From assembly GCA_001782475.1 (NCBI GenBank), contig MFOT01000024.1:42578-106577 (forward strand): a DNA stretch of 64,000 nt. Reading direction: 5' to 3'. The position numbers were made by a program, and so were the translations under genes. Source of the stretch: Candidatus Levybacteria bacterium RIFCSPLOWO2_01_FULL_38_21 (GTDB lineage Bacteria; Patescibacteriota; Microgenomatia; Levybacterales; UBA12049). Below the pieces are notes generated by a model. It saw nothing but the letters and a program-made list of their open reading frames with translations. It did not search any database and was not told where the DNA came from. This document shows positions 1 through 64,000 of this stretch, piece after piece (within the stretch, counting starts at the first letter, position 1; every line of letters starts with the position of its first letter).

Positions 1-18
1 GCCACGGAAAGATTTAGT

Positions 19-279
19 ATGGAATCTGGTGAGAGGTTAATAAAGAAGTTTTTTAAGAATGTGCAATTGCAAAAATACGCAAGTATAATTTCCGTAGATT
101 CTATTAACCCTTATCTTATCTACTGTAATACACTCCGCTATTTTTGGAATCAAGATTTTTCTGATTCCCAATGGAACGAAGTTATGGAATTTGTGAAAGA
201 GTACTTGCGGGAAATTTTAGCAAGACGTGGAGTAATAAAAGAAAGAAATATTTTTGGCATTTTTTTCGCTACAAGGTAA
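19..279 (+). CDS. hypothetical protein
   Basis: 86-aa ORF with no recognisable motif; sits directly upstream of the nucleotidyltransferase gene. Confidence 0.3.
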   Translation: MESGERLIKKFFKNVQLQKYASIISVDSINPYLIYCNTLRYFWNQDFSDSQWNEVMEFVKEYLREILARRGVIKERNIFGIFFATR

Positions 280-291
280 AAGATTAAGGAT

Positions 292-1002
292 ATGAAAAAA
301 GAAATTGAGGCTGTAATATTGGCGGGTGGACGAGGAAGAAGAATGGGCGAACTTACTGATTCAACTCAAAAATGTTTATTGCCCTTTAAAGACAAGCCAG
401 TACTCTTACATATTTTAGACACGATAAGCGATGCATTCGGATCAGCCAATGTTATAATAGCAACAGGCTATCATGGAGAAGATGTAAAAAAAATAGTTGG
501 AGATCAATATAGAAATATTCAAATAGAATACACCAATTCCCCTGAACAACTTGAAACTCGCAGAAGGCTTCTACTTGCAAAAAACTTACTGAAAGGACCT
601 TTTCTTCTGACTGCCGGAGATATAATTTATAATCCCGAACTCTTAACACAATTAGCTACTTCTTACGAAGCCAATAAAGTAGAAAGTATAATCGGCGCAA
701 TTTCAGTGAGCAGCCTCCACAAAGTAGCCCCTACTCACGCATTGATAGCTGTATCTGGAGGTTATGTAACGGAAATCACTTATCCTCCAACAACTACCTG
801 GCAAGCTAATCAGCTTAGAGAGATGGGTACTGCTTTTTATGATCATGATTTACTGCGCATCGCGGAACAGGCTTCTGCCAGCATTACACAAATAACAGAA
901 TTGATGATAGATGCTTTAAAAAATGGAGGGAAATTCCGAGCCGAACAGTATTTCTCGCAATGGTATCATTTTGCAACCCCAGAGGATTTAGTAAAATCTT
1001 GA
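292..1002 (+). CDS. sugar-phosphate nucleotidyltransferase (NTP_transferase family)
   Basis: N-terminal ILAGGRGRRMGELTDSTQKCLLPF matches the G-x-G-x-R signature of glucose-1-P nucleotidyltransferases. Confidence 0.7.
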   Translation: MKKEIEAVILAGGRGRRMGELTDSTQKCLLPFKDKPVLLHILDTISDAFGSANVIIATGYHGEDVKKIVGDQYRNIQIEYTNSPEQLETRRRLLLAKNLLKGPFLLTAGDIIYNPELLTQLATSYEANKVESIIGAISVSSLHKVAPTHALIAVSGGYVTEITYPPTTTWQANQLREMGTAFYDHDLLRIAEQASASITQITELMIDALKNGGKFRAEQYFSQWYHFATPEDLVKS

Positions 1003-1013
1003 AGATAGATAAC

Positions 1014-1040
1014 TCAAGCTCGACTTCTTCCCCGGATATA
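1014..1040. repeat. 27-bp direct repeat, left copy (TCAAGCTCGACTTCTTCCCCGGATATA)
   Basis: Exact 27-nt match with 3957..3983; the two copies bracket a 2.9-kb three-gene minus-strand cassette. Confidence 0.85.
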
Positions 1041-1069
1041 AATCGTAAATATTGGCAACAAACTTCCTT

Positions 1070-2071
1070 TCACCAATTTATACCCTTTTCTACTTCTTGA
1101 ATATACTGGTCAAAAGAATTAATTTCAACAATTGTCTTTCTACCAAAATAAAAAATAAATGCCTTTTTACGGAGAGCTTCATCATCTATGGCCCGACTTA
1201 TTTCAAACAACCATTTTCCATCCTGTCTTTGAATGGTTTGAGTACCAGCGTAAAAGAGCATTTTCTGTTCGTTCTCAGGCGAAATTGGTTCAACTTCCGT
1301 ATACGCTTGGATCATTTCACCGATAAATTGAGCCGCTTGCTGCGGAGTAATATATCCGAAGATGGAAAAGACGGGAATTTGACCGAAAAAGTTAGGTAAC
1401 ATATAGTCAGGGTCTCCAAAGTGGCAACAGTCAAAATCAATAGCCCTGACTGGTGAACCGGAATTGCCGAACAGGACGTTTTTTGGATGTCCGTCAGGCC
1501 AAACAAATTTTTGTTGACTTAAATACGTATTTCGCATCCGCTCTCCCCATGCGGGATATGCTAAATCTACCTCCATCCCCCGCGTCCAAATCTGTTCAAA
1601 CGGCTGCTCAATTGTAGAAAATGGCTGCCAATCGGCAGTTTCCTGTTTTAATTCTGCTAAAAATCTGCCTAGTGCGCGTGCGTGGATAGACTCTGCTTTA
1701 CCTTCAAGTAAATACGGGAAACCAAGTTGCGCATCTTGACCCACATCAGTCATAAGCAATACATCCTGCTCAGGATAAAACTGAAGCACATTCGGAACCA
1801 CAGTGGGAAAAAGCGGATGTAGATAAGTCAAAACTTCTGCTTCGGTGCGTATCCTCGTTTCAGACATAACTTGGCGTATGGGATAAAAGGAATCTCGATT
1901 CCTAGCGTGTTTAATAATTGTTGGTTGACCGTCTAATGCAGCCCTGAAGACCGTTGAAGTGTAACCGCCAGAAAGCAACTCAAAGTTGGTAGCTCTGATA
2001 CCTTGTTCAAATAGAAAAACTTGTAAACCGTCAGCTCCGTCAAGACTATAGGGATATTCTTTCATTTTCAT
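1070..2071 (-). CDS. phosphotransferase-family kinase (APH / MtnK / choline-kinase-like fold)
   Basis: DGHPKNVLFG ... VRAIDFDCCHFGDPDYML resembles the HGDxxxxN catalytic loop and IDFE/D motif of APH-family kinases. Start is probably at the MKMKEY Met (2071) rather than the ORF-track start (2107), because the next gene ends at 2046. Confidence 0.55.
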   Translation of the reverse strand: MKMKEYPYSLDGADGLQVFLFEQGIRATNFELLSGGYTSTVFRAALDGQPTIIKHARNRDSFYPIRQVMSETRIRTEAEVLTYLHPLFPTVVPNVLQFYPEQDVLLMTDVGQDAQLGFPYLLEGKAESIHARALGRFLAELKQETADWQPFSTIEQPFEQIWTRGMEVDLAYPAWGERMRNTYLSQQKFVWPDGHPKNVLFGNSGSPVRAIDFDCCHFGDPDYMLPNFFGQIPVFSIFGYITPQQAAQFIGEMIQAYTEVEPISPENEQKMLFYAGTQTIQRQDGKWLFEISRAIDDEALRKKAFIFYFGRKTIVEINSFDQYIQEVEKGINW

Positions 2072-3137
2072 TCGATTTCGCTTTCCAGTCTGGCCCAATA
2101 GATACAAGCGAAATAGCTGTCCTAAATTTATTTATGTCTATAGCTCCGTCGGTTGTTAGTGGTATAACTTCCCGCGTTTGTAGGAAGCAAGGAACCGCTG
2201 CTAATCCTACTGGCGTGGGAACGACCCGCATATGAATTTTGCGGCAGTTACCGCAATCCAAATCAGCGCAATGATCTTGAAAAAACTTGACTGCGGGTTT
2301 GGTTTTATCAGGATTTCCAGGCTCATGAAGATATACCTGGTTGAGTGATGGATAATAGTATGGCTCAAGATCAAATAAGTCGGCAATGTCGTTAAGTAAA
2401 GCCAGATATGCCTGTCTGGTTTCGTATTTAGTGCCCATAACTCCGTTGACTTCCAAGATATGTGTGGTCATAACTGGGCGATGCTTCATAGCCTCTCGTA
2501 GTACACTTAACACTCGTTCTTCATTGCCGGCATATACCACATTAATCTTTATGTCTCGGCCAGGCGTTTTCTCAAACTCCCCAGCTAAGGGAACTACTAC
2601 GTCCTGAAAAAGCTTGCGTCCCTCCGCACCGATAGTAGAATGATAAGGTTTAGACATTTCGCCTTCAATAAGTGAGTCAATGCCCAACGTTACTCTTTGA
2701 AGCGGAGAATCAACCATCATTGCTAGTTTTCGAGGACTTAAAAACGGAATCCCGTTAGTACTGATTCCCCATCTAATTCCTGGAAATTGCTCTTGCCAGT
2801 CATTACTAAGATTTCCAAGCAAAGTTTCTAAATGCCGGTATACTCCTGGATCACCGCCAGTCAACTTAATTGACTTAACTCCGAATTGCTGGGCAGTAGC
2901 GACTAATTGACCAATTGAATCTACGGAAACATCATATTCTGAAAGTTGTTCCCGTTTAGCCCAAGGAGGCGGTTGGCCTTCGTTGTGACAGTGTGGGCAA
3001 CGCAAATTACATCTAGGCGTGACTGACAGACGCAGATTGCGTCTACCTGGCATAACCGTTGGGGATGTTTCGACCTGAATTTGCTCAGGCGGAATGTTTT
3101 GAAAAACTTCGTTAGTAATTCGCTCTTTCATATACAC
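2046..3137 (-). CDS. radical SAM enzyme, MoaA/twitch-like, with a C-terminal auxiliary Cys cluster
   Basis: CNLRCPHCHNEG is a CxxxCxxC motif; KLTGGDPGV and GISTNG are MoaA-like; a second Cys cluster CADLDCGNCRK...C lies near the C-terminus. Confidence 0.7.
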   Translation of the reverse strand: MYMKERITNEVFQNIPPEQIQVETSPTVMPGRRNLRLSVTPRCNLRCPHCHNEGQPPPWAKREQLSEYDVSVDSIGQLVATAQQFGVKSIKLTGGDPGVYRHLETLLGNLSNDWQEQFPGIRWGISTNGIPFLSPRKLAMMVDSPLQRVTLGIDSLIEGEMSKPYHSTIGAEGRKLFQDVVVPLAGEFEKTPGRDIKINVVYAGNEERVLSVLREAMKHRPVMTTHILEVNGVMGTKYETRQAYLALLNDIADLFDLEPYYYPSLNQVYLHEPGNPDKTKPAVKFFQDHCADLDCGNCRKIHMRVVPTPVGLAAVPCFLQTREVIPLTTDGAIDINKFRTAISLVSIGPDWKAKSNENERISL

Positions 3138-3904
3138 GCAAGTATTGCTTTCGTCGATTTTTGATTTGTAACCAAAGTACTTTCTGAGTCTAATGTCCAG
3201 GCCCTACCATCAAGATCTAAAATTTCGCCGCCCGCTTCTTTGATAATGGACCATGCCGGGACAATTGCATAACGATCGGAATAATTATTTACCATTGCCT
3301 CAAGCCTTCCATGAGCCACATAGCAGATTGTTAATGCGACGGAACCGATGGCTCGTACAGTACATCTGCGACCAAGAGATGTAAACAAACGCACACCTTC
3401 CTCAATTTTTGCTTTACCCCTGCGCTTTTGCCAATCGACATTAATAAAAGCATGTTCGCCAAAAGGCCTTCGGGATACTGATATTTTTTTTCCGTTGCAA
3501 AAAGCACCTGTATGTTTTTGACCAATATATAGCTCGTCAAGCATTGGATCATATACGACTCCAAAAATTGGTTTTTTATTACGTATCAACCCCACCGCTA
3601 CCGCAAAGCCTGGTAGTCCATGGATAAAATTTCGTGTATTAGAAAGTGGATCGATATACCATTCGAACTCAGACGAGTTGGGCATTATGCCAGACTCCTC
3701 GCTGTAAACTGTATGGCTTGGATAAACAGCGGTAAGCGTTTTTATAATCAGTTTTTCAATCTGCGTATCAAAAGCGGTAACATAGCTTTGTTTTTCTTTT
3801 AGGGTATATCGTATCTTACTATCACAATTATTTCGAAGAAGAACACCTGCATCCCTAACAGCATCTATAACAGTCTTGTACATATATAAAAAAATCAGTG
3901 TCAA
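3128..3904 (-). CDS. inositol monophosphatase family phosphatase (IMPase / SuhB / CysQ-like)
   Basis: WYIDPLSNTRNF matches the WxIDPLDGT metal-binding motif; FGVVYDPMLDELY follows downstream. Start may instead be the MYKTV Met at 3883. Confidence 0.65.
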   Translation of the reverse strand: MTLIFLYMYKTVIDAVRDAGVLLRNNCDSKIRYTLKEKQSYVTAFDTQIEKLIIKTLTAVYPSHTVYSEESGIMPNSSEFEWYIDPLSNTRNFIHGLPGFAVAVGLIRNKKPIFGVVYDPMLDELYIGQKHTGAFCNGKKISVSRRPFGEHAFINVDWQKRRGKAKIEEGVRLFTSLGRRCTVRAIGSVALTICYVAHGRLEAMVNNYSDRYAIVPAWSIIKEAGGEILDLDGRAWTLDSESTLVTNQKSTKAILACI

Positions 3905-3956
3905 TTATACCAAATAGCACAAGGAAATGCGCGGATTCTAAAGCTGCAAAAGAACA

Positions 3957-3983
3957 TCAAGCTCGACTTCTTCCCCGGATATA
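3957..3983. repeat. 27-bp direct repeat, right copy
   Basis: Identical to 1014..1040. Confidence 0.85.
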
Positions 3984-4038
3984 CCTCCCCATAGCTTCGG
4001 TTCTTGACATTAGTCTTGATCTTGCCTAACATAAAAGA

Positions 4039-4758
4039 ATGGATACTAATCAGCTTCCTCAAGAACCACAAAAAAGGAAATTCAGCGGGCTATTGTTTTT
4101 GGAGGTTGGTTTAATTGAGGTATTCTCTGTTATTCTTGCACTGCTCCTGATTTTTGGAACCCTTAACTATTTTGGCATACTCCCCATCTCCGAATCCCTC
4201 CCCTTTCTTTCCTTTCTTCCGCAGAAACAAAAAACAATTACGAATAAAACTGTAAAAACCAGCACTCAATCAAAATCAAACAAGCAGTTGCCTATAGAGA
4301 TATTAAGAACCATCCCTGTCGTTGGCTGCCCAGTTGAACAAAATTTGTGTACGAATGGCGTAACTATTCCAGAATCTAAAGAAAATACCGCATCGCTTTC
4401 CGCAATCGCCTATAATTTAGAACAAGGGGCCACAGTCTCGGCTGTGATGAATGGTGATATAGAAATAAAAAATGAAAACATAAATGGACAAAAGCTGCTT
4501 ATATTAAGCATTATAAATAAATCAAGAAATATTAAGGTAAATTATGAATTTGAGATCAATTCATTCAGATATACAGCTTCTCAAGCTAATAAGACTGAGC
4601 AAGGAAAGGTCTTGGGGAATATAGTTGGTGAAGACACGATCAATCAATTTGGCAATAAATTTAATCTGATCTTTTCTGTCCAAAACCTAAATGCTCTCCA
4701 GTACCTCAAAATAAAACCTTCCCCAGACGGTAAAGGAATCCTCAACACTGGATTTTAA
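4039..4758 (+). CDS. hypothetical membrane-anchored protein
   Basis: N-terminal hydrophobic helix LLFLEVGLIEVFSVILALLLIFGTL; no catalytic motif. Confidence 0.35.
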   Translation: MDTNQLPQEPQKRKFSGLLFLEVGLIEVFSVILALLLIFGTLNYFGILPISESLPFLSFLPQKQKTITNKTVKTSTQSKSNKQLPIEILRTIPVVGCPVEQNLCTNGVTIPESKENTASLSAIAYNLEQGATVSAVMNGDIEIKNENINGQKLLILSIINKSRNIKVNYEFEINSFRYTASQANKTEQGKVLGNIVGEDTINQFGNKFNLIFSVQNLNALQYLKIKPSPDGKGILNTGF

Positions 4759-4919
4759 TTTTTAGTTCTTGACACAAATTTAGAATCCCATCTCTTGGAT
4801 AGTAGAATCGTACCAAAACACCCCTAGGGTATGCTCAAGAAAACTTCTTTAAAGTCTTACCGATGTGATCAGCCAGAACACTCCCTTGACTCACCCAAGA
4901 AACATGGTAAAATAATAGT

Positions 4920-5162
4920 ATGAATCAGACAATTACCGTATCTCAAGAAACAATCGAGGAAATTCTTACTCGTCTTGACAGACTCACTAGAGAAATAAAA
5001 GCTATTAGGACAAAACTTTTTGAAGAGGAACCGCCCTATGGAAGCGACGAGTGGTGGGAATGGTCTGATAAAAAATCGATCGAAGATTACAAAAAAGGTC
5101 GCTATACAGTGATTCGTTCAAAAAAAGAACTTAATGAATTTTTTAGTTCGTTAGGAAAATAA
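4920..5162 (+). CDS. putative antitoxin, partner of the RelE/ParE-like toxin
   Basis: 80-aa ORF; its stop lies 1 nt before the toxin gene start, the usual antitoxin-toxin gene order. Confidence 0.4.
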   Translation: MNQTITVSQETIEEILTRLDRLTREIKAIRTKLFEEEPPYGSDEWWEWSDKKSIEDYKKGRYTVIRSKKELNEFFSSLGK

Positions 5163-5163
5163 A

Positions 5164-5424
5164 GTGAAACAAATTCTTCTTACAAAAGGGACTGAGAGAT
5201 CTTTTAAACGGCTTCCAAAGAAGAATCAAGAAAAAACCAAGAAACAATTTGAACTTTTATTAGCCAATTATCGTCATCCTTCGCTTCGAGCACGCAAAAT
5301 GCCCGGAGCAAACTATTTCGAGGCAAGAATTGATATACACTACCGTTTTACTTTTAGTTTAGTGAGGAAAGGAATTTTAGTTCTGACTATTGGTCCCCAC
5401 GATGAAGGGTTAGGGAAAAAGTGA
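5164..5424 (+). CDS. RelE/ParE-family type II toxin
   Basis: C-terminal RKMPGANYFEARIDIHYRFTFSLVRKGILVLTIGPHDE follows the RelE/ParE pattern (G..L.e.R...YRiiy...d..v.vl.igHR). Confidence 0.6.
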   Translation: MKQILLTKGTERSFKRLPKKNQEKTKKQFELLLANYRHPSLRARKMPGANYFEARIDIHYRFTFSLVRKGILVLTIGPHDEGLGKK

Positions 5425-5433
5425 TTTAAACCT

Positions 5434-5462
5434 TGACAAAGACTATGAGATAGGATAGAATC
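5434..5462 (+). promoter_or_regulatory. sigma-70-like promoter (TTGACA, 17 nt, TAGAAT)
   Basis: cTTGACAaagactatgagataggaTAGAATcg lies 12 nt upstream of the ATG at 5474. Confidence 0.4.
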
Positions 5463-5473
5463 GCTTTTGTATT

Positions 5474-6262
5474 ATGGGGAATAGAATTGAAAAATCTCCA
5501 AGAAGAATGTCGAGAAGAAGGTTATTGAAGTTAGGAGGCTTGGCGGCTGGTGCTGTCGTCGCTAGCGCTTTGCTTGAAGCCTGCGGAGGCGGAGCTGAAA
5601 CGACAACTCCAAACCCAACTGCAGATGTATTGAAAACGGAAAGCCCGATGCCATCGGCAACCCCTATGGCAACCCAAGCTGCCGAATCCCCCATCCCAAC
5701 TGCTATTAGCACAGCGAAGCCGCCAGAACCAACCCCAACCCCAACAGAAGTATCTAAAGCCCCAGTCAATTGTGAAGTTCTCCCCCAGGAATTCTGCTCC
5801 CAGGGAAAAAGAATAACAATGGAACTTCAAGGGGAAAAACATGAGTACATTGCATTCAATTTACCCCCAGGTACTCCTATTCTTGCTCGATTTGATGGTC
5901 TTTTAGACAAAATCGAAGAGAGCGGTGATCCATTTTCCGGCTTTAGCGCAGTACTGACGCCTGATAACTATAGATCCTTTGATATTGCTAGAGGAGATAT
6001 CCATTTCGACGATATGATACAAAGGCAAGTAAGGCAGGGCGATGTAATTGGCTATGTGGGTGATGCAGGCATCAAGAATTTTGACTACAATGTTCTTTAC
6101 CTAATTAGTACTGCAAGTCCTGACGGACCGATTATTGATGAAGGAAAAATGAAGGAATTGTTTCCCGAGGCATTTGAAAAGGAGAGTGTAGAGATTACGT
6201 ATAATGGCCCTGTTAACCCCCCAGTATCCTACGACTATTCCTCTACCCCTCCAGGCCAATAA
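5474..6262 (+). CDS. Tat-signal lipoprotein with a degenerate (non-catalytic) LytM/M23 peptidase domain
   Basis: SRRRLLKLGGLAAGAVVASALLEAC is a twin-arginine signal with lipobox; a PT-rich linker follows; the C-terminal domain (HEYIAFNLPPGTPILARFDG ... QGDVIGYVGDAGIKNFDYNVLYL) aligns to the M23 HxxxD and G.IGyvGsTG..HLHFE motifs but lacks the catalytic Asp and His residues. Confidence 0.5.
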   Translation: MGNRIEKSPRRMSRRRLLKLGGLAAGAVVASALLEACGGGAETTTPNPTADVLKTESPMPSATPMATQAAESPIPTAISTAKPPEPTPTPTEVSKAPVNCEVLPQEFCSQGKRITMELQGEKHEYIAFNLPPGTPILARFDGLLDKIEESGDPFSGFSAVLTPDNYRSFDIARGDIHFDDMIQRQVRQGDVIGYVGDAGIKNFDYNVLYLISTASPDGPIIDEGKMKELFPEAFEKESVEITYNGPVNPPVSYDYSSTPPGQ

Positions 6263-6337
6263 AGCTAAGTGTAAGTAATTGTAGTAAAATTATTACTCCC
6301 CTTGACATATAATCTTTGCATATAGTAACTTTAGATT

Positions 6338-6910
6338 ATGGGGGTTTTATTTAAAAAACCAATTTTTTGGATTGGAATAATTATTGTATTAATAATTGGG
6401 CTTCTAATCCTTGTTCTCCAATCTACTAGTCCTAAGAATCTCAAAAATATTTCTCCAAAAATATCTGAGAAATCAAAATCAGGGCCAAAGCCCGGAACCT
6501 GCCTTATCTTAGAACAAAAATTCTGCTCCCAGGAAAAAAGAATAACAATAGAAGTTCAAGGGTTAAAACATGAGTACATTGCCTTCAATCTGCCCCCTGG
6601 CACTCCTCTTTTTGCTCGATTTGATGGTCTTTTAGACAAAACTAAAGAGAGTGATGCTCCATTTTCTGATTTTAGCGCGTCACTAACGTTTAATAATTAC
6701 AAATCTTTTGATATTATCAGAGGAGATTTTAGTTTCGACAGCATGCTACAGAAAAACGTAAAACAAGGCGAGATAATTGGCTATGTGGGCGATACAGGCG
6801 TCAAAGACTTTGGTTACAACGTTCTTTATCTAATTACTACTGCCGGCCCTAACGGACCGATTATTGATGAGGGAAAAATGAAAGAGTTATTTCCCAAGGT
6901 TCTAAAGTAA
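6338..6910 (+). CDS. membrane-anchored paralog with a degenerate LytM/M23 domain
   Basis: N-terminal TM helix; its C-terminal ~150 aa are near-colinear with 5474..6262 (HEYIAFNLPPGTPLFARFDG ... QGEIIGYVGDTGVKDFGYNVLYL). Confidence 0.5.
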   Translation: MGVLFKKPIFWIGIIIVLIIGLLILVLQSTSPKNLKNISPKISEKSKSGPKPGTCLILEQKFCSQEKRITIEVQGLKHEYIAFNLPPGTPLFARFDGLLDKTKESDAPFSDFSASLTFNNYKSFDIIRGDFSFDSMLQKNVKQGEIIGYVGDTGVKDFGYNVLYLITTAGPNGPIIDEGKMKELFPKVLK

Positions 6911-6911
6911 T

Positions 6912-9900
6912 ATGAAGTTAAGCAAATTTTTGGCTGTCCCCGCAGTAACTTTTCTATTTTTTGTCTTCTTATCTGGCAGTGCCTATGCTTCTTTCTCTTA
7001 CTCATACGATTCCTCTCCGCCCTCCGCCGACCAGGTAGCTGATTCATTCTGCGCTGGCTCCATCCAGACTTGTTGGAACAGTTCGTCTGTTGGTGTAACA
7101 GATTGTGGAACTGCTTGTACCGGCGGTAACGCCTGGGAAAAGCATGTATATTCAGGCTGTTATTATGTAGCTTTTTTAGGTTATAAGGCATGGCTTCCAT
7201 TTGCATCCGCTACCTGCTCAACCGGGGATAAGTGTACGAGTAGTTGGCCTTATCTAAACGCTGGATATTGCGATTGCTCAGTCGGAGGCATATATAAAAC
7301 CTGCTGTGATACTACGACAGGAAGAGCTGATGGGGCTTGCGTGGCATATGCTGTTGATACCACAAATCCTCCATGGGAAGGTTATTGTCCTGCGGGAACA
7401 GCGACGGAGTTCTGTGGCTTCGGAGGCTATCCTGCCTGCGGAGATGCGGCTTGCGCAAAGTACGCCCCCCCTCCAGATTGTAATACTGGGGTTTCTTGTT
7501 CTGGAGCCTGCAGCGCGCCGGCAAATACCTGCTCTACAAATAATGGAACGCAAACAAGCTGTGTCTATACAGCCTACAGCGGAGGAGGATCCTGCACTCA
7601 AACAACTGCTCCCAACCAACAATGCACAGTTAATAATTGTTCTGCGGGATATACTTGCCAGAGTGGCATTTGTACGGCAGGACCGAATCCTCCTACTGCC
7701 GCAATCAACGGACCCACTTCCATTACACTTGGCCAATCAGGCAGCTTTACTGCAACCGCCAACCAAGACTCAACCAGTTCGCTTGCATCCGGAGAAATTT
7801 ATTGGTCGCCAACCGGTTCTCAATCCTGGACTCTTCTTAATCCCGTAGCTGCGCTTTCGGGCTCAACTGGGTCATTTTCCAGAACGTGGACTCCGACTGC
7901 TACCGGTACTTACTACGTAGTTGTCAACGCTTACAATGTAAATGGCCAACAATGCACAGGTAATCCTTTCGGGATTGATCCCGGCTGGGTTAATTGCGGA
8001 TCAAACGATGCTGTAACTGTCACAGTCACAACTGTAGCAGCAACCCCAACCCCAACTCCCACACCTGCCTCTTCATGCAATGCTGCGTGCATTGCAAGTG
8101 GTTATTATTATGGAATATGCCAAGGTGCATGCGGTGGAAACTATGATGGATCGCCTAGTCAATATGAATGTGCAAGTAATATTGGTGCACCTCTTTGCTG
8201 TTGTTCACGTGTGCCAGCCACTCCAACTCCAACCCCGACTGGCGCTCCAACTCCCACTCCAACTCGAGCTCCCTCAACATACGACATTTCTGGTACTGTT
8301 TGGGTAGATACCAATGGGAATGGGTTTAAGGACATATTAGAAGATGGATTCCAGAGCGCTCGCATAACCATAACCGGCGGTGCTTTTAGGAATACAGACA
8401 ACTCTGGATTTTACCTTTTTTCAAGTCTAGCTTCCGGAACATATACAATTACTCTTACTGTACCTTCTGGCTATATCTTAACCACTTCAAATCCTGTCAC
8501 CAGAACCCTCCCGAACAATGCCACAGCTAATTTTGGGATACAACCCCTATCAACCATCTCTGGAACTGTATTTGTGGACACTAATGGGAGTGGGGCTAAG
8601 GACACAGGAGAACCGGGATACAGCGGGGCTACCCTAACCGGACCCGGCGGTGAGACTGATACTACAGGCGCCAGTGGATCTTACGGTTTTCCAGGTCTAG
8701 CTTCCGGAACCTATACAATTACTCTTACTGTACCTTCTGGCTATATCTTAACCACTTCAAATCCTGTCACCAGAACCCTCCCGCCCGATGCCACAGCTAA
8801 TTTTGGGATAAGATTCAACAAGCCAGACCTGGTTGTCTCAAATCTTAGTGTCCAGTCGGTTGCCGCAGGCCCGATAACACCAAGAGATGGCAGTAGCTTT
8901 GATACCAATGGCGGCTCGGGCGCAAGTTGGTCAAATCCAACCTATGCTCAGACTTCCAATAGCCAGCGCGCCTCTGTTTCACTGGACGGTAATCCCAGTT
9001 CCCGTTATCTTAAGGCTCAAGGCTTTGGTTTTAACATTCTACCCGGTTCTACCATCAATGGTATTCTCGTTGAGGTAGAACGCAGGGCCGAAGAAGAAGG
9101 CTGGGGCGGCAATCCCAGAATAGTAGATGATGTCATCAGACTTGTCAAAGCCGATGGAACAATTGGCGGAAGTAACAGAGCAGGCAGTAGTTACTGGCCA
9201 GAATCGGATGCTTATACAAGCTATGGCTCAGGTACCTACCTGTGGGTCCTAACCTGGACACCGGCCGATATCAATAATTCCAATTTTGGGGTGGCAGTCT
9301 CGGCCAGGAATGAGGGTGATGACGCAATTGCATACATTGACCATATCCGTATCACGGTGTATTTAGCTTCCGAAGCAGGAGAGTCGTTAGAAGCAGTCTT
9401 TACCTTAAAAAATAACAGTTCTATTACCACGCCACCCGGGGTTAATTTTAGGATTGATCTTTGGCCGGACCGCACCAGCTCTCCCAATCTTGGAGAACTA
9501 AGTGATTGTACCCCGACCCCTTGTAAGATAGACCAAACAGAAATGGCCGCCAATGAACAGAGATCCGTGACTATACCTTTCACCGCTCCCTTAACCGCTG
9601 GAACAAAGACGGTCCAAATTTTGGCTGATTCGCCGGACGTCATTGACGAAATGGAGGAGTTAACTAATAATAGGATATCTAAAATCTACTTTGTTACTGC
9701 ACCCCCAACATACACAATTTCTGGAAATGTATTTGTAGACGCCGATAAAAATCGGCTCAAGAATGGAGGGGAGACAAACTACACAGGCGCAATCACTATT
9801 TCCTCAACAGAAGGAACTGTATCTGCTCCCTCTGGTACTGGGGTTTACACTGTAGACGGTTTAATAGAAGGAACATATACAATTTCTTACACAGATCTTC

Positions 9901-10904
9901 CTTCTGGATATCAACTAACATATCCTCTAAACGGTCCCCCGCCCTCTTTTACGGTTACGGTTGGGGCATCTTGTTCTGTTGGCGGTTCAAACAGCGCAAC
10001 TTGCGGTGGAGGAAGCATTTCAAATCTTAACTTTGGCATAACCAATTCAAATCCATGGATCCAGTCAACCTGTACAGATATAAGATTTGATACTGGCTTT
10101 GATGACCCCATACCAATAACCGCTGATCCTGTTCTCTGTGGCGGGCCAAATGCATCTATCAATGCATCTATTTCAGTCGTTTGCACAACTCCGGGAATCA
10201 TTATGTCTGGAGACAGCTCATATTCCTTTGGTCAAGGACAGGCCTCATCTACGAACTGGGTCGTGGGGGGAACTACCTATCCGGAAGTTTTTGCTCCCAC
10301 AAGAGGAGGCGGCTTTGCAACTTCTTACGCATATGTCTTATCTGTTATAAAACAAGCAGGTCTAACACCAACGGATCTTTCAACCGTATGTACCCTTTCA
10401 AACTGCACTTTACCCGCAGGATTTTCTCACGGTCTTTACAAGGCAAATTCTGATCTCTACCTTAACGCTTTTACATTCCTAGCCTCATCAAATTATGTAA
10501 TCTTGGTCAACGGAAATCTCTACATTCGCGGTAAAATCCTCGTACCAAATGGTTCAACCGCAACCTTTATTGTCTCTGGCAACATTTATGTAGACCAAAC
10601 CGTAGGAGAAGCAGTTATTTCATCAACAACCCCTGATATTGAAGGCTTCTATAGTACGGATAAGAGTTTTATAATCCAGGGTACAAACGACTGCATGGTG
10701 GGAGCGGATTTACGACTAAATGTTGCCGGCACAATTGTAGTTAATGCAGGACTTACGGGCGGATCATTCCAAAACTTAAGAGATCTTTGCGGAGGAAATC
10801 TTTCCTGTCCTGTATTTTCGATATCAGAAAGGCCAGATTTTATTCTAAATGCTCCGGAGGTAATAAAAAGACAGAATGCAATTTATCAGGAAGTAGCACC
10901 CTAG
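6912..10904 (+). CDS. giant secreted/cell-surface protein (1330 aa) with Cys-rich N-domain, PT linkers and tandem Cna-B/SdrD-B-like repeats
   Basis: Signal peptide MKLSKFLAVPAVTFLFFVFLSGSAYAS; about 40 Cys in the first 400 aa; linkers ATPTPTPTPASS and PATPTPTPTGAPTPTPT; two near-identical repeats ...SGTYTITLTVPSGYILTTSNPVTRTLP..ATANFGI... (DNA 8404-8530 and 8665-8800). Confidence 0.6.
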   Translation: MKLSKFLAVPAVTFLFFVFLSGSAYASFSYSYDSSPPSADQVADSFCAGSIQTCWNSSSVGVTDCGTACTGGNAWEKHVYSGCYYVAFLGYKAWLPFASATCSTGDKCTSSWPYLNAGYCDCSVGGIYKTCCDTTTGRADGACVAYAVDTTNPPWEGYCPAGTATEFCGFGGYPACGDAACAKYAPPPDCNTGVSCSGACSAPANTCSTNNGTQTSCVYTAYSGGGSCTQTTAPNQQCTVNNCSAGYTCQSGICTAGPNPPTAAINGPTSITLGQSGSFTATANQDSTSSLASGEIYWSPTGSQSWTLLNPVAALSGSTGSFSRTWTPTATGTYYVVVNAYNVNGQQCTGNPFGIDPGWVNCGSNDAVTVTVTTVAATPTPTPTPASSCNAACIASGYYYGICQGACGGNYDGSPSQYECASNIGAPLCCCSRVPATPTPTPTGAPTPTPTRAPSTYDISGTVWVDTNGNGFKDILEDGFQSARITITGGAFRNTDNSGFYLFSSLASGTYTITLTVPSGYILTTSNPVTRTLPNNATANFGIQPLSTISGTVFVDTNGSGAKDTGEPGYSGATLTGPGGETDTTGASGSYGFPGLASGTYTITLTVPSGYILTTSNPVTRTLPPDATANFGIRFNKPDLVVSNLSVQSVAAGPITPRDGSSFDTNGGSGASWSNPTYAQTSNSQRASVSLDGNPSSRYLKAQGFGFNILPGSTINGILVEVERRAEEEGWGGNPRIVDDVIRLVKADGTIGGSNRAGSSYWPESDAYTSYGSGTYLWVLTWTPADINNSNFGVAVSARNEGDDAIAYIDHIRITVYLASEAGESLEAVFTLKNNSSITTPPGVNFRIDLWPDRTSSPNLGELSDCTPTPCKIDQTEMAANEQRSVTIPFTAPLTAGTKTVQILADSPDVIDEMEELTNNRISKIYFVTAPPTYTISGNVFVDADKNRLKNGGETNYTGAITISSTEGTVSAPSGTGVYTVDGLIEGTYTISYTDLPSGYQLTYPLNGPPPSFTVTVGASCSVGGSNSATCGGGSISNLNFGITNSNPWIQSTCTDIRFDTGFDDPIPITADPVLCGGPNASINASISVVCTTPGIIMSGDSSYSFGQGQASSTNWVVGGTTYPEVFAPTRGGGFATSYAYVLSVIKQAGLTPTDLSTVCTLSNCTLPAGFSHGLYKANSDLYLNAFTFLASSNYVILVNGNLYIRGKILVPNGSTATFIVSGNIYVDQTVGEAVISSTTPDIEGFYSTDKSFIIQGTNDCMVGADLRLNVAGTIVVNAGLTGGSFQNLRDLCGGNLSCPVFSISERPDFILNAPEVIKRQNAIYQEVAP

Positions 10905-10916
10905 CGCAAAGCGCTA

Positions 10917-10952
10917 AGGAAATTCTAAACACTAAATCCGAAATCCTAAACA
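10917..10952. repeat. left terminal inverted repeat of a MITE-like element (AAATCCTAAA-type arm)
   Basis: ttctaaacactaaatccgaaatcctaaac is the reverse complement of the arm at 55592-55622 and is inverted relative to 11322-11385. Confidence 0.5.
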
Positions 10953-10959
10953 AATAATA

Positions 10960-11319
10960 ATGGACCAGATCACAAATAATAAACGGTATGACCTAGAAGA
11001 ACGATGCTTAAATTTTGCCAAGAGGGCCAATAAGTATATAAACCATTTACCCAAGACTATTACTAATATCGAAAATGGAAAACAATTAGCAAGATCCGTA
11101 GGATCTGTTGGAGCAAATTATATAGAAGCAAATGAAGCGCTAAGCAAAAAAGATTTCATAATGAGAGCTAAAATTTGCAAGAAGGAAGCTAAAGAAAGCA
11201 GATTTTGGTTTACTCTTTCAGAACCTTTGCAAGGAGAACAAAAAGAAAAAGATCTGCTCATTCAGGAAGCAACAGAACTTATGAAAATCTTTGGATCGAT
11301 TCTTGAAAAATCTAAATAG
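10960..11319 (+). CDS. four helix bundle protein (TIGR02436-like; 23S rRNA intervening-sequence protein family)
   Basis: RSVGSVGANYIEANEALSKKDFIMRAKICKKEAKESRFWFTL is the hallmark of this family. Confidence 0.7.
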   Translation: MDQITNNKRYDLEERCLNFAKRANKYINHLPKTITNIENGKQLARSVGSVGANYIEANEALSKKDFIMRAKICKKEAKESRFWFTLSEPLQGEQKEKDLLIQEATELMKIFGSILEKSK

Positions 11320-11321
11320 TT

Positions 11322-11385
11322 CTGGGATTTGAGGATTTAGAATTTAAATATTGTTTAGTATTTAGATATTAGAATTTAGGATTTA
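11322..11385. repeat. right terminal inverted repeat of the MITE-like element
   Basis: gggatttgaggatttagaatttaaatattgtttagtatttagatattagaatttaggattta matches arms at 55497-55530 and 55590-55622. Confidence 0.5.
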
Positions 11386-12408
11386 ATTAAGATAAGTGAT
11401 TTCTTCCTCTAGTTCCAGCTTGTATTTTTCTTTTATAATCTCTTTTATTTCTCCAATTAAACTTCTTACATCTTCCGATGTCGCGTTGCCAAGATTGACA
11501 ATAAAATTAGGATGCTTTTCGGAGACCATTGCGCCTCCTTGTCTTTTCCCTTTTAAACCTGCTACTGCTAAAAGTTTAGCTGTTGGCAAAATAGGAAAAG
11601 GATCATCTTTTATCGAACTACTTAGTCCTCCTAATAATTTTTGGGGAACTTTTTCGATTGGGATGTTTTTGAAAATACTTCCTATATTTGGGTATTCTAG
11701 AGGATGTCTTTCTTTCCGATAATTGATCTTTTTCTCGATCTGTCTTTTAATTAAATCTTTATTGCCCCCTTGAAGTTTTAATTCCACTGAGATTATAATT
11801 TCACTTTTCCCCTCCCCGTCTTTAAAAATACTTGATCTATACCCAAAATTGCACTCTGAGTTTTTTCTTTTTCTAACCTCGTAGGTTGCGAGATTACCAA
11901 CCTCGTAGGTTGAGAGACTTTCGACTTCGTAAGCACTATCTTTTATTTCCCCTTTAAATGCTCCAGCATTCCCCCTGACAGCGCCGCCGATTGTGCCAGG
12001 AAGACCTCCTGCCCACTCAAGTCCGGATAGACAATTTTGAACACAAAAATTGAGCAAATCCTCCAATAAAACACCGGCGCCGGCTAAAATCTTAATATTG
12101 CCAGCCTCGCCAACCTCGCAGGTTTCGTGCGTGCAACCTGCGAGGTTACAATAACCCAATATCCTGATCTCTTTTATTTTATTGTGAATAACAAGTCCAT
12201 TAAATCCTTTATCGCTTACTAAGACATTCGTCCCCCCACCGAAGATAAACATATCCTGCGAAGGTGATTTTTTTGAGATTTTTTTCCATTGTTTAAGGCC
12301 TTCGATTAACTCCTCAACGCTTGAAACCTTAAGAAGATACTTGGCTCTGCCCCCGATTTTGAAATTGTTGAGGTCTTTTAAAGAGATATCTTTTTGAATC
12401 GAAACCAT
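11383..12408 (-). CDS. murB: UDP-N-acetylenolpyruvoylglucosamine reductase
   Basis: FAD-binding N-terminus (GGRAKYLL...FGGGTNVLV) and MurB C-terminal domain; contains in-frame palindromic insertions (YEVESLSTYEVGNLATYEV; CTHETCEVGEAG). Confidence 0.75.
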   Translation of the reverse strand: MVSIQKDISLKDLNNFKIGGRAKYLLKVSSVEELIEGLKQWKKISKKSPSQDMFIFGGGTNVLVSDKGFNGLVIHNKIKEIRILGYCNLAGCTHETCEVGEAGNIKILAGAGVLLEDLLNFCVQNCLSGLEWAGGLPGTIGGAVRGNAGAFKGEIKDSAYEVESLSTYEVGNLATYEVRKRKNSECNFGYRSSIFKDGEGKSEIIISVELKLQGGNKDLIKRQIEKKINYRKERHPLEYPNIGSIFKNIPIEKVPQKLLGGLSSSIKDDPFPILPTAKLLAVAGLKGKRQGGAMVSEKHPNFIVNLGNATSEDVRSLIGEIKEIIKEKYKLELEEEITYLN

Positions 12409-12411
12409 AAG

Positions 12412-13530
12412 CTACCTACTCGGGGCGGGTTTTAGAGCTGCTTTTGTGTCAATTGTCTTCCCATTTCTCCAAACTGTAATATTTATGCTGTCTTCTACTT
12501 TTTTTCTTGAAATTATGCCTGCAACGTCTGTTTTGCCCTCAATCCTTTTGCCGTCGATTTTTATAATTATATCTCCTTTCTCAATTCCTGCCTTTTCTGC
12601 CGAGGAACCAGCGATAACTTCCTGAACAAAAGCGCCCTCCGGGACATTATTTAAAAGAGCAACATCCCGATCTATAATCTTATAGGCAATTCCCAAATAC
12701 GGCCTGTTAAACTGGCCGCTTTCATTAAAATTTTTAAGCGAATCTTTAACAACGTTTATCGGAAGCGCAAATCCGATATTTTGTCCTCCCCTTGCAATTG
12801 CGGTGTTTATTCCGATAACTTGCGAAGAGGAGTTCAAAAGAGGGCCTCCGCTGTTTCCGGGATTAATTGCCGCAGATGTTTGTATAACATTATCAAGCCG
12901 CTCAACATACCCTTCAAATTCCGATCCTGCTGTAATCCCCCGGCCTAACCCAGATATTACTCCTGTTGTTACAGTATTTCTAAATTCACCAAGCGCTGTT
13001 CCGATTGCAATTGCAAACTGACCTACTACAAGTTTTGATGAATCGCCCATTTCAACAGGCTTTAATTTCTGAGGCGGATTTTGGGAGGGGTCGATTTTAA
13101 GAATTGCAATATCATTTAGCGGGTCTCTGTAGATTTTTTGAACATCGTATTTTTTATCGGCTGCGGTTATTATCTGATAAGAAACTCCGCTGTCTCCCAC
13201 GACATGTTTGTTTGTTACAATAAACCCGTCTTTTGAAACCATAAACCCAGATCCAATATTTTGGGACTGCGGTTGCGCGGGAGATTCAAAGATTGAAAAA
13301 GGTCCAAAAGAAAACTGACGGGAGGACGAGGAAACTTCAACAACTGTTACAACCGAGGGTCCAACTTTTTTAACAGCATCTATTACTATAGATTCTTCTG
13401 TAACAATTTTTACTTTTTCTTGCGAAGGCGCTTCGGGATTTTTAAGAGCCTGAGGCAGATAATTTGCTACAGCGCTTAAAATGAATAAAACAGCAACTAA
13501 AATAGCGGCAAGAATTATTAACCTTCTCAT
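12412..13530 (-). CDS. htrA: periplasmic serine protease HtrA/DegP (trypsin-like plus PDZ)
   Basis: GSGFMVSKDGFIVTNKHVV carries the catalytic His; INPGNSGGPLLN carries the catalytic Ser; a PDZ domain sits at the C-terminus; N-terminal TM anchor. Confidence 0.8.
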   Translation of the reverse strand: MRRLIILAAILVAVLFILSAVANYLPQALKNPEAPSQEKVKIVTEESIVIDAVKKVGPSVVTVVEVSSSSRQFSFGPFSIFESPAQPQSQNIGSGFMVSKDGFIVTNKHVVGDSGVSYQIITAADKKYDVQKIYRDPLNDIAILKIDPSQNPPQKLKPVEMGDSSKLVVGQFAIAIGTALGEFRNTVTTGVISGLGRGITAGSEFEGYVERLDNVIQTSAAINPGNSGGPLLNSSSQVIGINTAIARGGQNIGFALPINVVKDSLKNFNESGQFNRPYLGIAYKIIDRDVALLNNVPEGAFVQEVIAGSSAEKAGIEKGDIIIKIDGKRIEGKTDVAGIISRKKVEDSINITVWRNGKTIDTKAALKPAPSR

Positions 13531-13536
13531 GTGTGA

Positions 13537-14811
13537 TTATTTTACTAATTCTTCTATTGCTTTTTCAAGTTGAGAATCGCGGGGTTGGTCTTTTTGATCA
13601 AGCGAAACAGATATATCCGGGACCAGTCCTTTCCCGTTTATCCAAGTTCCGTTTGGCGTAAGCCATTTTGCAATAGTTATATGAAGCCCGGCTCCATTCC
13701 CCAAATCCCGAGCCTCTTGGATTGTTCCTTTTCCAAAAGATGTCTCTCCGACTAGTTTTGCTCTACCATTATCCCTTAAGGCTCCGGAGACAATCTCGCT
13801 TGCCGAGGCACTCCCTTTATTGATCAAAATCACAATTGGTGTATTTACAAATAACCCTCTTCTTGAAGCTTTAAGAATAGACCGCTCTGCCTGCCCACTT
13901 TCCTGTATCACAACAGGCGTCCCCTCCTTTAGAAATTCCGATGCTATAAAAGCTGCATCTGTTAAGTATCCTCCGGGATTATTTCGTACATCCAGAATTA
14001 TTCCTTTAAAATTTGGGTTGTTCGCAACTTTTAAGTTGAGGTTATTAACAAGAGCGAGCCAGTCTTTATTTGTGTTATCTCCAAACTGGGAGAGCTTAAG
14101 ATAAATAATCTCATCATTCTCATGGGATTTAAGAAGTGAGGATAATTTAATATTTTCTATATCTTTAACTTTTTTTATGAAACCGTCTATGCTTTTCACC
14201 ACAATTACATCTCTTATTATTTTTATATCCTGCGGAGTTTTTGAGTCTTTATGAAGGATAGAGAGCGTAACAACAGTTCCCTTAGCCCCTCTTATTTTCG
14301 AAACAGCCTGAGAGAGCGTCCAGCCTTCTATGGATGCGCCGTCTACCTTAAGAACTGTATCCCCTGCTTTTATGCCCGCCTTTTGCGCCGGGCTTGAGTC
14401 CAAAGGCGCAATAACAATAATCTTCTTATCTTTTATTCCAAGTTCTGCTCCGATTCCCTGAAATTGCCCTGCAAGCCCCTGTTTAAAATCATTATTTGAG
14501 ACAGGAGGAAGATAAATTGTATACGGGTCTCCGATGCTCTGAACTAGCCCCGATATCGCACTGTTTAGCATTTTAGAAGGATCTAATTTGGATTTATCAT
14601 AATAATTACTCTCAAGGCTCTGCCATACTGTCCAAAAGTTGGAAAAATCCAGATTAGATAAGGAAGGCGGAGGTTCTTTACTTGATATTGATAGGGCTGG
14701 TTTATAATTTTTCCAGTCTAAGGAAATTTTATTAAGCCCAAAATAATAGCCGCCAAAAAAAGCTATTAGAATAAGGATTATAATTTGAAAACCTCGCAGC
14801 CTATCCTTCAT
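13537..14811 (-). CDS. ctpA: carboxy-terminal processing peptidase (S41 family, CtpA/Prc-like)
   Basis: PDZ domain followed by GIILDVRNNPGGYL and the KGSASASEI catalytic Ser region. Confidence 0.8.
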   Translation of the reverse strand: MKDRLRGFQIIILILIAFFGGYYFGLNKISLDWKNYKPALSISSKEPPPSLSNLDFSNFWTVWQSLESNYYDKSKLDPSKMLNSAISGLVQSIGDPYTIYLPPVSNNDFKQGLAGQFQGIGAELGIKDKKIIVIAPLDSSPAQKAGIKAGDTVLKVDGASIEGWTLSQAVSKIRGAKGTVVTLSILHKDSKTPQDIKIIRDVIVVKSIDGFIKKVKDIENIKLSSLLKSHENDEIIYLKLSQFGDNTNKDWLALVNNLNLKVANNPNFKGIILDVRNNPGGYLTDAAFIASEFLKEGTPVVIQESGQAERSILKASRRGLFVNTPIVILINKGSASASEIVSGALRDNGRAKLVGETSFGKGTIQEARDLGNGAGLHITIAKWLTPNGTWINGKGLVPDISVSLDQKDQPRDSQLEKAIEELVK

Positions 14812-15565
14812 AAATAATAATTATCTTCTTTTCGCAGTCCATATAAATTTTTTTACCATTGTGCTTTGCAAGTTTTTCAAAATTTTCACCACTTACCACA
14901 AATACTGGTGTTTTTATCATCTTTTTTTCTAAATCATCCAAATCTTCATCTTTAATATTCACAGAAACTAGCCCCGCTATCCCAAGCCCTATTGATTTTG
15001 ATATTGCCTCTCTTGGAAAAGCTTTTCCTAAAATTATTTTTCCTCTAATCTCCCCATCCAAATCCTGCGAATCTACCTCTTTGTTGCCTATTAAAACCAG
15101 TTGAGCTTGTATAATTCCTTTTCCGCAAACCCTATCTGCCAAAATCGCATCTTTGTCAGTCTTTATTACAATTTTTTCATTATCGCACAATTTAACAACT
15201 CCATCAACAGGCGAAAATAAATTTTCTACATTTGCGCTCTTTTTTTCTCCTCTTATGTAGATAAATCCTGTCTTTTCATCAAACTTAAAAATTGTTCCTG
15301 TTATCGGACTTGCGATTTTTTTTCCTCCAATACCTAAGAATCCTTTTTTAACTGCGAGAATCGTGCCTTTTTCTGCTTTGTCTCCGGGTCTTTTGATAAG
15401 ATATTTTAAGACTTGACCGGGAGAAACGCCGAGAAGCTTGCCTAAATCTCCTCTTTCATCATTTTCTATGGTTCTTTCTGCTATAACCTGGCCTAAGGCT
15501 ACATTATCACCTGTTTTAACCTTTGGAACAAAATCTTCTTCAAGAGGTATGGACAACAAAGTCAT
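14801..15565 (-). CDS. hypothetical protein
   Basis: ORF-track start at 15667 overlaps rpsR; the internal MTLLSIPLEEDF Met at 15565 is the more likely start. No recognisable motif. Confidence 0.35.
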   Translation of the reverse strand: MTLLSIPLEEDFVPKVKTGDNVALGQVIAERTIENDERGDLGKLLGVSPGQVLKYLIKRPGDKAEKGTILAVKKGFLGIGGKKIASPITGTIFKFDEKTGFIYIRGEKKSANVENLFSPVDGVVKLCDNEKIVIKTDKDAILADRVCGKGIIQAQLVLIGNKEVDSQDLDGEIRGKIILGKAFPREAISKSIGLGIAGLVSVNIKDEDLDDLEKKMIKTPVFVVSGENFEKLAKHNGKKIYMDCEKKIIIIYEG

Positions 15566-15579
15566 TATCAAAAAAGGGT

Positions 15580-15822
15580 TTAAATTTCTCGAGCCGTAAA
15601 CGGCAATAAAGCCAAATGTCTTGCCTGTTTTATTTTTTTTGAAACAACTCTTTGATGTTTTGCACAAACACCGCTTCGACCTCTTGGAATAATCTTGTTT
15701 CGCTCGCTTAAAAATCTTTTAAGAACCGCTGTATCTTTAAACGACGGTTCTTTTTTGTCTTTACAAAAATAGCAGACTCCTTTTGTTTTAGGTTTACGAA
15801 TTTTTATTCTCTTTTTAGCCAT
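15580..15822 (-). CDS. rpsR: 30S ribosomal protein S18
   Basis: CYFCKDKKEPSFKD ... FLSERNKIIPRGRSGVCAKHQRVVSKKIKQARHLALLP. Confidence 0.85.
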   Translation of the reverse strand: MAKKRIKIRKPKTKGVCYFCKDKKEPSFKDTAVLKRFLSERNKIIPRGRSGVCAKHQRVVSKKIKQARHLALLPFTAREI

Positions 15823-15905
15823 AAACTAATTGCTAGACAGAATACAATTCTAACAATTTCTTCAAGATTTGACAACTGGTTAAAACTAGTTGCTAGGGGC
15901 TAGTG

Positions 15906-16424
15906 TTAAAATGGGATATCGTCCGGAGCAATTTCTTCGTTAGGAGCTTCTTCTGGTACTTCCTGGGATCCAGGCTCTTTTTTGCCCTTTGGCCCCGCCT
16001 TTGGCGGGGTTGATTTTCCTTTCAATTTTTTACCGCTTGTTTCTTCGGCTACTTCCTCTGGTTTTTCCTCCATTTTCTCTTCCTCGGGTCTTCTTGAGTC
16101 AAGTAAAATCATATCGGATATTATTATCTCTGTTGTTGATCTTTGTGTTCCGTCCTGAGCGTTCCAGGATCTTGTAGAAAGTCTCCCCTCGAGATAGACC
16201 TTTCGCCCTTTAACCAGAAACTGGCTGCAGATTTCGGCCAATTTATTCCATGCGACTACTCTGTGAAAATCAGCCTCGTCTCTTTTTTCTCCTGTTTCGG
16301 TAGTCCATCTTCTGTTTGTAGCAACACTAAAAGAGCAGACAGCAGTTCCGTTTGGAGTGTACCTAAGCTCCGGATCCCTCGTTAAATTTCCAATAATTTG
16401 TGCTCTGTTCAAACTCCTAGCCAT
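15906..16424 (-). CDS. ssb: single-stranded DNA-binding protein
   Basis: OB-fold N-terminus (MARSLNRAQIIGNLTRDPELRYTPNG) and acidic C-terminal tail ending DDIPF. Confidence 0.85.
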   Translation of the reverse strand: MARSLNRAQIIGNLTRDPELRYTPNGTAVCSFSVATNRRWTTETGEKRDEADFHRVVAWNKLAEICSQFLVKGRKVYLEGRLSTRSWNAQDGTQRSTTEIIISDMILLDSRRPEEEKMEEKPEEVAEETSGKKLKGKSTPPKAGPKGKKEPGSQEVPEEAPNEEIAPDDIPF

Positions 16425-16509
16425 ATCCTTAAAATTTCTAATTACTAATTTCTAATTGACCTAAGCGCTTAGAATAATTAGAGCGATTAGGTTAATTAGG
16501 TCAATTTTC

Positions 16510-16788
16510 TTACTTCTTTTTAAGAAGTAAGTGTCTTAAAATATTGTCGTTTGTAATAAGTTTTTTTTCAAAATCTTTTGGGAGCTCTCCTTTTAGCTCA
16601 AAAACCCAATTGAGATAGTATCCTGCGATCTCCCTTGTAATAGAATAGGCAAGGGGTTTTTGCCCCCATTCTTCTTCTTTGACAATTTTAAAATCAGGCA
16701 AAAAGCCTTTAATGGTCTCTAAAAGTTTTTTTCTGTTTGTCTCCGAAAGCGAGGTTTTAAGAACTAAAACTAATTCGTAAACGCGCAT
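16510..16788 (-). CDS. rpsF: 30S ribosomal protein S6
   Basis: MRVYELVLVLKTSL...; sits in the conserved rpsF-ssb-rpsR arrangement. Confidence 0.7.
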   Translation of the reverse strand: MRVYELVLVLKTSLSETNRKKLLETIKGFLPDFKIVKEEEWGQKPLAYSITREIAGYYLNWVFELKGELPKDFEKKLITNDNILRHLLLKKK

Positions 16789-16875
16789 TGCCCACTCATC
16801 CTAGCATATTTAAAAATGAAAAAGCAAGCCCCCACTCTTGTCTTTCATCTTCCTTTATGATATAAAAGGAGCATC

Positions 16876-17427
16876 GTGAGGAATTTATTTATTGGTATTG
16901 CTGTTGGCATCATTCTAATTGCATTTGTAGGAGGAGCTTATTATTTTGGCAAAAACCAAAATGAGATACCGCCAAATCCAACTCCCGCCCCGACACAATA
17001 CATAAGCTCAGCACCAACACAAATCCTAACAGAAGGCATGTCTCCTACCTCGGTTCCAAAAAATACAAGAAGTTATGTTTCTGAGAACATTATTGCAGCT
17101 GTATCTTCCAAAAATTATGCGGCTTTAGAAGGATATATGTCCGATACTGTGAGTGTCATTCTATACGCTTCAGAATGTTGTGGACAGATCAGTAAAGCGA
17201 AGGCAACAGGGCAAATGTCATATCTTAACTCAAGTAGCGGAACTTGGGATTTTTCCGAAAACAACTCCACAAGAGCAAAGCTTATACAAAATAACCCTCA
17301 AAATTTTTCCTCCGATATGATAATTGGAATTTCTTCTGATAAGTATGCGGTCGGCTTTAAATTAAATTCGCAGAATGAGATTGAAAAAATAATTCTCGTA
17401 TCGAACTATTCGCTTATAGTTCCCTGA
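16876..17427 (+). CDS. hypothetical membrane-anchored protein
   Basis: N-terminal TM helix FIGIAVGIILIAFVGGAYYFG. Confidence 0.35.
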   Translation: MRNLFIGIAVGIILIAFVGGAYYFGKNQNEIPPNPTPAPTQYISSAPTQILTEGMSPTSVPKNTRSYVSENIIAAVSSKNYAALEGYMSDTVSVILYASECCGQISKAKATGQMSYLNSSSGTWDFSENNSTRAKLIQNNPQNFSSDMIIGISSDKYAVGFKLNSQNEIEKIILVSNYSLIVP

Positions 17428-17443
17428 TCCGGGGGCAAAATTA

Positions 17444-18379
17444 CTATCCGATTTTAAATTCAATCACGTCTCCGTCTTTTACTATATAATCCCTTCCTTC
17501 AAGCCTTATTTTCCCTTCCTCTTTTGCATTTTTCCACCCGCCAACAGATAATAAATCCCCAACTAAAATTACTTCTGCTTTAATAAAGTGTTTGGCAAAA
17601 TCTGTGTGGACTAAATTCGCCGCATCGATAATGTTTGCGCCGTTTTTAATTGGCCATGCTTGAGTCTGTTTCCCGCCAACAATCGTAAAGAAAGTTATTA
17701 AATTTAATAATTTGTAAGATTCTACAATAACTTGATCTAATCCTGAACTTGCTTGCCCTGAGTTTGTCGAATGGGCCGAAGGATCAACACCTAGCTCCCT
17801 AAGATAGCCCTCCTGTTCTGATTCTGAAAGATCTGAAAGTTCTGCTTCTAGTTTTGCGCAGATTTTAATGAATGAAAACGGAAGGCTGAAATCCTGCCTG
17901 CCGGCAGGCATGGCTTTTTTTAAATCTTTTTCGGAAACATTTAATACATAAATCGTTGGCTTTTTTATGCTTGCTAATTCAAGTTCTTGATTAACAGTTT
18001 CAACATCGATTATTGGGTCAATTTTCTGATAAGGATGCAAAACACTCGGGTTTTCAAAGACCCTTACAATATGTAAAATCGCATCTGCTTCTCTTATATG
18101 AGCTAAGAACTGATTTCCTAAACCTTCGCCGGCATGCGCCCCTTTGATCAGACCTGCTATATCTATAAATTTTATTGAAGCAGGTACTTTTTTATTAATA
18201 TTTGCGACTGCGGCAATTTTATCAAGTCTTTCGTCAGGCACCTCAACTACACCCACATTTGGTTCAATTGTCGTATACGGATATTCACCAACTTGTGCGA
18301 TCTGTCTTTTTAAAAGCGCATTAAAAAGTGTGGACTTCCCACTATTTGGCAGGCCAACGATCCCGATTGATAAGGACAT
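17444..18379 (-). CDS. ychF: ribosome-binding ATPase YchF (Obg-like)
   Basis: GIVGLPNSGKSTLFNAL ... YPYTTIEPNVGVV ... FIDIAGLIKGAHAGEGLGNQFLAHIREADAILHIVR; TGS-like C-terminus. Confidence 0.85.
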   Translation of the reverse strand: MSLSIGIVGLPNSGKSTLFNALLKRQIAQVGEYPYTTIEPNVGVVEVPDERLDKIAAVANINKKVPASIKFIDIAGLIKGAHAGEGLGNQFLAHIREADAILHIVRVFENPSVLHPYQKIDPIIDVETVNQELELASIKKPTIYVLNVSEKDLKKAMPAGRQDFSLPFSFIKICAKLEAELSDLSESEQEGYLRELGVDPSAHSTNSGQASSGLDQVIVESYKLLNLITFFTIVGGKQTQAWPIKNGANIIDAANLVHTDFAKHFIKAEVILVGDLLSVGGWKNAKEEGKIRLEGRDYIVKDGDVIEFKIG

Positions 18380-18462
18380 AAGAGGATTATATCCTAATGG
18401 AGGTCAAGATTCGAGCTCTCTACTTTATAACCGACCTATAAGTTGAAAAAAGGCTTTTGTTA

Positions 18463-18954
18463 CTAGGCTGCTTGAGTTAGTACAAATTTACCTCGCTTTG
18501 CATAGCCTTCGAGACGGTTATATTCTTTGTTTTCTGCGTCAGTCAGAACTGATTCAATTTTTTTTCTGCCCAGCAATCTGTATCTTTCTGCTGATGCTTG
18601 TGGATCAATTAATTCTTTAGCTTCTGCTTCGATAAGAGCTTTGTATGCTGCATCTTTTGCCTCTAATTGTTTCTCTGACAAATTTGCTTCGAACAATCCA
18701 AAACTCGCCATCTGATTCAGGTTTTCGCGCTCCCTTCTTTCTTCCTCGCTTAAAACACCGTCAAGCTGTTTTTGCCCCAATTCCCTAAATCTTGCCGCAA
18801 GTCCTGAGTATTTTTCTCCCAAAGGTAAGCTCTCTGGCGTAACAGCCACTCCTGACGGCGGACTAAACTCCGCTTGGGTGGTAACGGGTTCCGTGCTGTC
18901 CAACGTTCCTCGTTGTTGGGGCTCAACTGCCTCTGGTGTTCCATTATCCTGCAT
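18463..18954 (-). CDS. hypothetical protein
   Basis: 163-aa acidic/charged ORF, no motif. Confidence 0.3.
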   Translation of the reverse strand: MQDNGTPEAVEPQQRGTLDSTEPVTTQAEFSPPSGVAVTPESLPLGEKYSGLAARFRELGQKQLDGVLSEEERRERENLNQMASFGLFEANLSEKQLEAKDAAYKALIEAEAKELIDPQASAERYRLLGRKKIESVLTDAENKEYNRLEGYAKRGKFVLTQAA

Positions 18955-19064
18955 TACTTATACCTCCTTAAGAATATCTATATATTATTAATAACAGTTA
19001 TCTATAGCATCGTCAAGTCTACAGTCCCGACTGACAAGTTGATATTGAAAATTATAGCAGATTT

Positions 19065-19093
19065 CAAATGATTGTTGACAAAAGCTACGATAA
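19065..19093 (+). promoter_or_regulatory. strong sigma-70-like promoter (TTGACA, 17 nt, TACAAT)
   Basis: gTTGACAaaagctacgataattctTACAATcaag. Confidence 0.5.
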
Positions 19094-19157
19094 TTCTTAC
19101 AATCAAGTCAAGTTAATATCTTTTATCAATTGAGTTAAATTGCTGACCGCAAACGGA

Positions 19158-19192
19158 GGCAATCCCAGTTCAAACGGGGTTGCCTTTTTTTT
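19158..19192 (+). terminator. intrinsic terminator/attenuator hairpin in the 5' leader of the ugd-like gene
   Basis: ggcaatccc-agttcaaac-ggggttgcc forms a 9-bp stem followed by TTTTTTTT. It lies about 60 nt downstream of the promoter and 14 nt upstream of the ATG at 19206. Confidence 0.5.
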
Positions 19193-19205
19193 GCAGGCTT
19201 TATCG

Positions 19206-20456
19206 ATGAATTACAAAAAGATTTTATCTGAAAAAATTAAAACAAGAAAAGCTGTTGTTGGCATTATTGGAATTGGGTACGTCGGTGGAGCACTTGCTCA
19301 AGGAGCTGCTACTGCAGGATTTCGGGTTTTTGGATTCACCAGAAGTACGACCCGCGCTAATCATGTTAACAAACAAAAAATCCATAATTATACCGCTACT
19401 ACCGACATTACTCTACTCTCAAAATGCAGTATCATTTGTATCTGTGTTCCTACTCCGATACACGAGAACAAGTCACCCGATCTTGAACCTCTTCAGGACG
19501 CGCTTTCGAAGACAGCCGAATATTTAAAACCCGGATCACTTGTTATTATCGAGAGCACCGTAGCACCCGGTACCACCCGAAATATTGCTCTTCCAATGCT
19601 TCAGACGTCAGGGTTAAAAAAAGAAGAAGAAGAGTTTTTTCTATCTTTTTCTCCTGAGCGAGTCGATCCGGGAAATAAAAAATATACTATATGTAATACT
19701 CCAAAAGTAGTAGCCGGTTTAAGCAACACATCCAGTGATCTTGCCTGTAAGTTTTTTCAGAGTTTTGTTGAAAAGGTAGTCCCCGTTTCCTCTATTGAGG
19801 CAGCCGAAATGTCCAAGATTCTTGAGAATACGTTCCGACTTGTCAATATAAGCTTTATTAATGAACTTGTTCCATACGCAAAAAGTCTGGGTGTTGATAT
19901 ACATGAAGTGATAAATGTGGCAGCCACAAAACCATATGGATTTCTGCCGCATTATCCCGGTCCTGGGGTTGGCGGACACTGTATCCCAGTTGATCCATAT
20001 TACCTGCTTTCGGATGCGCGAAAACGGGGAATCTCACTTACCATAGTTGAAGACGCAGGTAGAGTGAATGAAGAACAACCAAAAAAAGTAGTCACCAAAG
20101 CTCTTGAGATTTTGAAAAAAACAAACGGACACAAGGCAACTTACAAGGTTTTGCTTCTCGGGCTTACATATAAAAAAGACATCGGCGATCAACGCGAATC
20201 AGCATCGCTTAAAATTTGGAAACTCTTGGAAGAAAAGAATGTCAATGTTTCTTACCACGACCCATATGTACCTTCATGGAACGACCACGTATCTGTGGAG
20301 CTGACCGATAAAACGCTTTCTGAAAATGACGTTATTATTATCACGACAGACCATGAGAATATCGACTATGCAAAACTTACCTCGCATCAAAAGCCTATCC
20401 TTGATACACGTAATGTACTGCGCAAAAACGGTTTTCCGTTTGTGTATGGAATATGA
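19206..20456 (+). CDS. nucleotide-sugar dehydrogenase (UDP-glucose / UDP-ManNAc dehydrogenase family)
   Basis: VVGIIGIGYVGGALA Rossmann motif; GPGVGGHCIPVDPYYL holds the catalytic Cys. The ORF-track start at 19140 lies inside the leader; 19206 is the more likely start. Confidence 0.75.
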   Translation: MNYKKILSEKIKTRKAVVGIIGIGYVGGALAQGAATAGFRVFGFTRSTTRANHVNKQKIHNYTATTDITLLSKCSIICICVPTPIHENKSPDLEPLQDALSKTAEYLKPGSLVIIESTVAPGTTRNIALPMLQTSGLKKEEEEFFLSFSPERVDPGNKKYTICNTPKVVAGLSNTSSDLACKFFQSFVEKVVPVSSIEAAEMSKILENTFRLVNISFINELVPYAKSLGVDIHEVINVAATKPYGFLPHYPGPGVGGHCIPVDPYYLLSDARKRGISLTIVEDAGRVNEEQPKKVVTKALEILKKTNGHKATYKVLLLGLTYKKDIGDQRESASLKIWKLLEEKNVNVSYHDPYVPSWNDHVSVELTDKTLSENDVIIITTDHENIDYAKLTSHQKPILDTRNVLRKNGFPFVYGI

Positions 20457-21394
20457 AACATGTTTTAGTAACAGGCGGCGCGGGTTTTATAGGCGCAAGT
20501 TTAGTTCGAAAGCTTCTTGAAAATGGCGATAAGGTTGTAGTAATTGATAATCTAATTACTTCAAACGGGGAAAGTATTAAACCGCTACTTAAAAATCCCA
20601 ATTTCAAATTTATCAAACGCGACATAATAAAACCTTTGCCTTCATCAATCATCAATCATCAATCATCAATTGGGCATATCTTCCATCTTGCCTGTCCGAC
20701 CGGCGTTCCGAATCTCACAAAACTTGCCAGAGAAATGCTACTTACCTCCGCGATCGGAACAATGAATGTTTTAGAACTTGCCAGAAAACACAAGGCAAAG
20801 TTTATATTCACAAGTTCTTCTGAAGTTTATGGTGATCCCAAAGTTTTTCCGCAGAACGAAAACTATACAGGCAATGTCAGCTCTGTAGGTATTAGAAGTC
20901 CATATGAAGAAGGAAAAAGATTTGCCGAAAGTCTGATTATGACTTACGTTCGAAAATATAATTTGGATGCAAGAATTGTCCGGGTGTTTAATACCTACGG
21001 ACCCCTGATGTCTATTAACGATACGCGCGTTATTCCAAAATTCTTAAAACAAATTAGTAAAAACCAGCCTCTGACAGTTCAAGGAGATGGCAGGCAAACA
21101 AGAACATTTTGTTACGTTGACGATCTAATAAAAGGTTTAGTTCTTCTTATGGACAAGGGGGGGGAGGGCGAAGTTTATAATCTCGGGAGTAACAAAGAAA
21201 TAAGTATAAATACCCTGGCTGGGCTCATGATAAAAATTACAAAATCTAAAAGTAAAACAATAAATATTAGTCGTCCGTCTCATGACCACAACCGCCGTCT
21301 CCCCGACCTGAGAAAAGCAAACAAACTTAATTGGTACACTAAGGTAGGCCTTGATGAAGGTTTAGAAAGGACCGTACGATGGTTTGGGTTTTAG
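20453..21394 (+). CDS. NAD-dependent epimerase/dehydratase (UDP-glucuronate decarboxylase/UXS-like)
   Basis: VLVTGGAGFIGASLVRKL ... PYEEGKRFAE (YxxxK). Contains an in-frame heptanucleotide tandem repeat encoding SSIINHQSSIG. Confidence 0.65.
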   Translation: MKHVLVTGGAGFIGASLVRKLLENGDKVVVIDNLITSNGESIKPLLKNPNFKFIKRDIIKPLPSSIINHQSSIGHIFHLACPTGVPNLTKLAREMLLTSAIGTMNVLELARKHKAKFIFTSSSEVYGDPKVFPQNENYTGNVSSVGIRSPYEEGKRFAESLIMTYVRKYNLDARIVRVFNTYGPLMSINDTRVIPKFLKQISKNQPLTVQGDGRQTRTFCYVDDLIKGLVLLMDKGGEGEVYNLGSNKEISINTLAGLMIKITKSKSKTINISRPSHDHNRRLPDLRKANKLNWYTKVGLDEGLERTVRWFGF

Positions 21395-22602
21395 CGTTCC
21401 TTACGCTTGCAGGATATAATTTTTCTTTTTGGCTAATTGTAGGAATAGCTAGATTTTTGTTCGAGAGAATCCCGCATTCTGATAAAAGAAAGAGGGGTCG
21501 GCCGTCAAAACCAATTTTGCCAAAAGACGTTGCGGCAGTCATTCCCGCGCATAATGAACAACGAACGATCGCAAAAGCAATAAGATCTCTTAGGAAGATT
21601 TTACCTGTGGGAAATATTTATGTTGCTAGCGACTACTCAACCGATAAGACGGTTAAAATTGCCAGATCTTTTAAAGTCAAGGTTTTAGACATTAGACCAA
21701 ACAGAGGAAAAGCAAGAGCATTGGTTTACATAATGAAACGCTATCATCTATTAAGCCGCTTCAAAGCAATAATTATTCACGACGCGGACGTTGAGGTTAG
21801 TAAAGATTATTTGAAAAATGCATTGCCATTTTTAAAAGACCAAAACGTAGCGGCGGTAGCAACTCACGGAGTAACAAGACTTAAGAACTACAAAGTGCTT
21901 GAGAGATTTTATATTACTTATAGGTTGAGACTTTGGAGAATTCTACAATACGGAATGCGTTTTGGTCAGACATGGAAATACACCAATGTAACTTATATCA
22001 TCCCCGGCAGTTTATCTCTCTATAGAACGAGGGTTCTTAAGAAACTTAAAATTGATGCACCTGATCTTATTATTGAAGATTTTAATATGACTTTTGAGGT
22101 GCGCAGAAAAAAACTTGGAATAATTGCCTATAATCCATCAATTTTTGGAGTTCATCAGGACCCTTACACATTTAGAGATTATACTAAACAATTAAGACGC
22201 TGGAATTTAGGTTTTTGGCAGACAGTTAAGAAAAACGGCATTTGGCCAAGTCTTTTCTGGCTTTCTATGGGGTCTTTTCTCATAGAACTTCTTCTTTATA
22301 CGTTTTTCATATTGTCCGTGCCAATTTTAATATTTATTTTCATTCTTCATTCCTTCAATCCGATAAGCATTCCCCTTGTATCATCTTACTTAACATTCCT
22401 TGATCTTCTCATTGGACTATTCCTTATGGATTATGTCCTTACTATAATTGCAGCGGCTGCGGAGAGAAAACCTGAAATGCTTATTTATGGTCTTGGCTTT
22501 TTCTTTCTTCGCTATGTTGATGCTATCATCTATACATATACTCTGCCTTTGGCATTTCTGGTTAAATCGAAGGGCACGTGGAGCAGTCCGGAGAGAAAGT
22601 AA
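21379..22602 (+). CDS. processive family-2 glycosyltransferase (NodC/HasA/PgaC/CesA-like, QxxRW)
   Basis: D, DAD, IEDFNMT (ED) and QLRRW motifs; one N-terminal and about four C-terminal TM helices. Confidence 0.7.
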   Translation: MVWVLAFLTLAGYNFSFWLIVGIARFLFERIPHSDKRKRGRPSKPILPKDVAAVIPAHNEQRTIAKAIRSLRKILPVGNIYVASDYSTDKTVKIARSFKVKVLDIRPNRGKARALVYIMKRYHLLSRFKAIIIHDADVEVSKDYLKNALPFLKDQNVAAVATHGVTRLKNYKVLERFYITYRLRLWRILQYGMRFGQTWKYTNVTYIIPGSLSLYRTRVLKKLKIDAPDLIIEDFNMTFEVRRKKLGIIAYNPSIFGVHQDPYTFRDYTKQLRRWNLGFWQTVKKNGIWPSLFWLSMGSFLIELLLYTFFILSVPILIFIFILHSFNPISIPLVSSYLTFLDLLIGLFLMDYVLTIIAAAAERKPEMLIYGLGFFFLRYVDAIIYTYTLPLAFLVKSKGTWSSPERK

Positions 22603-23667
22603 TTAGAAAAGCAATTTAAGGGCTTTTGTAATGGTAGAAATCTCATCTTCAGTTAAGCTTGGGTGGATAGGAAGAGCAAGGGTCGTATTTGATATATCCT
22701 CTGCATTTGGAAAATCTTTCTTAGGCAATTTCAGGTAACGATGTAAAAGCTGATAGTTTTCAATGGGAATGACTGTTGAGATTCCTTTTTTTGCAAGATT
22801 TAATTTAAACGAATCTCTGGTTTTTTTATCTTTGAATTTAATTATAAAGCGATAGTGATTTAAATTTTTATCCTCTTTTTTTGGCCAAAACTCAATTTCT
22901 TTTTGTTTTTTAAGCACAGGGGTGTATTTCGAAGCAATATATCTTCTTTTCTTAAATAAATTATCAATCCTTTTAAACTGCACATTGCCAATAGCGGCGG
23001 CAAAATCTGTCAGCTGATAATTATATCTTACTCTGTAATTCTTACGACGATCATAATGGATCAGATCTCTGACGATTTTGTAATATTTTTTATTATTAGT
23101 TACAAGCATTCCTCCATGACCCGTGGTTATTACTTTTGTTGCATAAAATGAGAAGATGGTTATGTCTCCGAATGATCCCAGAGGTTTACCTTTATAGAAA
23201 CCTCCAAGAGAGTGCGCACAGTCTTCGACTATCAGAAGTTTAAATTTCTTGATCTCATCGATTTTTGCCGGAAATCCAAGAACATGAGGAACAATAATTG
23301 CTTTTGTTTTCTTATTAATTTTTTTCTTAATCTCCAGAGGATCAATTGTGAACCAATTTTTTTCAATATCTACGACTACAGGAGCAGCACCCATATAATA
23401 TATTGCGTTAAGAAGTGCAGTACAGACATAAGTTGGAACTATAACCTCATCTCCTTTTTCAACCCCGAGTGCGATTAGACTTAGATGAAGAGCGGCAGAA
23501 CCTGAACTTGTCGCAACGGCATATTTTCCTTTGACATAATTTTTAATATTGTTCTCAAGTTTCCTAGCTTCCTTATTTGGTATAAGCCACTTACTCCTCA
23601 GAGTCCTTGCAACTGCTTTTATTTCTTGCTCATCAAGGTAAGGCGTATTATGTAAAATCTGTTTCAT
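22603..23667 (-). CDS. DegT/DnrJ/EryC1/StrS-family PLP-dependent sugar aminotransferase
   Basis: KYAVATSSGSAALHLSLIALGV...DEVIVPTYVC...; the PLP lysine region is conserved. Confidence 0.8.
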   Translation of the reverse strand: MKQILHNTPYLDEQEIKAVARTLRSKWLIPNKEARKLENNIKNYVKGKYAVATSSGSAALHLSLIALGVEKGDEVIVPTYVCTALLNAIYYMGAAPVVVDIEKNWFTIDPLEIKKKINKKTKAIIVPHVLGFPAKIDEIKKFKLLIVEDCAHSLGGFYKGKPLGSFGDITIFSFYATKVITTGHGGMLVTNNKKYYKIVRDLIHYDRRKNYRVRYNYQLTDFAAAIGNVQFKRIDNLFKKRRYIASKYTPVLKKQKEIEFWPKKEDKNLNHYRFIIKFKDKKTRDSFKLNLAKKGISTVIPIENYQLLHRYLKLPKKDFPNAEDISNTTLALPIHPSLTEDEISTITKALKLLF

Positions 23668-23671
23668 AAAA

Positions 23672-25015
23672 CTAATGCTTCATTCCTCCGCTTAGAAAAA
23701 GAAGTGCATTTAATCGCATGCCTTCATTGGTAGAATAATCAGGGCTTCTTAGTGTAATTGTATTTTCCAAAAGATGTTTTTGATATCCTGGTTTAGTGGA
23801 GATAACCGCCGCCATTGCTGCTGTGGCGACAAAGGCTACCTCGACGTATTCAGTTTCCAGTGGGGTACCGGTTTTAGGATCATAACCTCCTCGGATTTGA
23901 TCTGGATTTTCTGTCTCAAAAAATGCATTAATCTGCTGTAGTTGAGCTATCGCGTCTTTATCTTCATACCATAGCGCTGCCATCCCTTGTCTCCATGGGA
24001 TACGAATTGCTTCATATCCGAATTTATCGTTGTTCCCTCCTCTTTGAGGCACCATACTTCCATCTGCAGTTGTCCAATCTGGCGGCAGAAGAGTTTGGCG
24101 TTTTGCTTTGATTGCAGCAAAAACTTGCCGTCCGGCCTCTGTGACGCGATCCCAATCGGTATTTCCTGTGTACTCTTTAAACAACTGATAATATGCAGGG
24201 GAATAGTATGAAGGGTTTGTTTCATAAAATCCTCCCCAATCATTCCCGCCTTTTAAAACATATGACCCCGGCTCAACGTCATGCTTTAAAATATTTTCAA
24301 TCATTCTCGTTGCGTCATCTCTGTATCCACCCCATATGTTATCAGCAATAATAAGTCCATAAGCTATATCCAGATCAGCGTCTGCTGCGGAACTATCATC
24401 AGCCGGAGTATTATCTGCATTTATTTCATTGCTCATAAGCCCATCCGAATTTAAATGAGACTTGGCATATTTCCATAACGAGTCAAATGTAGGCTTATCT
24501 TCAGCATTAACTGCGTATATCATACTGTATGCAACAACTTCTGAATTTGAATTTCTTTTATCTTTGTCCCATATCGCACGAAGTTCATCAGCGTCTCCTA
24601 ATCCCTCATTTCTAACCCAGGCGCTTTTCCATTCTTCGTATCCTTTTTGAAAAGCTTCTTTTGCAATTTGTCGTATTTCGGGATCAATTGAGATACCTTC
24701 TACTGGCGCTGTAGTAGTGGATTCTGTTACAGTTGGCGTTGTTGGGGGCCCTGCGGTGATAGTTGGTTCTGTTGTGGCTGACTCTGTTGTAATTGAGGTT
24801 GCTGTTGGATCTACTATTGGCTCCGCTGAAGGAATAACAGATACAGTGTCAACATTTCGCGTTGGGGCTGAACTACCTCCATTACTTGAAGAGCAAGCCT
24901 TCAGTGCTAAATCCAAGCCAGCGATCCCTGTTAATTTAAAAGCTCCTCTTCTAGAAATAACTGGACCATTTAACAAATGATCTAATTTTTCTGCTAATCG
25001 TTCAATTCTATCCAT
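23672..25015 (-). CDS. Tat-lipoprotein glycoside hydrolase family 8 (endoglucanase / chitosanase / xylanase family)
   Basis: AADADLDIAYGLIIADNIWGG matches the GH8 signature ATDADxDIAyAL..A...WG; Tat signal plus lipobox (SRRGAFKLTGIAGLDLALKAC); PT-rich linker. Confidence 0.6.
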   Translation of the reverse strand: MDRIERLAEKLDHLLNGPVISRRGAFKLTGIAGLDLALKACSSSNGGSSAPTRNVDTVSVIPSAEPIVDPTATSITTESATTEPTITAGPPTTPTVTESTTTAPVEGISIDPEIRQIAKEAFQKGYEEWKSAWVRNEGLGDADELRAIWDKDKRNSNSEVVAYSMIYAVNAEDKPTFDSLWKYAKSHLNSDGLMSNEINADNTPADDSSAADADLDIAYGLIIADNIWGGYRDDATRMIENILKHDVEPGSYVLKGGNDWGGFYETNPSYYSPAYYQLFKEYTGNTDWDRVTEAGRQVFAAIKAKRQTLLPPDWTTADGSMVPQRGGNNDKFGYEAIRIPWRQGMAALWYEDKDAIAQLQQINAFFETENPDQIRGGYDPKTGTPLETEYVEVAFVATAAMAAVISTKPGYQKHLLENTITLRSPDYSTNEGMRLNALLFLSGGMKH

Positions 25016-25023
25016 AATTAAAA

Positions 25024-26160
25024 CTAATTCTTAAGCTTACCTACTTCTTCCCAGACTCTTGGGTCTTCTCCGCCCAATCTCCAGAAGGCAAGGCCTCCGA
25101 CTCTAAATTCCTTTGCCAAATCAAAACGGGCTGAAGCACTCTCTGAATTTTCGAACCATATTACATACTTTTGTCCACTTTGTAAATACTCAAGGTAAGG
25201 GCTTTTTGAAGGACTGTCCCATTTAGTCTCCGCTCCATTTTCTTGTGCGGTAGATAAAATATCGAAGAACTTAAGGTCGTCACTTATCCCTGCATAAGAT
25301 TTGTCTGATCCGACTCGCCATTTAACCCCATCAAGTCCTATGCCAAGAAAGACCTTCTCAGGCGGCACTCCTACTTCGCCAATTGCGTAACTTAGCACTC
25401 TTCTTATCCACCCAAATTCCCCGATTGAGCCGGGTTCTGAGAATAGTTCGTGCTGGGTATAGGTCATAAAATACATTTGATCTGCCGCTTTAGAAATCCG
25501 TAATAAATCCTGAGCATGTGCACCGTTGTTTTCCTGGGGGTCATTTTCTGAAGTCTTAGGGTGGATAGCAACTCCCAATACTTTCCCCTTTTTATGTAAG
25601 CTTTTCGAAAGTTCCTCAATAAATAGACTAAAGTTTTCCCTTTCTGATACCTTCAATGCTTCATAATCAATATCAATTCCATCTAAATTATTTTCATCTA
25701 CTAGAGTGAGCAAATCATTTATGTGCTTGACTCTTTTCTCTTGAGTTGAGATAACTCTGGCAACCCTGCTATCATCGAAACCCTCTCCTTCTCCATAGTC
25801 TACTAAATTCGCTACAACTGCCAACACTTTTACATTGTGCGCGTGAGCAAAATCTATTATTGATTTGTCGACAATTGTCGATTTATAAGTTCTGAGATTT
25901 CCGCTTGCATCGACTCTGTACCAAAAAAACGAAACAAAATCAAAAGCAGATGTGTTCTTTGAGAAACTCTCAAACGCAGCTTCCTGATCCCAAAAAGGAA
26001 TCCATCCAATAACCTTCGGGTTAAATCTTAAAACTTGCTGGCTTGGCACTTGTTTTTCTTTATAAAATTTATGTCTGTTGTATGACATAGCAATTAATAA
26101 CGCAGTCCAAACTAAAAAAAATACTGCGGAAAATAATAAAAACTTTCTAAATCGCATCAA
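25024..26160 (-). CDS. membrane-anchored glycoside hydrolase family 18 (chitinase-like)
   Basis: LDGIDIDYE matches the GH18 DxxDxDxE catalytic motif; N-terminal TM helix. Confidence 0.6.
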   Translation of the reverse strand: MMRFRKFLLFSAVFFLVWTALLIAMSYNRHKFYKEKQVPSQQVLRFNPKVIGWIPFWDQEAAFESFSKNTSAFDFVSFFWYRVDASGNLRTYKSTIVDKSIIDFAHAHNVKVLAVVANLVDYGEGEGFDDSRVARVISTQEKRVKHINDLLTLVDENNLDGIDIDYEALKVSERENFSLFIEELSKSLHKKGKVLGVAIHPKTSENDPQENNGAHAQDLLRISKAADQMYFMTYTQHELFSEPGSIGEFGWIRRVLSYAIGEVGVPPEKVFLGIGLDGVKWRVGSDKSYAGISDDLKFFDILSTAQENGAETKWDSPSKSPYLEYLQSGQKYVIWFENSESASARFDLAKEFRVGGLAFWRLGGEDPRVWEEVGKLKN

Positions 26161-26797
26161 GTACCCACTTCTTTCCTTTGGTGAATAAATAGTGAATGCT
26201 TGAGTACGGGTACATTGCAGTTAAATTATTATTTACAAACTCATGATTTAAGCCTTGATTTTTTATTTCATTTAATCTTGTCTCATCCAAGTATTCTCTT
26301 GCTCCAACACCGGATAAATATATATCGCCTTTGTATTTCTTACATATGTTTATTAAAAGCTCATGTTTTATTCCCGAAACTTCCTCATCGATCACAACAG
26401 GTGTTTTTATGTTTAAAATGTCTCTGATCGTTAATATCATCTCAGCATTTAAATCTATAAGTCTCTTCCAATTTTTCTTGTAAACCGAAGTGATCTCTGA
26501 AATGTACTCCTTACCTTTGGATTTTCCATAAATCATCTCAAGCGTCTTTATGTGTTTTTTTCTCCAGTCAGCTTGGTTATTTATCAAAACATCCTTAACC
26601 TTTTGATTTTGCGACCCAAAAACCGGCACTGTAAGCCATATATCATTATTGAGTCCTTTTATTTTGTGTCTTTGCTGCCAACCTTCTTGCTTTTCAAATT
26701 GAAGATTACTAATTACGACAAAAAGGTCGGAAAGTCTCATTTTATTAAAGAATGCAAGATTAGGCAGAAAATTTGGCTGGTGAGCTGCTATTTTCAT
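26147..26797 (-). CDS. WbqC-like family protein
   Basis: MKIAAHQPNFLPNLAFFNKM is the characteristic WbqC N-terminus. Confidence 0.65.
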   Translation of the reverse strand: MKIAAHQPNFLPNLAFFNKMRLSDLFVVISNLQFEKQEGWQQRHKIKGLNNDIWLTVPVFGSQNQKVKDVLINNQADWRKKHIKTLEMIYGKSKGKEYISEITSVYKKNWKRLIDLNAEMILTIRDILNIKTPVVIDEEVSGIKHELLINICKKYKGDIYLSGVGAREYLDETRLNEIKNQGLNHEFVNNNLTAMYPYSSIHYLFTKGKKWVLDAI

Positions 26798-27540
26798 AAG
26801 CCGTGCGCGTATCTATGAATAAAAAAACCTTCTGAGAAATCGTTGCCGCTCTGTGTCCCTCGAAGTTTTGCTAAGGTTTTAAGTGCTTCTGGAGAACGTG
26901 GATTTGGGAAGTTTCGAAGCTGAGATCTGTATAACCTTATTGCTTTTGATTTATTCTCAATCTCCTTTTCGTTAAGTGGAATAAAGAAATTCGGTATGAG
27001 CTGTTCTCCGCTATTCCAAAAATCTACCAATTCCTCATATCCCAGAACAATTGACACAAAGTGTTTTACATCTTTTTCCGAAGGACGAAGGCCTGCATGC
27101 GCTGCGTAAGCTGCGACCCGATGATCTTGATTGTACGAGTGGAATGATGGAAAAGCAACGATTGAGGGTCGGACCCTCTCAAGAGAAACAATACCTCCCC
27201 GCTCTATCGTATCCATTATCGGAAGTTGTCCGAGTCTATCGAGCTTTAGATGATATTTATTTCCAGGGAATGCGATGGCGTAATTATCGTATTTTAGAAA
27301 TGCCGCAACTTTTTTTATTTCTTTTTTCCGCTCTGAGGTTTTTGAGACTCCGTTTTTTGAAAAATCTTGGGCATCGCCCAGCGTCAAGAACAAGACATAA
27401 ACTTTCCCGCCTTCTTTTTTAATTTTTTGAATGAGTCCGCCGCACCCAATGACCTCATCATCCGGATGCGGAGCAATTACTAACAATCTCTGCCCTTTAA
27501 AATCCATCATGTAAAAGGGCAGTATCGCATAGGATATCAT
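26794..27540 (-). CDS. PIG-L/LmbE-family N-acetylglucosaminyl deacetylase
   Basis: LVIAPHPDDEVIGCGG (AHPDDE motif). Confidence 0.75.
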   Translation of the reverse strand: MISYAILPFYMMDFKGQRLLVIAPHPDDEVIGCGGLIQKIKKEGGKVYVLFLTLGDAQDFSKNGVSKTSERKKEIKKVAAFLKYDNYAIAFPGNKYHLKLDRLGQLPIMDTIERGGIVSLERVRPSIVAFPSFHSYNQDHRVAAYAAHAGLRPSEKDVKHFVSIVLGYEELVDFWNSGEQLIPNFFIPLNEKEIENKSKAIRLYRSQLRNFPNPRSPEALKTLAKLRGTQSGNDFSEGFFIHRYAHGL

Positions 27541-27582
27541 AGAAGAAAACTTCTTTCAAGAAGAATTTCTAGAATGAGAGGT

Positions 27583-28416
27583 TTATAATTTTTTCGCTAT
27601 CTTGTAGAGTCCGAATAAAACGGCAATAAGAAAAAGAATATTAATGACTATGTTTCCTCCAACTGCCTGATTTACGAAACCTCCGGCATTGGTAATCATT
27701 TTGGTAAATCCCTCAAGATTTTTCATTCCCAGATTGCCGGTTGCATTAAGGTATATAATAATACCTCCCGTTAAAAAGAAGATGATACTTGCTATTAAGT
27801 TACTCATAATTAGCGTTCTTTCCCTGCCAAGAAAGTGAAACTTAAGAACCGGTTTTCTAAGCACCATAAATCTATCCATCTTTCCCGAAAGAAAAACCGA
27901 AATGATAAGAAGAGGTGTTACCATCCCAAGAACATATAATGCGCCGATACCTAATGCGCCGAGAAAATTGGGTGAGAGAAAAGTAAGAGTCAGAATTCCA
28001 ATAAGAACCGGCGCGCAGCAGGCGCTTGTTATTCCGGAAAAAATACCCAAAGTGAAGATCGATAAAACATCTGTTTTCCCCGAAGCTCCTTGAGAAAGAT
28101 GCGGCATGGGAAGTTTAATATCAAGAAATGTTACTAGAGCTGTTGCAAGCATTACTAAACCGCCAATAAAGTAGATCGTATCATGATAGACAAACAAAGC
28201 CTTTGAAAGAAGAGCAACCCCTAGAACTGCAGGCATCATTACTATAAAGATGCCAAAGCCAAATACAAGCGTCATTAAAAGTACTTTTTCTTTTTCCTTA
28301 AATACACCACCAAGATAGGCAGGGAGAAGAAACGTTATGCAGCATGGAGCAAAAAGGGCAACAGTTCCTGCGGCAAATGCCGCGATAAGAGATGTCTGAA
28401 AAAGTGCATTTTCCAT
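27583..28416 (-). CDS. polytopic membrane protein with two vicinal-Cys motifs in TM helices (MerT/DsbD_2-like)
   Basis: FAPCCITFLLPAYLGG and TSACCAPVLIGIL each embed a Cys pair in a hydrophobic helix; about 7 TM segments. Confidence 0.4.
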   Translation of the reverse strand: MENALFQTSLIAAFAAGTVALFAPCCITFLLPAYLGGVFKEKEKVLLMTLVFGFGIFIVMMPAVLGVALLSKALFVYHDTIYFIGGLVMLATALVTFLDIKLPMPHLSQGASGKTDVLSIFTLGIFSGITSACCAPVLIGILTLTFLSPNFLGALGIGALYVLGMVTPLLIISVFLSGKMDRFMVLRKPVLKFHFLGRERTLIMSNLIASIIFFLTGGIIIYLNATGNLGMKNLEGFTKMITNAGGFVNQAVGGNIVINILFLIAVLFGLYKIAKKL

Positions 28417-29364
28417 TTATGCTCCGCACCCTCCCGGAGCAGCGAAACCTGGAATATTCTGTACTTGTTGGTGCACTTTTTGCATACCTTGCAAAGATGA
28501 ATACTCGGCTGCAAGAACTTTTTTTGCGTCAACGGTATTCCATTTTGCCCCTTGCTTATCAAGATATGCTGCAAGCTCAACGTATTGCTGAGGAAACCAG
28601 AATGAATTAAGCGCTAAAACGTCTTTGTATATTTGACGCTCAGACACACCTTGTTTTACCGCAAGCTCAATGTATCCTAAGGCTGCCATGCCGTGATTGC
28701 AGTCCGGAAATGATGTTGGATTACCACAACAAGGTCTATAAATATTCTGCGCTATTTTTTTAACAATTTCCTGTTGCTGTGGCGTTAGCTTAATAATCTC
28801 TTGCGATGAATAGAGTTGGCTGGTGGGTTTTGAGCCCAGATTCCATCCTCCGGTTGAAGCATAAGCCATGGGGTCTTTGTTTCCATACGTTTTCATTGCT
28901 CCCTCCGAAAGAATAGGATTTTTATTCACAAGTCCTAATGCCCATAATGTATTTACCATAAAACGTGAGTTTTTTTCACTAATCATCATGTGGTTACCAG
29001 ATGGATTATTAAGGTATTTCATCTGCTCTTTTGCAAAAGAATCCTGAGCAAACAACTCTGCGTATTTTACCTTATCTATTACGCCTGATGAAATAAGCTG
29101 TTTTCCAATATCGTTCCATTTTACCGAAAGTATATAGCCTTGTTGAGGCACTACCTGCTGCTTTAATATCTGCACAAATTCTTCGGGACTTTTTGTTTTT
29201 TGGTAAAGAGCAGCAATCTGGTTATTGAAGTTTCTTTTCATAAGATAGTATTCAAAAAGACCAACTGCCGCAGATGATTCGATTATCAATATTACTACCA
29301 GGTAAAGAGGGATTGCCTTATTAAGAACTGACTTTAACTTTTTTCTGGTCCTCTTACTTCTCAT
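28417..29364 (-). CDS. membrane-anchored extracytoplasmic protein with a Cys-rich motif
   Basis: N-terminal TM helix; RPCCGNPTSFPDCNHG; C-terminal GGCGA. Confidence 0.35.
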   Translation of the reverse strand: MRSKRTRKKLKSVLNKAIPLYLVVILIIESSAAVGLFEYYLMKRNFNNQIAALYQKTKSPEEFVQILKQQVVPQQGYILSVKWNDIGKQLISSGVIDKVKYAELFAQDSFAKEQMKYLNNPSGNHMMISEKNSRFMVNTLWALGLVNKNPILSEGAMKTYGNKDPMAYASTGGWNLGSKPTSQLYSSQEIIKLTPQQQEIVKKIAQNIYRPCCGNPTSFPDCNHGMAALGYIELAVKQGVSERQIYKDVLALNSFWFPQQYVELAAYLDKQGAKWNTVDAKKVLAAEYSSLQGMQKVHQQVQNIPGFAAPGGCGA

Positions 29365-29365
29365 A

Positions 29366-29866
29366 TTATTTAATAACTGTCCCTGTTAATGTAAAAGTTA
29401 ATTTTGAATTTCTGCTATCATTTGTTTCTATTAGAACAAATCTGTTGATTGGTCCAATTCCCTGCACTCCGTGAAAAGCCGGGTCAAAAATAGCAGTAAG
29501 CTTTGCTTTGTCTCCTGCAGGCACTTCCCCCACCCACGAAGAAATGCTATCCATGCCAAAGTCCGGACTATCCTCTTCGGCAATTGTTACGCGTGCCTTT
29601 GTGCAATGACATGATGTTTTTACATTAAAAACCTTAAGCACCCCGCTTCCTGCGTTTTTGATAGTAAAAGTTTTTGTTACATTTCCGCCGTTTATTGGTA
29701 CGTTGCCCAAGTCAAAGCTTGTTGGTTCTAAGGTATATGCTTTGGCGTCTTTTGAGGCACCTGCTTTCGGCGTATTATTTGTTGTTGAGCCTAGAACGAA
29801 TACACCGCCAAAAATAATAATAACCGTTATAACAATCACTAAGATGATCAACTTTTTTTCATTCAT
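29366..29866 (-). CDS. DUF1573-like membrane-anchored protein (CxC motif)
   Basis: N-terminal TM helix; KTFTIKNAGSGVLKVFNVKTSCHCTKARV resembles the DUF1573 beta-sandwich with a conserved SCgCT. Confidence 0.4.
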   Translation of the reverse strand: MNEKKLIILVIVITVIIIFGGVFVLGSTTNNTPKAGASKDAKAYTLEPTSFDLGNVPINGGNVTKTFTIKNAGSGVLKVFNVKTSCHCTKARVTIAEEDSPDFGMDSISSWVGEVPAGDKAKLTAIFDPAFHGVQGIGPINRFVLIETNDSRNSKLTFTLTGTVIK

Positions 29867-30144
29867 ACACTTTTCCCATTATTTCTAAAGATTCGCATAA
29901 TCTCTTCTACCGATTGCTTGGTCTTTCCGCTTTTTATAAAATCGACAATACATCTTTTTAGGTGGTTTTGCAAAAGAAGATAGTCAACTTCTCTAAGTGC
30001 ACTTTGGACTGCCCGGGATTGGTTGATGATATCGATGCAGTATTGATCTTCCTTGATCATTTTTGTGACTTTCTCAAGATGCCCTCTTGTTATCTTTAAG
30101 CGATGGAGAATTCGTTCTTCTATATTTCTTGGTCTATATGCCAT
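29863..30144 (-). CDS. CsoR/RcnR/FrmR-family metal-sensing transcriptional repressor
   Basis: ILHRLKITRGHLEKVTKMIKEDQYCIDIINQSRAVQSALREVDYLLLQNHLKRC carries the C-H-C metal-ligand pattern; the start is probably the MAYRPRN Met. Confidence 0.65.
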   Translation of the reverse strand: MAYRPRNIEERILHRLKITRGHLEKVTKMIKEDQYCIDIINQSRAVQSALREVDYLLLQNHLKRCIVDFIKSGKTKQSVEEIMRIFRNNGKSV

Positions 30145-30226
30145 ACCTGTGCTGAGTATACCGAAGTATATCCCCCTCCTGGGGATATTATCACAAAAAT
30201 AAAAATACATTGCAAGTAGGAAAAGG

Positions 30227-31558
30227 CTATGTGGGCTGATTGCCGTTGTCACGCTTGTTTCTCCTAATTGCAAGCTCTTGTGCGCCAGTGGTTCTTATTG
30301 CTTTTGGATCTTCATCAAAATATGGACGGAGTTTTTCGGCTCGGGTGGGATCGCGGAGTTTTCCTAAGGCTTGTGCTTCAATTTGACGAATTCTTTCTCG
30401 AACTACATTAAACTCCCGACCAATCTCTTCCAGAGTTCTCCCTCTGCCATCCTCAAGGCCATAACGCAATATAAGAACTTTTTGCTCTTTCGGTGGTAGG
30501 GTTGCTAACGTTTCCATTAATGCTTTTTTACGTTCTGCCTCAAAGCTTTCTTCGTGAACGTCTGGTCCTCTATCTGGTATAAATTCGCCAAACTCGTCTA
30601 CTCCTTCGCCTACTGGTTCATTAAGTGAGACAATTTGTTGTGCTTTAATGGCAGCCAGAAGTACTGCCCCGCCTGCATCAAGCTCATCAGCCATGTCTTC
30701 AAGGCTTGGCTCGTAACCGAGCTCTTGAGCAAGCTGAGCTTTTACCTCCTTATACCGACGGAGCTTCTCTTTGGCGTGGGCAGGTATACGAATTGCTGAT
30801 CCATAATTAGCAATTCCCCTGATAATCGCTTGGCGAATCCACCAGACAGCATAAGTTGAAAATCTATACCTTGGTCGATTATCGTATTTTGCCGCAGCAA
30901 TCATAAGACCAATGTTACCGAAACTAATTAACTCGGGGAGCGATAAGCCCAGTCCTTGATATTTCTTAGCCCAAGAAACAGAAAGTCGCAAATTAGTATT
31001 AACCAAATCATTGTATGATTCAAGACCTTTGTACAGACGGTTAGTCTGCCGATCGATAAATTCCTGGAGAGTCCGTTCTCTTAGCTGGGTAGTCTCAATT
31101 TGCTCAATAGTCTCAAGCCTCTCTCTTACCTGGTCAACGTAACTTTCCGCAATTTTCACTAACTTGTTGTTAAAGTGGTCGAGAAGAAATCGGGCTTGTC
31201 GTGCTTGTAGTGATTGTTTATCTTCAAATAGGAAACTGATCTTTTCTTTCTGGGGTGGTGTTAGCAAGCTCGACTGGACTGTTTCCCTAAGAGCCAGAAG
31301 GGCCAGTTGACCAGCAAAAATTCGGCGAGCGCACCGCCATTGTTCCTCAGTTTCAAGTATCTTGAATTGACCAATCTCTTCTAGATAAAGACTGACCGGA
31401 TTGATATCTTCCCCATCATCCTCCGCATCTGGATGGTAATCAATCGCTCCAACTGCTTCTCCGAGTCGTCCAATTAGTGATTTTGGGCCGCTTAAAGTCT
31501 CGGGGACAATGTCCTTTGTAGGCAAAATATTTCCTCGCTCAACCCCAGCGCTCATCAT
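30227..31558 (-). CDS. rpoD: RNA polymerase sigma-70 factor
   Basis: Region 2 (YAVWWIRQAIIRGI) and region 4 (TLEEIGREFNVVRERIRQIEAQALGKLR). Confidence 0.85.
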   Translation of the reverse strand: MMSAGVERGNILPTKDIVPETLSGPKSLIGRLGEAVGAIDYHPDAEDDGEDINPVSLYLEEIGQFKILETEEQWRCARRIFAGQLALLALRETVQSSLLTPPQKEKISFLFEDKQSLQARQARFLLDHFNNKLVKIAESYVDQVRERLETIEQIETTQLRERTLQEFIDRQTNRLYKGLESYNDLVNTNLRLSVSWAKKYQGLGLSLPELISFGNIGLMIAAAKYDNRPRYRFSTYAVWWIRQAIIRGIANYGSAIRIPAHAKEKLRRYKEVKAQLAQELGYEPSLEDMADELDAGGAVLLAAIKAQQIVSLNEPVGEGVDEFGEFIPDRGPDVHEESFEAERKKALMETLATLPPKEQKVLILRYGLEDGRGRTLEEIGREFNVVRERIRQIEAQALGKLRDPTRAEKLRPYFDEDPKAIRTTGAQELAIRRNKRDNGNQPT

Positions 31559-31645
31559 CTGAATTCTAGATAGCTTTTTAACATTTGTAAAGAGACAAAA
31601 CTAAGTTTTCTGCCGACGGGCTAGAATTTTTCCAAGAGGGCTTCT

Positions 31646-32110
31646 TTACTGAGAGAATTGGGATGCATCAGCAGTATTTTTGTCAAGATCCGCGCCGACT
31701 GCATCGGGATTTGAATTTTCCACTTGCTGCAAGGCATTTAGAACATCCTGTTGGCTTGTGATTGGTTGTTTTGATACTATTTCTTGATTCTGATCGCTCG
31801 GCGTTGGCGTTATAATTTGCTGAGCCTGTGGTGTTGGAACAGCAGGCTTATTGGACTTACCCAGCGTTCTCGAAAATATTATTACGATAAGTATTATAGC
31901 TAGTACTAAAACTGCACCAATGATTAAAAACATTAATTTATTATCGCTCTTGGGCGATTTGCTCTCTTTAGGATCATCTGCTGAAGCTGAATTGTCAGCT
32001 TGTGGTTGGTCAAGCGGTTGAGAAGCCACTTGTTGATTTTCAACTGGTTGAGTGTTTTGTTGCGTACTATCCATTGTATTGTTTACTTGCGTATTATCTT
32101 GATTATCCAT
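31646..32110 (-). CDS. hypothetical Q/N-rich membrane protein
   Basis: Single TM helix LMFLIIGAVLVLAIILIVIIF; low-complexity regions. Confidence 0.3.
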   Translation of the reverse strand: MDNQDNTQVNNTMDSTQQNTQPVENQQVASQPLDQPQADNSASADDPKESKSPKSDNKLMFLIIGAVLVLAIILIVIIFSRTLGKSNKPAVPTPQAQQIITPTPSDQNQEIVSKQPITSQQDVLNALQQVENSNPDAVGADLDKNTADASQFSQ

Positions 32111-32116
32111 ATTATT

Positions 32117-32824
32117 TTATTGTGATAAAGTTGGCAAAGCTGTCGGCTCTATGCTTGGCTGAGTGGCCGACCCAGTAGCATTCCCTTCTCCAGTTCCTCT
32201 TATTGAAGCAACTGCAACAATTAAGTTTCTCACAGACTTTTTATAAGCCTTAAGTCCTGCAATAACTGCGTGCATGTCTTCTTTGAATTGATCCAATTGC
32301 CCTTTAGGATCATTTCCATCGCATTTGAAATTCGCAATATCTGTCTGTATTGCCTGTAAAAGTGGTGCTATTGCGTTTTTATTTGTTTGAATATCCAAAA
32401 CTAAAGCATTATAGTTTGACAAAGTCTTTCCTTGCGGAACCAATCTTGTCAAATAATAGTTTTGAATTCTTGTTGCTATTGAATCAAATACTTCTACCAT
32501 ACGGTTTGCATGGCGGATCATTTGATTTGAGCGATTAACTATATTTTTTTCGCGCAGCCGGCATACACGCAGTTTGGCTTCTTCAAGACGGCCTTTACCA
32601 AATGGAGGCGTACCCGATGGCCTATTGAATGGCAAAGCTCCTCCCGGTGAAGCAGGTTTTCCCCAAACTGTCGTATACGTCTGCTTTTTCAACAAACCCG
32701 GTGGAACATTCTGACCTGATGCTGAATTATCAACCGCAGAGACTTGAGAAGCAAAAACAAGTAATGAAACTGCAAGAATTATCAAAGATATTATAAAAAA
32801 ATGTGAATTTAAAACTTTCCTCAT
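32117..32824 (-). CDS. hypothetical secreted protein
   Basis: N-terminal signal/TM helix FFIISLIILAVSLLVFASQVSA. Confidence 0.3.
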   Translation of the reverse strand: MRKVLNSHFFIISLIILAVSLLVFASQVSAVDNSASGQNVPPGLLKKQTYTTVWGKPASPGGALPFNRPSGTPPFGKGRLEEAKLRVCRLREKNIVNRSNQMIRHANRMVEVFDSIATRIQNYYLTRLVPQGKTLSNYNALVLDIQTNKNAIAPLLQAIQTDIANFKCDGNDPKGQLDQFKEDMHAVIAGLKAYKKSVRNLIVAVASIRGTGEGNATGSATQPSIEPTALPTLSQ

Positions 32825-32880
32825 CTTCTTAAAGAATACGAGATATTAAAGCATTTTGTCAAGTAACCTTTTTAAAAAAA

Positions 32881-34308
32881 CTACTTAATTCTTTCTACGC
32901 TCGTTGTTCCGTCTTCATTGTCCTGAATCTCATACCCTAATTTTTTAATCTTGTGCCTTACTTGATCTGCGAGATGATATCTTTTTTTCTTTCGCAATTC
33001 ATTTCTCTCCTCAACTAATTTTTGAATATTTTCCGGAATTTTTTCTTCCTCTTTTTTTATGTAATTTTTTGCATTTTCCAAATCAAGTCCCAAAACTTTA
33101 TCAAATTTAAAAAGGCTTTCTGCCTTAGCCCTCATTGGATAGTCTGATTTAACAAGGTCCCAAACTATGCTTAATGCCTGCGGGATATTTAAATCATCGT
33201 TAATCGCATTAAGAAATTTTTCTTCATATTCTGCGCATCCGATTTTTGGTGTGTCATAAGTTGAAACAATTTCTCTTAAATGATTTAAAGCAGTTTGAGC
33301 TCCCTTAAGTGCTTTAAATGTAAAATTCATTTTAGAACGATAGTGAATTGTTAGTGTGAGGTAGCGAAAGGAGAGGGGGTCGAATCCTTTTTTTTCAAGA
33401 TCAGAAATTGTGTAGATATTTCTCTTGGAACGAGACATTTTCTCTTCATTCACCAATAAATGCCCAGCGTGAACCCAGTAGTTTACAAATTTACTGCCGG
33501 TTGCAGCCTCGCTTTGTGCAATTTCATCCTCATGATGAGGAAAAATTAAATCCTCTCCGCCTGTATGGATATCGAAAGTATCACCTAGGTATTTGATGCT
33601 CATCGCAGAGCACTCAATATGCCAACCCGGAAAGCCAAGCCCCCAAGGGCTGTCCCATTTCATGAGCCTCTCTTTTTCTGCTTTTTTCCAGAGCGCAAAA
33701 TCAGCACTGTCTTTTTTATCAGTCTCAAGCGATACTCTAACTGCCTTTAAAAGATTGTCCATCTTCGAAAGAGTATTTCCCGAAAGCTTTCCATAGTTTT
33801 TAAACTTTTTAACATCAAAATAGACTGTTCCGTCAACCTCATATGCGAAGCCTTTTTTAAGAAGGACTTTGATAATTTCGATCATCTCCTTAATATTTTC
33901 GCTGGCCTTAGGATAGACAGTTGCAGGCAGAATATTTAATTTCTTTTCGTCCTCAAGATAAATTTTTGTAAAATGATCAGCAATCTCTTCGGGTGTTTTT
34001 TCCATCTTTATTGCTTCCTCTATTATCGGATCTATCTGTTCGACTTGTGGTGAGCCTGTCGAACCATGATGTCCTGTACCGATATTCCGCATATGTCCTA
34101 CATCGGTTATGTTCTTGATATATAAAACTCTATAACCGTTGTACATTAAAACCCGCCGCAAAAGATCCGAAGTGATATATGTTCTAAAGTTTCCTATATG
34201 AACTTCTCTATAAACCGTAGGTCCGCAGGTGTAAATACTAACCTTATCTTTATCAATTGGCTTAAACTCTTCAATTTTCCGGGAAAGTGTGTTATAAATT
34301 CTTAACAT
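32881..34308 (-). CDS. cysS: cysteine--tRNA ligase
   Basis: [17 protein letters not shown] (HIGH) and KMSRSKRN (KMSKS). Confidence 0.9.
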
Positions 34309-34315
34309 AAGAGGC

Positions 34316-34807
34316 TTATCCGCTTGTGCCGGGAAATTTCTCTACTCTCTCTCGAATTTTTTGAACAAGGGGCGGCGGTTCCTTTTTCTTTTTTTCCGCA
34401 AGCTCAACCATCTCCTCTCTTTCCTCCCGCTCAACTTTCTCAGTAGGCCTTTCTTCCTTCTGAGATTTAGGTGGATTTACTAAAGGTTCGTAATAAACTG
34501 CTTTATGAAGCTCTCGTCTTAACTCTTCAAGCTTTTTTTTCTTTTCTATTGCCTGCGGAGTATTATCCTCGGGCTGTTGAAGGTTTTGATTCGTTGATTT
34601 ATTTGGCAACTGACCTACCTTCTCATCGCTTTCTTTATATAATGACTTAACAATATCTTGCGTATCTTGACTTCGCCCACTTATTTGTGATCCGGCCGCT
34701 TTTGCCGTATCGGAAACTGCAGCAGCAGCAACTTTTCCTGATTTTTTTATCAGGGAGATTCCCGACTCCAGTGCCTCCTCCCCGCTTAAAACTCCCCCCT
34801 TACTCAT
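34316..34807 (-). CDS. hypothetical charged protein
   Basis: K/E-rich low-complexity sequence. Confidence 0.3.
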   Translation of the reverse strand: MSKGGVLSGEEALESGISLIKKSGKVAAAAVSDTAKAAGSQISGRSQDTQDIVKSLYKESDEKVGQLPNKSTNQNLQQPEDNTPQAIEKKKKLEELRRELHKAVYYEPLVNPPKSQKEERPTEKVEREEREEMVELAEKKKKEPPPLVQKIRERVEKFPGTSG

Positions 34808-35438
34808 AAACTTGTCTTCCCTCCATAGCCCTTTGAAGTGTTATTTCATCTGCATATTCAATATCTGCTCCAACCGGAAGTCCTCTTCCAATCCTAGTAA
34901 TTGTTAATTGTTGATTGTTAATTGTTGATTGTTCGCGAAATTTTTTCGCGATATACATCGCAGTTGCCTCCCCCTCCATTGTAGGATTTGTTGCTAAAAT
35001 TATCTCTTTAATTCCTTCTTTCTTAAATCCATTTGATGATTCCTTGACTCTTTCCAAGAGTTCTTTTACGTAAATCTCATCCGGCCCGATATTGTTTAAC
35101 GGATCAATTCTTCCATGAAGAACATGATAGACCCCGTTGTATTTTCCGCTTTTTTCAAAAGACAAAACATCCAAAGGGCTTTCAACAACACAAATTGTTG
35201 AGCTGTCTCTTTTTTCATCAGAACAGATATGGCACGGATCGCTTTCCGCAACCAAAAAACAGATTGAACACAAAACTGTATCTCTTTTTAGATTTTGGAC
35301 TGATAAAGAAAACTTGTCCAATTCACCTTGAGGTACATGCAAGAGATAAAAAGTTAAACGCTGGGCAGTCTTAGGACCAATCCCTGGTAATCTCTCGAAA
35401 GATTCAACCAGATTTTGTATTGCTTTTGGAATTTTCAT
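34800..35438 (-). CDS. recR: recombination protein RecR
   Basis: HhH motif (LPGIGPKTAQRL), C4 zinc finger (CSICFLVAESDPCHICSD) and Toprim domain; carries an in-frame heptad-repeat insert TINNQQLTITR. Confidence 0.85.
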   Translation of the reverse strand: MKIPKAIQNLVESFERLPGIGPKTAQRLTFYLLHVPQGELDKFSLSVQNLKRDTVLCSICFLVAESDPCHICSDEKRDSSTICVVESPLDVLSFEKSGKYNGVYHVLHGRIDPLNNIGPDEIYVKELLERVKESSNGFKKEGIKEIILATNPTMEGEATAMYIAKKFREQSTINNQQLTITRIGRGLPVGADIEYADEITLQRAMEGRQVYE

Positions 35439-35509
35439 AAAAATTATTGCTCAATTACTTTATTGTTCGATCGCTTCAACAATTTAGCAATGAAACAATT
35501 TAACAATTT

Positions 35510-36433
35510 TTATTCTAGCTCTTTGGCTATCATCTCTGATATCGACAGAATTTCTAGCTTACCAAAACGCTTCTCTTCCGGAACATCAATCGTATCTGTT
35601 ACGAAAATTTTTGATGCTCTTAAATTTTGCAAAATATTCTTTGCATCGTTTGAAAAAACAGGATGGGTTGCAAAGACAATATTTTCTTCTATTCCGTTTT
35701 TAACTAAAAGGTCAACAGCTGAGGCAATTGTTCTTCCAGTTGAAATCATATCATCAACAATAATAGCTCTTTTTACTCGTTTTTTCCAGCCTGAAGAAGC
35801 GCTATCTATTCTATTTGACTTGATATCTCCGCTTACCAAGTCTCTATCTTTAACTATTGATATAAAAGGCATATTTGAAAGCAGTTCTGATAAAATTTTT
35901 ATTCTTCTTATTCCTCCCATATCCGGAGAAACTAGAATAGTATCTTTTAAAAAATGGGGGGTGGCGATCTCCTTTATTTTCTCTGCAATAATAGGAAGAG
36001 CGGAAAGATGGACAATGGGAATTGAAAAAAGCTCGGGTATTTTTATTGAATGAAGATCAAAGGTAATAAGCTTATCCATTCCAACTGCCTCAAGAGTTTC
36101 TATAATCACTTCCAAAGAAACTGCTTCGCCGTCTCGAAAAACATGATCTTGTCTCTGATACCCAAGATACGGAACAACTGCTGTTATTGATTTTGCTCCG
36201 CTTCGTTTTAGCGCATCTACAATAAAAAACAGCTCCATATAGTGAGTATCGGGATTTGGGGAGGTAGACTCAATAATAACAGTATCCTCATCTACTACTC
36301 TATCGGTAACCCGGACTCTTCTTTCTCCGTCTGGAAAAATAACAATTTCAAGAGGCGAGATTAGGGTATTTAAACTTTTTGTAATTTTTTCTGCCAACGG
36401 CTTATTGGAGGATCCGGAAAAAACCTTCATCAA
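35510..36433 (-). CDS. prs: ribose-phosphate pyrophosphokinase
   Basis: IIVDDMISTGRT PRPP-binding motif; overall Prs architecture. Confidence 0.85.
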   Translation of the reverse strand: MMKVFSGSSNKPLAEKITKSLNTLISPLEIVIFPDGERRVRVTDRVVDEDTVIIESTSPNPDTHYMELFFIVDALKRSGAKSITAVVPYLGYQRQDHVFRDGEAVSLEVIIETLEAVGMDKLITFDLHSIKIPELFSIPIVHLSALPIIAEKIKEIATPHFLKDTILVSPDMGGIRRIKILSELLSNMPFISIVKDRDLVSGDIKSNRIDSASSGWKKRVKRAIIVDDMISTGRTIASAVDLLVKNGIEENIVFATHPVFSNDAKNILQNLRASKIFVTDTIDVPEEKRFGKLEILSISEMIAKELE

Positions 36434-36454
36434 CTTTTATTGTACTATGAAGTT

Positions 36455-37249
36455 CTACTTTTTCCTAGGACCTCCTCGTCTTAAACTGACCCCGATAGAT
36501 TTTAATCTATTCGAAATTGTTTGACCGCTAACATGCATAATTTCTTCAATTTCTTCTAATGACTTATTATCATCGACATACAATTGCCTCATTAAGGATA
36601 AGTCTAAATCTAATTTTCTTCGACCTCCAGGTCTTGTTTTAACTCCGGCTTCGCTTAATCTTTGCAAAACAGTTTTAGCTGATATATCTAATGGCTTTGC
36701 TATTTCATCTGCAGACATTTCTTCAGCTATATATTGCCGAGCTAATAAATTAATATTGATTTTAATTTTTCTTCTTCCCCTTCTAGTTGGTGTACCAGCT
36801 GCTCTCAGTCGACCAGAGATAACGTCCTTACTGCAAGTCATCAGATCCGCTATTTCTCTCATTGTCTTTTCTTCTACGGTGTATAATCTGACTACCTCAT
36901 TTACATCTATATCGTCGCGTGGTCTGCCCGCATTCGTCTGTCTTTTTCCTTCCAACAATCTTCTAATTTTTCTTAACGCTCGGGCTTCTTTTTGTCTTAC
37001 TGCTTCTCTTGTTATATTCGTATCAGAACCTATATCAGAAAGGCTACGAGGCTTTCCCTCTCCTGGATAACGTTGTAGCAGAACTTCTTGCAAACCAGAA
37101 GGTAGTTCATCAATAAGCCCCTTTTCCTCTCCCGCTCTTACCAACTCTACATTCGCAGGTTTTAAAACTGGAACTCCTTTTATATATCCTCTTCTTTTTT
37201 GCATTGATTCACTTATTTCCCCCACAGGAGGACCTTCAATTCTTCCCAT
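36455..37249 (-). CDS. atypical DNA-binding protein: sigma-70 region-4-like N-domain plus three tandem HTH repeats
   Basis: N-terminus RSLSDIGSDTNITREAVRQKEARALRKIRRLL resembles sigma region 4. It is followed by three ~40-aa repeats of the form E(E/M)..(E/D)IA..(L/M)..S..T(V/I)..RL...G(V/T)..R.GG.RK. Confidence 0.4.
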   Translation of the reverse strand: MGRIEGPPVGEISESMQKRRGYIKGVPVLKPANVELVRAGEEKGLIDELPSGLQEVLLQRYPGEGKPRSLSDIGSDTNITREAVRQKEARALRKIRRLLEGKRQTNAGRPRDDIDVNEVVRLYTVEEKTMREIADLMTCSKDVISGRLRAAGTPTRRGRRKIKININLLARQYIAEEMSADEIAKPLDISAKTVLQRLSEAGVKTRPGGRRKLDLDLSLMRQLYVDDNKSLEEIEEIMHVSGQTISNRLKSIGVSLRRGGPRKK

Positions 37250-37300
37250 AAATTTATCTTATAGTATAACTTAGATGAGTTCTGAAGTCAACGATGGAAA

Positions 37301-37582
37301 TTATTGGCCGCCGCCCAAAAGGCCAGCAAGTCCTCCGCCCATTTGCGAAAGTTTTTTAGCCGCAACCTCTTGAGATTTTTTAATTGCTTCATTTATTGCC
37401 TCTTTTATGTCGTTGTCGGACATGCCGTTAGTATTTAGTTCTTTAATTTTCTGATCACCGGTAATTAGAATATCGACTCCGTTTTTTGATACACTTACCT
37501 CCTCTGACTGCAATTCCCTTTGAATTTGCATAGCCTGATCTCTCATTTTCTTTAAATCCTGCAACTTTTGAAATGGATTCAT
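37301..37582 (-). CDS. ybaB: nucleoid-associated protein YbaB/EbfC
   Basis: 93 aa, MNPFQKLQDLKKMRDQAMQIQRELQ; conserved dnaX-ybaB-recR context. Confidence 0.8.
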   Translation of the reverse strand: MNPFQKLQDLKKMRDQAMQIQRELQSEEVSVSKNGVDILITGDQKIKELNTNGMSDNDIKEAINEAIKKSQEVAAKKLSQMGGGLAGLLGGGQ

Positions 37583-37595
37583 AAAATCACCTCCC

Positions 37596-39065
37596 CTAAG
37601 ATTTTAACATAACCGAAACCGGAATTCTTTTTCCGCCGATCTGAAATAGAGCCTTTTCTATTATTTCCTTTGATTTTTTTTCATCCAGTTTTTCTTTGTG
37701 AAATTTAAATCTTGCTTCAATAACGAACTTTTTTTCATTATAACTTTTAAGACTGCAGCCTCTAAGAACTCCGGCAATAGAATGGTTTTGCGATTTAACT
37801 TTATTGATCAGCTCATGCCATAGAGTATTGTTACTTTGCCCATCTGAAGGAGAACTGAACGCCGACTTAGATTTATTTTCGAAATTCTTTTTTTCTGATT
37901 GTCGGCGTTCACTTAGCGAGCGGGGATTTTGTCGAGATTGTAATAAATCATTGCGAGCGTCTCCTGCAGTATGCGGCAAAGTAACAGAAGACTGATCCTG
38001 CGTAGACCACTCTATAATCGCAATCTCCAAAGGCAGCTGGGGTAAAACAGAATATTTAAGTTTTGAATAAGCATTTGTCAATAAATCCATAAGCATTCTG
38101 ATATCCTCAATACTTAGAATATCCATACCTGATTGCTCCCCTGAAACACCAACTTTTACAAGCAGAAGCTCGTGAAGTTTAAGCATAAGCTTCTCTAGGA
38201 AATACTTCATATCAACGCCTGTTGTTGTAATTTTGTCAACAAGAAGCATTGCTTTTTTTACATTTTTTTCGGAAAGAAACTTAATCATTTCCCCTATTTT
38301 ATAATCTAAATTTACCGCCTGATGCATCTTTTCAACCGTCTCTTTTGTAATTTTTTTATTTCCAACCTCCGAATAAATTTCCTCTAAAATTTTTACTCCG
38401 TCTCTAAAACTGCCATCTGAAAATTCCGAAATCTTAAAGAGCGCCTCTTTGTCTACGGAAATCTTTTCTTTTTTGGCAATCCGCAAAAACGCGCGAACAA
38501 GTTCGTTCGCTGTTGCCTTTTTAAAGGCCATATGAAAACAGCGCGACGCAATGGTTTGGGGAACTTTATGAGGCTCAGTCGTGCAAAGTATAAAAATAAC
38601 ATGATTTGGAGGCTCCTCTAGGGTTTTTAACAAGGCGTTAAAGGCCTCTGTTGTAAGCATATGAACTTCATCTATTATGTAAACTTTTTTTAGTGCCTGG
38701 AAAGGAGACAATCTAATCTTTTCCCGAAGGTCTCTTATTTCATCTATTCCCCTGTTTGAAGCTCCGTCTATTTCCAAAACATCTATATTTGTTCCGTTTG
38801 TTATGGAGACACACTGATCGCATTTATTGCATGGCTCAACTGATAACTTACGGCTTTTAGCTGTCTGCTTTTGGTTAAGTTTTTCGCAATTGACCACTTT
38901 TGCAACTATTCGCGCAGCAGAGGTTTTACCAAGACCCTTGGGGCCTGTAAAAAGGAGAGCGTGAAAAGAAGAAGGTCTTGACAAAATATTAGTCAGTTTA
39001 TCTCTGACAACTTCACTATCCAGTTCTTCTATTGTTTGGGGTCTGTACTTGCGGTAAAAAACCAT
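37596..39065 (-). CDS. dnaX: DNA polymerase III subunit gamma/tau
   Basis: YRPQTIEEL ... LFTGPKGLGKTSAARIVAK (Walker A) ... zinc module CNKCDQC. Confidence 0.85.
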   Translation of the reverse strand: MVFYRKYRPQTIEELDSEVVRDKLTNILSRPSSFHALLFTGPKGLGKTSAARIVAKVVNCEKLNQKQTAKSRKLSVEPCNKCDQCVSITNGTNIDVLEIDGASNRGIDEIRDLREKIRLSPFQALKKVYIIDEVHMLTTEAFNALLKTLEEPPNHVIFILCTTEPHKVPQTIASRCFHMAFKKATANELVRAFLRIAKKEKISVDKEALFKISEFSDGSFRDGVKILEEIYSEVGNKKITKETVEKMHQAVNLDYKIGEMIKFLSEKNVKKAMLLVDKITTTGVDMKYFLEKLMLKLHELLLVKVGVSGEQSGMDILSIEDIRMLMDLLTNAYSKLKYSVLPQLPLEIAIIEWSTQDQSSVTLPHTAGDARNDLLQSRQNPRSLSERRQSEKKNFENKSKSAFSSPSDGQSNNTLWHELINKVKSQNHSIAGVLRGCSLKSYNEKKFVIEARFKFHKEKLDEKKSKEIIEKALFQIGGKRIPVSVMLKS

Positions 39066-39146
39066 AAGCTAAGATTTATGATTTATGAATTATGATTTAT
39101 GAATTTTAAAATGGTCAATGGTAAATGATAAATTGTCAATCGTTTG

Positions 39147-39533
39147 CTATTCATGGTTTATTCCAAGTAAGTGCATTATTCCGTGTTCTACAAGTTCTCC
39201 GATCTTTTCATCCACCAGAACTTCTTCAGCCGCTGCCTCTCTTATTACCTCAGGGTAGGATATAACAACATCACCCAAGAAAAGGACGTCGGAGGAAGTC
39301 CCAACTCTCTCTCCCTCGGCCTGGGAAAACGAAAGCACATTTCTTGTTTTATCTTCGCCTTTATATTTTTTACTAAGGGAGCGCATTTTTCTATCTCCGA
39401 CAATTGCAATAGAAACTTCAACTTTTCCTACAACTCCCTTTTTTTTTAATAAATTATTAACCAAGGATCTAATACGTTTTCTATTTATTTTATATCTGCT
39501 TTCTACAAAAATTGGGACTAAAACTTCTTCCAT
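39147..39533 (-). CDS. ybeY: rRNA maturation endoribonuclease YbeY
   Basis: HGIMHLLGINHE (HxxxHxxxxxH zinc motif). Confidence 0.8.
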   Translation of the reverse strand: MEEVLVPIFVESRYKINRKRIRSLVNNLLKKKGVVGKVEVSIAIVGDRKMRSLSKKYKGEDKTRNVLSFSQAEGERVGTSSDVLFLGDVVISYPEVIREAAAEEVLVDEKIGELVEHGIMHLLGINHE

Positions 39534-39534
39534 A

Positions 39535-39717
39535 TTAAATCCAGGTTTTCTTTATTCGTCTTGCTTCCTCTTGCTTTTGCTTGCGAGCCAAGGACGGTTT
39601 AAGATAAAATTCTCTTCTTTTTGCCTCTTGGATTATTCCTCCGGCAATTACTTTCCTTGAAAATTTTCGAATCAAAGACTCATCACTTTCTCCCGGCATT
39701 TTTTTAACAAATACCAT
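39535..39717 (-). CDS. rpsU: 30S ribosomal protein S21
   Basis: MVFVKKMPGESDESLIRKFSRKV...KRREFYLKPSLARKQKQEEARR. Confidence 0.8.
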   Translation of the reverse strand: MVFVKKMPGESDESLIRKFSRKVIAGGIIQEAKRREFYLKPSLARKQKQEEARRIKKTWI

Positions 39718-39779
39718 AAAAACACCCCCTTTTACCCGCCAAAGCCTTGGCGAAGGCGGGCTTACATTCTTTACCTATT

Positions 39780-40127
39780 TTACTCTATTGAAACCTTTTT
39801 TCCAAGAGGACCGATCAGGTGAAAATGGAGATGATTTATAATCTGCGCACCGCCCCCATTTACAATAATTTTGTATCCTCTGTCTTCCAGTTTTTGATTT
39901 TTGATTAATTTTTGGATAACAGTTTTTAATTTACCAAAAAGCAGATTGTCTTCGAGATCCAAAAAATCTACGATGTGTTTCTTGGGCATAATAAGAAGGT
40001 GGACAGGCGCGATCGGATTAATGTCCGGAAAAACCATCATTTCTTGATCTTTGTATATAAATTCTTTTAGAATTTCTTTCTTTGCGATTTTGCAAAAAAT
40101 ACAATCCATAAGCCAGTTACTAGCCAC
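39780..40127 (-). CDS. HIT-family (histidine triad) hydrolase
   Basis: CIFCKI... and HLHFHLIG histidine triad. Confidence 0.8.
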   Translation of the reverse strand: MASNWLMDCIFCKIAKKEILKEFIYKDQEMMVFPDINPIAPVHLLIMPKKHIVDFLDLEDNLLFGKLKTVIQKLIKNQKLEDRGYKIIVNGGGAQIINHLHFHLIGPLGKKVSIE

Positions 40128-40141
40128 TAGTTGCTAGTTGC

Positions 40142-41089
40142 TTAAATCTTTTCCAATACTTTAATTATTTCTGTCAAAGATAGCTTCGTTGGCTTCATTT
40201 TTGGATTTTTGACAGAGCCGTTTAAAAGCATTTTCCGACCGATATGAAGAAACCAAGTTGCTTGAGGGTCCATTTTTTTTAATCTTTCATAAACTAACGT
40301 CAAATCTATATTCTTGTTGATTGTTGATTGTTGATTGTTGATTGTTGATAAAGGCTTTGCCTTTATCCTAACATACCCTTTTCGCGGGTCTTTGCGAACA
40401 ACAATTACATATCCCATTTTTTGAGACAATTTTATAACGGTGTCATTAATCGTTTCAAAACCTATTCCACGGCCGTACCGCGTTTTAAATTTTTTTCCTT
40501 TTTCTTTAATCTCCCGCTCTGCCCAAATTCTGTTTTCAAATTCGTGCAAAACCGCATCAAGGCATTGCATTACGAAACCTACATAATATTCATCCTGATC
40601 GGGCCTTTGAACCTTAAGTCCATCTAAAATGCCTACTAGAGAAAATTCATGGTAATCCGCCGTTGGGTCTTTCCAAAAAACTTCTTTAAAATGATCAACA
40701 TCCACAACTACCTTAACCATTCTTCCTACAGCTTCCATCCGGTCTTTTACTCCTTCTGAACTCTGAATTCTGAACTCTGAATTCTGAACTCGTTTGACGA
40801 AGTCAAACGTAAGGCTTGCCGCACACACATTTGTATCGGCTACTTGATGATGATCCAAAGGACCAAGGCCCGTATCTACATGAATAACCTCATCATCTCC
40901 TATTTTCTCTATCGCATTGCGCGGGGAGCCCCGCCCGGGCGGGGCGACCTCAGCGCTTTTTCCAATTCGTTCTCCGGCTGGAACGAATCGGACGACCGCA
41001 TCTTCCCATCCCGGTAAAAATCTTTTTATAAGCCAAACAGAAGTTATCGCATCCAAATCCGGCGAACTATGCCCAATTATAATTTTCAT
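40142..41089 (-). CDS. DHH-family phosphoesterase (NrnA-like)
   Basis: MKIIIGHSSPDLDAITS and HVDTGLGPLDHH motifs; contains three in-frame repeat insertions (heptad STINNQQSTINK, ctgaact repeats, GC-rich palindrome). Confidence 0.65.
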   Translation of the reverse strand: MKIIIGHSSPDLDAITSVWLIKRFLPGWEDAVVRFVPAGERIGKSAEVAPPGRGSPRNAIEKIGDDEVIHVDTGLGPLDHHQVADTNVCAASLTFDFVKRVQNSEFRIQSSEGVKDRMEAVGRMVKVVVDVDHFKEVFWKDPTADYHEFSLVGILDGLKVQRPDQDEYYVGFVMQCLDAVLHEFENRIWAEREIKEKGKKFKTRYGRGIGFETINDTVIKLSQKMGYVIVVRKDPRKGYVRIKAKPLSTINNQQSTINKNIDLTLVYERLKKMDPQATWFLHIGRKMLLNGSVKNPKMKPTKLSLTEIIKVLEKI

Positions 41090-41194
41090 AAATTAAACTC
41101 AATAGTAAATGGTCGATTGTAAATTGTCAATTGTTAATTGTCGATGGCGGGGTTGACAAAAATAAAAAAATGAACCAATATATAATTACAGAGT

Positions 41195-41452
41195 ATGAAT
41201 CCTAAAACTGCGGATTTAGATCCAAAACTTAAAGAGACCTATGAGCGGGTAATGGGGACAGTAACTCCTACAGCATCAAATATGCCTCAAGCATCAACTG
41301 ATACTCCAAAACCTCAAACTCAAGTGGTTACGGCTAAGAACAGGGGAAGACTTTCTCCCATTCTTCTTGCGATTGTAATTGTTTTGTTTTTTATAATCTA
41401 TACTTTTGTCTGGACAATAGTTTTTAAACTAAAACTCCCCTTCTTACCCTAA
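41195..41452 (+). CDS. hypothetical small membrane protein
   Basis: C-terminal TM helix ILLAIVIVLFFIIYTFVWTIVF. Confidence 0.3.
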   Translation: MNPKTADLDPKLKETYERVMGTVTPTASNMPQASTDTPKPQTQVVTAKNRGRLSPILLAIVIVLFFIIYTFVWTIVFKLKLPFLP

Positions 41453-42742
41453 TCGTTTAATCGCTTGATCCACAGAAATAATCTCTGTCTTATCTTCATC
41501 TCTTTTTTTCCATTCCACTTGTCCTCCAGAGACTTTATCTGAGATTACAAGCCGAACGGGAATTCCGATTAAATCCGCATCCGCAAATTTCTCTCCAGCA
41601 CTCACATCTTCTCTATCATCATAAAGAACCTCAACTCCTGTTTTCACAAGCTTATCGTACACCTCGGAGGTGGCCGACTCGCCCGGCGAAGCCTTGGCGA
41701 AGCGAGGATGGACTCCTCCGAGGTGGATTAAATGGACCTGATAGGGCGCAACAGATTTTGGCCAAACAATCCCTTTTTTATCGTTGTGAACTTCAGCAAT
41801 TGCTCCCATTGTTCTTGATATTCCTATCCCATAACAACCCATAACAACATATTTTTCTTTTCCGCTTTTATCTTTAAAAGTAAGTCCGAATGCTTTGGAA
41901 AATTTGTCTTTAAGAGGAAAAATATTTCCTACCTCGATTGTCTTTACTTTTTTCAAAGGTCCATGGCCAAGATCACATTCCTTGCCTTCCTTAACTTTGG
42001 TGATTTCTGAATTTTGCGAAAAATCTCCGCTGGGACAATAAATAATCTCATCTTCTCCGTTCCCACAGATAACCTGAAACTCATGGGAAAATTTGGAAAA
42101 TGTCCCGCCTGAAGCAAGTGTTTCTATAGCATTAAGCCCCAATCTTGAAAAAGTTTTTTTATAGACCTTTTTCATCAGCTCATAATAATCCACTAGATCT
42201 TTTTCGCTTTGGTGGAATGAATAAAGATCTTTCATAAGAAATTCTCTTCCTCTTAAAAGTCCTGCCTTCGATCTTGCCTCATCCCGAAATTTATTCTGAA
42301 TTTGATAAAGTTTTAACGGAAGATCTCTGTATGAATTCGCAAAGTTTTTTACCAGAGGCACTAAGACCTCTTCATGAGTAGGACCTAAGGCATACTCAAA
42401 ATCATATCTGCTTTTAACTTTAAAAAGCGCGTCAAAAGAATCCCACCTTCCGGTTTTTTCCCAATTTGCTTTATTTTGAAAGGAAACTAATAGAAGTTCC
42501 TGCGCTCCTGTATTATCCATCTCATCCCGTATAATATTTGAGATTTTATTTAATACCCTAAGTCCTAAAGGCAGAAAATTATAAACTCCGGCAACTTCTT
42601 TTCTTATAAATCCTGCCTGAATTAACAATCGTGCATTTACCGAAGATTCATCTTTGGGGGATTCTTTTATTGTTTTACCAAAAAGCTTTGAATATAGCAT
42701 AGAATATCCTGAGTTTACCGAAGGATAAAACGAGTATAGCAT
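41444..42742 (-). CDS. proS: proline--tRNA ligase
   Basis: Class II aaRS motifs (GPTHEEVLVPL..., FRDE, GCYGIGISR); contains an in-frame GC-rich repeat insertion (GGVHPRFAKASPGESATSEV). Confidence 0.85.
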   Translation of the reverse strand: MLYSFYPSVNSGYSMLYSKLFGKTIKESPKDESSVNARLLIQAGFIRKEVAGVYNFLPLGLRVLNKISNIIRDEMDNTGAQELLLVSFQNKANWEKTGRWDSFDALFKVKSRYDFEYALGPTHEEVLVPLVKNFANSYRDLPLKLYQIQNKFRDEARSKAGLLRGREFLMKDLYSFHQSEKDLVDYYELMKKVYKKTFSRLGLNAIETLASGGTFSKFSHEFQVICGNGEDEIIYCPSGDFSQNSEITKVKEGKECDLGHGPLKKVKTIEVGNIFPLKDKFSKAFGLTFKDKSGKEKYVVMGCYGIGISRTMGAIAEVHNDKKGIVWPKSVAPYQVHLIHLGGVHPRFAKASPGESATSEVYDKLVKTGVEVLYDDREDVSAGEKFADADLIGIPVRLVISDKVSGGQVEWKKRDEDKTEIISVDQAIKRLG

Positions 42743-42743
42743 A

Positions 42744-43724
42744 TTATTTCTTCTTAACTTCCCTGCCCTGAGCTTTTATCCTGAGCGGAGTCGAAGGATG
42801 CCGAATGGGGTGGCCGCCGAAAGCGTTTCGAAGAGCAGAAATCATTTTTGCGGTAAAGGAATTTTGAATTTTTGGATTCTCTTGAGATCTTTTTCTAAAA
42901 TCAAGCGATCTTTCAATAATCTCAACCGGGACGTTTTCTTCTTTCGCCTGATCAATCGTCCAATCTGCTTCTCCCGAGCTTTCGATAAAACCTGAAGATT
43001 TTGATAAATTCGGATCTTTTTTTAAAACATCGACTACCCTATCAAGCATAAAGCCTGAAACCAGTGTCCCTTTTTGCCAAAGCTTTGCAACTTTAAGAAG
43101 ATCAAATTCGTACGGAGCTTTTTCTAAAACCTCAAACCCTTCCGAAAGACTTTGCATAATTCCATATTCTATTCCGTTATGAACCATTTTTATAAAGTGT
43201 CCTGCTCCTCCCTCTCCAAAATATTCATATCCTCCATTGGGTTTTGAGAGAGTATCCAAAATTGTAGTGATGTATTGATACGCTGAGACATCGCCGCCGA
43301 CCATTAGAGGGTATCCAGTTTTTTCGGCAATAATTCCCCCCGAAACTCCAATTCCCAAAAATCTTATCCCTTTTATCTTTAACTGCCTATATCTTCTTGC
43401 AGTATCTTTAAAATAAGAATTTCCTCCATCTATAATAATATCTTCTGTTTCTATAAATTTGACAACTTCATTTAAAGTACTCTCTGTTACGGAACCTGCC
43501 GGAAGCATTAACCAAATAACTCTTGGTTTTTCAAGACTTTTAACCATCCACTCTATAGTTTTAAATAGTCTGTATTTTGCGCCTTTAAAAGAAGCCAGTT
43601 TCGCTTCTAATTTTTTAAAAGGCTCCTCTGATCTATTCCATATTGAAACTTCGTGTCCGTCCAAGATAAGTTTTGCCACTATCCGACTTCCCATTTTTCC
43701 AAGTCCAATAAACCCGACTTTCAT
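42744..43724 (-). CDS. gnd: 6-phosphogluconate dehydrogenase, decarboxylating (short YqeC/GntZ-like form)
   Basis: MKVGFIGLGKMGSRIV NAD-binding N-terminus; 6PGDH C-domain; adjacent to zwf and pgl. Confidence 0.7.
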   Translation of the reverse strand: MKVGFIGLGKMGSRIVAKLILDGHEVSIWNRSEEPFKKLEAKLASFKGAKYRLFKTIEWMVKSLEKPRVIWLMLPAGSVTESTLNEVVKFIETEDIIIDGGNSYFKDTARRYRQLKIKGIRFLGIGVSGGIIAEKTGYPLMVGGDVSAYQYITTILDTLSKPNGGYEYFGEGGAGHFIKMVHNGIEYGIMQSLSEGFEVLEKAPYEFDLLKVAKLWQKGTLVSGFMLDRVVDVLKKDPNLSKSSGFIESSGEADWTIDQAKEENVPVEIIERSLDFRKRSQENPKIQNSFTAKMISALRNAFGGHPIRHPSTPLRIKAQGREVKKK

Positions 43725-43804
43725 AATTTCTAATTACTCCAATTCCTAATCAAATCTCAAATTTTATCAGTATTTATTCACTATTCTTAAATCTCAAATC
43801 TTAT

Positions 43805-45232
43805 TTAGAGCCATTTTCGCCCGTCTCTGTCGATAAGCTCTTGTGCTTCTTTTGGACCCCAAGTCCCAGGCGTATAAATTTTCAATTTAGAACCGTCTTC
43901 CTCCCATCCCTTTAAAATTTTTGTTATAAACTCCCAAGAACTTGCCAGCTCATCTGATCTATTAAAAAGCATCTGATCGCCTGAGAAAATGTCGATGAGC
44001 ACTTTCTCGTAAGCTTCCGTCCCTTTTGTCATGAACGATTCTTCATAAGTAAAATGCATATCTGCAGTTTCTAAAGCAAGTTTTGACCCGGGCTTTTTTG
44101 CAATAACTCGAAGATAAATCCCCTCATCGGGCTGAATTTTTATTGTCAACACATTTCCCATCTCAGGGCATCCGTATTCTTTAAACAATATGTGGCAGGT
44201 TTGAAGAAAGACAATTGAAATTGTTACCTCATCTTTTGGCATTTTTTTACCAGCTCTTACATAAAACGGGACTCCTGAGAGTCTTTCTGATTCGATATTG
44301 AACTTAAAAGCAACAAAAGTTTCGGTATTTGAGCCAGGCAATACATCTTTCTCTTTTATATAATCTTGATACTGACCCCTAACTACTTCTTTTGCTACTT
44401 CCTTGGGCTCAATGCATTTTATCGATCTTATTACTCTTGCTCTTTCGTCTCTTAAGTCTTCTTTTGTAAAACTTTTTGGCATTTCCATGCCAACTGCTGC
44501 AATAAGCTGCATCAAATGATTTTGCCCCACATCCCGAAGTATTCCCACTCCGTCAAAAAACTTCCCTCTTGCCTCAACCCCTTTTTTCTCGGCAAATGTT
44601 ATCTGCACATGGTCTATAAAGTTTTTATTCCAAACAGGTTCAAAAATTCCGTTCGCAAAGCGGAAGGCAAGCATATTCTGTAAAGTCTCTTTCCCCAGAT
44701 AATGATCTACTCTAAAGATTTGTTTTTCCTCAAAAATTTTTGAGAGTTTTTTATCTAAAGTTATTGCGGTTTCCAGATCTTTTCCAAAAGGTTTTTCGAT
44801 GATTACACGCGTCCATTTGTTTGATCCCTGACCGCAACCTTCGGCAAGTTCTGTGGATGAGAGAAAATTTAAAATCATTTCATAATTCTCTGGAGGCGTT
44901 GCGAGATAAAAAAATCGAGTGATACAAGCTCCCATTTTCTTATCGAATGAGTTTAATTTTTTAATAAGCCCTAGATATCCTTGCTCTTTTGTAAAATCTC
45001 CTTTTTGATAATAGAGATGCTTTGAAAAATCTGACCATTCCGGCTTTTGAGAAAGTTCCCCAAAATGCTCTCTGAATTCATCATCTGAAAGCTCTCGTCT
45101 TGAAAAACCAACAATATAAAAATCTTTTGGCAAAAAGTTTTGATTAAAAAGAGTAAGAAGAGCCGGCATAAGGCGGTTTTGAGACAAATCTCCGGTTGCG
45201 CCAAAAATAACCATTACAAAAGCTGATTGCAT
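43805..45232 (-). CDS. zwf: glucose-6-phosphate 1-dehydrogenase
   Basis: IFGATGDLS and RVDHYLGKE signatures. Confidence 0.9.
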   Translation of the reverse strand: MQSAFVMVIFGATGDLSQNRLMPALLTLFNQNFLPKDFYIVGFSRRELSDDEFREHFGELSQKPEWSDFSKHLYYQKGDFTKEQGYLGLIKKLNSFDKKMGACITRFFYLATPPENYEMILNFLSSTELAEGCGQGSNKWTRVIIEKPFGKDLETAITLDKKLSKIFEEKQIFRVDHYLGKETLQNMLAFRFANGIFEPVWNKNFIDHVQITFAEKKGVEARGKFFDGVGILRDVGQNHLMQLIAAVGMEMPKSFTKEDLRDERARVIRSIKCIEPKEVAKEVVRGQYQDYIKEKDVLPGSNTETFVAFKFNIESERLSGVPFYVRAGKKMPKDEVTISIVFLQTCHILFKEYGCPEMGNVLTIKIQPDEGIYLRVIAKKPGSKLALETADMHFTYEESFMTKGTEAYEKVLIDIFSGDQMLFNRSDELASSWEFITKILKGWEEDGSKLKIYTPGTWGPKEAQELIDRDGRKWL

Positions 45233-45304
45233 ATTTATAATTTACTATTGACTATATACCATTTTAAATCATAAATGGTCAATGATAAATGGTCAATTAT
45301 ATTT

Positions 45305-46135
45305 CTATAACTTTTGATCTGTAATTAAAAGAGTTTTTTTGGAAACTTGGGGAGTTTTTAGAAATCTAGCCGGAATTTCTTCTATTGGTCCTTTCGAAAA
45401 CAAAAGCTCTAAGGCCTTCTTCTTTTCCTTTCCAAAAACAAGAAGAATTAAAAGATCCATTTTTGAAAGGGCATGAATTGTCAAAGTGATTCTTTCCCCA
45501 AAGCCAAAAGGCGGAGCCGGAGAACCTTCTTTTGACATTGACTTAGGATCTCTAAATTCCGAAACAAATAAATTTTTTCTTTCTCTTTTGAAAAGTGGAT
45601 TTTTAAAGTCAGGCCGATTTGGAGCGATACTTGCAGTATGACCATCGACTCCTAGGCCTAAAATCGAAATGCATTTTGGAAATTGTGTAAATAATTGACT
45701 CACAATGCTATTATATCTCTCCGCCACCTTCCTTCTTTTCCTCATATTTGTATCTCCACCCTTGGGGTGGAATCGTAGGTCTTGGTGAAGGATTGGGAAA
45801 AACGGAATGTGCTCAGATGCAAAATAACCAAGAAGTCCTGTTTTCTTAATTGATAGTTCATTGCTTATCCTATGAAGCGCTGGCCCAAATCGCTCATCTA
45901 CCATCGCAACTGTCCCGGGTTTTAAAATTTTCTCTTTTGCTAAGATTTGGTATAGAGGTTTTGGGGTGGACCCGCCTGACAAAAACAAAACAGTTCTTTC
46001 ATCAACAATTTTATATATCTCCCTTTTTGCAAGCTCAACCCCTGGGGTTGAGCCGTAAACTTTAAGTATTGAAATCCCATCTTTATTGTTGACCCCGATT
46101 GAATCGAGGTTGACTTTTGAACTTAAATTTTTCAC
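45305..46135 (-). CDS. pgl: 6-phosphogluconolactonase
   Basis: VLFLSGGSTPKPLY motif; GlcN6P-isomerase/6PGL fold. Confidence 0.75.
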   Translation of the reverse strand: MKNLSSKVNLDSIGVNNKDGISILKVYGSTPGVELAKREIYKIVDERTVLFLSGGSTPKPLYQILAKEKILKPGTVAMVDERFGPALHRISNELSIKKTGLLGYFASEHIPFFPILHQDLRFHPKGGDTNMRKRRKVAERYNSIVSQLFTQFPKCISILGLGVDGHTASIAPNRPDFKNPLFKRERKNLFVSEFRDPKSMSKEGSPAPPFGFGERITLTIHALSKMDLLILLVFGKEKKKALELLFSKGPIEEIPARFLKTPQVSKKTLLITDQKL

Positions 46136-46161
46136 TTTTAATTTTTAATTTTTAATTTATT

Positions 46162-47298
46162 TTATGGTTTTGGAAGAATTGGCTGGCCAGAGATAAAACG
46201 AATAATATCGCTTAGGGTAATAGCTGCGATTAAGGCAAGAAGAATTGCCATTCCAATTGCGTGCGCATAACTTTCAAATTTTGTAGAAACTTTTCTGCCT
46301 GTTACGGCTTCTATTAGAATAAAAAAAAGTCTTCCCCCATCAAGCGCCGGAATCGGCAAGATATTCAAAATCGCAAGATTCAAAGACAGGAGCGATACAA
46401 AAGATAAAACCGCCAAAGGACCTATTGCTACAAACTGTCCGGTTAATTGAGCAATTCCAACAGGTCCTGCAACTCCTTTTGGCGCTTGTGCATGGACAAG
46501 TAACTGATAAACAATTCCTGCAAGACCCGACAAAATAAGCCAAGAGTATTTAAGAGCTTCTAAGAGCCCTACAAACGGTGCTTGATATAGTGAATATTTT
46601 TTAGTAATAACATTGGAAGTTATTCCTACTCCCATTGGTCCTTGATCGGATGGATAATTTTTTCGCGGAATTACCTCTACATTTCTTTCTTTTTTAGATT
46701 TGTCTAAAACTCTGAGAGCTAATTTCTGCCCTAAATGCTGTTTTGTGACTGATACTAATTGAGAAGGGCTTGTAATTTTTTCACTATTGATAGTAACAAT
46801 CTGATCTCCTGTTTTAAGTCCCGCTTTTTGAGCAGGAGAATCCTTTACTATCTCTGTTATAAAAACCTTATCGCCGGGAGTCTGGACGCCTGATATTCCA
46901 TAAAAATAAGTGAGTATAAAAACTGCTAAAAGAAAATTCATTACAACCCCAGCTATTACAACCAATGCTCTTTGCCAAACAGGTCTTGAGAAGAATGCTC
47001 TTTGAGCATCTTCAACTTTCAACTTTCCACTTTCAACTTTCAACTTTCCGCCGCCAGCGCTGTCTTCTCCGTAAAGTTTTACAAATCCTCCGATAGGCAA
47101 AAAGTTTATTGAATATATTGTTTCTCCTCTTTTTATTCCGAACGCTCGGGGCGGAAGACCAAATCCAAATTCCTCAACTCTTATCCCTAACTTTTTCGCC
47201 ACAAAAAAATGCCCCGCCTCATGTATTAGAACGAGAACCGTCAATATTATCAAAAAAACTAAAATTGTTATTAGCATAAAATTTAAGTCAAAAGGCAA
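46162..47298 (-). CDS. rseP: RIP metalloprotease RseP (site-2 protease, M50)
   Basis: LIHEAGHFFVAKK (HExxH), PDZ domain, LDGG motif; contains an in-frame caacttt heptad repeat encoding GGGKLKVESGKLKVED. Confidence 0.8.
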   Translation of the reverse strand: MPFDLNFMLITILVFLIILTVLVLIHEAGHFFVAKKLGIRVEEFGFGLPPRAFGIKRGETIYSINFLPIGGFVKLYGEDSAGGGKLKVESGKLKVEDAQRAFFSRPVWQRALVVIAGVVMNFLLAVFILTYFYGISGVQTPGDKVFITEIVKDSPAQKAGLKTGDQIVTINSEKITSPSQLVSVTKQHLGQKLALRVLDKSKKERNVEVIPRKNYPSDQGPMGVGITSNVITKKYSLYQAPFVGLLEALKYSWLILSGLAGIVYQLLVHAQAPKGVAGPVGIAQLTGQFVAIGPLAVLSFVSLLSLNLAILNILPIPALDGGRLFFILIEAVTGRKVSTKFESYAHAIGMAILLALIAAITLSDIIRFISGQPILPKP

Positions 47299-47409
47299 AA
47301 GTCAAAGGTCAAAAGTTAAAGTAAAAAGTTAAAAGTTTTTGAATTTTGAATTGCTCTTCGGTCTTGAGCTCAGGGTCGAAAGATAATTTTGAATTTTGCA
47401 TTTTGAATT

Positions 47410-47970
47410 TTAAATTTGGAGGAGTTCTTCTTCTTTTTTCTTCCCCATTCCCTCAATATCTTCCATGAGTTCATCTGTCAGTTTTTGAACTTCTTTTTCC
47501 ATTCTTCCCGCCTCATCTTCTGAGATTGACTTATTGTTTTGCTGTTTTTTAATATCGGCCATTGCCTCATGTCTTACTTGGCGAACCATAATCCTCCCGT
47601 TCTCAAGTTTTTGTTTCATTAAATGGATTAGCTCCTGACGCCTCTCCTCAGATAATCTTGGGATAGAAATTCTTATTATCTGTCCATCAATTACGGGATT
47701 TAAGCCAAGATTTGCTTCAAGAATTCCTTTTTGAATTTCTCCGATTATTGAATGGTCAAAAGGAGTAACAGCGAGGGTCTGCGGATCAGATGTTGTAATA
47801 GTTGTAAGCTCCATTACTTTAAGTCTTTGAGTTGCGCCATATGCATTTATAACTATATTTTCTACAAGAGAAGGGGCTGCCCGCCCGGTTCGAACTGTTG
47901 AAAGATCATTTCTTACAACCTCAAGTATCTTGTTCATTTTTGACCGGGCATCCGCAATTAGCTGATCCAT
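47410..47970 (-). CDS. frr: ribosome recycling factor
   Basis: VRTGRAAPSLVENIVINAYG... characteristic RRF sequence. Confidence 0.9.
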   Translation of the reverse strand: MDQLIADARSKMNKILEVVRNDLSTVRTGRAAPSLVENIVINAYGATQRLKVMELTTITTSDPQTLAVTPFDHSIIGEIQKGILEANLGLNPVIDGQIIRISIPRLSEERRQELIHLMKQKLENGRIMVRQVRHEAMADIKKQQNNKSISEDEAGRMEKEVQKLTDELMEDIEGMGKKKEEELLQI

Positions 47971-48009
47971 TTGAGAAAAAGTATACGACAGATCCTGTGA
48001 TTTAGCAAA

Positions 48010-48462
48010 TTAAATTTCGAATCTCTCAAACCTTTTGAGAACAATATTTTCCCCAAGCCTTGAGATTGCTTGTTTTATAAAATCTTGAATCGTTAAGGAT
48101 GGGTCTCTTATGTATTCTTGCTTAAGGAGTGAGTTAACATCCCTAGGTTTCATTGCGGCAATCTGCATTGCAATTTCGTGCGCTAAGTTTTTAAATTCAC
48201 TTGTTCTTGCAACAAAATCAGTCTCGCACAAAAGCTCAACTATTGCTCCAACTTTTCCGTTTTGATGGATGTAGCTTTCGATAATTCCCTGAGCAGTTTT
48301 TCTATCTCTTTTCTTCTCTGCCTTTTTAATACCATGTTTTTTAATCCACGCAAGAGCTTTTTTATAATCGTTATTCGTCTCTTCCAAAGCTTTTCTTAAA
48401 TCCACAATTGATACAGATGTTTCATTTCTTAACTGCTTTAATAACTTAATGTCTGTCTTCAT
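48010..48462 (-). CDS. tsf: elongation factor Ts (short form)
   Basis: LVKQLRNETSVSIVDLRKALEETNNDYKKALAWIKKHG UBA-like N-terminus; rpsB-tsf synteny. Confidence 0.8.
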   Translation of the reverse strand: MKTDIKLLKQLRNETSVSIVDLRKALEETNNDYKKALAWIKKHGIKKAEKKRDRKTAQGIIESYIHQNGKVGAIVELLCETDFVARTSEFKNLAHEIAMQIAAMKPRDVNSLLKQEYIRDPSLTIQDFIKQAISRLGENIVLKRFERFEI

Positions 48463-48465
48463 ATT

Positions 48466-49350
48466 TTACTTTTTACTTCTCGCCCTGAGCGAAGCCGAAG
48501 GGTTGACTTTTGTTTTTGGCCTTCGGTCTTTAACTTTTGACACCGCTGAACTTTTACTCTTTATCTCTTTCTTTTCTTCTTTATTTTTTAATTTCTCGCC
48601 CTGAGCTTGTCGAATGGGTTCTTTTTCATTTTTTATTTTATTCCGCCCCTCAATCCATGCATCTATTATATAACTTGTTATAAGTTTTATCGATCCTGTC
48701 GCATCATCGTTTGCCGGAATTGGATAATCAATAATTTCGGGGTTTGCGTTTGTATCAACGATTGCGACTGTTGTAACGCCCATTTTTCTTGCCTCATCAA
48801 TTACCAAGTCTTCAAGATGAGAGTCTATTACAAATACTGCATCCGGAATTTTTTTAAGATCTGCGATTCCTCCGTATAATAATGCGAGTTTTTGCCTTTC
48901 CTTTTCCCAGAGCCCTATCTCTTTCTTAGTATATTTTGATCTTTCTTCCTCACTTCTAAGTTTTTCGGCAAGATCTTTCAATTTTTTAAAGTTCTTTGCA
49001 ACCTCGGAAAAATTAGTAAGCGTTCCGCCTACCCATCTTTCTGTTACATAAAAAATTTGATTTTCTATTTTACCTGAAGATTGCTGTTTTGCCTTTTTAA
49101 CTTCTTCCTCCACAACCGACCGGGCTTGTCTTTTTGTTCCAACAACAATTAAGCTTCCGTTTTTTTGCGAAAGATTGAAAATAAATTTTCCAGCTTCTTC
49201 AAGACCTGCTTTGGTTTTGGTAAGATCAACTATATGAATATTATCGCGGGCTTCAAAGATGTAGTCTCGGGCTTTTGGATTTCCGCGCGTTACCTGATGT
49301 CCAAAATGGCATCCTGCCTCAAGAAGTTCTTCAAGCGTAATTTCCCTCAT
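48466..49350 (-). CDS. rpsB: 30S ribosomal protein S2
   Basis: MREITLEELLEAGCHFGHQVTRGNPKARDYIF. The ORF-track start at 49488 adds a 46-aa hydrophobic extension that is probably not translated. The C-terminal tail carries two GC-rich repeat insertions. Confidence 0.85.
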   Translation of the reverse strand: MREITLEELLEAGCHFGHQVTRGNPKARDYIFEARDNIHIVDLTKTKAGLEEAGKFIFNLSQKNGSLIVVGTKRQARSVVEEEVKKAKQQSSGKIENQIFYVTERWVGGTLTNFSEVAKNFKKLKDLAEKLRSEEERSKYTKKEIGLWEKERQKLALLYGGIADLKKIPDAVFVIDSHLEDLVIDEARKMGVTTVAIVDTNANPEIIDYPIPANDDATGSIKLITSYIIDAWIEGRNKIKNEKEPIRQAQGEKLKNKEEKKEIKSKSSAVSKVKDRRPKTKVNPSASLRARSKK

Positions 49351-49524
49351 AATCCTTAACCTCCGTCCTAAAAGTTTTAAATCAGGATTATTCTGAATAG
49401 GACGTGTATAATAGTAGCAATAATACAAAAAATTAGCAGAAAAAACAACAAGTAAAATTATACAAATATTGACAACCAAAAAAAACATAACTACGATAGA
49501 TATTGCTGGTTAACGAAGTCTAAA

Positions 49525-50394
49525 TTGAATATGAAACTATCAAGAGGCGGAATTGGAATAATGGCTATGATTATGATAATACTCCTTGCCAGTATTTTTA
49601 TAGTCGGCGGAATATTCCCAAAACCCTCAACAACAGATCCAAATGCAGAAAAATTTACTGTCATAACAGGAATACCGCTTGACAGCCACAATACTCTTCA
49701 GCTTAAAACTATAAAATTTAATTCTTGCGCTTCAACCGCCGCCGTTGATTTTTTGGTGGACAGATCTGGCTCCATGCGGTTTGGATCCAAACTTGATAAC
49801 GTAAAGGGGGCGCTTAAAGTTTTTGCCGATAACTTTCCGAATGAAGGTATAATAGCAATGCAAACTTTTAGTGATTTTCCAAGCGCGGATGTGCCCTTTG
49901 ATTATTTTAGAAATGTTAAATCTCAATTTATAAATGCAGTTTATTCAATTTACGCCGATGGAGGCACATCTACAAAAGACGCTTTTACTTTTACAAAATC
50001 TAAATTAGATAACGCAATGCCCAAATTCCCAAATCAAAAATTCTCTCTAATTTTTATATCAGATGGAGTCCCGGAAACTTTGGCAACCAACATAGCGCTT
50101 TGTCCTGGTGGAAACCCAGATCCAACTTATTGCACATACAGCCCGACTACTCCTGGCGCATGCAGATGTTTTGATACAAACCAAGATCCGACTCAGGTCG
50201 CAGATGAGATTAAAAAATCCGGAGTTCGTATTTTTACCATCGGCTTTATACATGATGAGGATTTAAAATTCCAAAACGATTTAACAGAGCTTATGAAACG
50301 CGTTGCGTCTTCTCCAAATGACTTTTACCAGGCACCTATCAATAATCAGCTCACAGACATCCTCCAGCAAATATCGGTAAAAATCTGCAATTGA
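49525..50394 (+). CDS. membrane-anchored von Willebrand factor A (vWA) domain protein
   Basis: N-terminal TM helix; DFLVDRSGSMRF MIDAS motif (DxSxS). Confidence 0.6.
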   Translation: MNMKLSRGGIGIMAMIMIILLASIFIVGGIFPKPSTTDPNAEKFTVITGIPLDSHNTLQLKTIKFNSCASTAAVDFLVDRSGSMRFGSKLDNVKGALKVFADNFPNEGIIAMQTFSDFPSADVPFDYFRNVKSQFINAVYSIYADGGTSTKDAFTFTKSKLDNAMPKFPNQKFSLIFISDGVPETLATNIALCPGGNPDPTYCTYSPTTPGACRCFDTNQDPTQVADEIKKSGVRIFTIGFIHDEDLKFQNDLTELMKRVASSPNDFYQAPINNQLTDILQQISVKICN

Positions 50395-50402
50395 TACTAG
50401 CT

Positions 50403-50768
50403 TTATCCCGCTGACGTTCTTGTGAAGTCAACAATTGTTATTTCATATCCGTCAATTCCGTCAACCCCGATTGATCTTTCATATTCGCCGACATGTTTTA
50501 AGAAATAAGAAGTTTCCTCCAGAGTAGGATTTCCATTAATCAAATGGCTAAGGCATCTGTCAAATTGTTGCCTAGACAATGTTCCATCATTAAACTGTCT
50601 TGCTTGTTCCTTTCTTCTTTCTGCTTTTACCCCCTTACTGTTAGGTCTCCCTAACACCTTATTTGCTGTATCCAAACCTCCTCTGATTCTTCTTTGGTTT
50701 AACGAATGTCCAGCCAAGGGACTTCCGCTTACTCTTATTTCCCATCTTACTTCTTTTGCTCTTGACAT
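50403..50768 (-). CDS. hypothetical protein
   Basis: 121-aa ORF, no motif. Confidence 0.3.
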   Translation of the reverse strand: MSRAKEVRWEIRVSGSPLAGHSLNQRRIRGGLDTANKVLGRPNSKGVKAERRKEQARQFNDGTLSRQQFDRCLSHLINGNPTLEETSYFLKHVGEYERSIGVDGIDGYEITIVDFTRTSAG

Positions 50769-50849
50769 ATGATTTTTTTAATTTGCGTAGCGCAATCTGA
50801 TTTTACCATAACTTGCTAGAATTATTAGAAGGGTTAACATATTGAACGT

Positions 50850-52217
50850 TTATGGAACTGGAAAATTACTACAAAACTCCTTTACTTGCCTATTAATTTC
50901 CAAAAGTTTTTTGTTCCTTACAATCTTTCTTTTAAACTCCTTCCAAAACTCGCTTCTTTTTTCTCTTGTGGTGAGCTTGCCGAATCCATTTTGTAATCGA
51001 CCCCCCTTTATTTCTTCAATTACCTGATTGATCCATTCAGCAATTTTTACCATCTCTTTTTCCTTCATGCCTCTTGTTGTCAGAACTGGAGTTCCTAAAC
51101 GAATTCCCGATGGGTAAAACGGCGGCATTGGATCATTTGGTACGGCATTTTTGTTAACAACTATTCCCGCAACCTCCAGAGCAAAAGCTGCCAAAGCGCC
51201 GTTTACCTTCCTATTCGAAAGATCAATCAACAAAAGATGATTATCCGTTCCTCCGCTTACAAGATTAAATTTAAATTTCCTGAGCTCTTCAGCGAGGACT
51301 TTTGCATTTTTGACCACCTGCTGACTATATTTTTTAAATGACGGGAAACCTGCTTCTAAAAGACTAACTGCAATTGCCGCGGTTTGATTATCATGCGGCC
51401 CTCCCTGTAATCCCGGAAAGACTGCTTTATCAATTTTTTCTCCCAACTGTGAATCTTTTTTTAGCCCCTCACCAGTCACCATGATGATAGCTCCCCTTGG
51501 ACCCCTAAGAGTCTTATGTGTCGTCGTCATAACAATATGGGCATAAGGAACTGGTGAAGGGTGAGCGCCAGCGACTATTAATCCTGCAATATGGGAAATA
51601 TCGGCTAAAAGATATGCTCCTACTCTGTCTGAAATCTTTCCAAATCTTTTAAAATCTATAATTCTAGGATATGCGGTTGCTCCACAGACAATTATTTTTG
51701 GTTTTTCTTTTAAGGCAAGTTTTTCAACTTCATCATAATCGATTAATCCGTTTTTATCCAAATGATATGGCACCACTTTATAGTATTTTCCCGAAATTGA
51801 AACAGGCGATCCGTGGGTTAAATGACCTCCAAAGGCAAGCGAGAGTCCCATTATTTTATCTTTAAAAGGTTTAAGAAGCGCAAGATAAACTGCAGTATTT
51901 GCAGGAGATCCGGAATAAGGCTGGACATTAACATAAGAAACTCCAAACAATTTTTTCGCCCGCTCCTCTGCCAAGATTTCTACACTATCTATAATGGTAT
52001 TCCCCTGATAATATCTTTTCTTAGGATACCCTTCCGAATATTTATTTGTTAGAACACTTCCCAATGCCTCCATTACAGCCTTTGAAGTATAATTTTCAGA
52101 GGGAATCATCTCCAAAACCTCTTCCTGCCTTTTTTCTTCCTCTTTTATTAAATTGTAAATCTCAGGATCTGTCTGTTTTAATTTTCTCATAATATTATTT
52201 CCGAGCGTTTTGAACAT
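50850..52217 (-). CDS. glyA: serine hydroxymethyltransferase
   Basis: LTNKYSEGYPKKRYYQGN and the TTHKTLRGPRG PLP-lysine region. Confidence 0.9.
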   Translation of the reverse strand: MFKTLGNNIMRKLKQTDPEIYNLIKEEEKRQEEVLEMIPSENYTSKAVMEALGSVLTNKYSEGYPKKRYYQGNTIIDSVEILAEERAKKLFGVSYVNVQPYSGSPANTAVYLALLKPFKDKIMGLSLAFGGHLTHGSPVSISGKYYKVVPYHLDKNGLIDYDEVEKLALKEKPKIIVCGATAYPRIIDFKRFGKISDRVGAYLLADISHIAGLIVAGAHPSPVPYAHIVMTTTHKTLRGPRGAIIMVTGEGLKKDSQLGEKIDKAVFPGLQGGPHDNQTAAIAVSLLEAGFPSFKKYSQQVVKNAKVLAEELRKFKFNLVSGGTDNHLLLIDLSNRKVNGALAAFALEVAGIVVNKNAVPNDPMPPFYPSGIRLGTPVLTTRGMKEKEMVKIAEWINQVIEEIKGGRLQNGFGKLTTREKRSEFWKEFKRKIVRNKKLLEINRQVKEFCSNFPVP

Positions 52218-52721
52218 TTACCTCTCTAAATTAATGAATCTGAATTTAATTCCGTTTGATTCTCCGGTTTCTTCGCTTACTACTTTTTTAAACTGCGAAT
52301 AATCCGGGAAAAATGTATCGCAACTAAAGTCCCCCTCAACTTTTGTTAAGTATATTCTATTTACAATACCTTTTTCCAGTACTTCGCGAAAAACATGTGC
52401 TCCCCCAATTATAAAAATCTCGCGATTTTCAGACTTTTTTGCTTTATTAATAGCATCTTCCAACGAATTCGAAATTACTATTCCCTCTTTTTTAAAATCT
52501 GGATTTTGTGTCACAACTATATTTACTCTGTTCGGAAGTGGCTTTCCAATATACTCCAGAATTGATTCAAAAGTTTTTCTCCCCATTATAACAGGGTGTC
52601 CGGTCGTAAGTTTTTTAAATCTCTTAAGATCCTCAGAAATATGCCATGGAATTGTATTATCTTTACCGATTCCGCCTCTGCTGTCTATTGCTACGATTAA
52701 ACTAATTCTTGGTTTGCTCAT
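52218..52721 (-). CDS. folA: dihydrofolate reductase
   Basis: ISLIVAIDSRGGIGKDNTIPWH ... GRKTFESI. Confidence 0.85.
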   Translation of the reverse strand: MSKPRISLIVAIDSRGGIGKDNTIPWHISEDLKRFKKLTTGHPVIMGRKTFESILEYIGKPLPNRVNIVVTQNPDFKKEGIVISNSLEDAINKAKKSENREIFIIGGAHVFREVLEKGIVNRIYLTKVEGDFSCDTFFPDYSQFKKVVSEETGESNGIKFRFINLER

Positions 52722-53274
52722 TGCATTTTTTTCTCAAAACAAGTATATTATACCAATTGCGAGGTGGCAAGCATTCATAAACAAAACAGAAATTTCTATC
52801 CCATATAGAATAGATCGAAACCCTGACACGACTGACGTTGAGAGGGTTTTCATAAATCCAGAGGCAGGCACCAATTGCGAACTTTTAGTTCATTCAATCG
52901 TTTCTGCAAGGGGTTTTGAACTCCCCCGACTTAGATCTTCTGATCTATACGAAGATACTAATTATACTAGTCTCGTTGAAGACATATCACAAGCTCAAAC
53001 TGGAGATATAATAGGTCTTAGCCCAATAAATAAAAATGGTTTTAGAGGAATTCACGTCGCAATGATATGGATTGACGATAGCAAAAAAATACACATAGTT
53101 CATAATGCAAGACACACAGGAGGAGTACGATTGCAGACACTCGAGGATGCAATGCAACATCCTGAGCATGCAAGAATTGCATGGATTAAAAGACCAATTA
53201 GAGAAAATCCTACTCTCTTACAATCAGAGAAACTCAGAGAGCTTGATTTTGGCTATTTAGCAAGAGATCTTTGA
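52714..53274 (+). CDS. hypothetical protein
   Basis: 186-aa ORF; no confident motif. Confidence 0.3.
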   Translation: MLIAFFSQNKYIIPIARWQAFINKTEISIPYRIDRNPDTTDVERVFINPEAGTNCELLVHSIVSARGFELPRLRSSDLYEDTNYTSLVEDISQAQTGDIIGLSPINKNGFRGIHVAMIWIDDSKKIHIVHNARHTGGVRLQTLEDAMQHPEHARIAWIKRPIRENPTLLQSEKLRELDFGYLARDL

Positions 53275-53441
53275 GCAACCCTAACAGCGTCTTCCTCCCG
53301 GAAGTCCGTATATTCCTGTCAGATACCCTGCTTTCTCGGTGTGTTTTACTAAAAGAACCTCATCGTCTTTAATAATTAAAACAGCGACAGTCGGGATTAT
53401 TTCTATCATTTATTAAAAATATTAACCGTTGGATTGTAGTG

Positions 53442-53455
53442 ATGTATCAATACAT
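53442..53455. promoter_or_regulatory. candidate operator palindrome ATGTATCAATACAT (downstream of the TrpR-like gene)
   Basis: Part of a 20-nt exact match GTGATGTATCAATACATCAA shared with 61058-61077. Confidence 0.4.
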
Positions 53456-53464
53456 CAATATGAG

Positions 53465-53851
53465 TTAGCTAAACCATCTTTTTACGAATTTTGAACCACC
53501 GTACGGTCCCTTTTTTAGAAAGTCTTTCTTTTCTCTATCCATTTGTTTTTCTATTCTTTCTAAAGCTAGAATAATTCCGCCCTCTCCCTCTTCAATTATT
53601 CTTTTCATCCTCGAAACGGTTTGAGTACTTGTTTTTGCTTTCAATGCAACAGTTCTTAAGTCCAGACCTTTTATCAAAAGGCTTGCTATGTGCCATCTTC
53701 TTTTTAGCATTCGAAGCTCAGATTTTGTCAGGATATCTTTTAAAAATTTTTTAATTTCCTCCGTATCTTTTAAAGAATTTATAATCTCATAGAGAAAATG
53801 AATCTCTCTAAAATAATCTTCATTTTGAATTTCCTCCCTTGGTTTTGACAT
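53465..53851 (-). CDS. TrpR-like (YerC/YecD family) DNA-binding protein
   Basis: LTKSELRMLKRRWHIASLLIKGLDLRTVALKAKTSTQTVSRMKR fits the Trp-repressor-family HTH. Confidence 0.55.
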   Translation of the reverse strand: MSKPREEIQNEDYFREIHFLYEIINSLKDTEEIKKFLKDILTKSELRMLKRRWHIASLLIKGLDLRTVALKAKTSTQTVSRMKRIIEEGEGGIILALERIEKQMDREKKDFLKKGPYGGSKFVKRWFS

Positions 53852-53895
53852 AAAATAATTATACCAATAACTTATAGCCTATCAATTTTGTTTCC

Positions 53896-53909
53896 ATGTA
53901 TCAATACAT
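53896..53909. promoter_or_regulatory. candidate operator palindrome ATGTAT-CA-ATACAT (upstream of the TrpR-like gene)
   Basis: Inverted repeat with 2-nt spacer; identical copies at 53442-53455 and 61064-61077. Confidence 0.45.
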
Positions 53910-53985
53910 CATTATAGTATCACAACAAAACAAACGATAATAGTTCTAAAAAATACAAGGAGTATTCGAACTAAATCGCAAAATT

Positions 53986-54954
53986 TCAGAAGCCTCCGAC
54001 AACTGTGACTTCTCCTTTGATTGGAGGGTGGGAATCATATCCTTCCAAAGTGAAATCTTCAAATTTTATATCGTCTATGTCTTTTAATTTTGGATTGATT
54101 TTCATTTTGGGAAACGGCCGTGGTTTTCTTTTAATTTGCTCTTTGACCTGATCAAAATGATTGCTGTAGATATGCGCATCTCCAAAGGTGTGAACGAAAT
54201 CCCCGGGAGGATAACCCGTCAGATGGGCAAAAATCATCGTAAAAAGCGCATAGCTTGCTATATTAAACGGAACGCCCAAAAAAAGATCAGCGCTTCTTTG
54301 ATATAGCTGGCAGGAAAGCCGGCCATTTATTACATTAAACTGGAAAAGCGTATGGCAGGGCGGAAGAGCAACCGATTGTCCCGGCTTTGCCATTTCATAT
54401 ACAAACTCCGGATTCCAGGCAGAAATTACAATATGCCGCCTCTCCGGTGTTTTTTTTATCTTTTGAATCGCCCATTTTACCTGATCGATTTTCCGCCCAT
54501 CTGATGCCGGCCATCTTCTCCACTGGACTCCATAAACAGGCCCCAATTCTCCATATTTTTTAACAAACGGATGATCGGATGATGAGCTTTTTATTTTTAC
54601 AACATACTCTTCCTGCGTCAATATTTTTGAGTTTTGAGTTTTGAGTTTTGAGTTTTGGGCTACTTTGTAGCCCTTGTATCCCCATTCATCCCAAATATGA
54701 ACATCGTTATCAACTAGATATTTTATATTTGAATCGCCTCTTAAAAACCAGATCAACTCATGCAAAATTCCCCTAAGAAAAACTTTTTTCGTAGTCAAAA
54801 GAGGAAAACCGGTTGATAAATCAAAGCGAATTTGCCTTCCAAAAACACTCCTAAACGTTATTCCGGAATTAAACTCATGCTTCTCAAACCCATTTTCCAT
54901 GACATCTGTAAGTAAATCTAGATATTGATATTCCGGATGAAGATTTTTTTTCAT
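53986..54954 (-). CDS. thyA: thymidylate synthase
   Basis: [25 protein letters not shown] (catalytic Cys); in-frame ttttgag heptad-repeat insertion ([11 protein letters not shown]). Confidence 0.9.
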
Positions 54955-55490
54955 ACTTGTTTCTCTCTTTTTAGCACGCTAACGCGTCCTCCCTGCCACT
55001 GACCACGATATAAACTTCCTCCACCCAAAACCTGCTCAAATTGGGCGTGAACAAACCGTGCTCCCATCTCAATTGCAACCGGAATAGGCCCTTCATTTTT
55101 AAGCCCGAACGTTAATTTTCCTTTATATCCGGGTGCGACATTTCCCGTCCTTAGGAAAAGACCCGATCGAAAAGTCGTTGTCCTTGGCTTAAAATTAATT
55201 GTGATATCAAACGGCGTATTCACGCTTTCTATTGTCGTGACAAGATAAAAATCCCCAGGCTTGATTAAAATACTCCTGTTCTCTCCCTCTACATATTTTT
55301 CAACAAGCTTGATATCTGCGGTTTTACGGTGGGTTTCTCCAAGGAAAGCATCGCCCGAAATTTTATAGACTTCTCCAAGTCTCAAATCAAATCCGGCACC
55401 TTCAGGATTCTCAAGCTCTCTTTTGGATAAACCCTCGACGAGTTTTTTCGTCTTTACTAATTGCAATAATTTTCTCGGCCCAAGTACCAT
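54951..55490 (-). CDS. dCTP deaminase/dUTPase-fold protein (divergent Dcd paralog)
   Basis: [42 protein letters not shown] matches the dUTPase-superfamily beta-barrel motifs. Confidence 0.6.
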
Positions 55491-55496
55491 AAATGC

Positions 55497-55622
55497 TAAA
55501 TTCTAATATCTAAATCCTAAATAAATTCCAATTTTCAAGATAGCAAATTCGAAACAGTTTTGTATTTATAAATTGTGATTTTGATATTATTTAGGATTTC
55601 GGATTTAGTGTTTCGAATTTAC
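55497..55622. mobile_element. empty MITE-like element (paired inverted repeats, no cargo)
   Basis: Arms ctaaattctaatatctaaatcctaaata (left) and tttaggatttcggatttagtgtttcgaattt (right) match the arms flanking the four-helix-bundle gene at 10917-11385. The right arm supplies the last 9 codons and the stop of tmk. Confidence 0.5.
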
Positions 55623-56283
55623 CGATAATATCGGCTGTTACTTTCTCCTGCGACCTTTCTCCATCTATCGCAGTTATTTCTTTAGAAAATTTCTTTGCGA
55701 TCCAGTCATATCCTGCTTTTATATTTTTAAGTTTTTCCGCTGTTTCGTAATATTCCTGTTTCTTTCTCATTTTAGAAAGTCTTGATATTGCAGTAGTCTC
55801 TGAGACATTAATATAAAAAGTTACATCCGGAACTATAAACTGGTGGTACATAGAAATAATGCTTTCCGAAACTAGAAGAATTTCTTCATTTTTTAATTTA
55901 TGCAGGTCTTCTTTTTTGTCTGAAATCCCATATGCAACTGACGACCAAAAACATCTATCCGAAATTACGATTCTACCTTTTTGAAGTGGTGGCTCAACAA
56001 CAGTTTTCATATGAATCGCTCGGTCTGCAGCAAAAAGGTATTGAACAGAGACCGGTGGCAGATCTATCTTTTCTTGTATAAAATCGTGAATTAGAGTCCC
56101 TATTGGAGGGATGTTTGTAGGTTCTTTTGTATAAACTACCTTCTTTTTTTTATCTTCGAAGTATTTTTTTAAAATAGAAGCTTGAGTTGTTTTACCAACC
56201 CCATCTATTCCTTCAAAAGCAACATAAACCCCTTTATATGGATTTTTTCTAAGCTCGATATCAAAAGAAACATGATGCTTCAT
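55591..56283 (-). CDS. tmk: thymidylate kinase
   Basis: VAFEGIDGVGKTTQ P-loop, DR(C/Y) motif. Confidence 0.85.
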   Translation of the reverse strand: MKHHVSFDIELRKNPYKGVYVAFEGIDGVGKTTQASILKKYFEDKKKKVVYTKEPTNIPPIGTLIHDFIQEKIDLPPVSVQYLFAADRAIHMKTVVEPPLQKGRIVISDRCFWSSVAYGISDKKEDLHKLKNEEILLVSESIISMYHQFIVPDVTFYINVSETTAISRLSKMRKKQEYYETAEKLKNIKAGYDWIAKKFSKEITAIDGERSQEKVTADIIGKFETLNPKS

Positions 56284-56849
56284 TTTTCTTCGTGAATTTT
56301 GCTCTCATCCGGCTCTCTTTGCGTCCTGTATTTTGCGGTTTTCTTTTGCGAATATGGAGTTTCTGCCTCGCTTGACAACTGCTCAAAACTCATTGCGCAA
56401 ATTCTCATGCCGGGGGTAAGCTTTACTGCCATTCGTCCCAAATTGCCAAGCTCCAAAACACACTTCCCGTCCCACCCCGCATCAAAAATTGACGCTGTTG
56501 AATGTACAACTATCCCAAGCCTACCCAAGGAGGACCTACCCTCAAGCCTTCCCATCATATTATTCGGAATTTTAACTCTCTCAAGCGTCACTGCCAAAGC
56601 AAAATCCCCGGGCTGCATAACAAATCCCTCGCCGTTTCTAACAACCACTTTTTTGGTTATTTCACTTGAGAAATTTTTTTTGGAAGGATCGATATACGGA
56701 TATTTGCTATGTTCAAAAACGCGAAAAACATTTCCCAACCGAAGATCAATAGAACAAGTTCCCAGCTGTTTGGAAAAATCAGGAAGAGGTTTTATCACTA
56801 TTTTTTTTGTTTTAATAGCTTTTTTAAGATCTCTATCCGACAAAACCAT
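56280..56849 (-). CDS. dcd: dCTP deaminase
   Basis: MVLSDRDLKKAIKTKKIVIKP ... GRLEGRSSLGRLGI ... canonical Dcd. Confidence 0.8.
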   Translation of the reverse strand: MVLSDRDLKKAIKTKKIVIKPLPDFSKQLGTCSIDLRLGNVFRVFEHSKYPYIDPSKKNFSSEITKKVVVRNGEGFVMQPGDFALAVTLERVKIPNNMMGRLEGRSSLGRLGIVVHSTASIFDAGWDGKCVLELGNLGRMAVKLTPGMRICAMSFEQLSSEAETPYSQKKTAKYRTQREPDESKIHEEK

Positions 56850-56953
56850 AGCAAAAGTTTAACACCAAAACTAAGAATTTAAAAGTAGTAAATTTGATAC
56901 CGCTTGACAAGTTAATAAAAATACCCTACTGTGTTTATAGAACTTATCTAAAA

Positions 56954-57628
56954 ATGGCAAAACAAGCAAAAACAAATCGATCAAGAACATTAGGTCTCTT
57001 TATACTATTTTTAATCGTCGCCGCAATCCCCCTGACCGTTATAATTTCCCAACAGCAACAGGAAACCCGCCAGCGTGCCGCCGGAATAATTGCAACTCCT
57101 GCTCCGGGATCTCGTCCTCCCCCCTGCTATATACCGCAAATAATTATTGACAAAATCAGATCCTCTACCAATAATCAAAATTTAAATACTCAATGGAGAC
57201 GACTCTTTGGCTATGGAGATGTAGATCTGGATGGATCTGTCACCGCTAGGGATGCTGAGCTTGTTTTGAAATTCGTTGTAAATTCTTATAAACTTACTCC
57301 CTTGCAAATAGAAGCAGCAGATGTAAATGGAACGCCAAATGTTCTTTCGGGAAAGTCAGATGTTGATTCAGTTGATGCGCTGAAGATACTCAGATATACT
57401 ACCGGTCGTTTTGAAAAAACTTTCCCCGTCTGCGGCAATTGGCAAGTAACTCCCACCTGTCGGCCTAGACCCCCATGTCTGGACGCAACACCAAAGTGTC
57501 TTATTGCAGAAACAGCTGACATGTGTCCACGCCCGACGCCTACCTGCCGTCCGAGGCCAGCCTGTTTGGATGCAACTCCAAGATGCTTGATTGCGGAAAC
57601 TTCAGATATGTGTCCCCGAACTAAGTAA
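56954..57628 (+). CDS. membrane-anchored dockerin-domain protein with tandem Cys/Pro-rich C-terminal repeats
   Basis: TM helix then ETRQRAAG; YGDVDLDGSVTARDAELVLKFVV ... ADVNGTPNVLSGKSDVDSVDALKILRY are two dockerin-like Ca-binding repeats; duplicated TPTCRPRP(P/A)CLDATP(K/R)CLIAET(A/S)DMCPR. Confidence 0.5.
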   Translation: MAKQAKTNRSRTLGLFILFLIVAAIPLTVIISQQQQETRQRAAGIIATPAPGSRPPPCYIPQIIIDKIRSSTNNQNLNTQWRRLFGYGDVDLDGSVTARDAELVLKFVVNSYKLTPLQIEAADVNGTPNVLSGKSDVDSVDALKILRYTTGRFEKTFPVCGNWQVTPTCRPRPPCLDATPKCLIAETADMCPRPTPTCRPRPACLDATPRCLIAETSDMCPRTK

Positions 57629-57707
57629 AAAAGCTCTCCGATTTTAGTACATATTCATAATTCTATTGGATATGTAACAACAATTTTAGAGAACCCAAGA
57701 TCAGGTA

Positions 57708-59618
57708 TTGACAAAGAGCGCAGTTTTGCGTACCTTTAAAGATATAGGGTTTCTTATGGATAAGGACACAAAAGAGAATTCACCCGCCAAGCCTGCCTCA
57801 GAACCTGTTTCCTATGCGAGAAGCAATAATTTCTTACCGAAATTCTTCGATAAGTTTTTCTCCTTTTTCACCAAAAAAACTGTTGCCGGTCTTGCTATTT
57901 TAGTTTTAGTAATAGGGATCGGAGCAACAATAATTGCAGTCCAGCGCTCAACAGAAATAAGACAACGAGCCGCTACCTCAACCTATTCTCTTTCTGGAGG
58001 GCAGGGAGATCTTTCGGGAAATGACAAACAGCACAAGATTCTTTATGCTTGGCAGCCCCCCAGCAGTCCTGGAGGGCAATATCATATTCTACTTGTCCGT
58101 AAAAACTATAATCCAGAGTGGAATAAGTTTGATTACAGAGTTGGCGAAATAGGAGGTTTGTCATTCATAACATTTACCTATGGCCAACCTTCCAGTACCT
58201 ATAAAGCGGCAATTTTCAACGGTCTCACAGGTGCAATACTTTCCAATGTAGTCTCTGTTACCACCGCTGCTACCTCAACACAAGGAGCACCTGATCTAAT
58301 TATTCAAAGTCTTACTCTTTCTACCTATAATCCTACTCCTGGTCAAACAGTCACTACCACTGTTGTTATCAAGAACCAAGGATCTGTCGCTGTAAACTCC
58401 CTGTTTGCCACTGCTTTGTGGGCGGATCGAGGTTCTGCTCCACCCTGTAATGATAAAACTTATAACCAGAGGAAATCAACTTATAATTCGCTGGCAGCAG
58501 GCGCAACTCAGACATTAGATATGCCTTTTTTTGCGCCCTCAACTAATGGATCAAAAACCGCCTGGGTTTTCGTTGATGACAGCTGTATAATCTCAGAAAG
58601 TAATGAGGGAAATAATACAGCCAGTGTAAACTATACTGTCGGGGCTTCAGCCATAAATTATACCGTCAGTGTCTATGTTTTTGTGGATAAAGATGGAGAT
58701 GGGATAAAAGATGGATCCACCGACCCTTATTATCTTAACGCAACAGCAACTCTAACAGGTGGAGGGTTAAATATTACACGTTCTATGCCTAATGGAAGTT
58801 ATGCTTTTAAAGTACCCGCTGGAACTTATACAATAACTGTCCCCACTCCTGCCGGATACAGGGCGACTACTCCCAATCCTACCTCAAGGACAGTACCGCT
58901 AGATGCCTACGTTGGTTTTGGTATACAGCGCGCACCAACTCCAACCCCAACTCGAGCCCCAACCAGAACACCCACCCCAACTCGTACACCTACTCCAACC
59001 GTGCCTCCTAATCAGACCCCAACTCCAACTGGAGTTGTAACCCCAACCCCAGGCGGAGGAACTCAATTTGCCCTATCTATAGGCCTTGACGGAATAGGAA
59101 GTGTAGGAGATAATGCCACTCCAAATGATAGCAGCGGCTCAAACAAGAATCCCACACGAACAACAAGAAACGCTGTGGTACAAATTTATAATGCGACAAA
59201 CAATCTAGTTGCATCAACAAGCGGAACTGTTGCTTATAATTCCACTCAAGGAATATTTATCGGCAATGTAAGCCTAGGTACAAACACAGATATACAAAGT
59301 GGAAGTTTCATTGTAAAAGTGAAATCAGACGGGTATCTTAGAAGGCGAACTCCAGGAATTCAAAATGTAGTATTGGGGCAAGTCAATACTATACCACAGA
59401 TTAATCTTGTTACCGGAGATATAAATGGGGATAATGCAATAAATATCCTCGATTACAACATTCTCATAAGCTGCTCCATCTTCTCAACCGATAATCATGC
59501 AACCTGCAATAGTAACAGCCAATACGCTACGCTTTCTGACCTTGATGATAACGGAGCAATTAATCAATTTGATTACAACTTGTTCCTAAGAGAACTCTCT
59601 GTCCAAAACGGAGACTAA
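57708..59618 (+). CDS. membrane-anchored surface protein with Cna-B-like domain, PT linker and a C-terminal type-I dockerin
   Basis: TM helix then EIRQRAAT; VFVDKDGDGIKDG...GSYAFKVPAGTYTITVPTPAGY (Cna-B/SdrD-like); APTPTPTRAPTRTPTPTRTPTPT linker; C-terminal GDINGDNAINILDYNILIS ... SDLDDNGAINQFDYNLFLREL dockerin repeats. Confidence 0.55.
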   Translation: MTKSAVLRTFKDIGFLMDKDTKENSPAKPASEPVSYARSNNFLPKFFDKFFSFFTKKTVAGLAILVLVIGIGATIIAVQRSTEIRQRAATSTYSLSGGQGDLSGNDKQHKILYAWQPPSSPGGQYHILLVRKNYNPEWNKFDYRVGEIGGLSFITFTYGQPSSTYKAAIFNGLTGAILSNVVSVTTAATSTQGAPDLIIQSLTLSTYNPTPGQTVTTTVVIKNQGSVAVNSLFATALWADRGSAPPCNDKTYNQRKSTYNSLAAGATQTLDMPFFAPSTNGSKTAWVFVDDSCIISESNEGNNTASVNYTVGASAINYTVSVYVFVDKDGDGIKDGSTDPYYLNATATLTGGGLNITRSMPNGSYAFKVPAGTYTITVPTPAGYRATTPNPTSRTVPLDAYVGFGIQRAPTPTPTRAPTRTPTPTRTPTPTVPPNQTPTPTGVVTPTPGGGTQFALSIGLDGIGSVGDNATPNDSSGSNKNPTRTTRNAVVQIYNATNNLVASTSGTVAYNSTQGIFIGNVSLGTNTDIQSGSFIVKVKSDGYLRRRTPGIQNVVLGQVNTIPQINLVTGDINGDNAINILDYNILISCSIFSTDNHATCNSNSQYATLSDLDDNGAINQFDYNLFLRELSVQNGD

Positions 59619-59688
59619 AATGAATACTACCAATACTACCAATAAACCAATATTGGAATATTTGTAGTATTTGTAGTATTCTTATCTT

Positions 59689-60294
59689 ATGTCCAGACGA
59701 ACTATTATATTAATAATAATACTTATAGGAATAACTGCGATTCTTTTGGCAATTGCATTAACGCCAAAGCAGGCTCCAGTCCCGGTAAAACAACGGCCAA
59801 CTCCCAGCATTTCTTATGCGCAAACCACGCTTAGGATAAGTAACAATCCTGCTTTGGTGAATTCTACCTCCTCAGCAGTTCCTCTTTACTCAGCAGACGT
59901 AACAATAATAACCGGAGACAATAAAGTAAATGCCGTTCAACTTGAGTTAGCTTTTGACGTAGCTCGTCTTTATAATGTCGATATAAAACCAGGTTCTCTG
60001 TTCCAAAATTCGGTGGAGTTGCTTAAAAAAGTAGATAATCAAAAAGGGACTATTTCTTATGCTCTTGCAGGAGGACTTGGTCAAAAGGGAGTGACGGGAG
60101 GAGGAACCGTAGCTGTAATAACTTTTCAGGAAAAAGGAAAGGCTGGAGAAATTGCGAGTATAAATTTCCTGCCAAAAACTTTGGTAACAGCTCAGGGCAC
60201 AGATAAATCGGTTCTTAAAACCGCAGTCGGCGCTACATTCCCAATTCAGGAATCGCCATCTCGGTTAAATACCGGCACTCCATCCGCTCAGTAA
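59689..60294 (+). CDS. membrane-anchored cohesin-domain protein (mini-scaffoldin)
   Basis: N-terminal TM helix; beta-sandwich sequence VNAVQLELAFDVARLYNVDIKPGSLF...GTISYALAGGLGQKGVTGGGTVAVITFQEKGKAGEIASINF follows the cohesin pattern (v.a.q..l.yD...l..v...g.l....g.g..g.G.la.itF). Confidence 0.5.
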   Translation: MSRRTIILIIILIGITAILLAIALTPKQAPVPVKQRPTPSISYAQTTLRISNNPALVNSTSSAVPLYSADVTIITGDNKVNAVQLELAFDVARLYNVDIKPGSLFQNSVELLKKVDNQKGTISYALAGGLGQKGVTGGGTVAVITFQEKGKAGEIASINFLPKTLVTAQGTDKSVLKTAVGATFPIQESPSRLNTGTPSAQ

Positions 60295-61031
60295 CCGCCT
60301 TTTTTAAAGCGCGCGTTTTTAAGAAAAGGGGCGTATAGATCTTCCTTAAGTATAATTTTAATTTTTCCCAAATCTTTTTTTGTTGGGCTTTTTTTTTGAA
60401 AAACAATACCGGGTATTCTTTCTATTACTACAATCGGAGTCTGCTCGTTCCCCTCTCCCATAACCATTACTGCCGCCGCTGCCAAATTGTCTACAACACT
60501 TAACTTTGTAAACTCAAGTTTTCTTCCAAAAATATCCTTCGTCCCAATATAATTTTTAAGCGGCTCAAACCCGCTGTAGGCGACTGAAAATCCTGTTACT
60601 CCCCATCTTAAAGGTGTAGTCCTGCTGTCGGTTATAATCACTCCCACATTTTCAAGGTTGAATCTTGATTTGAGCCATTTTCTAATCCGATTTGCAGATT
60701 TTTGCGGATTTTTTGGCCAAAGAATATAATAACCATTACCGTTTGATTCATCAATCCCTGCACTTGCAACAAGCGCTCCCCCTGTTATGGTAAGACTTAC
60801 GTTGTACGGATTTTGCGATCTTGGAAGATAATATTGCGATTCTCTTTTTATCAACTCGTCCTTATCAATTGTTCCTATTTTGATAATTCGTCCCTCTGTT
60901 ATGGCAACAATTTTTGATGCAATCGCAACAACTGATTTCTCAGAAAGCTTTTTCACATAGCGATCTAAAATCCTGAAGATGTCCTTATCTTTTTGGGTAA
61001 TTTTATGAGTCTTAATCCCCGTAACTTTCAT
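60288..61031 (-). CDS. CofE-like gamma-glutamyl ligase family protein (F420-0:gamma-glutamyl ligase homolog)
   Basis: IITDSRTTPLRWGVTGFSVAYSGF ... DNLAAAAVMVMGEGNEQTPIVVI matches CofE-family motifs. Confidence 0.6.
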   Translation of the reverse strand: MKVTGIKTHKITQKDKDIFRILDRYVKKLSEKSVVAIASKIVAITEGRIIKIGTIDKDELIKRESQYYLPRSQNPYNVSLTITGGALVASAGIDESNGNGYYILWPKNPQKSANRIRKWLKSRFNLENVGVIITDSRTTPLRWGVTGFSVAYSGFEPLKNYIGTKDIFGRKLEFTKLSVVDNLAAAAVMVMGEGNEQTPIVVIERIPGIVFQKKSPTKKDLGKIKIILKEDLYAPFLKNARFKKGGY

Positions 61032-61063
61032 ATTTTACTTTAATGTACCGGATATCTGTTGTG

Positions 61064-61077
61064 ATGTATCAATACAT
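61064..61077. promoter_or_regulatory. candidate operator palindrome ATGTATCAATACAT upstream of the cofE-like gene
   Basis: 20-nt exact match to the site next to the TrpR-like gene; lies about 33 nt upstream of the start at 61031. Confidence 0.45.
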
Positions 61078-61094
61078 CAAATCACAAACGCAGA

Positions 61095-61493
61095 TTATAA
61101 TTCTTCTACTATCCATTCTCCGTTTATTTTTTTTATATAAACAGGGAAAACTGAAACTTTTGGAAATATTAATGACATAAGATCTGAAGTTTTTCTTATG
61201 TCCTTCTTGTGTATTTCTTCTGAAACCGGATTCCCTGCGCAATCTTCATGTCCTGAAACAACTATATTTTTTGATTTATGTTTTTCCAAAGAAATTTTTA
61301 TTTTATTCGCAAGGGAATCAATCAAGTACTTGTCTGGGTGATCTTTTGAGAAAAGCCCAACAAGTCCTGCTTCTGTAATTGTGTCCGGGTATTTCGCGCC
61401 GAATTTTTTCCAGCCGAAATCAGCAATGGGTTTTTGAACCCGGCCATCTATACACCCAACGCTTGTAAAAAATGTATCGCTTGATGAGGACAT
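61095..61493 (-). CDS. hypothetical protein with beta-carbonic-anhydrase-like Cys/His motifs
   Basis: CIDGR and GHEDCAG resemble the CxDxR / HxxCG zinc ligands of beta-CAs; the start is probably MSSSSD, since the longer ORF-track start overlaps a tRNA fragment. Confidence 0.3.
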   Translation of the reverse strand: MSSSSDTFFTSVGCIDGRVQKPIADFGWKKFGAKYPDTITEAGLVGLFSKDHPDKYLIDSLANKIKISLEKHKSKNIVVSGHEDCAGNPVSEEIHKKDIRKTSDLMSLIFPKVSVFPVYIKKINGEWIVEEL

Positions 61494-61520
61494 AATTGTG
61501 ATACTATAACAAAAAGTTGG

Positions 61521-61585
61521 TGGGTCGGGATGGAATCGAACCATCTACCTGTCGCCTCAGGCGACCGTTCTGCCCATTGAAACAG
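61521..61585 (-). tRNA. tRNA-like gene, 3' portion (positions ~8-73, encoded CCA follows at 61518-61520); lacks the 5' acceptor strand; aberrant anticodon arm
   Basis: Minus-strand reading: CTGTTTCAATGGGCAGAACGGTCGCCTGAGGCGACAGGTAGATGGTTCGATTCCATCCCGACCCA + CCA. The T-arm GATGG-TTCGATT-CCATC is canonical. The anticodon arm is a perfect GTCGCC-TGA-GGCGAC hairpin, giving a 3- or 5-nt loop. Confidence 0.5.
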
Positions 61586-61657
61586 TGGGCACGGATAGAA
61601 TCGAACTATCCACCTCTTCTTTATCAGAGAAGCGTTCTACCAATGAACTACGTGCCC
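61586..61657 (-). tRNA. tRNA-Ile (anticodon GAU)
   Basis: GGGCACG-TA-GTTC-ATTGGTA-GAAC-G-CTTCT-CTGATAA-AGAAG-AGGTG-GATAG-TTCGATT-CTATC-CGTGCCC-A forms a canonical cloverleaf; CCA is not encoded. Confidence 0.8.
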
Positions 61658-61890
61658 AAAATTTGCTTTAAAAGCTCTCTTCCTTTTCCGCTTTTCAAAA
61701 ATCTTTCCCTACGACTTGCCCCTAATTTTGTATTATATGTCTCCTTATAAATTAACTCAAACGGTCCAGCCTGGCTCGTATATTTAGTTTGACCGTTATT
61801 ATGTTCAGCAATTCTCCTGTTTAGATTATTTGTCGAACCGGTATAATGCCTACCGTTCTTCAAGCTTTTCAAAACATAAACGTACCACAT
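61648..61890 (-). CDS. GIY-YIG nuclease domain protein (stand-alone URI-domain endonuclease)
   Basis: MWYVYVLKSLKNGRHYTGSTNNLNRRIAEHNNG covers the GIY..YIG, Arg and Glu/Asn catalytic motifs. The ATG lies 6 nt after the breakpoint of the tRNA-like 5' fragment. Confidence 0.65.
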   Translation of the reverse strand: MWYVYVLKSLKNGRHYTGSTNNLNRRIAEHNNGQTKYTSQAGPFELIYKETYNTKLGASRRERFLKSGKGRELLKQILGT

Positions 61891-61892
61891 TT

Positions 61893-61947
61893 TGAACCAT
61901 CTAGCTGTCGCCTCAGGCGACCGTTCTAGCCGGTGAACTACCGACCC
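61893..61947 (-). tRNA. tRNA-like gene, 5' portion (positions 1-56), truncated within the T-loop
   Basis: GGGTCGG-TA-GTTC-ACCGGCTA-GAAC-GGTCGCCTGAGGCGACAG-CTA-GATGGTTC, then diverges (AAAATG...). Positions 21-56 are duplicated at 61533-61568 with one mismatch. Confidence 0.5.
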
Positions 61948-62064
61948 ATTTCAAACCATTATATTACAATTAGGATCAATTTAAAAGGCGAGGGTACAAA
62001 ATTTTCTTAGCACGACAAGCGAACTGCGTGTGCAAGAAAATTTTCGTGCCCGAGCCGAGGTCCT

Positions 62065-62445
62065 CTACTTTATCAAATCCCAAACCTCTTTTGGAATTCT
62101 TTCGTTCCCAAGCTGTTCTTTTGGCTCCCAAACCAAGCAGTTCATCAAAATTTCCTGAATGAGACGTAGCTTCCGAAGCTCATCAAGCATTTTCTTAGCT
62201 TCCTTAGGATTACCGCTTACAAATTTATAATATAGTACAATCAATTGATTGAGCCTATTAGAAACTGCCTGATAAGTTGCGATTATTTTCCCCTGCCTTG
62301 ATCTTTTTTGATAAGTTTTAATTTTTTTAAGATTCTGCCACTCTCCTGCCCTTATTTCAATATCCAAATCCAATTCTTTTTCGGAAAATCCGCCTTCTCC
62401 TTTTTCTTCCGAATTGTCTCTCTCTTTATCCATTTTATTTTGCAA
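62065..62445 (-). CDS. hypothetical protein
   Basis: 126-aa charged ORF followed by a long terminator-like hairpin (61990-62055). Confidence 0.3.
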   Translation of the reverse strand: MQNKMDKERDNSEEKGEGGFSEKELDLDIEIRAGEWQNLKKIKTYQKRSRQGKIIATYQAVSNRLNQLIVLYYKFVSGNPKEAKKMLDELRKLRLIQEILMNCLVWEPKEQLGNERIPKEVWDLIK

Positions 62446-62578
62446 AAATCTTAATAAGACCTATGATCCCAGCAATTATTCCGCCAAAAATAGCTATATT
62501 TTTGAGTTTTTCAGTAAAACTTGGCTGTCCCTCTTTCATAATTTTTAATTCTAAGCTTTGAATTCTAAATTCTATTAG

Positions 62579-62651
62579 AGGCGCGAAGGGGACTTGCACC
62601 CCTGAATGGCTGTTCTGCAGACAGCTGTGTTAGCTACTTCACCACCGCGCC
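62579..62651 (-). tRNA. tRNA-Cys (anticodon GCA)
   Basis: GGCGCGG-TG-GTGAAGTAGCTAACAC-A-GCTGT-CTGCAGA-ACAGC-CATTC-AGGGG-TGCAAGT-CCCCT-TCGCGCC-T. U73 discriminator and G7-U66 are typical of tRNA-Cys; CCA is not encoded. Confidence 0.7.
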
Positions 62652-62764
62652 ACGTTACAATTTGCTTTGCAAATTTACGTGGCTGGAACGTTTTCGCCAA
62701 CAGCGAATTACGTTCCGCCAATATAGAACCAAGTATACCAAAAAGCTTTGATTCTTGCCAACAA

Positions 62765-62795
62765 AAAATCCCTCACCAATTTGGTGAGGGATTTT
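62765..62795 (-). terminator. rho-independent terminator downstream of the 16S rRNA gene
   Basis: Minus strand reads AAAATCCCTCACC-AAATT-GGTGAGGGATTTT followed by TTGTTGG. Confidence 0.5.
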
Positions 62796-63283
62796 AATCT
62801 TAACGACCAAGAAGTGGTAGGAAAACTATTGAATAGAATTCGTCTCGCCCTAAGTATTAACGGGCTAACCAAGCGCTATTCACTCCCGCTTTTGAGCGGA
62901 ATTCGCTTGTGGCCATTACACTTTGTTCCAACTATTAACATTTCACTTTTAACAATTAACAAAAGTTAACTGTAAATTGTTACTGGTTAATTGTTAGTTA
63001 GGTGTCTTCTCTCAATCTAAACTCTATTCCCTCATAAATCTGAAGTTTTGAATTTAGAAAGGAGGTGATCCATCCCCAGCTTCGGCTAGGGATACCTTGT
63101 TACGACTTAAGCCTCATCGCCGATTTTAGACTCCCCCTCACCTTTGTCAACGATAAGCTTTGAAACTCCCATCGTAGAGAGCCGAAGGCTCCTTGCCAGG
63201 CTTTCCCTTCGGTAAATTCAAATGTCTTTCTAAACAAAGGTGAGGGGTTCGTCTACCACCGACTTTGCTGCCTTGACGGGCGG

Positions 63284-64000
63284 ATTTCGATAACTTGGGT
63301 TGTTTCGAGTTCCCACTAGACAAGCGGTTTTCCCGCATCTAGCGAGCCCCTGTTCATCTGTGATTTTAACTGTCGAATCTTCTTATATCCTTCATTACTT
63401 TTATGTTCTCCATTCTTTACCATTAAAGCGATTCGCCGAAAGAGTAAATAATTTTTAAGCTTTTTGCTATGAAGCTGGTTCTTATCAAAAAAAGGTATTA
63501 TTTTTTCATGTAAATCTTTTTGAGCAGTTACGCCAAATCTGTAACAATTTTTTTGATTTGCACGATATTCCTTTTGATAATATACTCCACCGCAATCAAA
63601 AAACTTCTGAACTTTCTTGAGTAATGGAAGTTCGTCTTCCCGAAGTTTTATGAAAAAGTGCATTTCTACTCGAGATTTATGAGTTCTGTTTGGAACTCTA
63701 GTCGCTACATAAAAACACCCTTCTCCATCAGTTAATCCTACGATATAATCATCAGATAAACGATTAGGTTTTTCCCTTCCCCCGCTAAGCGGGGTACTAT
63801 GGATCTGCTGACTTCTCTTCTTCAAGTTCATCTACCTTGAGAATAGATAAACAATTACCCAATTGTCAAGAAGAGATCTCCTAAGGTCACTTACCAAACA
63901 ATTCCTGGCATCCTAATTAGACTTTTTATATGTTCTTCCCTTAGACACACCTGATTAAGGTCGAACGTCTATTTTTTATTAGGCTGTCATTTGCTTCAGG
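63284..64000 (-). mobile_element. 16S rRNA intron (probably group I) inserted near E. coli position ~1400, continuing beyond the window
   Basis: The expected TGTGTACA following CCGCCCGTCA is replaced by more than 700 nt of non-rRNA sequence that contains a LAGLIDADG ORF. Confidence 0.6.
63316..63831 (-). CDS. LAGLIDADG homing endonuclease encoded within the 16S intron
   Basis: DYIVGLTDGEGCFYV is a single LAGLIDADG motif in a 171-aa protein (homodimer type). Confidence 0.75.
   Translation of the reverse strand: MNLKKRSQQIHSTPLSGGREKPNRLSDDYIVGLTDGEGCFYVATRVPNRTHKSRVEMHFFIKLREDELPLLKKVQKFFDCGGVYYQKEYRANQKNCYRFGVTAQKDLHEKIIPFFDKNQLHSKKLKNYLLFRRIALMVKNGEHKSNEGYKKIRQLKSQMNRGSLDAGKPLV

Follow-up and report, generated by a model that had tools for sequence, protein, structure and literature searches.

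In our preferred reading, the two small inverted-repeat arrangements found in this stretch of DNA belong to a large family of palindromic elements that are built of heptad arrays, cross phylum boundaries and are of one kind with the S23p-type intervening sequences (IVSs) of rRNA genes; taken together with the mechanism proposed below, we put the probability of this composite reading at roughly 55%. Within the family the rRNA-borne IVS is a special case, with the heptad element sitting mainly between ordinary genes and usually being gene-less. The window, i.e. the whole analyzed stretch of 64,000 nucleotides, comes from a groundwater metagenome, on a 106.9-kb contig of Candidatus Levybacteria RIFCSPLOWO2_01_FULL_38_21, a member of the Microgenomates (CPR). 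It contains one copy enclosing a gene for a four-helix-bundle protein (site 1) and, ~44 kb away, a second copy without a gene (site 2), which are comprised of the following features:

10902..10916, plus strand: small hairpin TAGCGC-AAA-GCGCTA just 5' of the site 1 left arm, read from the sequence and present in the MFE fold
10919..10953, plus strand: site 1 left outer arm, heptads GAAATTC TAAACAC TAAATCC GAAATCC TAAACAA
10960..11319, plus strand: four-helix-bundle gene of 119 aa, PF05635 / TIGR02436, identified from the ORF and profile matches
11320..11385, plus strand: site 1 right arm, with inner T-rich heptads at 11320-11350, then the junction and the outer heptads
55491..55524, minus strand: site 2 right arm, TTATTTAG GATTTAG ATATTAG AATTTAG CATTT, given in element orientation
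55525..55586, minus strand: site 2 interior of 62 nt, no ORF
55587..55621, minus strand: site 2 left arm, AAATTCGAAACACTAAATCCGAAATCCTAAATAA, the element orientation being the minus strand
55622..55634, minus strand: weak hairpin CCGAT-ATT-ATCGG within the tmk codons ADIIG, just before the site 2 left arm

An earlier note on this DNA had described a TIGR02436-type gene flanked by inverted arms, with the same arms recurring about 60 nt apart at a second site, and both descriptions hold. At site 1 the inverted arms around the ORF are 74% complementary over 39 nt and contain sub-arms of 17-18 nt that reach 83-88%. Both recur at 55491-55621, where they are inverted over 26-49 nt at 71-81% complementarity and enclose the 62-nt interior. 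The near-identity that had been claimed for one arm is likewise real: the 31-mer TTTAGGATTTCGGATTTAGTGTTT[A/C]GAATTT is present precisely twice in the window, at 10920-10950 (-) and 55590-55620 (+), the two differing at a single position (30/31 identical; 0 expected from 100 shuffles). The second arm, TTTAG[T/G]ATTTAGATATTAGAATTTAG[G/C]ATTTA, is also common to both sites (30/32 identical), and the relative orientation of the two arms is the same at each.

The gene at site 1 has the gene for a 1330-aa surface protein (6912-10904) on one side and a convergent murB on the other. Its left arm displays the family-typical form of 4-5 outer heptads closed by a junction motif (CTAAACAA, 10946-10953), and these five heptads (10919-10953) lie directly upstream of the ORF, the start codon and first ~8 codons of which fall within the A-rich inner left array. 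In the right arm the junction TTGTTTAG (11351-11358) is followed by the outer heptads TATTTAG ATATTAG AATTTAG GATTTA, with the last unit holding the stop codon of murB (11383-11385). The small hairpin at 10902-10916 includes the TAG stop of the surface-protein gene and is kept in all three orthologs of site 1 via compensatory changes (e.g. TAGCCC-GAA-GGGCTA in L223 and TTAAACC-GTC-GGTTTAA in L225). Across the family, such a stop-codon hairpin was recovered in 5 of 47 loci, approximately the control rate.

At site 2 the element is lodged between tmk and a downstream dcd-like gene, whose ATG (55488-55490) is directly abutted by the right arm. The left arm supplies the C-terminus of Tmk, as had been pointed out earlier: the tmk ORF (55591-56283, -) ends in ...GGT AAA TTC GAA ACA CTA AAT CCG AAA TCC TAA, of which the final nine codons (KFETLNPKS) and the TAA stop (55591-55593) are read from the arm. 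In relatives the Tmk core stops at about ...DII, and the tails beyond this point vary by lineage. The weak hairpin at 55622-55634 is a doubtful part of the element; its counterpart in the orthologous locus L220 would pair via G-U only. The site 2 interior matches the site 1 gene at 13 of 15 positions in the region of codons 5-9 and over 9 nt near the 3' end, and this resemblance is weakly significant (35/1000 and 152/1000 shuffles, p about 0.035 and 0.15, respectively). It might faintly hint that site 2 arose by deletion from a copy that carried the ORF. Site 1 itself was rejected as the source of such an internal deletion, the similarity to it being weak.

The arms had earlier been characterized as rich in AGGATTT; more precisely, they are degenerate tandem arrays of 7-nt units. 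The left array is made up of 4-5 heptads of the form C-K-A-A-A-n-n (where K is T or G), followed by CTAAACAA and a few A-rich inner heptads. The right array is its mirror image, with T-rich inner heptads, TTGTTTAG and then heptads of the form n-n-T-T-T-(A/C)-G. The center of the element is occupied either by a ~60-nt loop, as in site 2, or by the four-helix-bundle gene, as in site 1. Elements of this kind occupy places that tolerate extra sequence, namely a few nucleotides past stop codons, after the 3' ends of tRNAs and at the tips of 23S rRNA helices.

The earlier note had also proposed that the arm be sought beyond these two sites. A 19-mer of the arm common to both window copies, scanned over one genome per species, was recovered in at least 119 stretches of species-representative genomes, compared to roughly 4 expected by our estimate. 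Going by the MAG bins from which the taxonomic labels of the contigs come, the matches listed include Patescibacteria, Saccharibacteria, Omnitrophota, WOR-3, Planctomycetota, Nitrospirota, Chloroflexota, Deltaproteobacteria and others. Several of these matches are on contigs of 0.1-1.2 Mb, and some MAGs have several copies; other matches are situated near contig ends, as is seen for assembly-breaking repeats. Some are found on contigs with archaeal marker genes: the L032 contig encodes an archaeal-type MoaA scoring above the equivalog cut-off, and the archaeal copies in L032 and L061 are complete two-armed elements. Conservation extends past the 19-mer in a 7-nt register, and an inverted partner arm was detected in 60 of the 117 motif-selected loci, as against 3 in shuffled controls. 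In 52 of these 60 the partner lies within 200 nt, such that the typical element resembles site 2, a palindrome of 100-200 nt without a gene. The four-helix gene is present in only two of the 117 motif-selected loci. Where a partner arm is missing, the array mostly abuts, or sits in-frame within, ordinary genes, and no other recurrent cargo was found among these loci. In a set of 2.9 million viral contigs there were two matches of the 19-mer and no relatives of the four-helix gene; viral vectors for the element were rejected given that these contigs are nearly devoid of the motif and devoid of the gene.

The protein encoded at site 1 matches PF05635 (23S_rRNA_IVP) with 44.6 bits (cut-off 33.8) and TIGR02436 (four helix bundle protein) with 67.4 bits (cut-off 24). 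Its nearest solved structure is PDB 2RLD (E = 1.4e-9), an entry with five chains; the fit of a pentamer to the 4-5 outer heptads per arm is numerology at present. More than 8000 homologues are detectable, of which the best 120 share 67-94% identity and come from several CPR lineages, mostly on ~1-kb contigs. We collected 80 metagenome loci by protein similarity only (55-75% identity to the query), which sample one PF05635 subfamily and of which 73 could be evaluated. The inverted arms outscored all 20 shuffles in 61 of the 73 (on average 48 nt aligned at 77% complementarity), and junction motifs were present on both sides in 44. Nearly all these loci share a common layout, namely left heptads, CTAAACAA, an ATG within A-rich inner heptads, and the ORF. 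At the gene start the inner left heptads typically read ATGACCAAAATTCAAAA, which is translated as MTKIQNSK; right after the ORF stop comes GTTTTGAA..., then TTGTTTAG and thereafter the right heptads. There are 4-5 outer heptads per side, and the element terminates in AAATYC...GRATTT. Hence, regarding what lies between paired arms, which the earlier note had suggested tabulating, the answer differs with the selection: it is the four-helix gene in those 61 protein-selected loci, whereas the motif-selected loci are mostly gene-less.

A glimpse of turnover is offered by another organism, in which strains whose T2SSE and T2SSF are 99-99.8% identical differ in the content of the spacer between the two genes. 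In L230 the spacer holds a ~140-nt gene-less element of the AAATCC type, and in L228 and others it holds a different PF05635 gene, of 113 aa, enclosed by inverted arms of the form (nAGAATT)n...(AATTCTn)n. The last eight T2SSE codons specify the same peptide in both alleles despite six synonymous differences, and in each allele a perfect hairpin joins these 3' codons to the sequence that directly follows them. This shows that one element was replaced by another at a fixed site, and that different PF05635 subfamilies are accompanied by heptad arms of different sequence.

The connection to rRNA intervening sequences drawn by the earlier note is borne out by the motif-selected set itself, in which two loci (L059 and L114) lie inside 23S rRNA genes. 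The rRNA-borne elements are insertions near positions 640-655, 1700-1745 and 1880 relative to E. coli 23S, and on either side of them sits a small GC-rich triloop hairpin, the one being an inverted copy of the other. Terminal triloop hairpins were dropped as a defining feature, as they occur at the control rate in the intergenic gene-bearing copies. Both copies in the window are outside rRNA, site 1 being between the surface-protein gene and murB, and site 2 between tmk and dcd. The idea that the ORF of an IVS serves mobility reportedly goes back to Ralph and McClelland (1993). The IVS of Coxiella burnetii has been described as a 'selfish' element of 428 nt lodged in helix 45 of 23S rRNA; its inverted repeats form a stem that RNase III cleaves, the loop holds an S23p (PF05635) ORF, and two to three tandem GACAGAT heptamers stand just 5' of the start codon (Warrier et al. 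2016, PMC4990558). The S23p family forms a homopentameric toroid, going by the account given there of a Xanthomonas homologue (Lin et al. 2006, cited in PMC4990558), and a survey of rRNA insertions in the CPR has recorded 23S_rRNA_IVP ORFs (10.1101/2024.02.27.582315).

The S23p IVSs of Leptospira, Coxiella burnetii, Brucella and Haemophilus resemble site 1 in that inverted repeats form a stem whose loop encloses a PF05635 ORF. They further share with the present family the tandem heptamers 5' of the ORF (GACAGAT two to three times in Coxiella, five heptads at site 1), the lack of a strong ribosome-binding site, a sporadic distribution suggesting horizontal spread and, for some members (L059, L114), residence in 23S rRNA. 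The present elements differ in that the window copies sit between protein genes and not in rRNA, and in that each of their arms is a long, ordered series of heptads, 4-5 outer ones together with inner ones, which shows the C-K-A-A-A core and junction motifs. Moreover, gene-less forms predominate, the family spans CPR, Planctomycetota, Omnitrophota and archaea, and the protein is strongly conserved, whereas the Coxiella ORF has been described as decaying. A gene in a palindrome with heptamers was thus already known inside rRNA. What appears to be undescribed, going by the open-access literature, in which we found no account of any of the three, is an IVS-type element between ordinary genes, the conserved architecture of its heptads and the abundance of forms without a gene; searching the literature with sequence strings of the element likewise returned nothing relevant.

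To understand what is maintained in the arms, we subjected 45 junction-anchored arm pairs to a covariation test. Over the named helix covariation exceeds that of shuffles, the only source of the signal being the T/G position of the heptads. This K position agrees equally well between non-partner and partner units, i.e. it co-varies element-wide rather than pair-wise, and therefore marks two subfamilies (CTAAA- and CGAAA-type) as opposed to compensatory change. Pair-specific covariation of the arms was hence rejected, the apparent signal being this subfamily effect. The two or three variable positions of the heptad pair no better than chance in the ORF-bearing copies, and significantly below chance in 55 copies that lack the ORF, where a value of 0.304 compares with 0.361 and 998 of 1000 shuffles came out higher. 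Accordingly, it is the core sequence of the heptads that is conserved in the arms and not their pairing, which suggests that they are protein recognition sites. In its pattern, a five-base core every seven bases with free spacers resembles tandem sites for recognition by a protein. The shunning of perfect palindromes is also expected for stability at the DNA level.

In the mechanism we favor, the heptad cores would be the recognition units of a multimeric nucleic-acid-binding protein, most plausibly the ring-shaped four-helix-bundle protein of the element itself. Given that the start codon is inside the array, binding to the arrays would be expected to control the translation of this very protein. 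When bound, it could also act in trans on gene-less copies, thereby influencing neighboring cistrons or helping the arms and the gene to get copied between sites. Upon transcription the arms are predicted to be capable of folding into an interrupted A-U-rich stem, which RNase III could cut; such cleavage has been demonstrated experimentally for the rRNA-borne relatives (PMC4990558). A more specific formulation, which we offer tentatively and consider rather doubtful, is that each heptad binds one subunit of the ring-shaped four-helix protein, with the whole constituting a hitherto unrecognized self-propagating module of Bacteria and Archaea; the gene-bearing form would then provide the protein, the much more numerous gene-less palindromes would be its non-autonomous partners and the rRNA IVSs would be copies that landed in rRNA helices.

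Two known systems offer points of comparison for such a protein. Avd, the accessory protein of diversity-generating retroelements (DGRs), is a PF05635 pentamer that binds nucleic acid and reverse transcriptase. It shares the four-helix-bundle fold and Pfam family with the site 1 protein, but there is no reverse transcriptase or template/variable repeat pair beside the window gene (no reverse transcriptase domain was detected within 10 kb on either side of it in the source contig), and flanking heptad arrays are not a known feature of DGRs. TRAP, the trp RNA-binding attenuation protein, is a ring-shaped 11-meric homo-oligomer that reads tandem (G/U)AG motifs with non-conserved spacers and controls expression by wrapping the RNA around its ring. 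This motif-spacer pattern resembles the core plus 2-nt spacer of the present heptads, though the analogy is functional alone, with TRAP being an 11-mer of unrelated fold and heptad binding by the four-helix protein being putative.

Among the competing explanations, one that we consider unlikely is that these are host regulatory RNAs, i.e. intercistronic hairpins for processing, stability or termination in tmk/dcd and for insulation of the site 1 gene, with any selfish or mobile history being irrelevant today. In its favor, an upstream ORF of the same orientation terminates close to the left end of the element in 27 of 41 loci, with its stop falling between ~50 nt before and 15 nt inside that end, mostly 5-20 nt before it, and in 15 of the 41 the right end of the element meets the end of a convergent ORF. 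The adjoining of the dcd start codon by the site 2 right arm, the compensatory maintenance of the stop-codon hairpin at site 1 and the cutting of the Coxiella IVS stem by RNase III (PMC4990558) would fit such a role, as would the conservation of site 2 in its ortholog L220, where Tmk is 77% identical and has the same arm and arm-encoded tail. The arms pair in MFE folds; however, predicted folding is only modestly better than that of shuffles (z = -1.5 and -2.5), pair-specific covariation is lacking, and the variable positions avoid pairing. Scans of the element for promoter and terminator consensus sequences revealed nothing enriched. Neither site matched Rfam 15 at the gathering threshold; when the threshold was relaxed, family members yielded sub-threshold matches to miRNA precursors only, nothing relevant. 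Furthermore, the site 2 element is cut short, degenerate or missing in close relatives that have the same dcd-tmk-dcd-thyA operon: all that L222 and L221 have is a right-arm-like array, which encodes Tmk ends like DLRFKN*, the heptad palindrome between tmk and dcd in L219 is AT-rich and degenerate, and L218 has no array there. The presence of the same elements in rRNA and in-frame inside ORFs is also not anticipated for a host hairpin.

Less probable still is the proposal that there is no element at all, and that slippage repeats arose independently in AT-rich intergenic DNA, their likeness stemming from mutational bias and selection for terminator-like hairpins. Using Tandem Repeats Finder together with our own period scan, we detected 14 period-7 arrays in the window compared to about 0.1 in shuffles, with other periods giving about 0-4 and periods 5, 6 and 8 essentially none. 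These arrays have many different units and are also seen in ORFs. This genome abounds in heptamer arrays whose sequences are unrelated, and these display slippage variation, as exemplified by a thyA array that differs between strains by exactly 3 units; hence, some features of the element could be general mutational by-products. Cyanobacterial STRR sequences are 7-nt tandem repeats comparable to the TAACTGA repeats of Beggiatoaceae. The latter, like the present arrays, have 7-nt tandem units in variable copy number, are mostly intergenic and near start codons, and have been proposed to have regulatory roles; heptanucleotide repeats are in fact the commonest class in many prokaryotic genomes and have been ascribed to slippage (PMC4679880). 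Yet both the STRR and TAACTGA repeats are direct repeats of one unit, unlike the present elements with their two inverted ordered arrays, conserved core, variable spacers and embedded protein gene. Nor would slippage account for an ordered, mirrored architecture with the same 5-nt core across phyla and archaea, a unit number held to 4-5, a tight association with one protein subfamily that includes its start codon, an identical order of degenerate units at the two window sites, or the swapping of non-homologous elements between 99%-identical flanks.

The history of the two window copies is consistent with elements that persist in place. Site 1 has orthologs in L223/L224 and L225 with the same order of surface-protein gene, four-helix gene and murB. 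The four-helix protein is 91% identical in L223/L224 and 79% in L225, as against 70% and 55%, respectively, for MurB, and it is therefore under stronger constraint than its essential neighbor. Taken with the site 2 ortholog, this shows that both copies have long been in place, each having orthologous counterparts in sister Levybacteria. No clean filled-versus-empty pair was found among relatives at the tmk-dcd and T2SSE-T2SSF sites. Closely related strains were uninformative on insertion: contigs L001-L017, which encode an identical four-helix or Tmk protein, are identical at both sites, the identity break in L002 is inside murB, and that in L007, while just past the right arm, is in a scaffold with Ns. 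The left arms of site 1 in L223 and L225 are alike at 34 of 38 positions; the window site 1 left arm matches those of site 2 in the window and in L220 at 33 of 38, versus 31 and 29 of 38 for its own orthologs in L223 and L225. The right arm of site 1, on the other hand, follows orthology (37/38 with L223), and in L225 it is a TTTG-type array poorly complementary to the left arm of that locus. That the left arm sides with the site 2 lineage and the right arm with the orthologs points to exchange between resident copies without recent transposition. Judging from these arm comparisons, the simplest reading of the near-identical left arms is sequence exchange (gene conversion) between the two resident copies. 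Thus, the portrayal of the two sites in the earlier note as loaded and empty versions of one element survives in the sense that they are gene-carrying and gene-less members of one family, while recent loading or unloading is not supported, given the orthologs of both and the arm exchange.

The MITE label applied by the same note fares poorly. The present elements resemble MITEs in being small and AT-rich, with inverted, if imperfect, ends, multiple copies and no transposase, and in often being beside genes. They differ in that there are no target-site duplications or transposase-encoding parent, a four-helix-bundle gene is borne by the larger form, each arm consists of heptads in periodic array and the window copies are stable orthologous residents. 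Flank matches at 46 loci are distributed just as they are in re-paired controls, and no transposase domains were detected among the neighbors of the copies examined, with the larger form encoding PF05635 only. A classic cut-and-paste MITE mobilized in trans by a transposase, with a captured gene at site 1, an empty copy at site 2 and recent transposition, is accordingly very improbable, for although the AAATYC...GRATTT ends, the small size, the several copies per genome in some MAGs, the matches near contig ends and the near-identical arms 44 kb apart would suit it, target-site duplications do not exceed the re-paired controls, no transposase is in or near any copy examined, the supposed cargo is the rule and not a capture (61/73), both window copies are orthologously conserved, the left arm alone was exchanged while the right tracks orthology, and 4-5-unit periodic arrays are unlike ordinary TIRs.

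Returning to the palindromic heptad-array family, the origin of rRNA IVSs and the function of their ORF have been open questions since the early 1990s, and the family of this ORF ranks among the largest of those labeled 'function unknown' in uncultivated bacteria. If the reading as a self-propagating module is right, this would provide a function for the 30-year-old S23p/IVS protein and explain the origin of IVSs. The ordered architecture, the wide distribution, the strongly conserved protein and the conservation of sequence but not of pairing in the arms together render the hitherto vague idea of a 'selfish element' experimentally approachable as regards both S23p function and IVS origin. The arrays also impinge on host genes, in that they give neighboring genes stop codons and C-terminal tails and are found in-frame inside housekeeping genes. 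On a practical note, the heptad arrays probably break metagenome assemblies.

Beyond the AAATCC-type arms of the element family, period-7 arrays of several other kinds are present in the window, both within ORFs and between genes:

54617-54666: in-frame heptamer array in thyA (53986-54954, minus strand), unit CAAAACT on the coding strand
20633-20679, 34892-34938, 40303-40358, 40751-40796, 47005-47059, 50598-50631: period-7 arrays within ORFs
16427-16509, 39064-39145, 41105-41151, 45232-45301, 47282-47423, 62934-63000: paired, roughly inverted heptamer arrays, intergenic

With 4.7 copies of its unit, the thyA array of the window is longer by exactly three units (21 nt, or seven amino acids) than its counterpart in the strain contig L011, which has 1.7 copies. 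In ThyA of relatives the corresponding region is a variable loop rich in K and N. In L013, another of the strain contigs, thyA is broken by a stop codon that arises from a single-base change. The remaining intra-ORF arrays are built from unrelated units (TCATCAA, TAATTGT, TTGTTGA, TCTGAAC and TTCAACT), and the occurrence of such arrays inside ORFs suggests a general heptamer-expansion process in the source genome, with in-frame insertions being tolerated. The AAATCC-type array itself lies in-frame within long ORFs at five of the loci selected by the arm motif (L023, L079, L088, L116 and L132), where its translation reads ...ILNPKSEILN...; judged by reading their sequences, these ORFs resemble housekeeping proteins, e.g. 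an aminoacyl-tRNA synthetase, a topoisomerase, a primase and TruB.

The paired intergenic arrays use differing units, such as AATTTCT/AATTAGG, GATTTAT/AAATGGT, AAGTCAA/AATTTTG and AACAATT/GTTAATT, and may represent gene-less elements of other subfamilies. Two archaeal MAG contigs, from Halobacteriota (L061) and Nitrosotalea (L036), carry elements whose loops show homology across some 50 nt (…ATGACA[A/G]AAATA[A/G]CGAAG…CTTTCTTTAGAAA…), and the Nitrosotalea copies (L026 and L036) have a second, GC-rich repeat nested in the arms, …GGGGCTCTGCCCCACGACCCCGCA…CCCTGTAAGGGCTTA. One Pirellulales MAG (L034, L075, L090 and L095) contains a multi-copy variant: a longer repeat, present three or more times, in which the sequences bordering the left arm on either side are also common to the copies (…GGCCGCAACCAAATCCGAAGCA[arm]…AAACAAACCATAACGTCTTATTTCGACGGTGGTTATGGCAGCCGGATTCC…).

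At the gene-carrying site 1, the scaffold L007 from another sample, compared over 9905-11513, is identical to the window up to 11391, a short way beyond the right arm, after which identity falls to about 75% in murB. This break adjoins the element end; L007 has Ns in its sequence, however, and is possibly a chimera. In strains of another organism the 3' end of the T2SSE gene exists as two alleles with identical last eight residues and six synonymous differences (comparison of L228, 3590-4070, with L230, 3075-3250). Both alleles can pair perfectly with the sequence that follows them, giving the hairpins GAGTAATTCGAGAAT-AA-ATTCTCGAATTACTC and GCGGGTTATTC-GG-GAATAACCCGC.

Further features of the window are palindromes of other kinds and the end of an rRNA gene:

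59619-59688: intergenic palindrome of 9-nt units, AATACTACC ... TATTTGTAG, after the gene ending at 59618
about 53441-53456, 53895-53910, 61062-61077: three intergenic copies of the palindrome (G)ATGTATCAATACATC
about 63060-64000, minus strand: 3' end of a 16S rRNA gene, reading AAGGAGGTGATCC...
63316-63831: ORF with a LAGLIDADG domain (Pfam lists, source contig)
63773-63851: match to group II intron D1-D4

The first palindrome has a 9-nt period, unlike the remaining arrays. Two of the (G)ATGTATCAATACATC copies flank a TrpR-like gene (53465-53851), and this palindrome is a candidate operator site. The LAGLIDADG ORF together with the intron match indicates that the rRNA gene carries insertions, which are typical of CPR rRNA genes. 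The heptamer palindrome at 62934-63000 lies directly downstream of the 16S end.

Follow-up and report, generated by a model that had tools for sequence, protein, structure and literature searches.

The window, by which we mean the whole 64-kb stretch of DNA analyzed here, carries an intact murB gene on the reverse strand (positions 11383–12408) that encodes a protein of 341 residues. The open reading frame (ORF) contains the Pfam domains FAD_binding_4 and MurB_C, its sequence matches in the PDB are MurB proteins (3tx1 at E = 1.8e-35), and an AF2 model of the protein (mean pLDDT 77.5) was matched by Foldseek to the MurB folds of 3tx1 and 1hsk with a probability of 1.0. The core motifs are kept, with 73 invariant columns in an alignment of 30 orthologs, which confirms that the host gene is a murB. 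Its closest relatives come from Microgenomates, from sources named Levybacteria, Roizmanbacteria, or Patescibacteria, and the Microgenomates proteins are typically 308–318 residues long, as against 341 in the window. Protein alignments were made with 30 and 121 MurB sequences, the ortholog set amounting to about 185 overall; at the DNA level, murB was compared with nine orthologs and the near-identical L003. A scan of the gene against Rfam matched no family.

Four copies of the 13-mer AACCTCGNAGGTT are present in the 64 kb, all of them within murB, compared with an expectation of 0.01 copies; a count of four was reached in 0 of 100 shuffled sequences. In letters, the murB repeat reads AACCTCG[T/C]AGGTT. 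Outside murB, no copies of AACCTCGNAGGTT beyond chance were found in the window when up to three mismatches were allowed. The core ACCTNNNAGGT occurs five times versus 0.58 expected, four times in murB and once in a ProRS-like ORF. A preliminary description had called the 13-mers palindromes. This is correct in that they are palindromic, but each is an imperfect palindrome, with arms of 5 + 5 nt flanking an asymmetric 3-nt center.

Two of the copies lie where the preliminary description had placed them, at 11875–11887 and 11899–11911, in what we will call site C. They form a direct repeat spaced by 24 nt from start to start, within a 24-nt (8-codon) periodicity. Unit 1 (AACCTCGTAGGTT, forward strand, 11899–11911) reads A ACC TAC GAG GTT on the coding strand, encodes T167-Y-E-V170, and occupies the position of arm 1 of a hairpin found in orthologs (see below). 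It is followed in the protein by a spacer, GCGAGATTACC (11888–11898), which codes GGT AAT CTC GC(A), or G171-N-L-A174, at the position of the variable four-codon loop of the orthologs' hairpin, and then by unit 2 (AACCTCGTAGGTT, forward strand, 11875–11887), encoding T175-Y-E-V178. Unit 2 is a direct copy of unit 1, at a place where five orthologs have the complementary arm ACC TCG CAG GTT (TSQV); in the window, a second arm 1 in direct orientation has replaced arm 2, and the peptide reads TYEV...TYEV. A degenerate third 24-nt period, GACTTCGTAAGCA (11923–11935; 8/13 matches), encodes A159-Y-E-V162 and lies outside the insertion, in a native strand whose residues align with those of orthologs. 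Two features of site C speak against reading it as a dispersed repeat: the pair in the window is direct and not inverted, and the 24-nt tandem periodicity takes in native sequence.

The second pair reported earlier, at what we will call site B, is equally real, except that it starts at 12112 rather than 12113. It forms an inverted repeat (12112–12147) whose arms match perfectly over 13 bp and enclose a loop of 10 nt, and is composed of AACCTCGCAGGTT, the loop TCGTGCGTGC, and AACCTGCGAGGTT; the arm AACCTCGCAGGTT lies on the forward strand at 12112–12124, and the same 13-mer lies on the reverse strand at 12135–12147. The predicted RNA fold has an energy of −27.6 kcal/mol (z = −3.65), and the hairpin encodes N88-LAGCTHETCE-V99. 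A cassette tail (12100–12111) codes GGC GAG GCT GGC, or G100-E-A-G103, with a 9-nt repeat, GCCAACCTC. Compared with insertion-free orthologs, the whole site-B insertion comprises about 19 codons (G85–G103; 12100–12156, reverse strand).

Ortholog alignments bear out the proposal that these are lineage-specific, in-frame insertions into a conserved enzyme. About 19 residues are extra at site B (GYCNLAGCTHETCEVGEAG, G85–G103) and about 6 at site C, within STYEVGNLATYEV (S166–V178). The extra peptide as originally quoted needs correction in one respect, as its 'YEVESLS' portion is native and aligns with orthologs. Both segments are missing from most of the roughly 185 orthologs, and the solved MurB structures are gapped at sites B and C, 3tx1 being gapped at site B. 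We also looked for orthologs that possess the peptide segments without the palindrome and found none; orthologs free of the palindrome are also free of the segments. When mapped onto the AF2 model, as the preliminary description had suggested, site B falls in a loop of the FAD-binding domain between strands 81–85 and 104–110, where residues 88–102 have pLDDT values below 50, and site C forms the tip of a long two-stranded β-hairpin (159–170/173–182; pLDDT ~75–83).

Four loops are insertion hot spots in Microgenomates MurB, namely sites B and C and the loops after residues ~49 and ~200. The inserts at these hot spots differ widely between orthologs, and many are unrelated in sequence. Among them are microsatellites with 8-nt units, (GAGTCAAA)n or (GAGAGTCA)n, which translate as ESQRVKES; a palindrome of 20 nt, CCTGCCTGCCGGCAGGCAGG, which translates as LPAGRQG; and CCACCTNNNAGGTGG, which gives FHLSGG. 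In the sister ortholog L136, the same site is occupied by a perfect 30-nt palindrome of unrelated sequence, L001 has a 12-nt duplication at a MurB loop, and L114 has a 27-nt tandem duplication. Relative to the closest empty allele, P0123, 22 codons stand in place of 11, which is no clean insertion and counts against a dispersed repeat. We found no target-site duplication at the murB sites or at the clean ychF insertions described below.

Six orthologs carry a hairpin at site C of the form ACC T[G/A]C GAG GTT, 12 nt, ACC TCG CAG GTT, with a 13-bp stem. In L004, L137, and L139, the first arm is ACC TGC GAG GTT and the 13-bp stem is perfect; the fold predicted for L004 has an energy of −25.3 kcal/mol (z = −6.5). 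The TAC variant, found in L135 and L001, introduces one mismatch into the stem. We reject a sequencing or assembly artifact on the ground that these inserts recur in assemblies made independently (L003, L001/L002/L006, L137, and L139).

The carriers are divergent from one another and from the window MurB, with 55–76% amino acid and 65–80% nucleotide identity. Among columns with an invariant residue that has degenerate codons, only 12 of 115 (10%) keep one codon in all six carriers, and the arm-1 codons ACC, GAG, and GTT account for 3 of these 12; in arm 2, TCG and CAG are identical in 5/5 TSQV carriers. The four codons of the loop, in contrast, vary even at the level of the protein sequence. 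Codon bias can be rejected as the cause of the arm constancy because the arm codons end in G or C, whereas the genome has a GC content of 39%. The stem also shows compensating changes. In L135, two synonymous substitutions have turned the A-T pair at its foot into G-C, and the same change is found in one of the L114 copies. Over ten copies of the hairpin, 93.6% of the stem cells are paired and five pairs have both of their bases changed. For a structure that was taken from these same sequences, covariation scores 0.197 versus 0.103 in shuffles, none of 500 of which reach that value.

In a neighbor-joining tree built from core columns, the carriers form two non-sister groups, one consisting of the window, P0001, and P0002 and the other of P0035, P0048/P0050, and, by similarity, P0122 and P0126. 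P0123, which is 78% identical to P0126, and P0127 are close to carriers and yet are without the hairpin. The pair at site C nevertheless occupies the same codon position in six divergent lineages. This would be unexpected under free transposition and requires ancestry with repeated loss, recombination between alleles, or a strong target preference. Two protein-profile searches contributed little: one with 51–56 residues around site C returned 24 candidates, among them one uninformative MurB fragment, and one with the 12-residue peptide TCEVGEARTSQV and its variants, meant for in-frame copies in any protein, was unusable at E-values of up to 10.

The family is also found away from these sites. 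The site-B cassette, ACC TGC GAG GTT GGC GAG GCT GGC, matches the site-C insert of L004 at 21 of 24 nt, although it sits in a different loop and the two arms are in reversed order. The Microgenomates metagenome contig L114 shares synteny with the window, as seen from a CtpB-like protease (72% identity), MurB (55%), an IVP-family gene, and a giant surface protein. Its murB carries the arm AACCTCGCAGGTT, and it has two perfect intergenic hairpins that sit among toxin-antitoxin cassettes: one with a 15-bp stem at 11664–11701 (CAACCTACGAGGTTG, 8 nt, CAACCTCGTAGGTTG) and one with a 13-bp stem at 12831–12866 (GACCTACGAGGTT, 10 nt, AACCTCGTAGGTC). The 15-mer CAACCTCGTAGGTTG at 11898–11912 of the window is identical to one arm of the former. 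The core ACCTNNNAGGT is present in nine copies in the 13 kb of L114 versus 0.15 expected. That the cassette array of L114 contains integron attC sites was considered and rejected, as no canonical R'/R'' cores are evident. In L132, the sequence AACCTGCGAGGTT, 8 nt, AACCTCGCAGGTT lies in frame (STCEVNATTSQV) in a gene for a double-zinc-ribbon and PRTase (ComF-like) protein, for which the PDB gave no sequence match that would allow the hairpin region to be aligned.

Metagenome DNA was scanned with the generic pattern AACCTNNNAGGTT-N8-14-AACCTNNNAGGTT. Among the matches listed, most come from a wide range of phyla and are unrelated, being tandem arrays or hairpins of a terminator-like kind; the multi-copy contigs among them are L031, L089, L097, L134, and L059, which are taxonomically unplaced, and several such unplaced contigs have two or three copies each, mostly intergenic. 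A scan of viral contigs found no copies, and the flanks of other hairpin-bearing murB loci contain no further copies of the family. With none outside murB in 64 kb and none flanking those other loci, the murB 13-mer family has a low copy number, and it is unevenly spread. A DNA-uptake-sequence-like role was rejected, the window having far too few copies of the motif for it.

Other palindromes in the window behave similarly. When in-frame indels that distinguish the window from related contigs were listed without bias, most insertions of 7–12 residues proved to be GC-rich (50–81% versus 39%), hairpin-forming, and members of recurrent families. The window ychF gene has two clean insertions relative to L001 (~82% identical; 88% over aligned columns) and L005 (75%; 79% over aligned columns). 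The first is 21 nt long (GCCATGCCTGCCGGCAGGCAG, read as AMPAGRQ) and includes a 16-nt palindrome; the second is 24 nt long (GCCCATTCGACAAACTCAGGGCAA, read as AHSTNSGQ), and L001 has this 24-nt element at another ychF site, where it is read as FHSTGSGQ. The TTCGRCARRCTCASS family occurs in the window in ychF and in the genes for CysRS, ribosomal protein S2, and SHMT, with all three reading frames in use (e.g., GFGKLTTR). The palindrome TGCCTGCCGGCAGGCA, which reads PAGRQ in the window, is found elsewhere at two sites in MurB of other species and in an intergenic region of L139. Sister families are located in ychF, CysRS, S2, SHMT, and ProRS, and for the three families that were counted in the window, every copy found is inside an ORF. 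The window has 11 GC-rich hairpins whose stems reach 7 bp or more, versus ~2 in shuffles, and 9 of the 11 are within ORFs; GC-rich 21-nt islands number 98 versus ~68, a weakly informative excess.

We consider it probable, at roughly 60%, that the murB 13-mers are intragenic, in-frame units of a dispersed, REP-like family of short palindromic repeats of Microgenomates, a part of the candidate phyla radiation (CPR). The repeat unit would be AACCT-NNN-AGGTT, with a center that contains G[T/C]AG, occurring singly, as inverted pairs (hairpins with 13–15-bp stems and 8–12-nt loops), or as direct pairs. Copies are found in intergenic spacers and now and then inside genes; in an essential gene, the survivors would be those that are a multiple of three bases long, free of stop codons, and placed in a tolerant surface loop. 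In murB, an inverted pair with a 12-nt tail makes a loop of the FAD-binding domain longer at site B, and one pair does so for a β-hairpin at site C, leaving the enzyme core untouched. The copies may have spread by a DNA-level mechanism, either hairpin-recognizing single-strand transposition, as has been proposed for REPs, or recombination. The constancy of the arms would be due to a constraint or correction process that depends on the hairpin.

The 24-nt periodicity with its third, native, degenerate period raises the alternative that everything arose locally in murB, by 24-nt tandem duplication or slippage together with template switching at loop codons prone to mutation, followed by intragenic ectopic conversion from site C to site B, with no dispersed or mobile element involved. 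Quasi-palindrome or template-switch mutation gives rise to short inverted repeats on the spot or makes existing ones perfect, and could account both for the arms staying complementary and for the unrelated 30-nt palindrome of L136, which looks as if made in place. The 12-nt duplication in L001, the 27-nt tandem duplication in L114, the 8-nt microsatellites of orthologs at the same loops, and the confinement of the window copies to murB all fit such an origin. What it leaves unaccounted for are identical arms at unlinked places or in non-sister lineages: the same arms form the perfect intergenic hairpins of L114 and lie in the ComF-like gene of L132, and they are identical in two non-sister clades whose neighbors have other codons at this position. 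Other families, moreover, are common to different genes and read in different frames. We regard a purely local origin as possible but unlikely.

The conservation of synonymous sites in the arms, far above the background of the gene and accompanied by a loop that is free to vary, could also mean that murB contains a functional nucleic acid hairpin kept by selection, such as a signal for RNA processing, stability, or pausing or a binding site for a sequence-specific factor. The compensatory change from A-T to G-C at the base of the stem in L135 and in an L114 copy, as well as the identical position in six lineages, would agree with this. The hairpin, however, is missing from most orthologs, including close relatives of the carriers, and in the window it is broken into a direct repeat at site C; the same sequence, furthermore, occurs at unrelated intergenic and genic places, and no Rfam family matches it. 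This makes selection for a functional hairpin very unlikely in our estimation. Hardest to defend is an adaptation of the protein itself, with palindromy incidental to a longer β-hairpin at site C and to a loop at site B that is rich in cysteine (C-x4-C-x4-C) and could be a metal ligand. The three cysteines at site B, the recurring peptide pattern T-[YC]-E-V...T-S-Q-V, and the prediction of site C as an extended two-stranded hairpin (E159–170/E173–182, with the pLDDT of ~75–83) are in its favor. It explains neither the invariant third positions with their non-preferred, GC-ending codons nor the intergenic copies, the site-B loop has pLDDT values below 50, and related families are translated in all three frames, so that we think it highly improbable. 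Each of these three alternatives accounts for part of the data, and none excludes a share for the others.

A bolder reading, which we judge quite unlikely, is that in Microgenomates, and perhaps widely in the CPR, ultra-short hairpin cassettes of 13–40 nt are written repeatedly into the same surface-loop codons of housekeeping genes and that their arms are kept constant by dedicated, sequence-specific machinery, a system not described before. That machinery might be a new kind of 'homing' system that inserts with a preference for certain sites, or it might be a factor that binds hairpins; the site-C hairpin that non-sister lineages have in common would then reflect recurrent targeted insertion and not ancestry.

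The genomes of CPR bacteria are tiny and densely packed with genes, and unexplained extra segments have often been noted in the proteins of these bacteria. Here, a good share of the extra segments in the housekeeping proteins MurB, YchF, CysRS, ProRS, S2, SHMT, and SSB goes back to a few families of short hairpin repeats that are common to different genes and species and are read in whatever frame they land. These repeats constitute a DNA-level source of protein length variation in the CPR. Caution is warranted in that peptides such as PAGRQ, HSTGSGQ, TCEV...TSQV, and ESQRVKES should not be taken as functional motifs or as signals of homology. The palindromic repeats may also be usable as markers for strain typing and for the detection of recombination or chimeric assemblies.

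Several known systems resemble these elements, though none of the papers searched describes such repeats in CPR bacteria. The preliminary description had likened the murB insertions to the Rickettsia palindromic elements (RPEs), for which in-frame copies are documented (Ogata et al. 2000, 2002, as summarized in PMC10969869), while regarding lineage and element as different. The likeness in behavior holds: the inserts are lineage-specific and in frame, they occupy tolerant positions, copies of the family exist at other places, and further families are found in frame in housekeeping genes. As in RPEs, palindromic repeats are inserted in unrelated conserved genes at positions compatible with the fold, and a single reduced genome, small and AT-rich, harbors more than one family. 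The elements themselves are nevertheless not RPEs, as both their sequences and their host lineage are unrelated, as supposed. RPEs measure ~100–150 bp and encode a conserved peptide of 30–50 residues, whereas the units here are 13–37 nt long (in murB, 13-nt units in pairs of 36–38 nt) and the inserts comprise 6–19 residues.

Yeast mitochondrial GC clusters are likewise short, GC-rich palindromes of several families in an AT-rich genome, with a presence that varies by strain and an occasional in-frame insertion in a protein gene (PMC4464245, PMC8811140); they are organellar and mostly intergenic, however, and the resemblance is by analogy only. A MITE would have terminal inverted repeats, a target-site duplication, and a length of 50–500 bp, whereas the element here is one hairpin of less than 40 nt with no flanking direct duplication, so this class was rejected.

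Short repeats of the REP type are closer to the murB units than RPEs are. REPs are known to occur inside genes where they add residues in frame, to form dimers in both orientations, and to be unevenly abundant among relatives (PMC3733652). The REP/REPIN size class has stems of 5–13 bp and loops of 2–20 nt, into which the repeats studied here fall with stems of 13–15 bp and loops of 8–12 nt in ten copies. As with REPs, a unit may stand alone, join another head-to-head or tail-to-tail in a dimer that folds as a larger hairpin, or be part of a cluster, and related genomes differ in how abundant the units are. Intergenic copies, such as those of L114, are situated between genes or downstream of them, and some copies in ORFs add residues in frame, sometimes twice per gene. 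Every unit of the murB family, moreover, contains G[T/C]AG (AACCTC-GTAG-GTT or -GCAG-), and GYAG is an accepted variant of the REP tag. Here, however, GYAG lies within the paired arm, where it pairs with CT[A/G]C, whereas the tag of REPs is terminal and unpaired. The copy number in the window is very low, and the window copies of all three counted families are inside ORFs, whereas REPs are dispersed and mainly extragenic. No RAYT (IS200/IS605-type tyrosine transposase) or transposase of any other kind was detected in a scan of 68 window ORFs with 90 or more residues, which do not include the 1330-residue ORF at 6912–10904; the window itself covers only a fraction of the genome. The GTAG- and CGTC-tagged REPs of Di Nocera et al. 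(2013) have been reported from Proteobacteria, Cyanobacteria, Chloroflexi, and PVC (PMC3733652), and the host lineage here, CPR/Microgenomates, is outside that list. With these repeats, a phenomenon known from the RPEs of Rickettsia and from intragenic REPs is extended to another lineage and to elements of smaller size.

The ychF gene of the window (17444–18379, minus strand) carries two clean in-frame insertions relative to orthologs that are 82–88% identical. One insert, of 21 nt (17894–17914), holds the 16-nt palindrome TGCCTGCCGGCAGGCA and encodes the peptide AMPAGRQ; the other, of 24 nt (17753–17776), is GCCCATTCGACAAACTCAGGGCAA and encodes AHSTNSGQ. The 24-nt element is also present in ychF of the related contig L001, where it occupies a different site in the gene and is read as FHSTGSGQ.

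Three further housekeeping genes of the window, all on the minus strand, contain further copies of TTCGRCARRCTCASS: those for CysRS (copy at 34049; gene 32881–34308), ribosomal protein S2 (48600; 48466–49488), and SHMT (50970; 50850–52217). The three copies are read in three different frames. TTCGRCARRCTCASS is a repeat family at the DNA level within housekeeping genes.

Among murB orthologs, site C in the gene encoding the protein P0048 on contig L136 holds a perfect AT-rich palindrome of 30 nt, TTGTAGTGATGTATTGATACATCACTACAA (4952–4981), which is translated as CSDVLIHHYN and occupies the same loop position as the AACCT hairpin, an inverted pair of repeat arms, in sister lineages. In the murB gene of contig L003 (10001–11023), roughly the first two thirds are identical to murB of the window and the last third is identical to that of L001; this gene is either a recombinant allele or the product of a chimeric assembly. 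MurB orthologs also contain 8-nt repeats, (GAGTCAAA)n, which through three-frame reading yield ESQRVKES and are analogous to the 7-nt tandem repeats of 3–7 copies that are numerous across the window (for example at 20642, 34898, 39073, 41099, 47011, 47285, and 54625). The IVP-family gene neighboring murB is itself adjoined by an ORF for a giant surface-type protein (6912–10904, plus strand; 1330 aa, Cys-rich, with PT repeats), homologs of which flank murB in related contigs.

Elsewhere in the window, a DHH-family ORF (40142–41089, minus strand) contains within its DHH domain a perfect 18-nt palindrome of 100% GC, GCCCCGCCCGGGCGGGGC (40928–40945; peptide APPGRG); this gene also has two heptanucleotide tandem repeats, TTGTTGA and TCTGAAC, each in five copies (40314–40349 and 40755–40791). 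Identical 15-nt palindromes, GTCGCCTCAGGCGAC (61551–61565 and 61907–61921), flank the region of the tRNA-Ile gene (61585–61657, minus strand) on both sides; a tRNA-Cys gene lies at 62578–62651 (minus strand). The end of the window (63316–63851, minus strand) looks like an intron-like insertion: a LAGLIDADG homing-endonuclease ORF (63316–63831, minus strand) is overlapped by an Rfam match to group II intron D1-D4 (63773–63851, 38.2 bits).

A ProRS-like ORF (41444–42742, minus strand) carries the GC-rich segment RFAKASPGESATSEV (41656–41704) immediately upstream of its anticodon-binding-domain match, and CACCTCGGAGGTG within this segment is the unit of intergenic CCACCTCGGAGGTGG repeats in L114, a metagenome contig syntenic with the window. 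L114 also harbors an array of toxin–antitoxin cassettes (9298–13287), comprising HicB/HicA twice, PIN, AbiEii, and DUF5615, which are set apart by a recurring intergenic module that runs from a ACCTACGAGGT hairpin through CCACCTNNNAGGTGGGATTAG to TATAGTCTTTGTCAAGSCCC. In its layout, this region resembles a cassette array.

Follow-up and report, generated by a model that had tools for sequence, protein, structure and literature searches.

A tandem G.A hairpin repeat in a Levybacteria genome looks like a very small mobile palindromic element

Results

A hairpin family in the Levybacteria window

The DNA analysed is a 64-kb stretch (the window) from Candidatus Levybacteria (CPR), an ultra-small groundwater bacterium. 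It carries ychF, a CsoR-like repressor gene, cysS, proS, a gnd-like gene, rseP, frr, rpsB and glyA, and about 11 copies of one hairpin element are associated with these genes (~1 per 6 kb). The original prediction placed a GC-rich repeat in ychF, gnd, rpsB (twice) and between rseP and frr. The motif is present at all five places and the family is larger than was stated; copies at 42705–42727, 34045–34069 (cysS), 50968–50989 (glyA tail) and 30148–30170 had been missed. The genome had also been described as very AT-rich, which is incorrect, the GC content of the window being 35–47%, mostly 36–42% (about 38–40% overall).

The family is best defined by structure. The element consists of a 3–6 bp stem, TGAG, a 5–8 nt loop (usually CYTGY), CGAA, an optional 1-nt bulge and the complementary stem arm. 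TGAG and CGAA form the core through a T-A pair, tandem G.A/A.G mismatches and a G-C pair, and the tandem G.A is in a Y-GA-R context on both strands. The hairpin repeat is 20–24 bases long, and the unit of ~24 nt is a 4-nt tag (usually CYTG) plus a 20-nt hairpin. A structural scan (≥3 Watson-Crick bp, TGAG, N3-9, CGAA, ±1-nt bulge and a complementary arm, with no G-T pairs) returned 9 matches in the window, all on the + strand; 200 shuffles averaged 0.5 matches and never gave more than 3. Five permuted-core controls gave 0 matches each, and a strict regular expression (CCTGAG-N3-7-CGAA[GT]GG) gave 3 matches compared to 0 in 100 dinucleotide shuffles. The motif therefore does not occur at the frequency expected by chance. 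Matches at 29783–29804 and 19793–19811 are probably chance.

The single copies originally assigned to ychF and gnd are each two nested copies of the motif. The inner ychF unit (17752–17775, + strand, gene on the − strand) is 24 nt long (CTTG+CCC.TGAG.tttgt.CGAA.t.GGG) and encodes AHSTNSGQ at residues ~202–209. It lies in the loop of an older copy (17740–17784, + strand; ATCC.TGAa.cttg, the inner unit, c.CGAA.GGAT; residues 198–215, VDPS...SSGLD) with a core that has decayed from TGAG to TGAA. The AlphaFold pLDDT is <50 at YchF residues 200–211, spanning the insert. The outer gnd copy (42762–42810, + strand; CCTG+CCC.TGAG.cttt, the inner copy, c.CGAA.t.GGG(G)) encodes residues 305–320 in the C-terminal tail, past the 6PGD Pfam match that ends at residue 283, and its loop contains the inner copy (42777–42800, + strand; TATCC.TGAG.cggagt.CGAA.GGATG).

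Both rpsB copies follow the S2 Pfam domain, which ends at residue 281. The 24-nt tail unit (48595–48618, + strand; CTCG+CCC.TGAG.cttgt.CGAA.t.GGG) encodes EPIRQAQG at residues 290–297. The extreme C-terminal copy (48482–48503, + strand; GCCC.TGAG.cgaagc.CGAA.GGGT) contains the GCGAAGC mini-hairpin sequence and encodes NPSASLRA at ORF residues 329–336, a segment missing from the other S2 orthologues among the matches listed. The glyA/SHMT copy (50968–50989, + strand; GTGG.TGAG.cttgc.CGAA.t.CCAT) encodes NGFGKLTT at residues 410–417 of a C-terminal extension beyond the SHMT Pfam match, which ends at residue 396 of 455. The cysS copy (34045–34069, + strand; TTGTGG.TGAG.cctgt.CGAA.CCATGA) encodes HHGSTGSPQ at residues 80–88, with a stretch of the class I catalytic domain on either side. 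A scan allowing G.T pairs identified, with moderate confidence, a copy at 30148–30170 (+ strand; TGTGC.TGAG.tatac.CGAA.GTATA, with CCTG directly before it) in the 5′ extension or upstream region of the CsoR-like repressor ORF (29863–30273, − strand), at residues 35–42 and ahead of the Pfam domain that starts at residue 53.

Two copies are non-coding, as expected from the earlier view that the element is not intrinsically coding. One (42705–42727, + strand; TATCC.TGAG.tttac.CGAA.GGATA) is flanked by the gnd stop at 42744 and by an ATG at 42700 that is the likely start of proS. The other is the frr/rseP intergenic copy, which had been recognized in the wrong register; its placement is 47361–47384 (GTCT.TGAG.ctcagggt.CGAA.AGAT), on the + strand like all the others.

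Nine of the 11 structural matches in the window are inside ORFs as singletons or nested pairs, and the folding strand is antisense to the mRNA in every copy. The in-gene copies use all three reading frames and encode unrelated peptides (e.g. NGFGKLTT) that fall in protein tails or in one modelled loop of low predicted confidence. The ychF, cysS, gnd, rpsB and glyA frames stay open despite the inserts and have orthologues without the segments. Conservation at the DNA rather than the protein level, as first proposed, is borne out by the three frames, the two non-coding copies and the clean indels in orthologues described below.

Filled and empty sites in relatives

In close orthologues the segments are missing as clean indels, in agreement with the original prediction. 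In S2 and YchF the difference between orthologues is exactly 24 nt, corresponding to the CYTG unit tag plus the 20-nt hairpin. The cleanest filled/empty site is the rpsB unit at 48595. A relative with a 91% identical S2 (L335) is without exactly these 24 nt and has identical flanks. This is the one site whose boundaries are unambiguous, and no target-site duplication is present. The flanks are A/T-rich and have no homology to the unit. Another relative (L336) has the unit with a CTTG tag. The inner ychF unit is missing as exactly 24 nt from an 88% identical orthologue (P0002/L205) that keeps an intact outer copy at the same site (ATCC.TGAG.cttgc.CGAA.GGAT). L205 also has a further 24-nt unit at a second ychF site, and L206 has another 24-nt unit nested in that one. 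More distant YchF orthologues read E-KSGLD with no insert. Of 60 close CysRS orthologues among the matches listed, 11 have the 7–8 residue cysS segment and 49 lack it. Presence is patchy in CysRS, S2 and YchF, in YchF at several different sites, and related Levybacteria have copies elsewhere (dnaX and the cysS N-terminus). Primary sites have no fixed target tetranucleotide; ATT^, A(A/C)G^, TTG^ and CTG^ were seen. These comparisons show that whole units are gained at new sites.

Stem pairing and the folding strand

Stem covariation among the window copies (CCC/GGG, ATCC/GGAT, GTGG/CCAT, GTCT/AGAT) supports the hairpin that had been predicted. It is not a plain GC stem; the conserved part is the tandem G.A core TGAG/CGAA and the stems vary. 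Pairing was examined with the query CYTGNNNTGAGCYTGYCGAA, which leaves the stem positions unconstrained. A perfectly complementary triplet followed CGAA in 83 of 125 matches compared to ~3% by chance, and the matches used 19 different stem triplets. The 372 free stem positions comprised 326 Watson-Crick (88%), 31 G.T, 5 A.C and 10 other combinations. G.T being far commoner than A.C at these positions identifies the TGAG strand as the folding strand. Of 122 cases, RNA parameters predicted greater stability for this strand than for its complement in 102, and DNA parameters in 95. Folding of the consensus had been proposed as a check on the prediction. For the frr/rseP copy, RNA folding gave −11.6 kcal/mol (z −1.7) on the + strand and −4.5 on the − strand, and the nearest-neighbour folding energies of individual window copies were no better than shuffles (z ~0).

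The TGAG strand is on the C-rich strand at 76 of 120 and 72 of 111 loci (p ~7e-4 and 3e-4), a bias that is not separable from gene orientation. In other genomes, 21 ORF copies were antisense versus 15 sense, and 17 intergenic copies were opposite versus 12 in the same orientation.

Nesting and the tag

Among 420 copies, 19 lie within another copy's loop. Six of the 19 share the junction TGAG-CYTG^(CYTG+hairpin)^CGAA, and these six come from the window, another CPR genome, Pseudomonadota, Kiritimatiellia and Lentisphaerae. Units thus land repeatedly inside the loop of existing copies. CYTG directly precedes 19 of 43 copies with YTGY loops (~44%), where the query did not impose a tag, and the position is otherwise variable. 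The 4-nt foot of the hairpin is mostly GCCC or GTCC. Inverted pairs were found only in L168 and L213.

Distribution

The free-stem scan found the element in >20 phyla. Copies in other genomes number in the hundreds, and those in other low-GC genomes lie mostly between genes. All 120 genome-scan matches are MAGs. Copies on plasmids of cultured strains speak against an artefact; replicons of cultured Sphingobium, Variovorax, Moraxella and Microbacterium are among the carriers. Across 904 kb of unselected ychF loci, most of them from distant bacteria, the element was at control level, which indicates that the family is patchy, like mobile DNA. The closest metagenome ychF relatives (63% identity and below) had no copies.

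Discussion

The copies probably represent a single family of mobile DNA elements that are very small and non-autonomous, single-stranded DNA hairpins of the REP/RPE kind. The proposed mechanism draws on better known systems. The element would move as single-stranded DNA, and a trans-acting, structure-specific enzyme, putatively of the HUH type, would recognize the hairpin together with its 5′ tetranucleotide. The enzyme logic may be that of IS200/IS605 ends and REP-RAYT, the HUH/Y1 'peel and paste' reaction. Against this, neither the 64-kb window nor the surroundings of two dense clusters (L301 and L031) contained a transposase, an HUH/Y1 enzyme or any other candidate mobilising gene. The folding energies of individual window copies, the strand preference, the lack of the canonical REP tag GT[AG]G and the gains of other lengths described below also speak against it. 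In a compact CPR genome, the insertions that persist would mainly be those whose length is divisible by three. In the orientation found, all three mRNA frames are free of stop codons; turned the other way, the element has TGA in one of them. The peptides that it adds are probably neutral passengers.

It is unlikely that the hairpin is instead a cis element useful to the host, a regulatory or stabilizing RNA or DNA structure or a host-protein site that is maintained by selection with only incidental mobility. The copy upstream of proS speaks for this idea. It is kept in position in a relative (L334, 627–648), where the stem has changed and is still paired (GTCC/GGAC), and, read on the mRNA strand, the 3′ arm of the window copy has AGGA, the likely Shine-Dalgarno sequence, 7 nt ahead of the ATG. 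The conservation of core and loop across phyla with varying stems is also typical of protein-recognized hairpins. However, the folding strand in the window is always antisense to the mRNA and the orientation to genes in other genomes is mixed. Close relatives gain and lose copies, the copies sit in unconstrained protein tails, and no Rfam family matched the copies in the window or in two dense loci at gathering or E-value thresholds.

An enzyme-free origin is likewise improbable. Here, replication template switching or slippage at an unusually stable G.A mini-hairpin would generate quasi-palindromes through microhomology such as CYTG. CYTG is both the tag and part of the loop, nested units begin right after the loop CYTG, and partial duplications (L098) and tandem arrays with a 24-nt period (L031) occur. 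Some gains are not 24 nt long (ychF outer copy, +9 nt; cysS N-terminus, +15; the window cysS copy relative to L333, +21; ssb, +36), and two of these sites look like part of the element even when empty (CCTGA, AGG). These gains would suit a homology- or template-switch-based process. The rpsB insertion argues against it, being a complete unit between flanks without homology, as do the six nested cases from different phyla with precise junctions on both sides. A core found in >20 phyla needs a shared recogniser or horizontal spread.

A DNA-uptake or recognition sequence (DUS/USS-like), building up through biased uptake and recombination where a lineage relies on imported DNA, is very improbable. 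In its favor, CPR bacteria may rely on taking up DNA, and the motif is enriched, biased to one strand and present within genes in more than one frame. Both a DNA-uptake and a REP-like sequence had been suggested at the outset; the REP-like one fits and the uptake one does not, as copies come as whole 24-nt insertions rather than substitutions, the conserved feature is a structure with covarying stems and not one fixed word, the density is ~1 per 6 kb and the same core is in >20 unrelated phyla; the absence of copies from the closest metagenome ychF relatives also counts against uptake. A selected linker peptide, suggested by the small, polar, Gly/Ser/Gln-rich peptides, or a chance compositional pattern can be dismissed, the former refuted by three frames of unrelated peptides and the non-coding copies at 42705 and 47361, the latter by the shuffles and permuted cores.

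The mobile-element reading can be extended, tentatively, to a pan-bacterial, unnamed class of mobile DNA that would be among the smallest known: a 24-nt single hairpin with a sheared tandem G.A core that would insert preferentially into its own loops, would be moved by a widespread putative ssDNA-processing enzyme and would be a steady source of new peptide segments in CPR essential proteins. A literature search found no paper describing the element.

Among known systems, a MITE derived from a DDE transposase was rejected: there is no target-site duplication at rpsB, and the unit is a single hairpin without terminal inverted repeats. The ends of IS200/IS605 elements (IS608, ISDra2) are closer, combining a strand-specific hairpin with an adjacent tetranucleotide, no target-site duplication or inverted terminal repeats, and a replication- or strand-linked orientation bias. 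The element differs in having no transposase gene, a single hairpin rather than two ends and no fixed target tetranucleotide at primary sites. Its preferred strand is the C-rich one, opposite to the IS608 top strand. The mobile GC clusters of yeast mitochondria are also short, GC-richer palindromes in a lower-GC genome, sometimes in frame within genes; the element differs in sequence, host and proposed mechanism.

Rickettsia palindromic elements (RPE) are ~100–150 bp long and restricted to Rickettsia. These repeats, reportedly described by Ogata et al. in 2000, share with the element in-frame insertion into essential genes of a reduced genome and peptides that are tolerated. They differ from it in that its unit is 24 nt, pan-bacterial and encodes 7–8 residues in tails or loops. 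RPE-4/-6 are linked to CGTC repeats (PMC3733652). Within the CGTC-tagged REP superfamily (CGTC/TGTC tag, 8–9 bp stem starting A-T, 4–5 nt loop, CCA tail), only the ATTC...GAAT sub-family of the element shows a resemblance (e.g. L301, 1225–1245, preceded by TGTC); the window copies do not.

GCGNAGC/GCGAAGC sequences are extraordinarily stable DNA mini-hairpins, according to an extract of PMC13037366. The loop-GAAG sub-family contains GCGAAGC exactly (48482–48503, L301 and viral copies), and in the extract stability likewise involves sheared G.A. As presented there, GCGNAGC is a structural motif and not a repeat family or mobile element, whereas most copies of the element have CYTGY loops.

REP/REPIN elements are mobilized by RAYT (TnpA_REP, HUH-Y1) (Quentin 2018, PMC6006769; Di Nocera 2013, PMC3733652). 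Strings of the element are absent from the text and supplements of these two papers except for one partial Pseudomonas REP resemblance. The tag is CYTG (~44% where not imposed) and not GT[AG]G, and the tandem G.A core is conserved in the element only. REP/REPIN are mainly extragenic, commonly inverted pairs in lineage-specific families, whereas the window copies are mostly intragenic and single, one core extends over >20 phyla and no RAYT is near the element in the window, L301 or L031. The two share short (20–40 nt) imperfect palindromes in many dispersed copies, a conserved tetranucleotide at the 5′ foot, tolerance of G.T pairs, stem sub-families, no terminal inverted repeats and insertions that are occasionally in frame within genes, those for aminoacyl-tRNA synthetases among them. 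The element looks like a very small, undescribed relative of these known palindromic 'selfish' repeats.

A TGAG/CGAA hairpin recurs in the window

The GC-rich motif is present in the window sequence at all five sites named in the original prediction, whose gene names (YchF, a 6PGDH-like protein, S2, ProRS, RseP, RRF and EF-Ts) were also right. The window matches scaffold_320 of a Rifle aquifer metagenome, and its CysRS shares 100% identity with the one from Candidatus Levybacteria bacterium RIFCSPLOWO2_01_FULL_38_21, a member of the Microgenomates/CPR. The "very AT-rich" genome described in the original prediction was not borne out: 2-kb blocks range from 35 to 47% GC, most of them between 36 and 42%, and the window is therefore not extremely AT-rich. 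The literal motif pattern gave 3 matches in the window versus 0 in 100 shuffles. The element was redefined by structure because stems vary among copies; the definition takes a 5' arm forming at least three Watson-Crick pairs, then TGAG and CGAA separated by a loop of 3-9 nt, then the complementary arm, with a 1-nt bulge permitted between CGAA and that arm. This gave 9 window matches, all on the + strand; 200 dinucleotide shuffles averaged 0.5 matches and never exceeded 3, and each of five permuted-core controls gave 0 structural matches in the window. The structural definition recovered the copies of the original prediction and added three on the + strand: one within cysS (34045-34069), one in the tail of glyA (50968-50989) and one directly upstream of proS (42705-42727). 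A CsoR-like gene has a further copy in its 5' region (30148-30170, +), which appears only with G.T pairs allowed. At the predicted intergenic site the element stood and its register was corrected to 47361-47384. The ychF and gnd sites each consist of two nested copies, and the matches at 29783 and 19793 look like chance.

The conserved core comprises T-A, G.A, A.G and G-C (5'-TGAG ... CGAA-3'), and both strands present a Y-GA-R context, which favours sheared tandem G.A pairs. A hairpin with such pairs is predicted on the TGAG strand, as in d(CTTGCCCTGAGCTTGTCGAAGGG). The loop closed by the core is usually C-Y-T-G-Y and less often of the G-N-A-G type; the copy at 48482 contains GCGAAGC. The lower stem has 3-6 bp and differs per copy (GCCC/GGGY, (T)ATCC/GGAT(A), GTGG/CCAT, GTGC/GTAT, GTCT/AGAT), a single bulged base follows CGAA in about one third of copies, and a tetranucleotide, usually CYTG, often lies 5' of the stem.

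Stems covary around a fixed core

A scan with the pattern CYTGNNNTGAGCYTGYCGAA, which leaves the stem triplet unconstrained, was run on one genome per species. A perfectly complementary triplet follows CGAA (+/- 1-nt bulge) in 83 of the 125 matches listed, where ~3% are expected by chance, and the rest are mostly off by one T.G wobble. The 124 distinct matches listed contain 19 different stem triplets, and their 372 free positions divide into 326 Watson-Crick, 31 G.T, 5 A.C and 10 other combinations. The excess of G.T over A.C marks the TGAG strand as the strand under structural constraint. This strand is predicted to be stabler than its complement in 102 of 122 listed cases using RNA parameters and in 95 of 122 using DNA parameters. 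When window copies were folded singly by minimum free energy, z-scores were ~0 and energies unremarkable; the window copies are singled out by covariation and strand asymmetry, not by thermodynamics alone. An alignment made for a covariance model (A5) was set aside: MAFFT left the loop and bulge gaps unplaced, and covariation counts on it would be circular because its sequences were preselected for pairing. Hammerhead (no CUGA-N-GA core), kink-turn (no 3-nt bulge) and GNRA-receptor (no receptor sequence) readings of the core were rejected by sequence inspection only. No Rfam family matches the element at gathering or permissive thresholds.

Units of 24 nt are gained, without target duplication in the S2 tail

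The S2 tail is the best insertion case. The orthologue at locus L335 (91% identical) reads ...GAAAAAGAA/AATATAAAAAAT..., the slash marking the empty point. The window and the orthologue at locus L336 have exactly 24 extra bases there, with the sense strand CCCATTCG(A/G)CAAGCTCAGGGC(G/A)AG and the folding strand C(T/C)(T/C)G + CCC.TGAG.cttgY.CGAA.t.GGG. The flanks are identical, the boundaries are unambiguous, and comparison of these filled sites with the empty L335 site shows no target duplication. In ychF, the window has a 24-nt unit at 17752-17775 that is missing from a relative of 88% identity (L205); the unit follows directly on the loop CTTG of an older copy, which L205 keeps intact. A second 24-nt unit, close to the C-terminus, is present in L205 and missing from the window and a further relative (L208), and a third relative (L206) has an extra 24-nt unit nested in the L205-type C-terminal unit, directly after the loop CCTG. 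Element-derived peptides (SSGQA, PSTSLRTN, HSTGSGQA and DPSTSSGLS) occupy at least four different positions among 34 YchF orthologues, and the CysRS segment (G)S(T/A)GSPQV is in 11 of 60 close orthologues listed and missing from the others. The proposed in-frame insertion agrees with relatives of S2, YchF and CysRS that lack the segments, whose presence is patchy.

In related Levybacteria loci, copies lie in dnaX and at the N-terminus of cysS, and the copy upstream of proS has an orthologous counterpart. Differences of 9, 15, 21 and 36 nt were also seen: the ssb comparison gives 36 nt, not a clean 24, the 15- and 21-nt differences at the cysS sites have ambiguous junctions, and some empty sites already look like part of an element. 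Clean empty/filled pairs define the 24-nt unit and its boundaries, which makes the mobilisation mechanism directly testable.

Nesting in the loop of another copy was found for 19 of 420 copies, far above random insertion into a 5-nt target, and six nested copies from five different lineages have the common junction TGAG-CYTG^[CYTG+hairpin]^CGAA. Outside the window there are long-stem versions (CCGTTCGTGG.TGAG.cctgt.CGAA.CCATGAACGG), inverted pairs and tandem arrays that repeat every 23, 24 or ~46 nt. A Nitrospirales MAG locus (L301, 829-1398) has seven long-stem copies with 10-11 bp stems, a conserved G.T wobble and ~46-nt spacing; the cluster adjoins an amine-oxidase gene and includes a 'cattctgagcgaagcgaagaatc' copy.

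Distribution and orientation

The free-stem scan returned at least 120 loci and places the element in more than 20 phyla, the matches listed including Chloroflexota, Acidobacteriota, Planctomycetota, Bacteroidota, Pseudomonadota, Patescibacteria, Cyanobacteriota, Actinomycetota, Chlamydiota, Nitrospirota, Spirochaetota and others. Every genome match listed (at least 120, L212-L331) is a MAG, which may be due to scan order or to the taxa involved. Cultured carriers, with intergenic copies, came only from the plasmid collection (Sphingobium, in up to 15 places per replicon, Variovorax, Moraxella, Microbacterium and others). A viral-contig scan gave at least 120 loci on contigs of 36-72% GC. The background sample, 904 kb of unselected ychF loci listed from a metagenome protein search and mostly from distant bacteria, gave 12 element matches, equal to the permuted-control level, and the closest ychF relatives among its matches listed have no copies. 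The family is patchy.

Genes between 11 and 56 kb of the window are nearly all on the - strand, and the folding strand of the window copies is the + strand, which is C-rich and the template strand of the genes. A fixed gene-sense orientation was rejected as a general rule, both orientations occurring in other genomes. The TGAG strand lies on the C-rich strand at 76 of 120 viral loci listed (p ~7e-4) and 72 of 111 genome loci listed (p ~3e-4), and copies at the same locus are usually on one strand. Replication, transcription or both may underlie this bias.

Consequences for proteins

The S2, 6PGDH and SHMT copies lie beyond the last Pfam-matched residue, the CysRS copy lies between two Pfam-matched stretches, and the YchF copies lie in the inter-domain region, where the AlphaFold model has pLDDT <50 at residues 200-211. 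By direct reading, all three frames of the element are free of stop codons on the mRNA strand as oriented in the window; in the reverse orientation, one frame contains TGA. The element explains recurrent short 'low-complexity' peptides in CPR proteins (RQAQG, SGQA, PSTSLR, GSPQV, FGKLR...). These peptides inflate and diversify such proteins, among them ribosomal protein S2, YchF, SHMT and the surroundings of two aminoacyl-tRNA synthetases, and they confuse alignment and annotation.

At 42700-42727, the hairpin upstream of proS puts AGGA 7 nt 5' of the likely ATG on the mRNA strand. A related Levybacteria locus (L334) keeps a hairpin copy at this position with a compensated stem. This copy may have been recruited to help start translation or to control that step.

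Other repeats and features in the window

A second, unrelated GC-rich insert of 21 nt lies in ychF (17895-17915, - strand gene, aa ~157-163; sense GCCATGCCTGCCGGCAGGCAG). It contains the perfect palindrome GCCTGCCGGCAGGC, encodes AMPAGRQ, is missing from three close ychF orthologues and has AlphaFold pLDDT <50 (residues 156-162). Other short GC-rich intragenic palindromes lie at 15984-16013 (ssb linker), 40911-40959, 39742-39763 and 41656-41704 (proS, aa RFAKASPGE), with sequences CCCCGCCTTTGGCGGGG (conserved in L208 ssb), CCCCGCCCGGGCGGGG and GCCTTGGCGAAGGC-type, and inserts of a related 'FAKASEG' type occur in YchF orthologues. Several in-frame palindrome families seem to be present in this genome. 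A near-identical 23-nt CTGTCGCCTCAGGCGACCGTTCT occurs twice (61547-61575 and 61903-61935) with the hairpin GTCGCC-TCA-GGCGAC, one copy adjoining tRNA-Ile (61585-61657).

An ORF for a LAGLIDADG endonuclease (63316-63831) overlaps an Rfam match to group II intron D1-D4 (63773-63851, 38 bits), and the region 63316-63851 is possibly an intron at the window edge. A hydrophobic extension of 46 aa at the N-terminus of the rpsB ORF (MFFLVVNICIILL..., 49351-49488) is probably untranslated; the S2 domain starts after the Met at 49350. Thymidylate synthase (53986-54954) has 322 aa and matches a 266-position Pfam profile end to end, and therefore has some 45-55 residues in excess, possibly additional inserts. 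The window also encodes a 1330-aa SdrD_B/CarboxypepD_reg surface protein (6912-10904), a 23S-rRNA-intervening-sequence protein (PF05635, 10960-11319) and a dockerin/cohesin gene pair around a 636-aa ORF with no Pfam match (56894-60294).

Discussion

What is observed is that a unit was gained at the rpsB site with no duplication, that copies nest, that the structure is specific to one strand and that in-frame copies are tolerated. The element is very probably a mobile DNA-level hairpin repeat. It would move as single-stranded DNA and would be recognised in that form by a structure-specific enzyme. Two rivals are unlikely, and equally so. One is a hairpin useful to the host; a role in translation may apply to the proS-upstream copy, and the family as a whole is patchy. 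The other is enzyme-free template switching, against which six nested copies share one junction across lineages. An uptake sequence ranks lower; the core is widespread, and the stems around it differ from copy to copy. A protein motif or chance is set aside by copies read in all three frames, as expected from the predicted DNA-level rather than protein-level conservation, and by literal and structural counts that exceed shuffle expectation. One core with covarying stems in so many phyla implies a conserved recogniser or wide horizontal spread, and finding the recogniser could bring to light a new ssDNA-processing enzyme family or show a known family in a new role.

IS200/IS605 ends and REP-RAYT systems (PMC6006769) combine a tetranucleotide with a hairpin, lack duplication and inverted ends, and show strand asymmetry, and the element resembles them in each of these features. 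By this analogy an HUH-type enzyme is a possible, if doubtful, mover; no HUH/RAYT-type gene was found within the 64-kb window and no transposase gene beside two dense element clusters. REPs also occur inside genes, synthetase genes included (PMC3733652). The motif is missing from the text and supplements of both papers, literature matches to the peptide and DNA strings and to the concepts were primers or unrelated papers, none describing the element, and no paper found links REP-like elements with CPR. Unlike REPs, the element has no GT[AG]G tag. Rickettsia RPEs are in-frame palindromic repeats. The element works like RPEs and REPs and differs from them in tag, size, host range and arrangement; the REP-like character raised in the original prediction holds for how it works, and tag, host range and arrangement set it apart from REPs.
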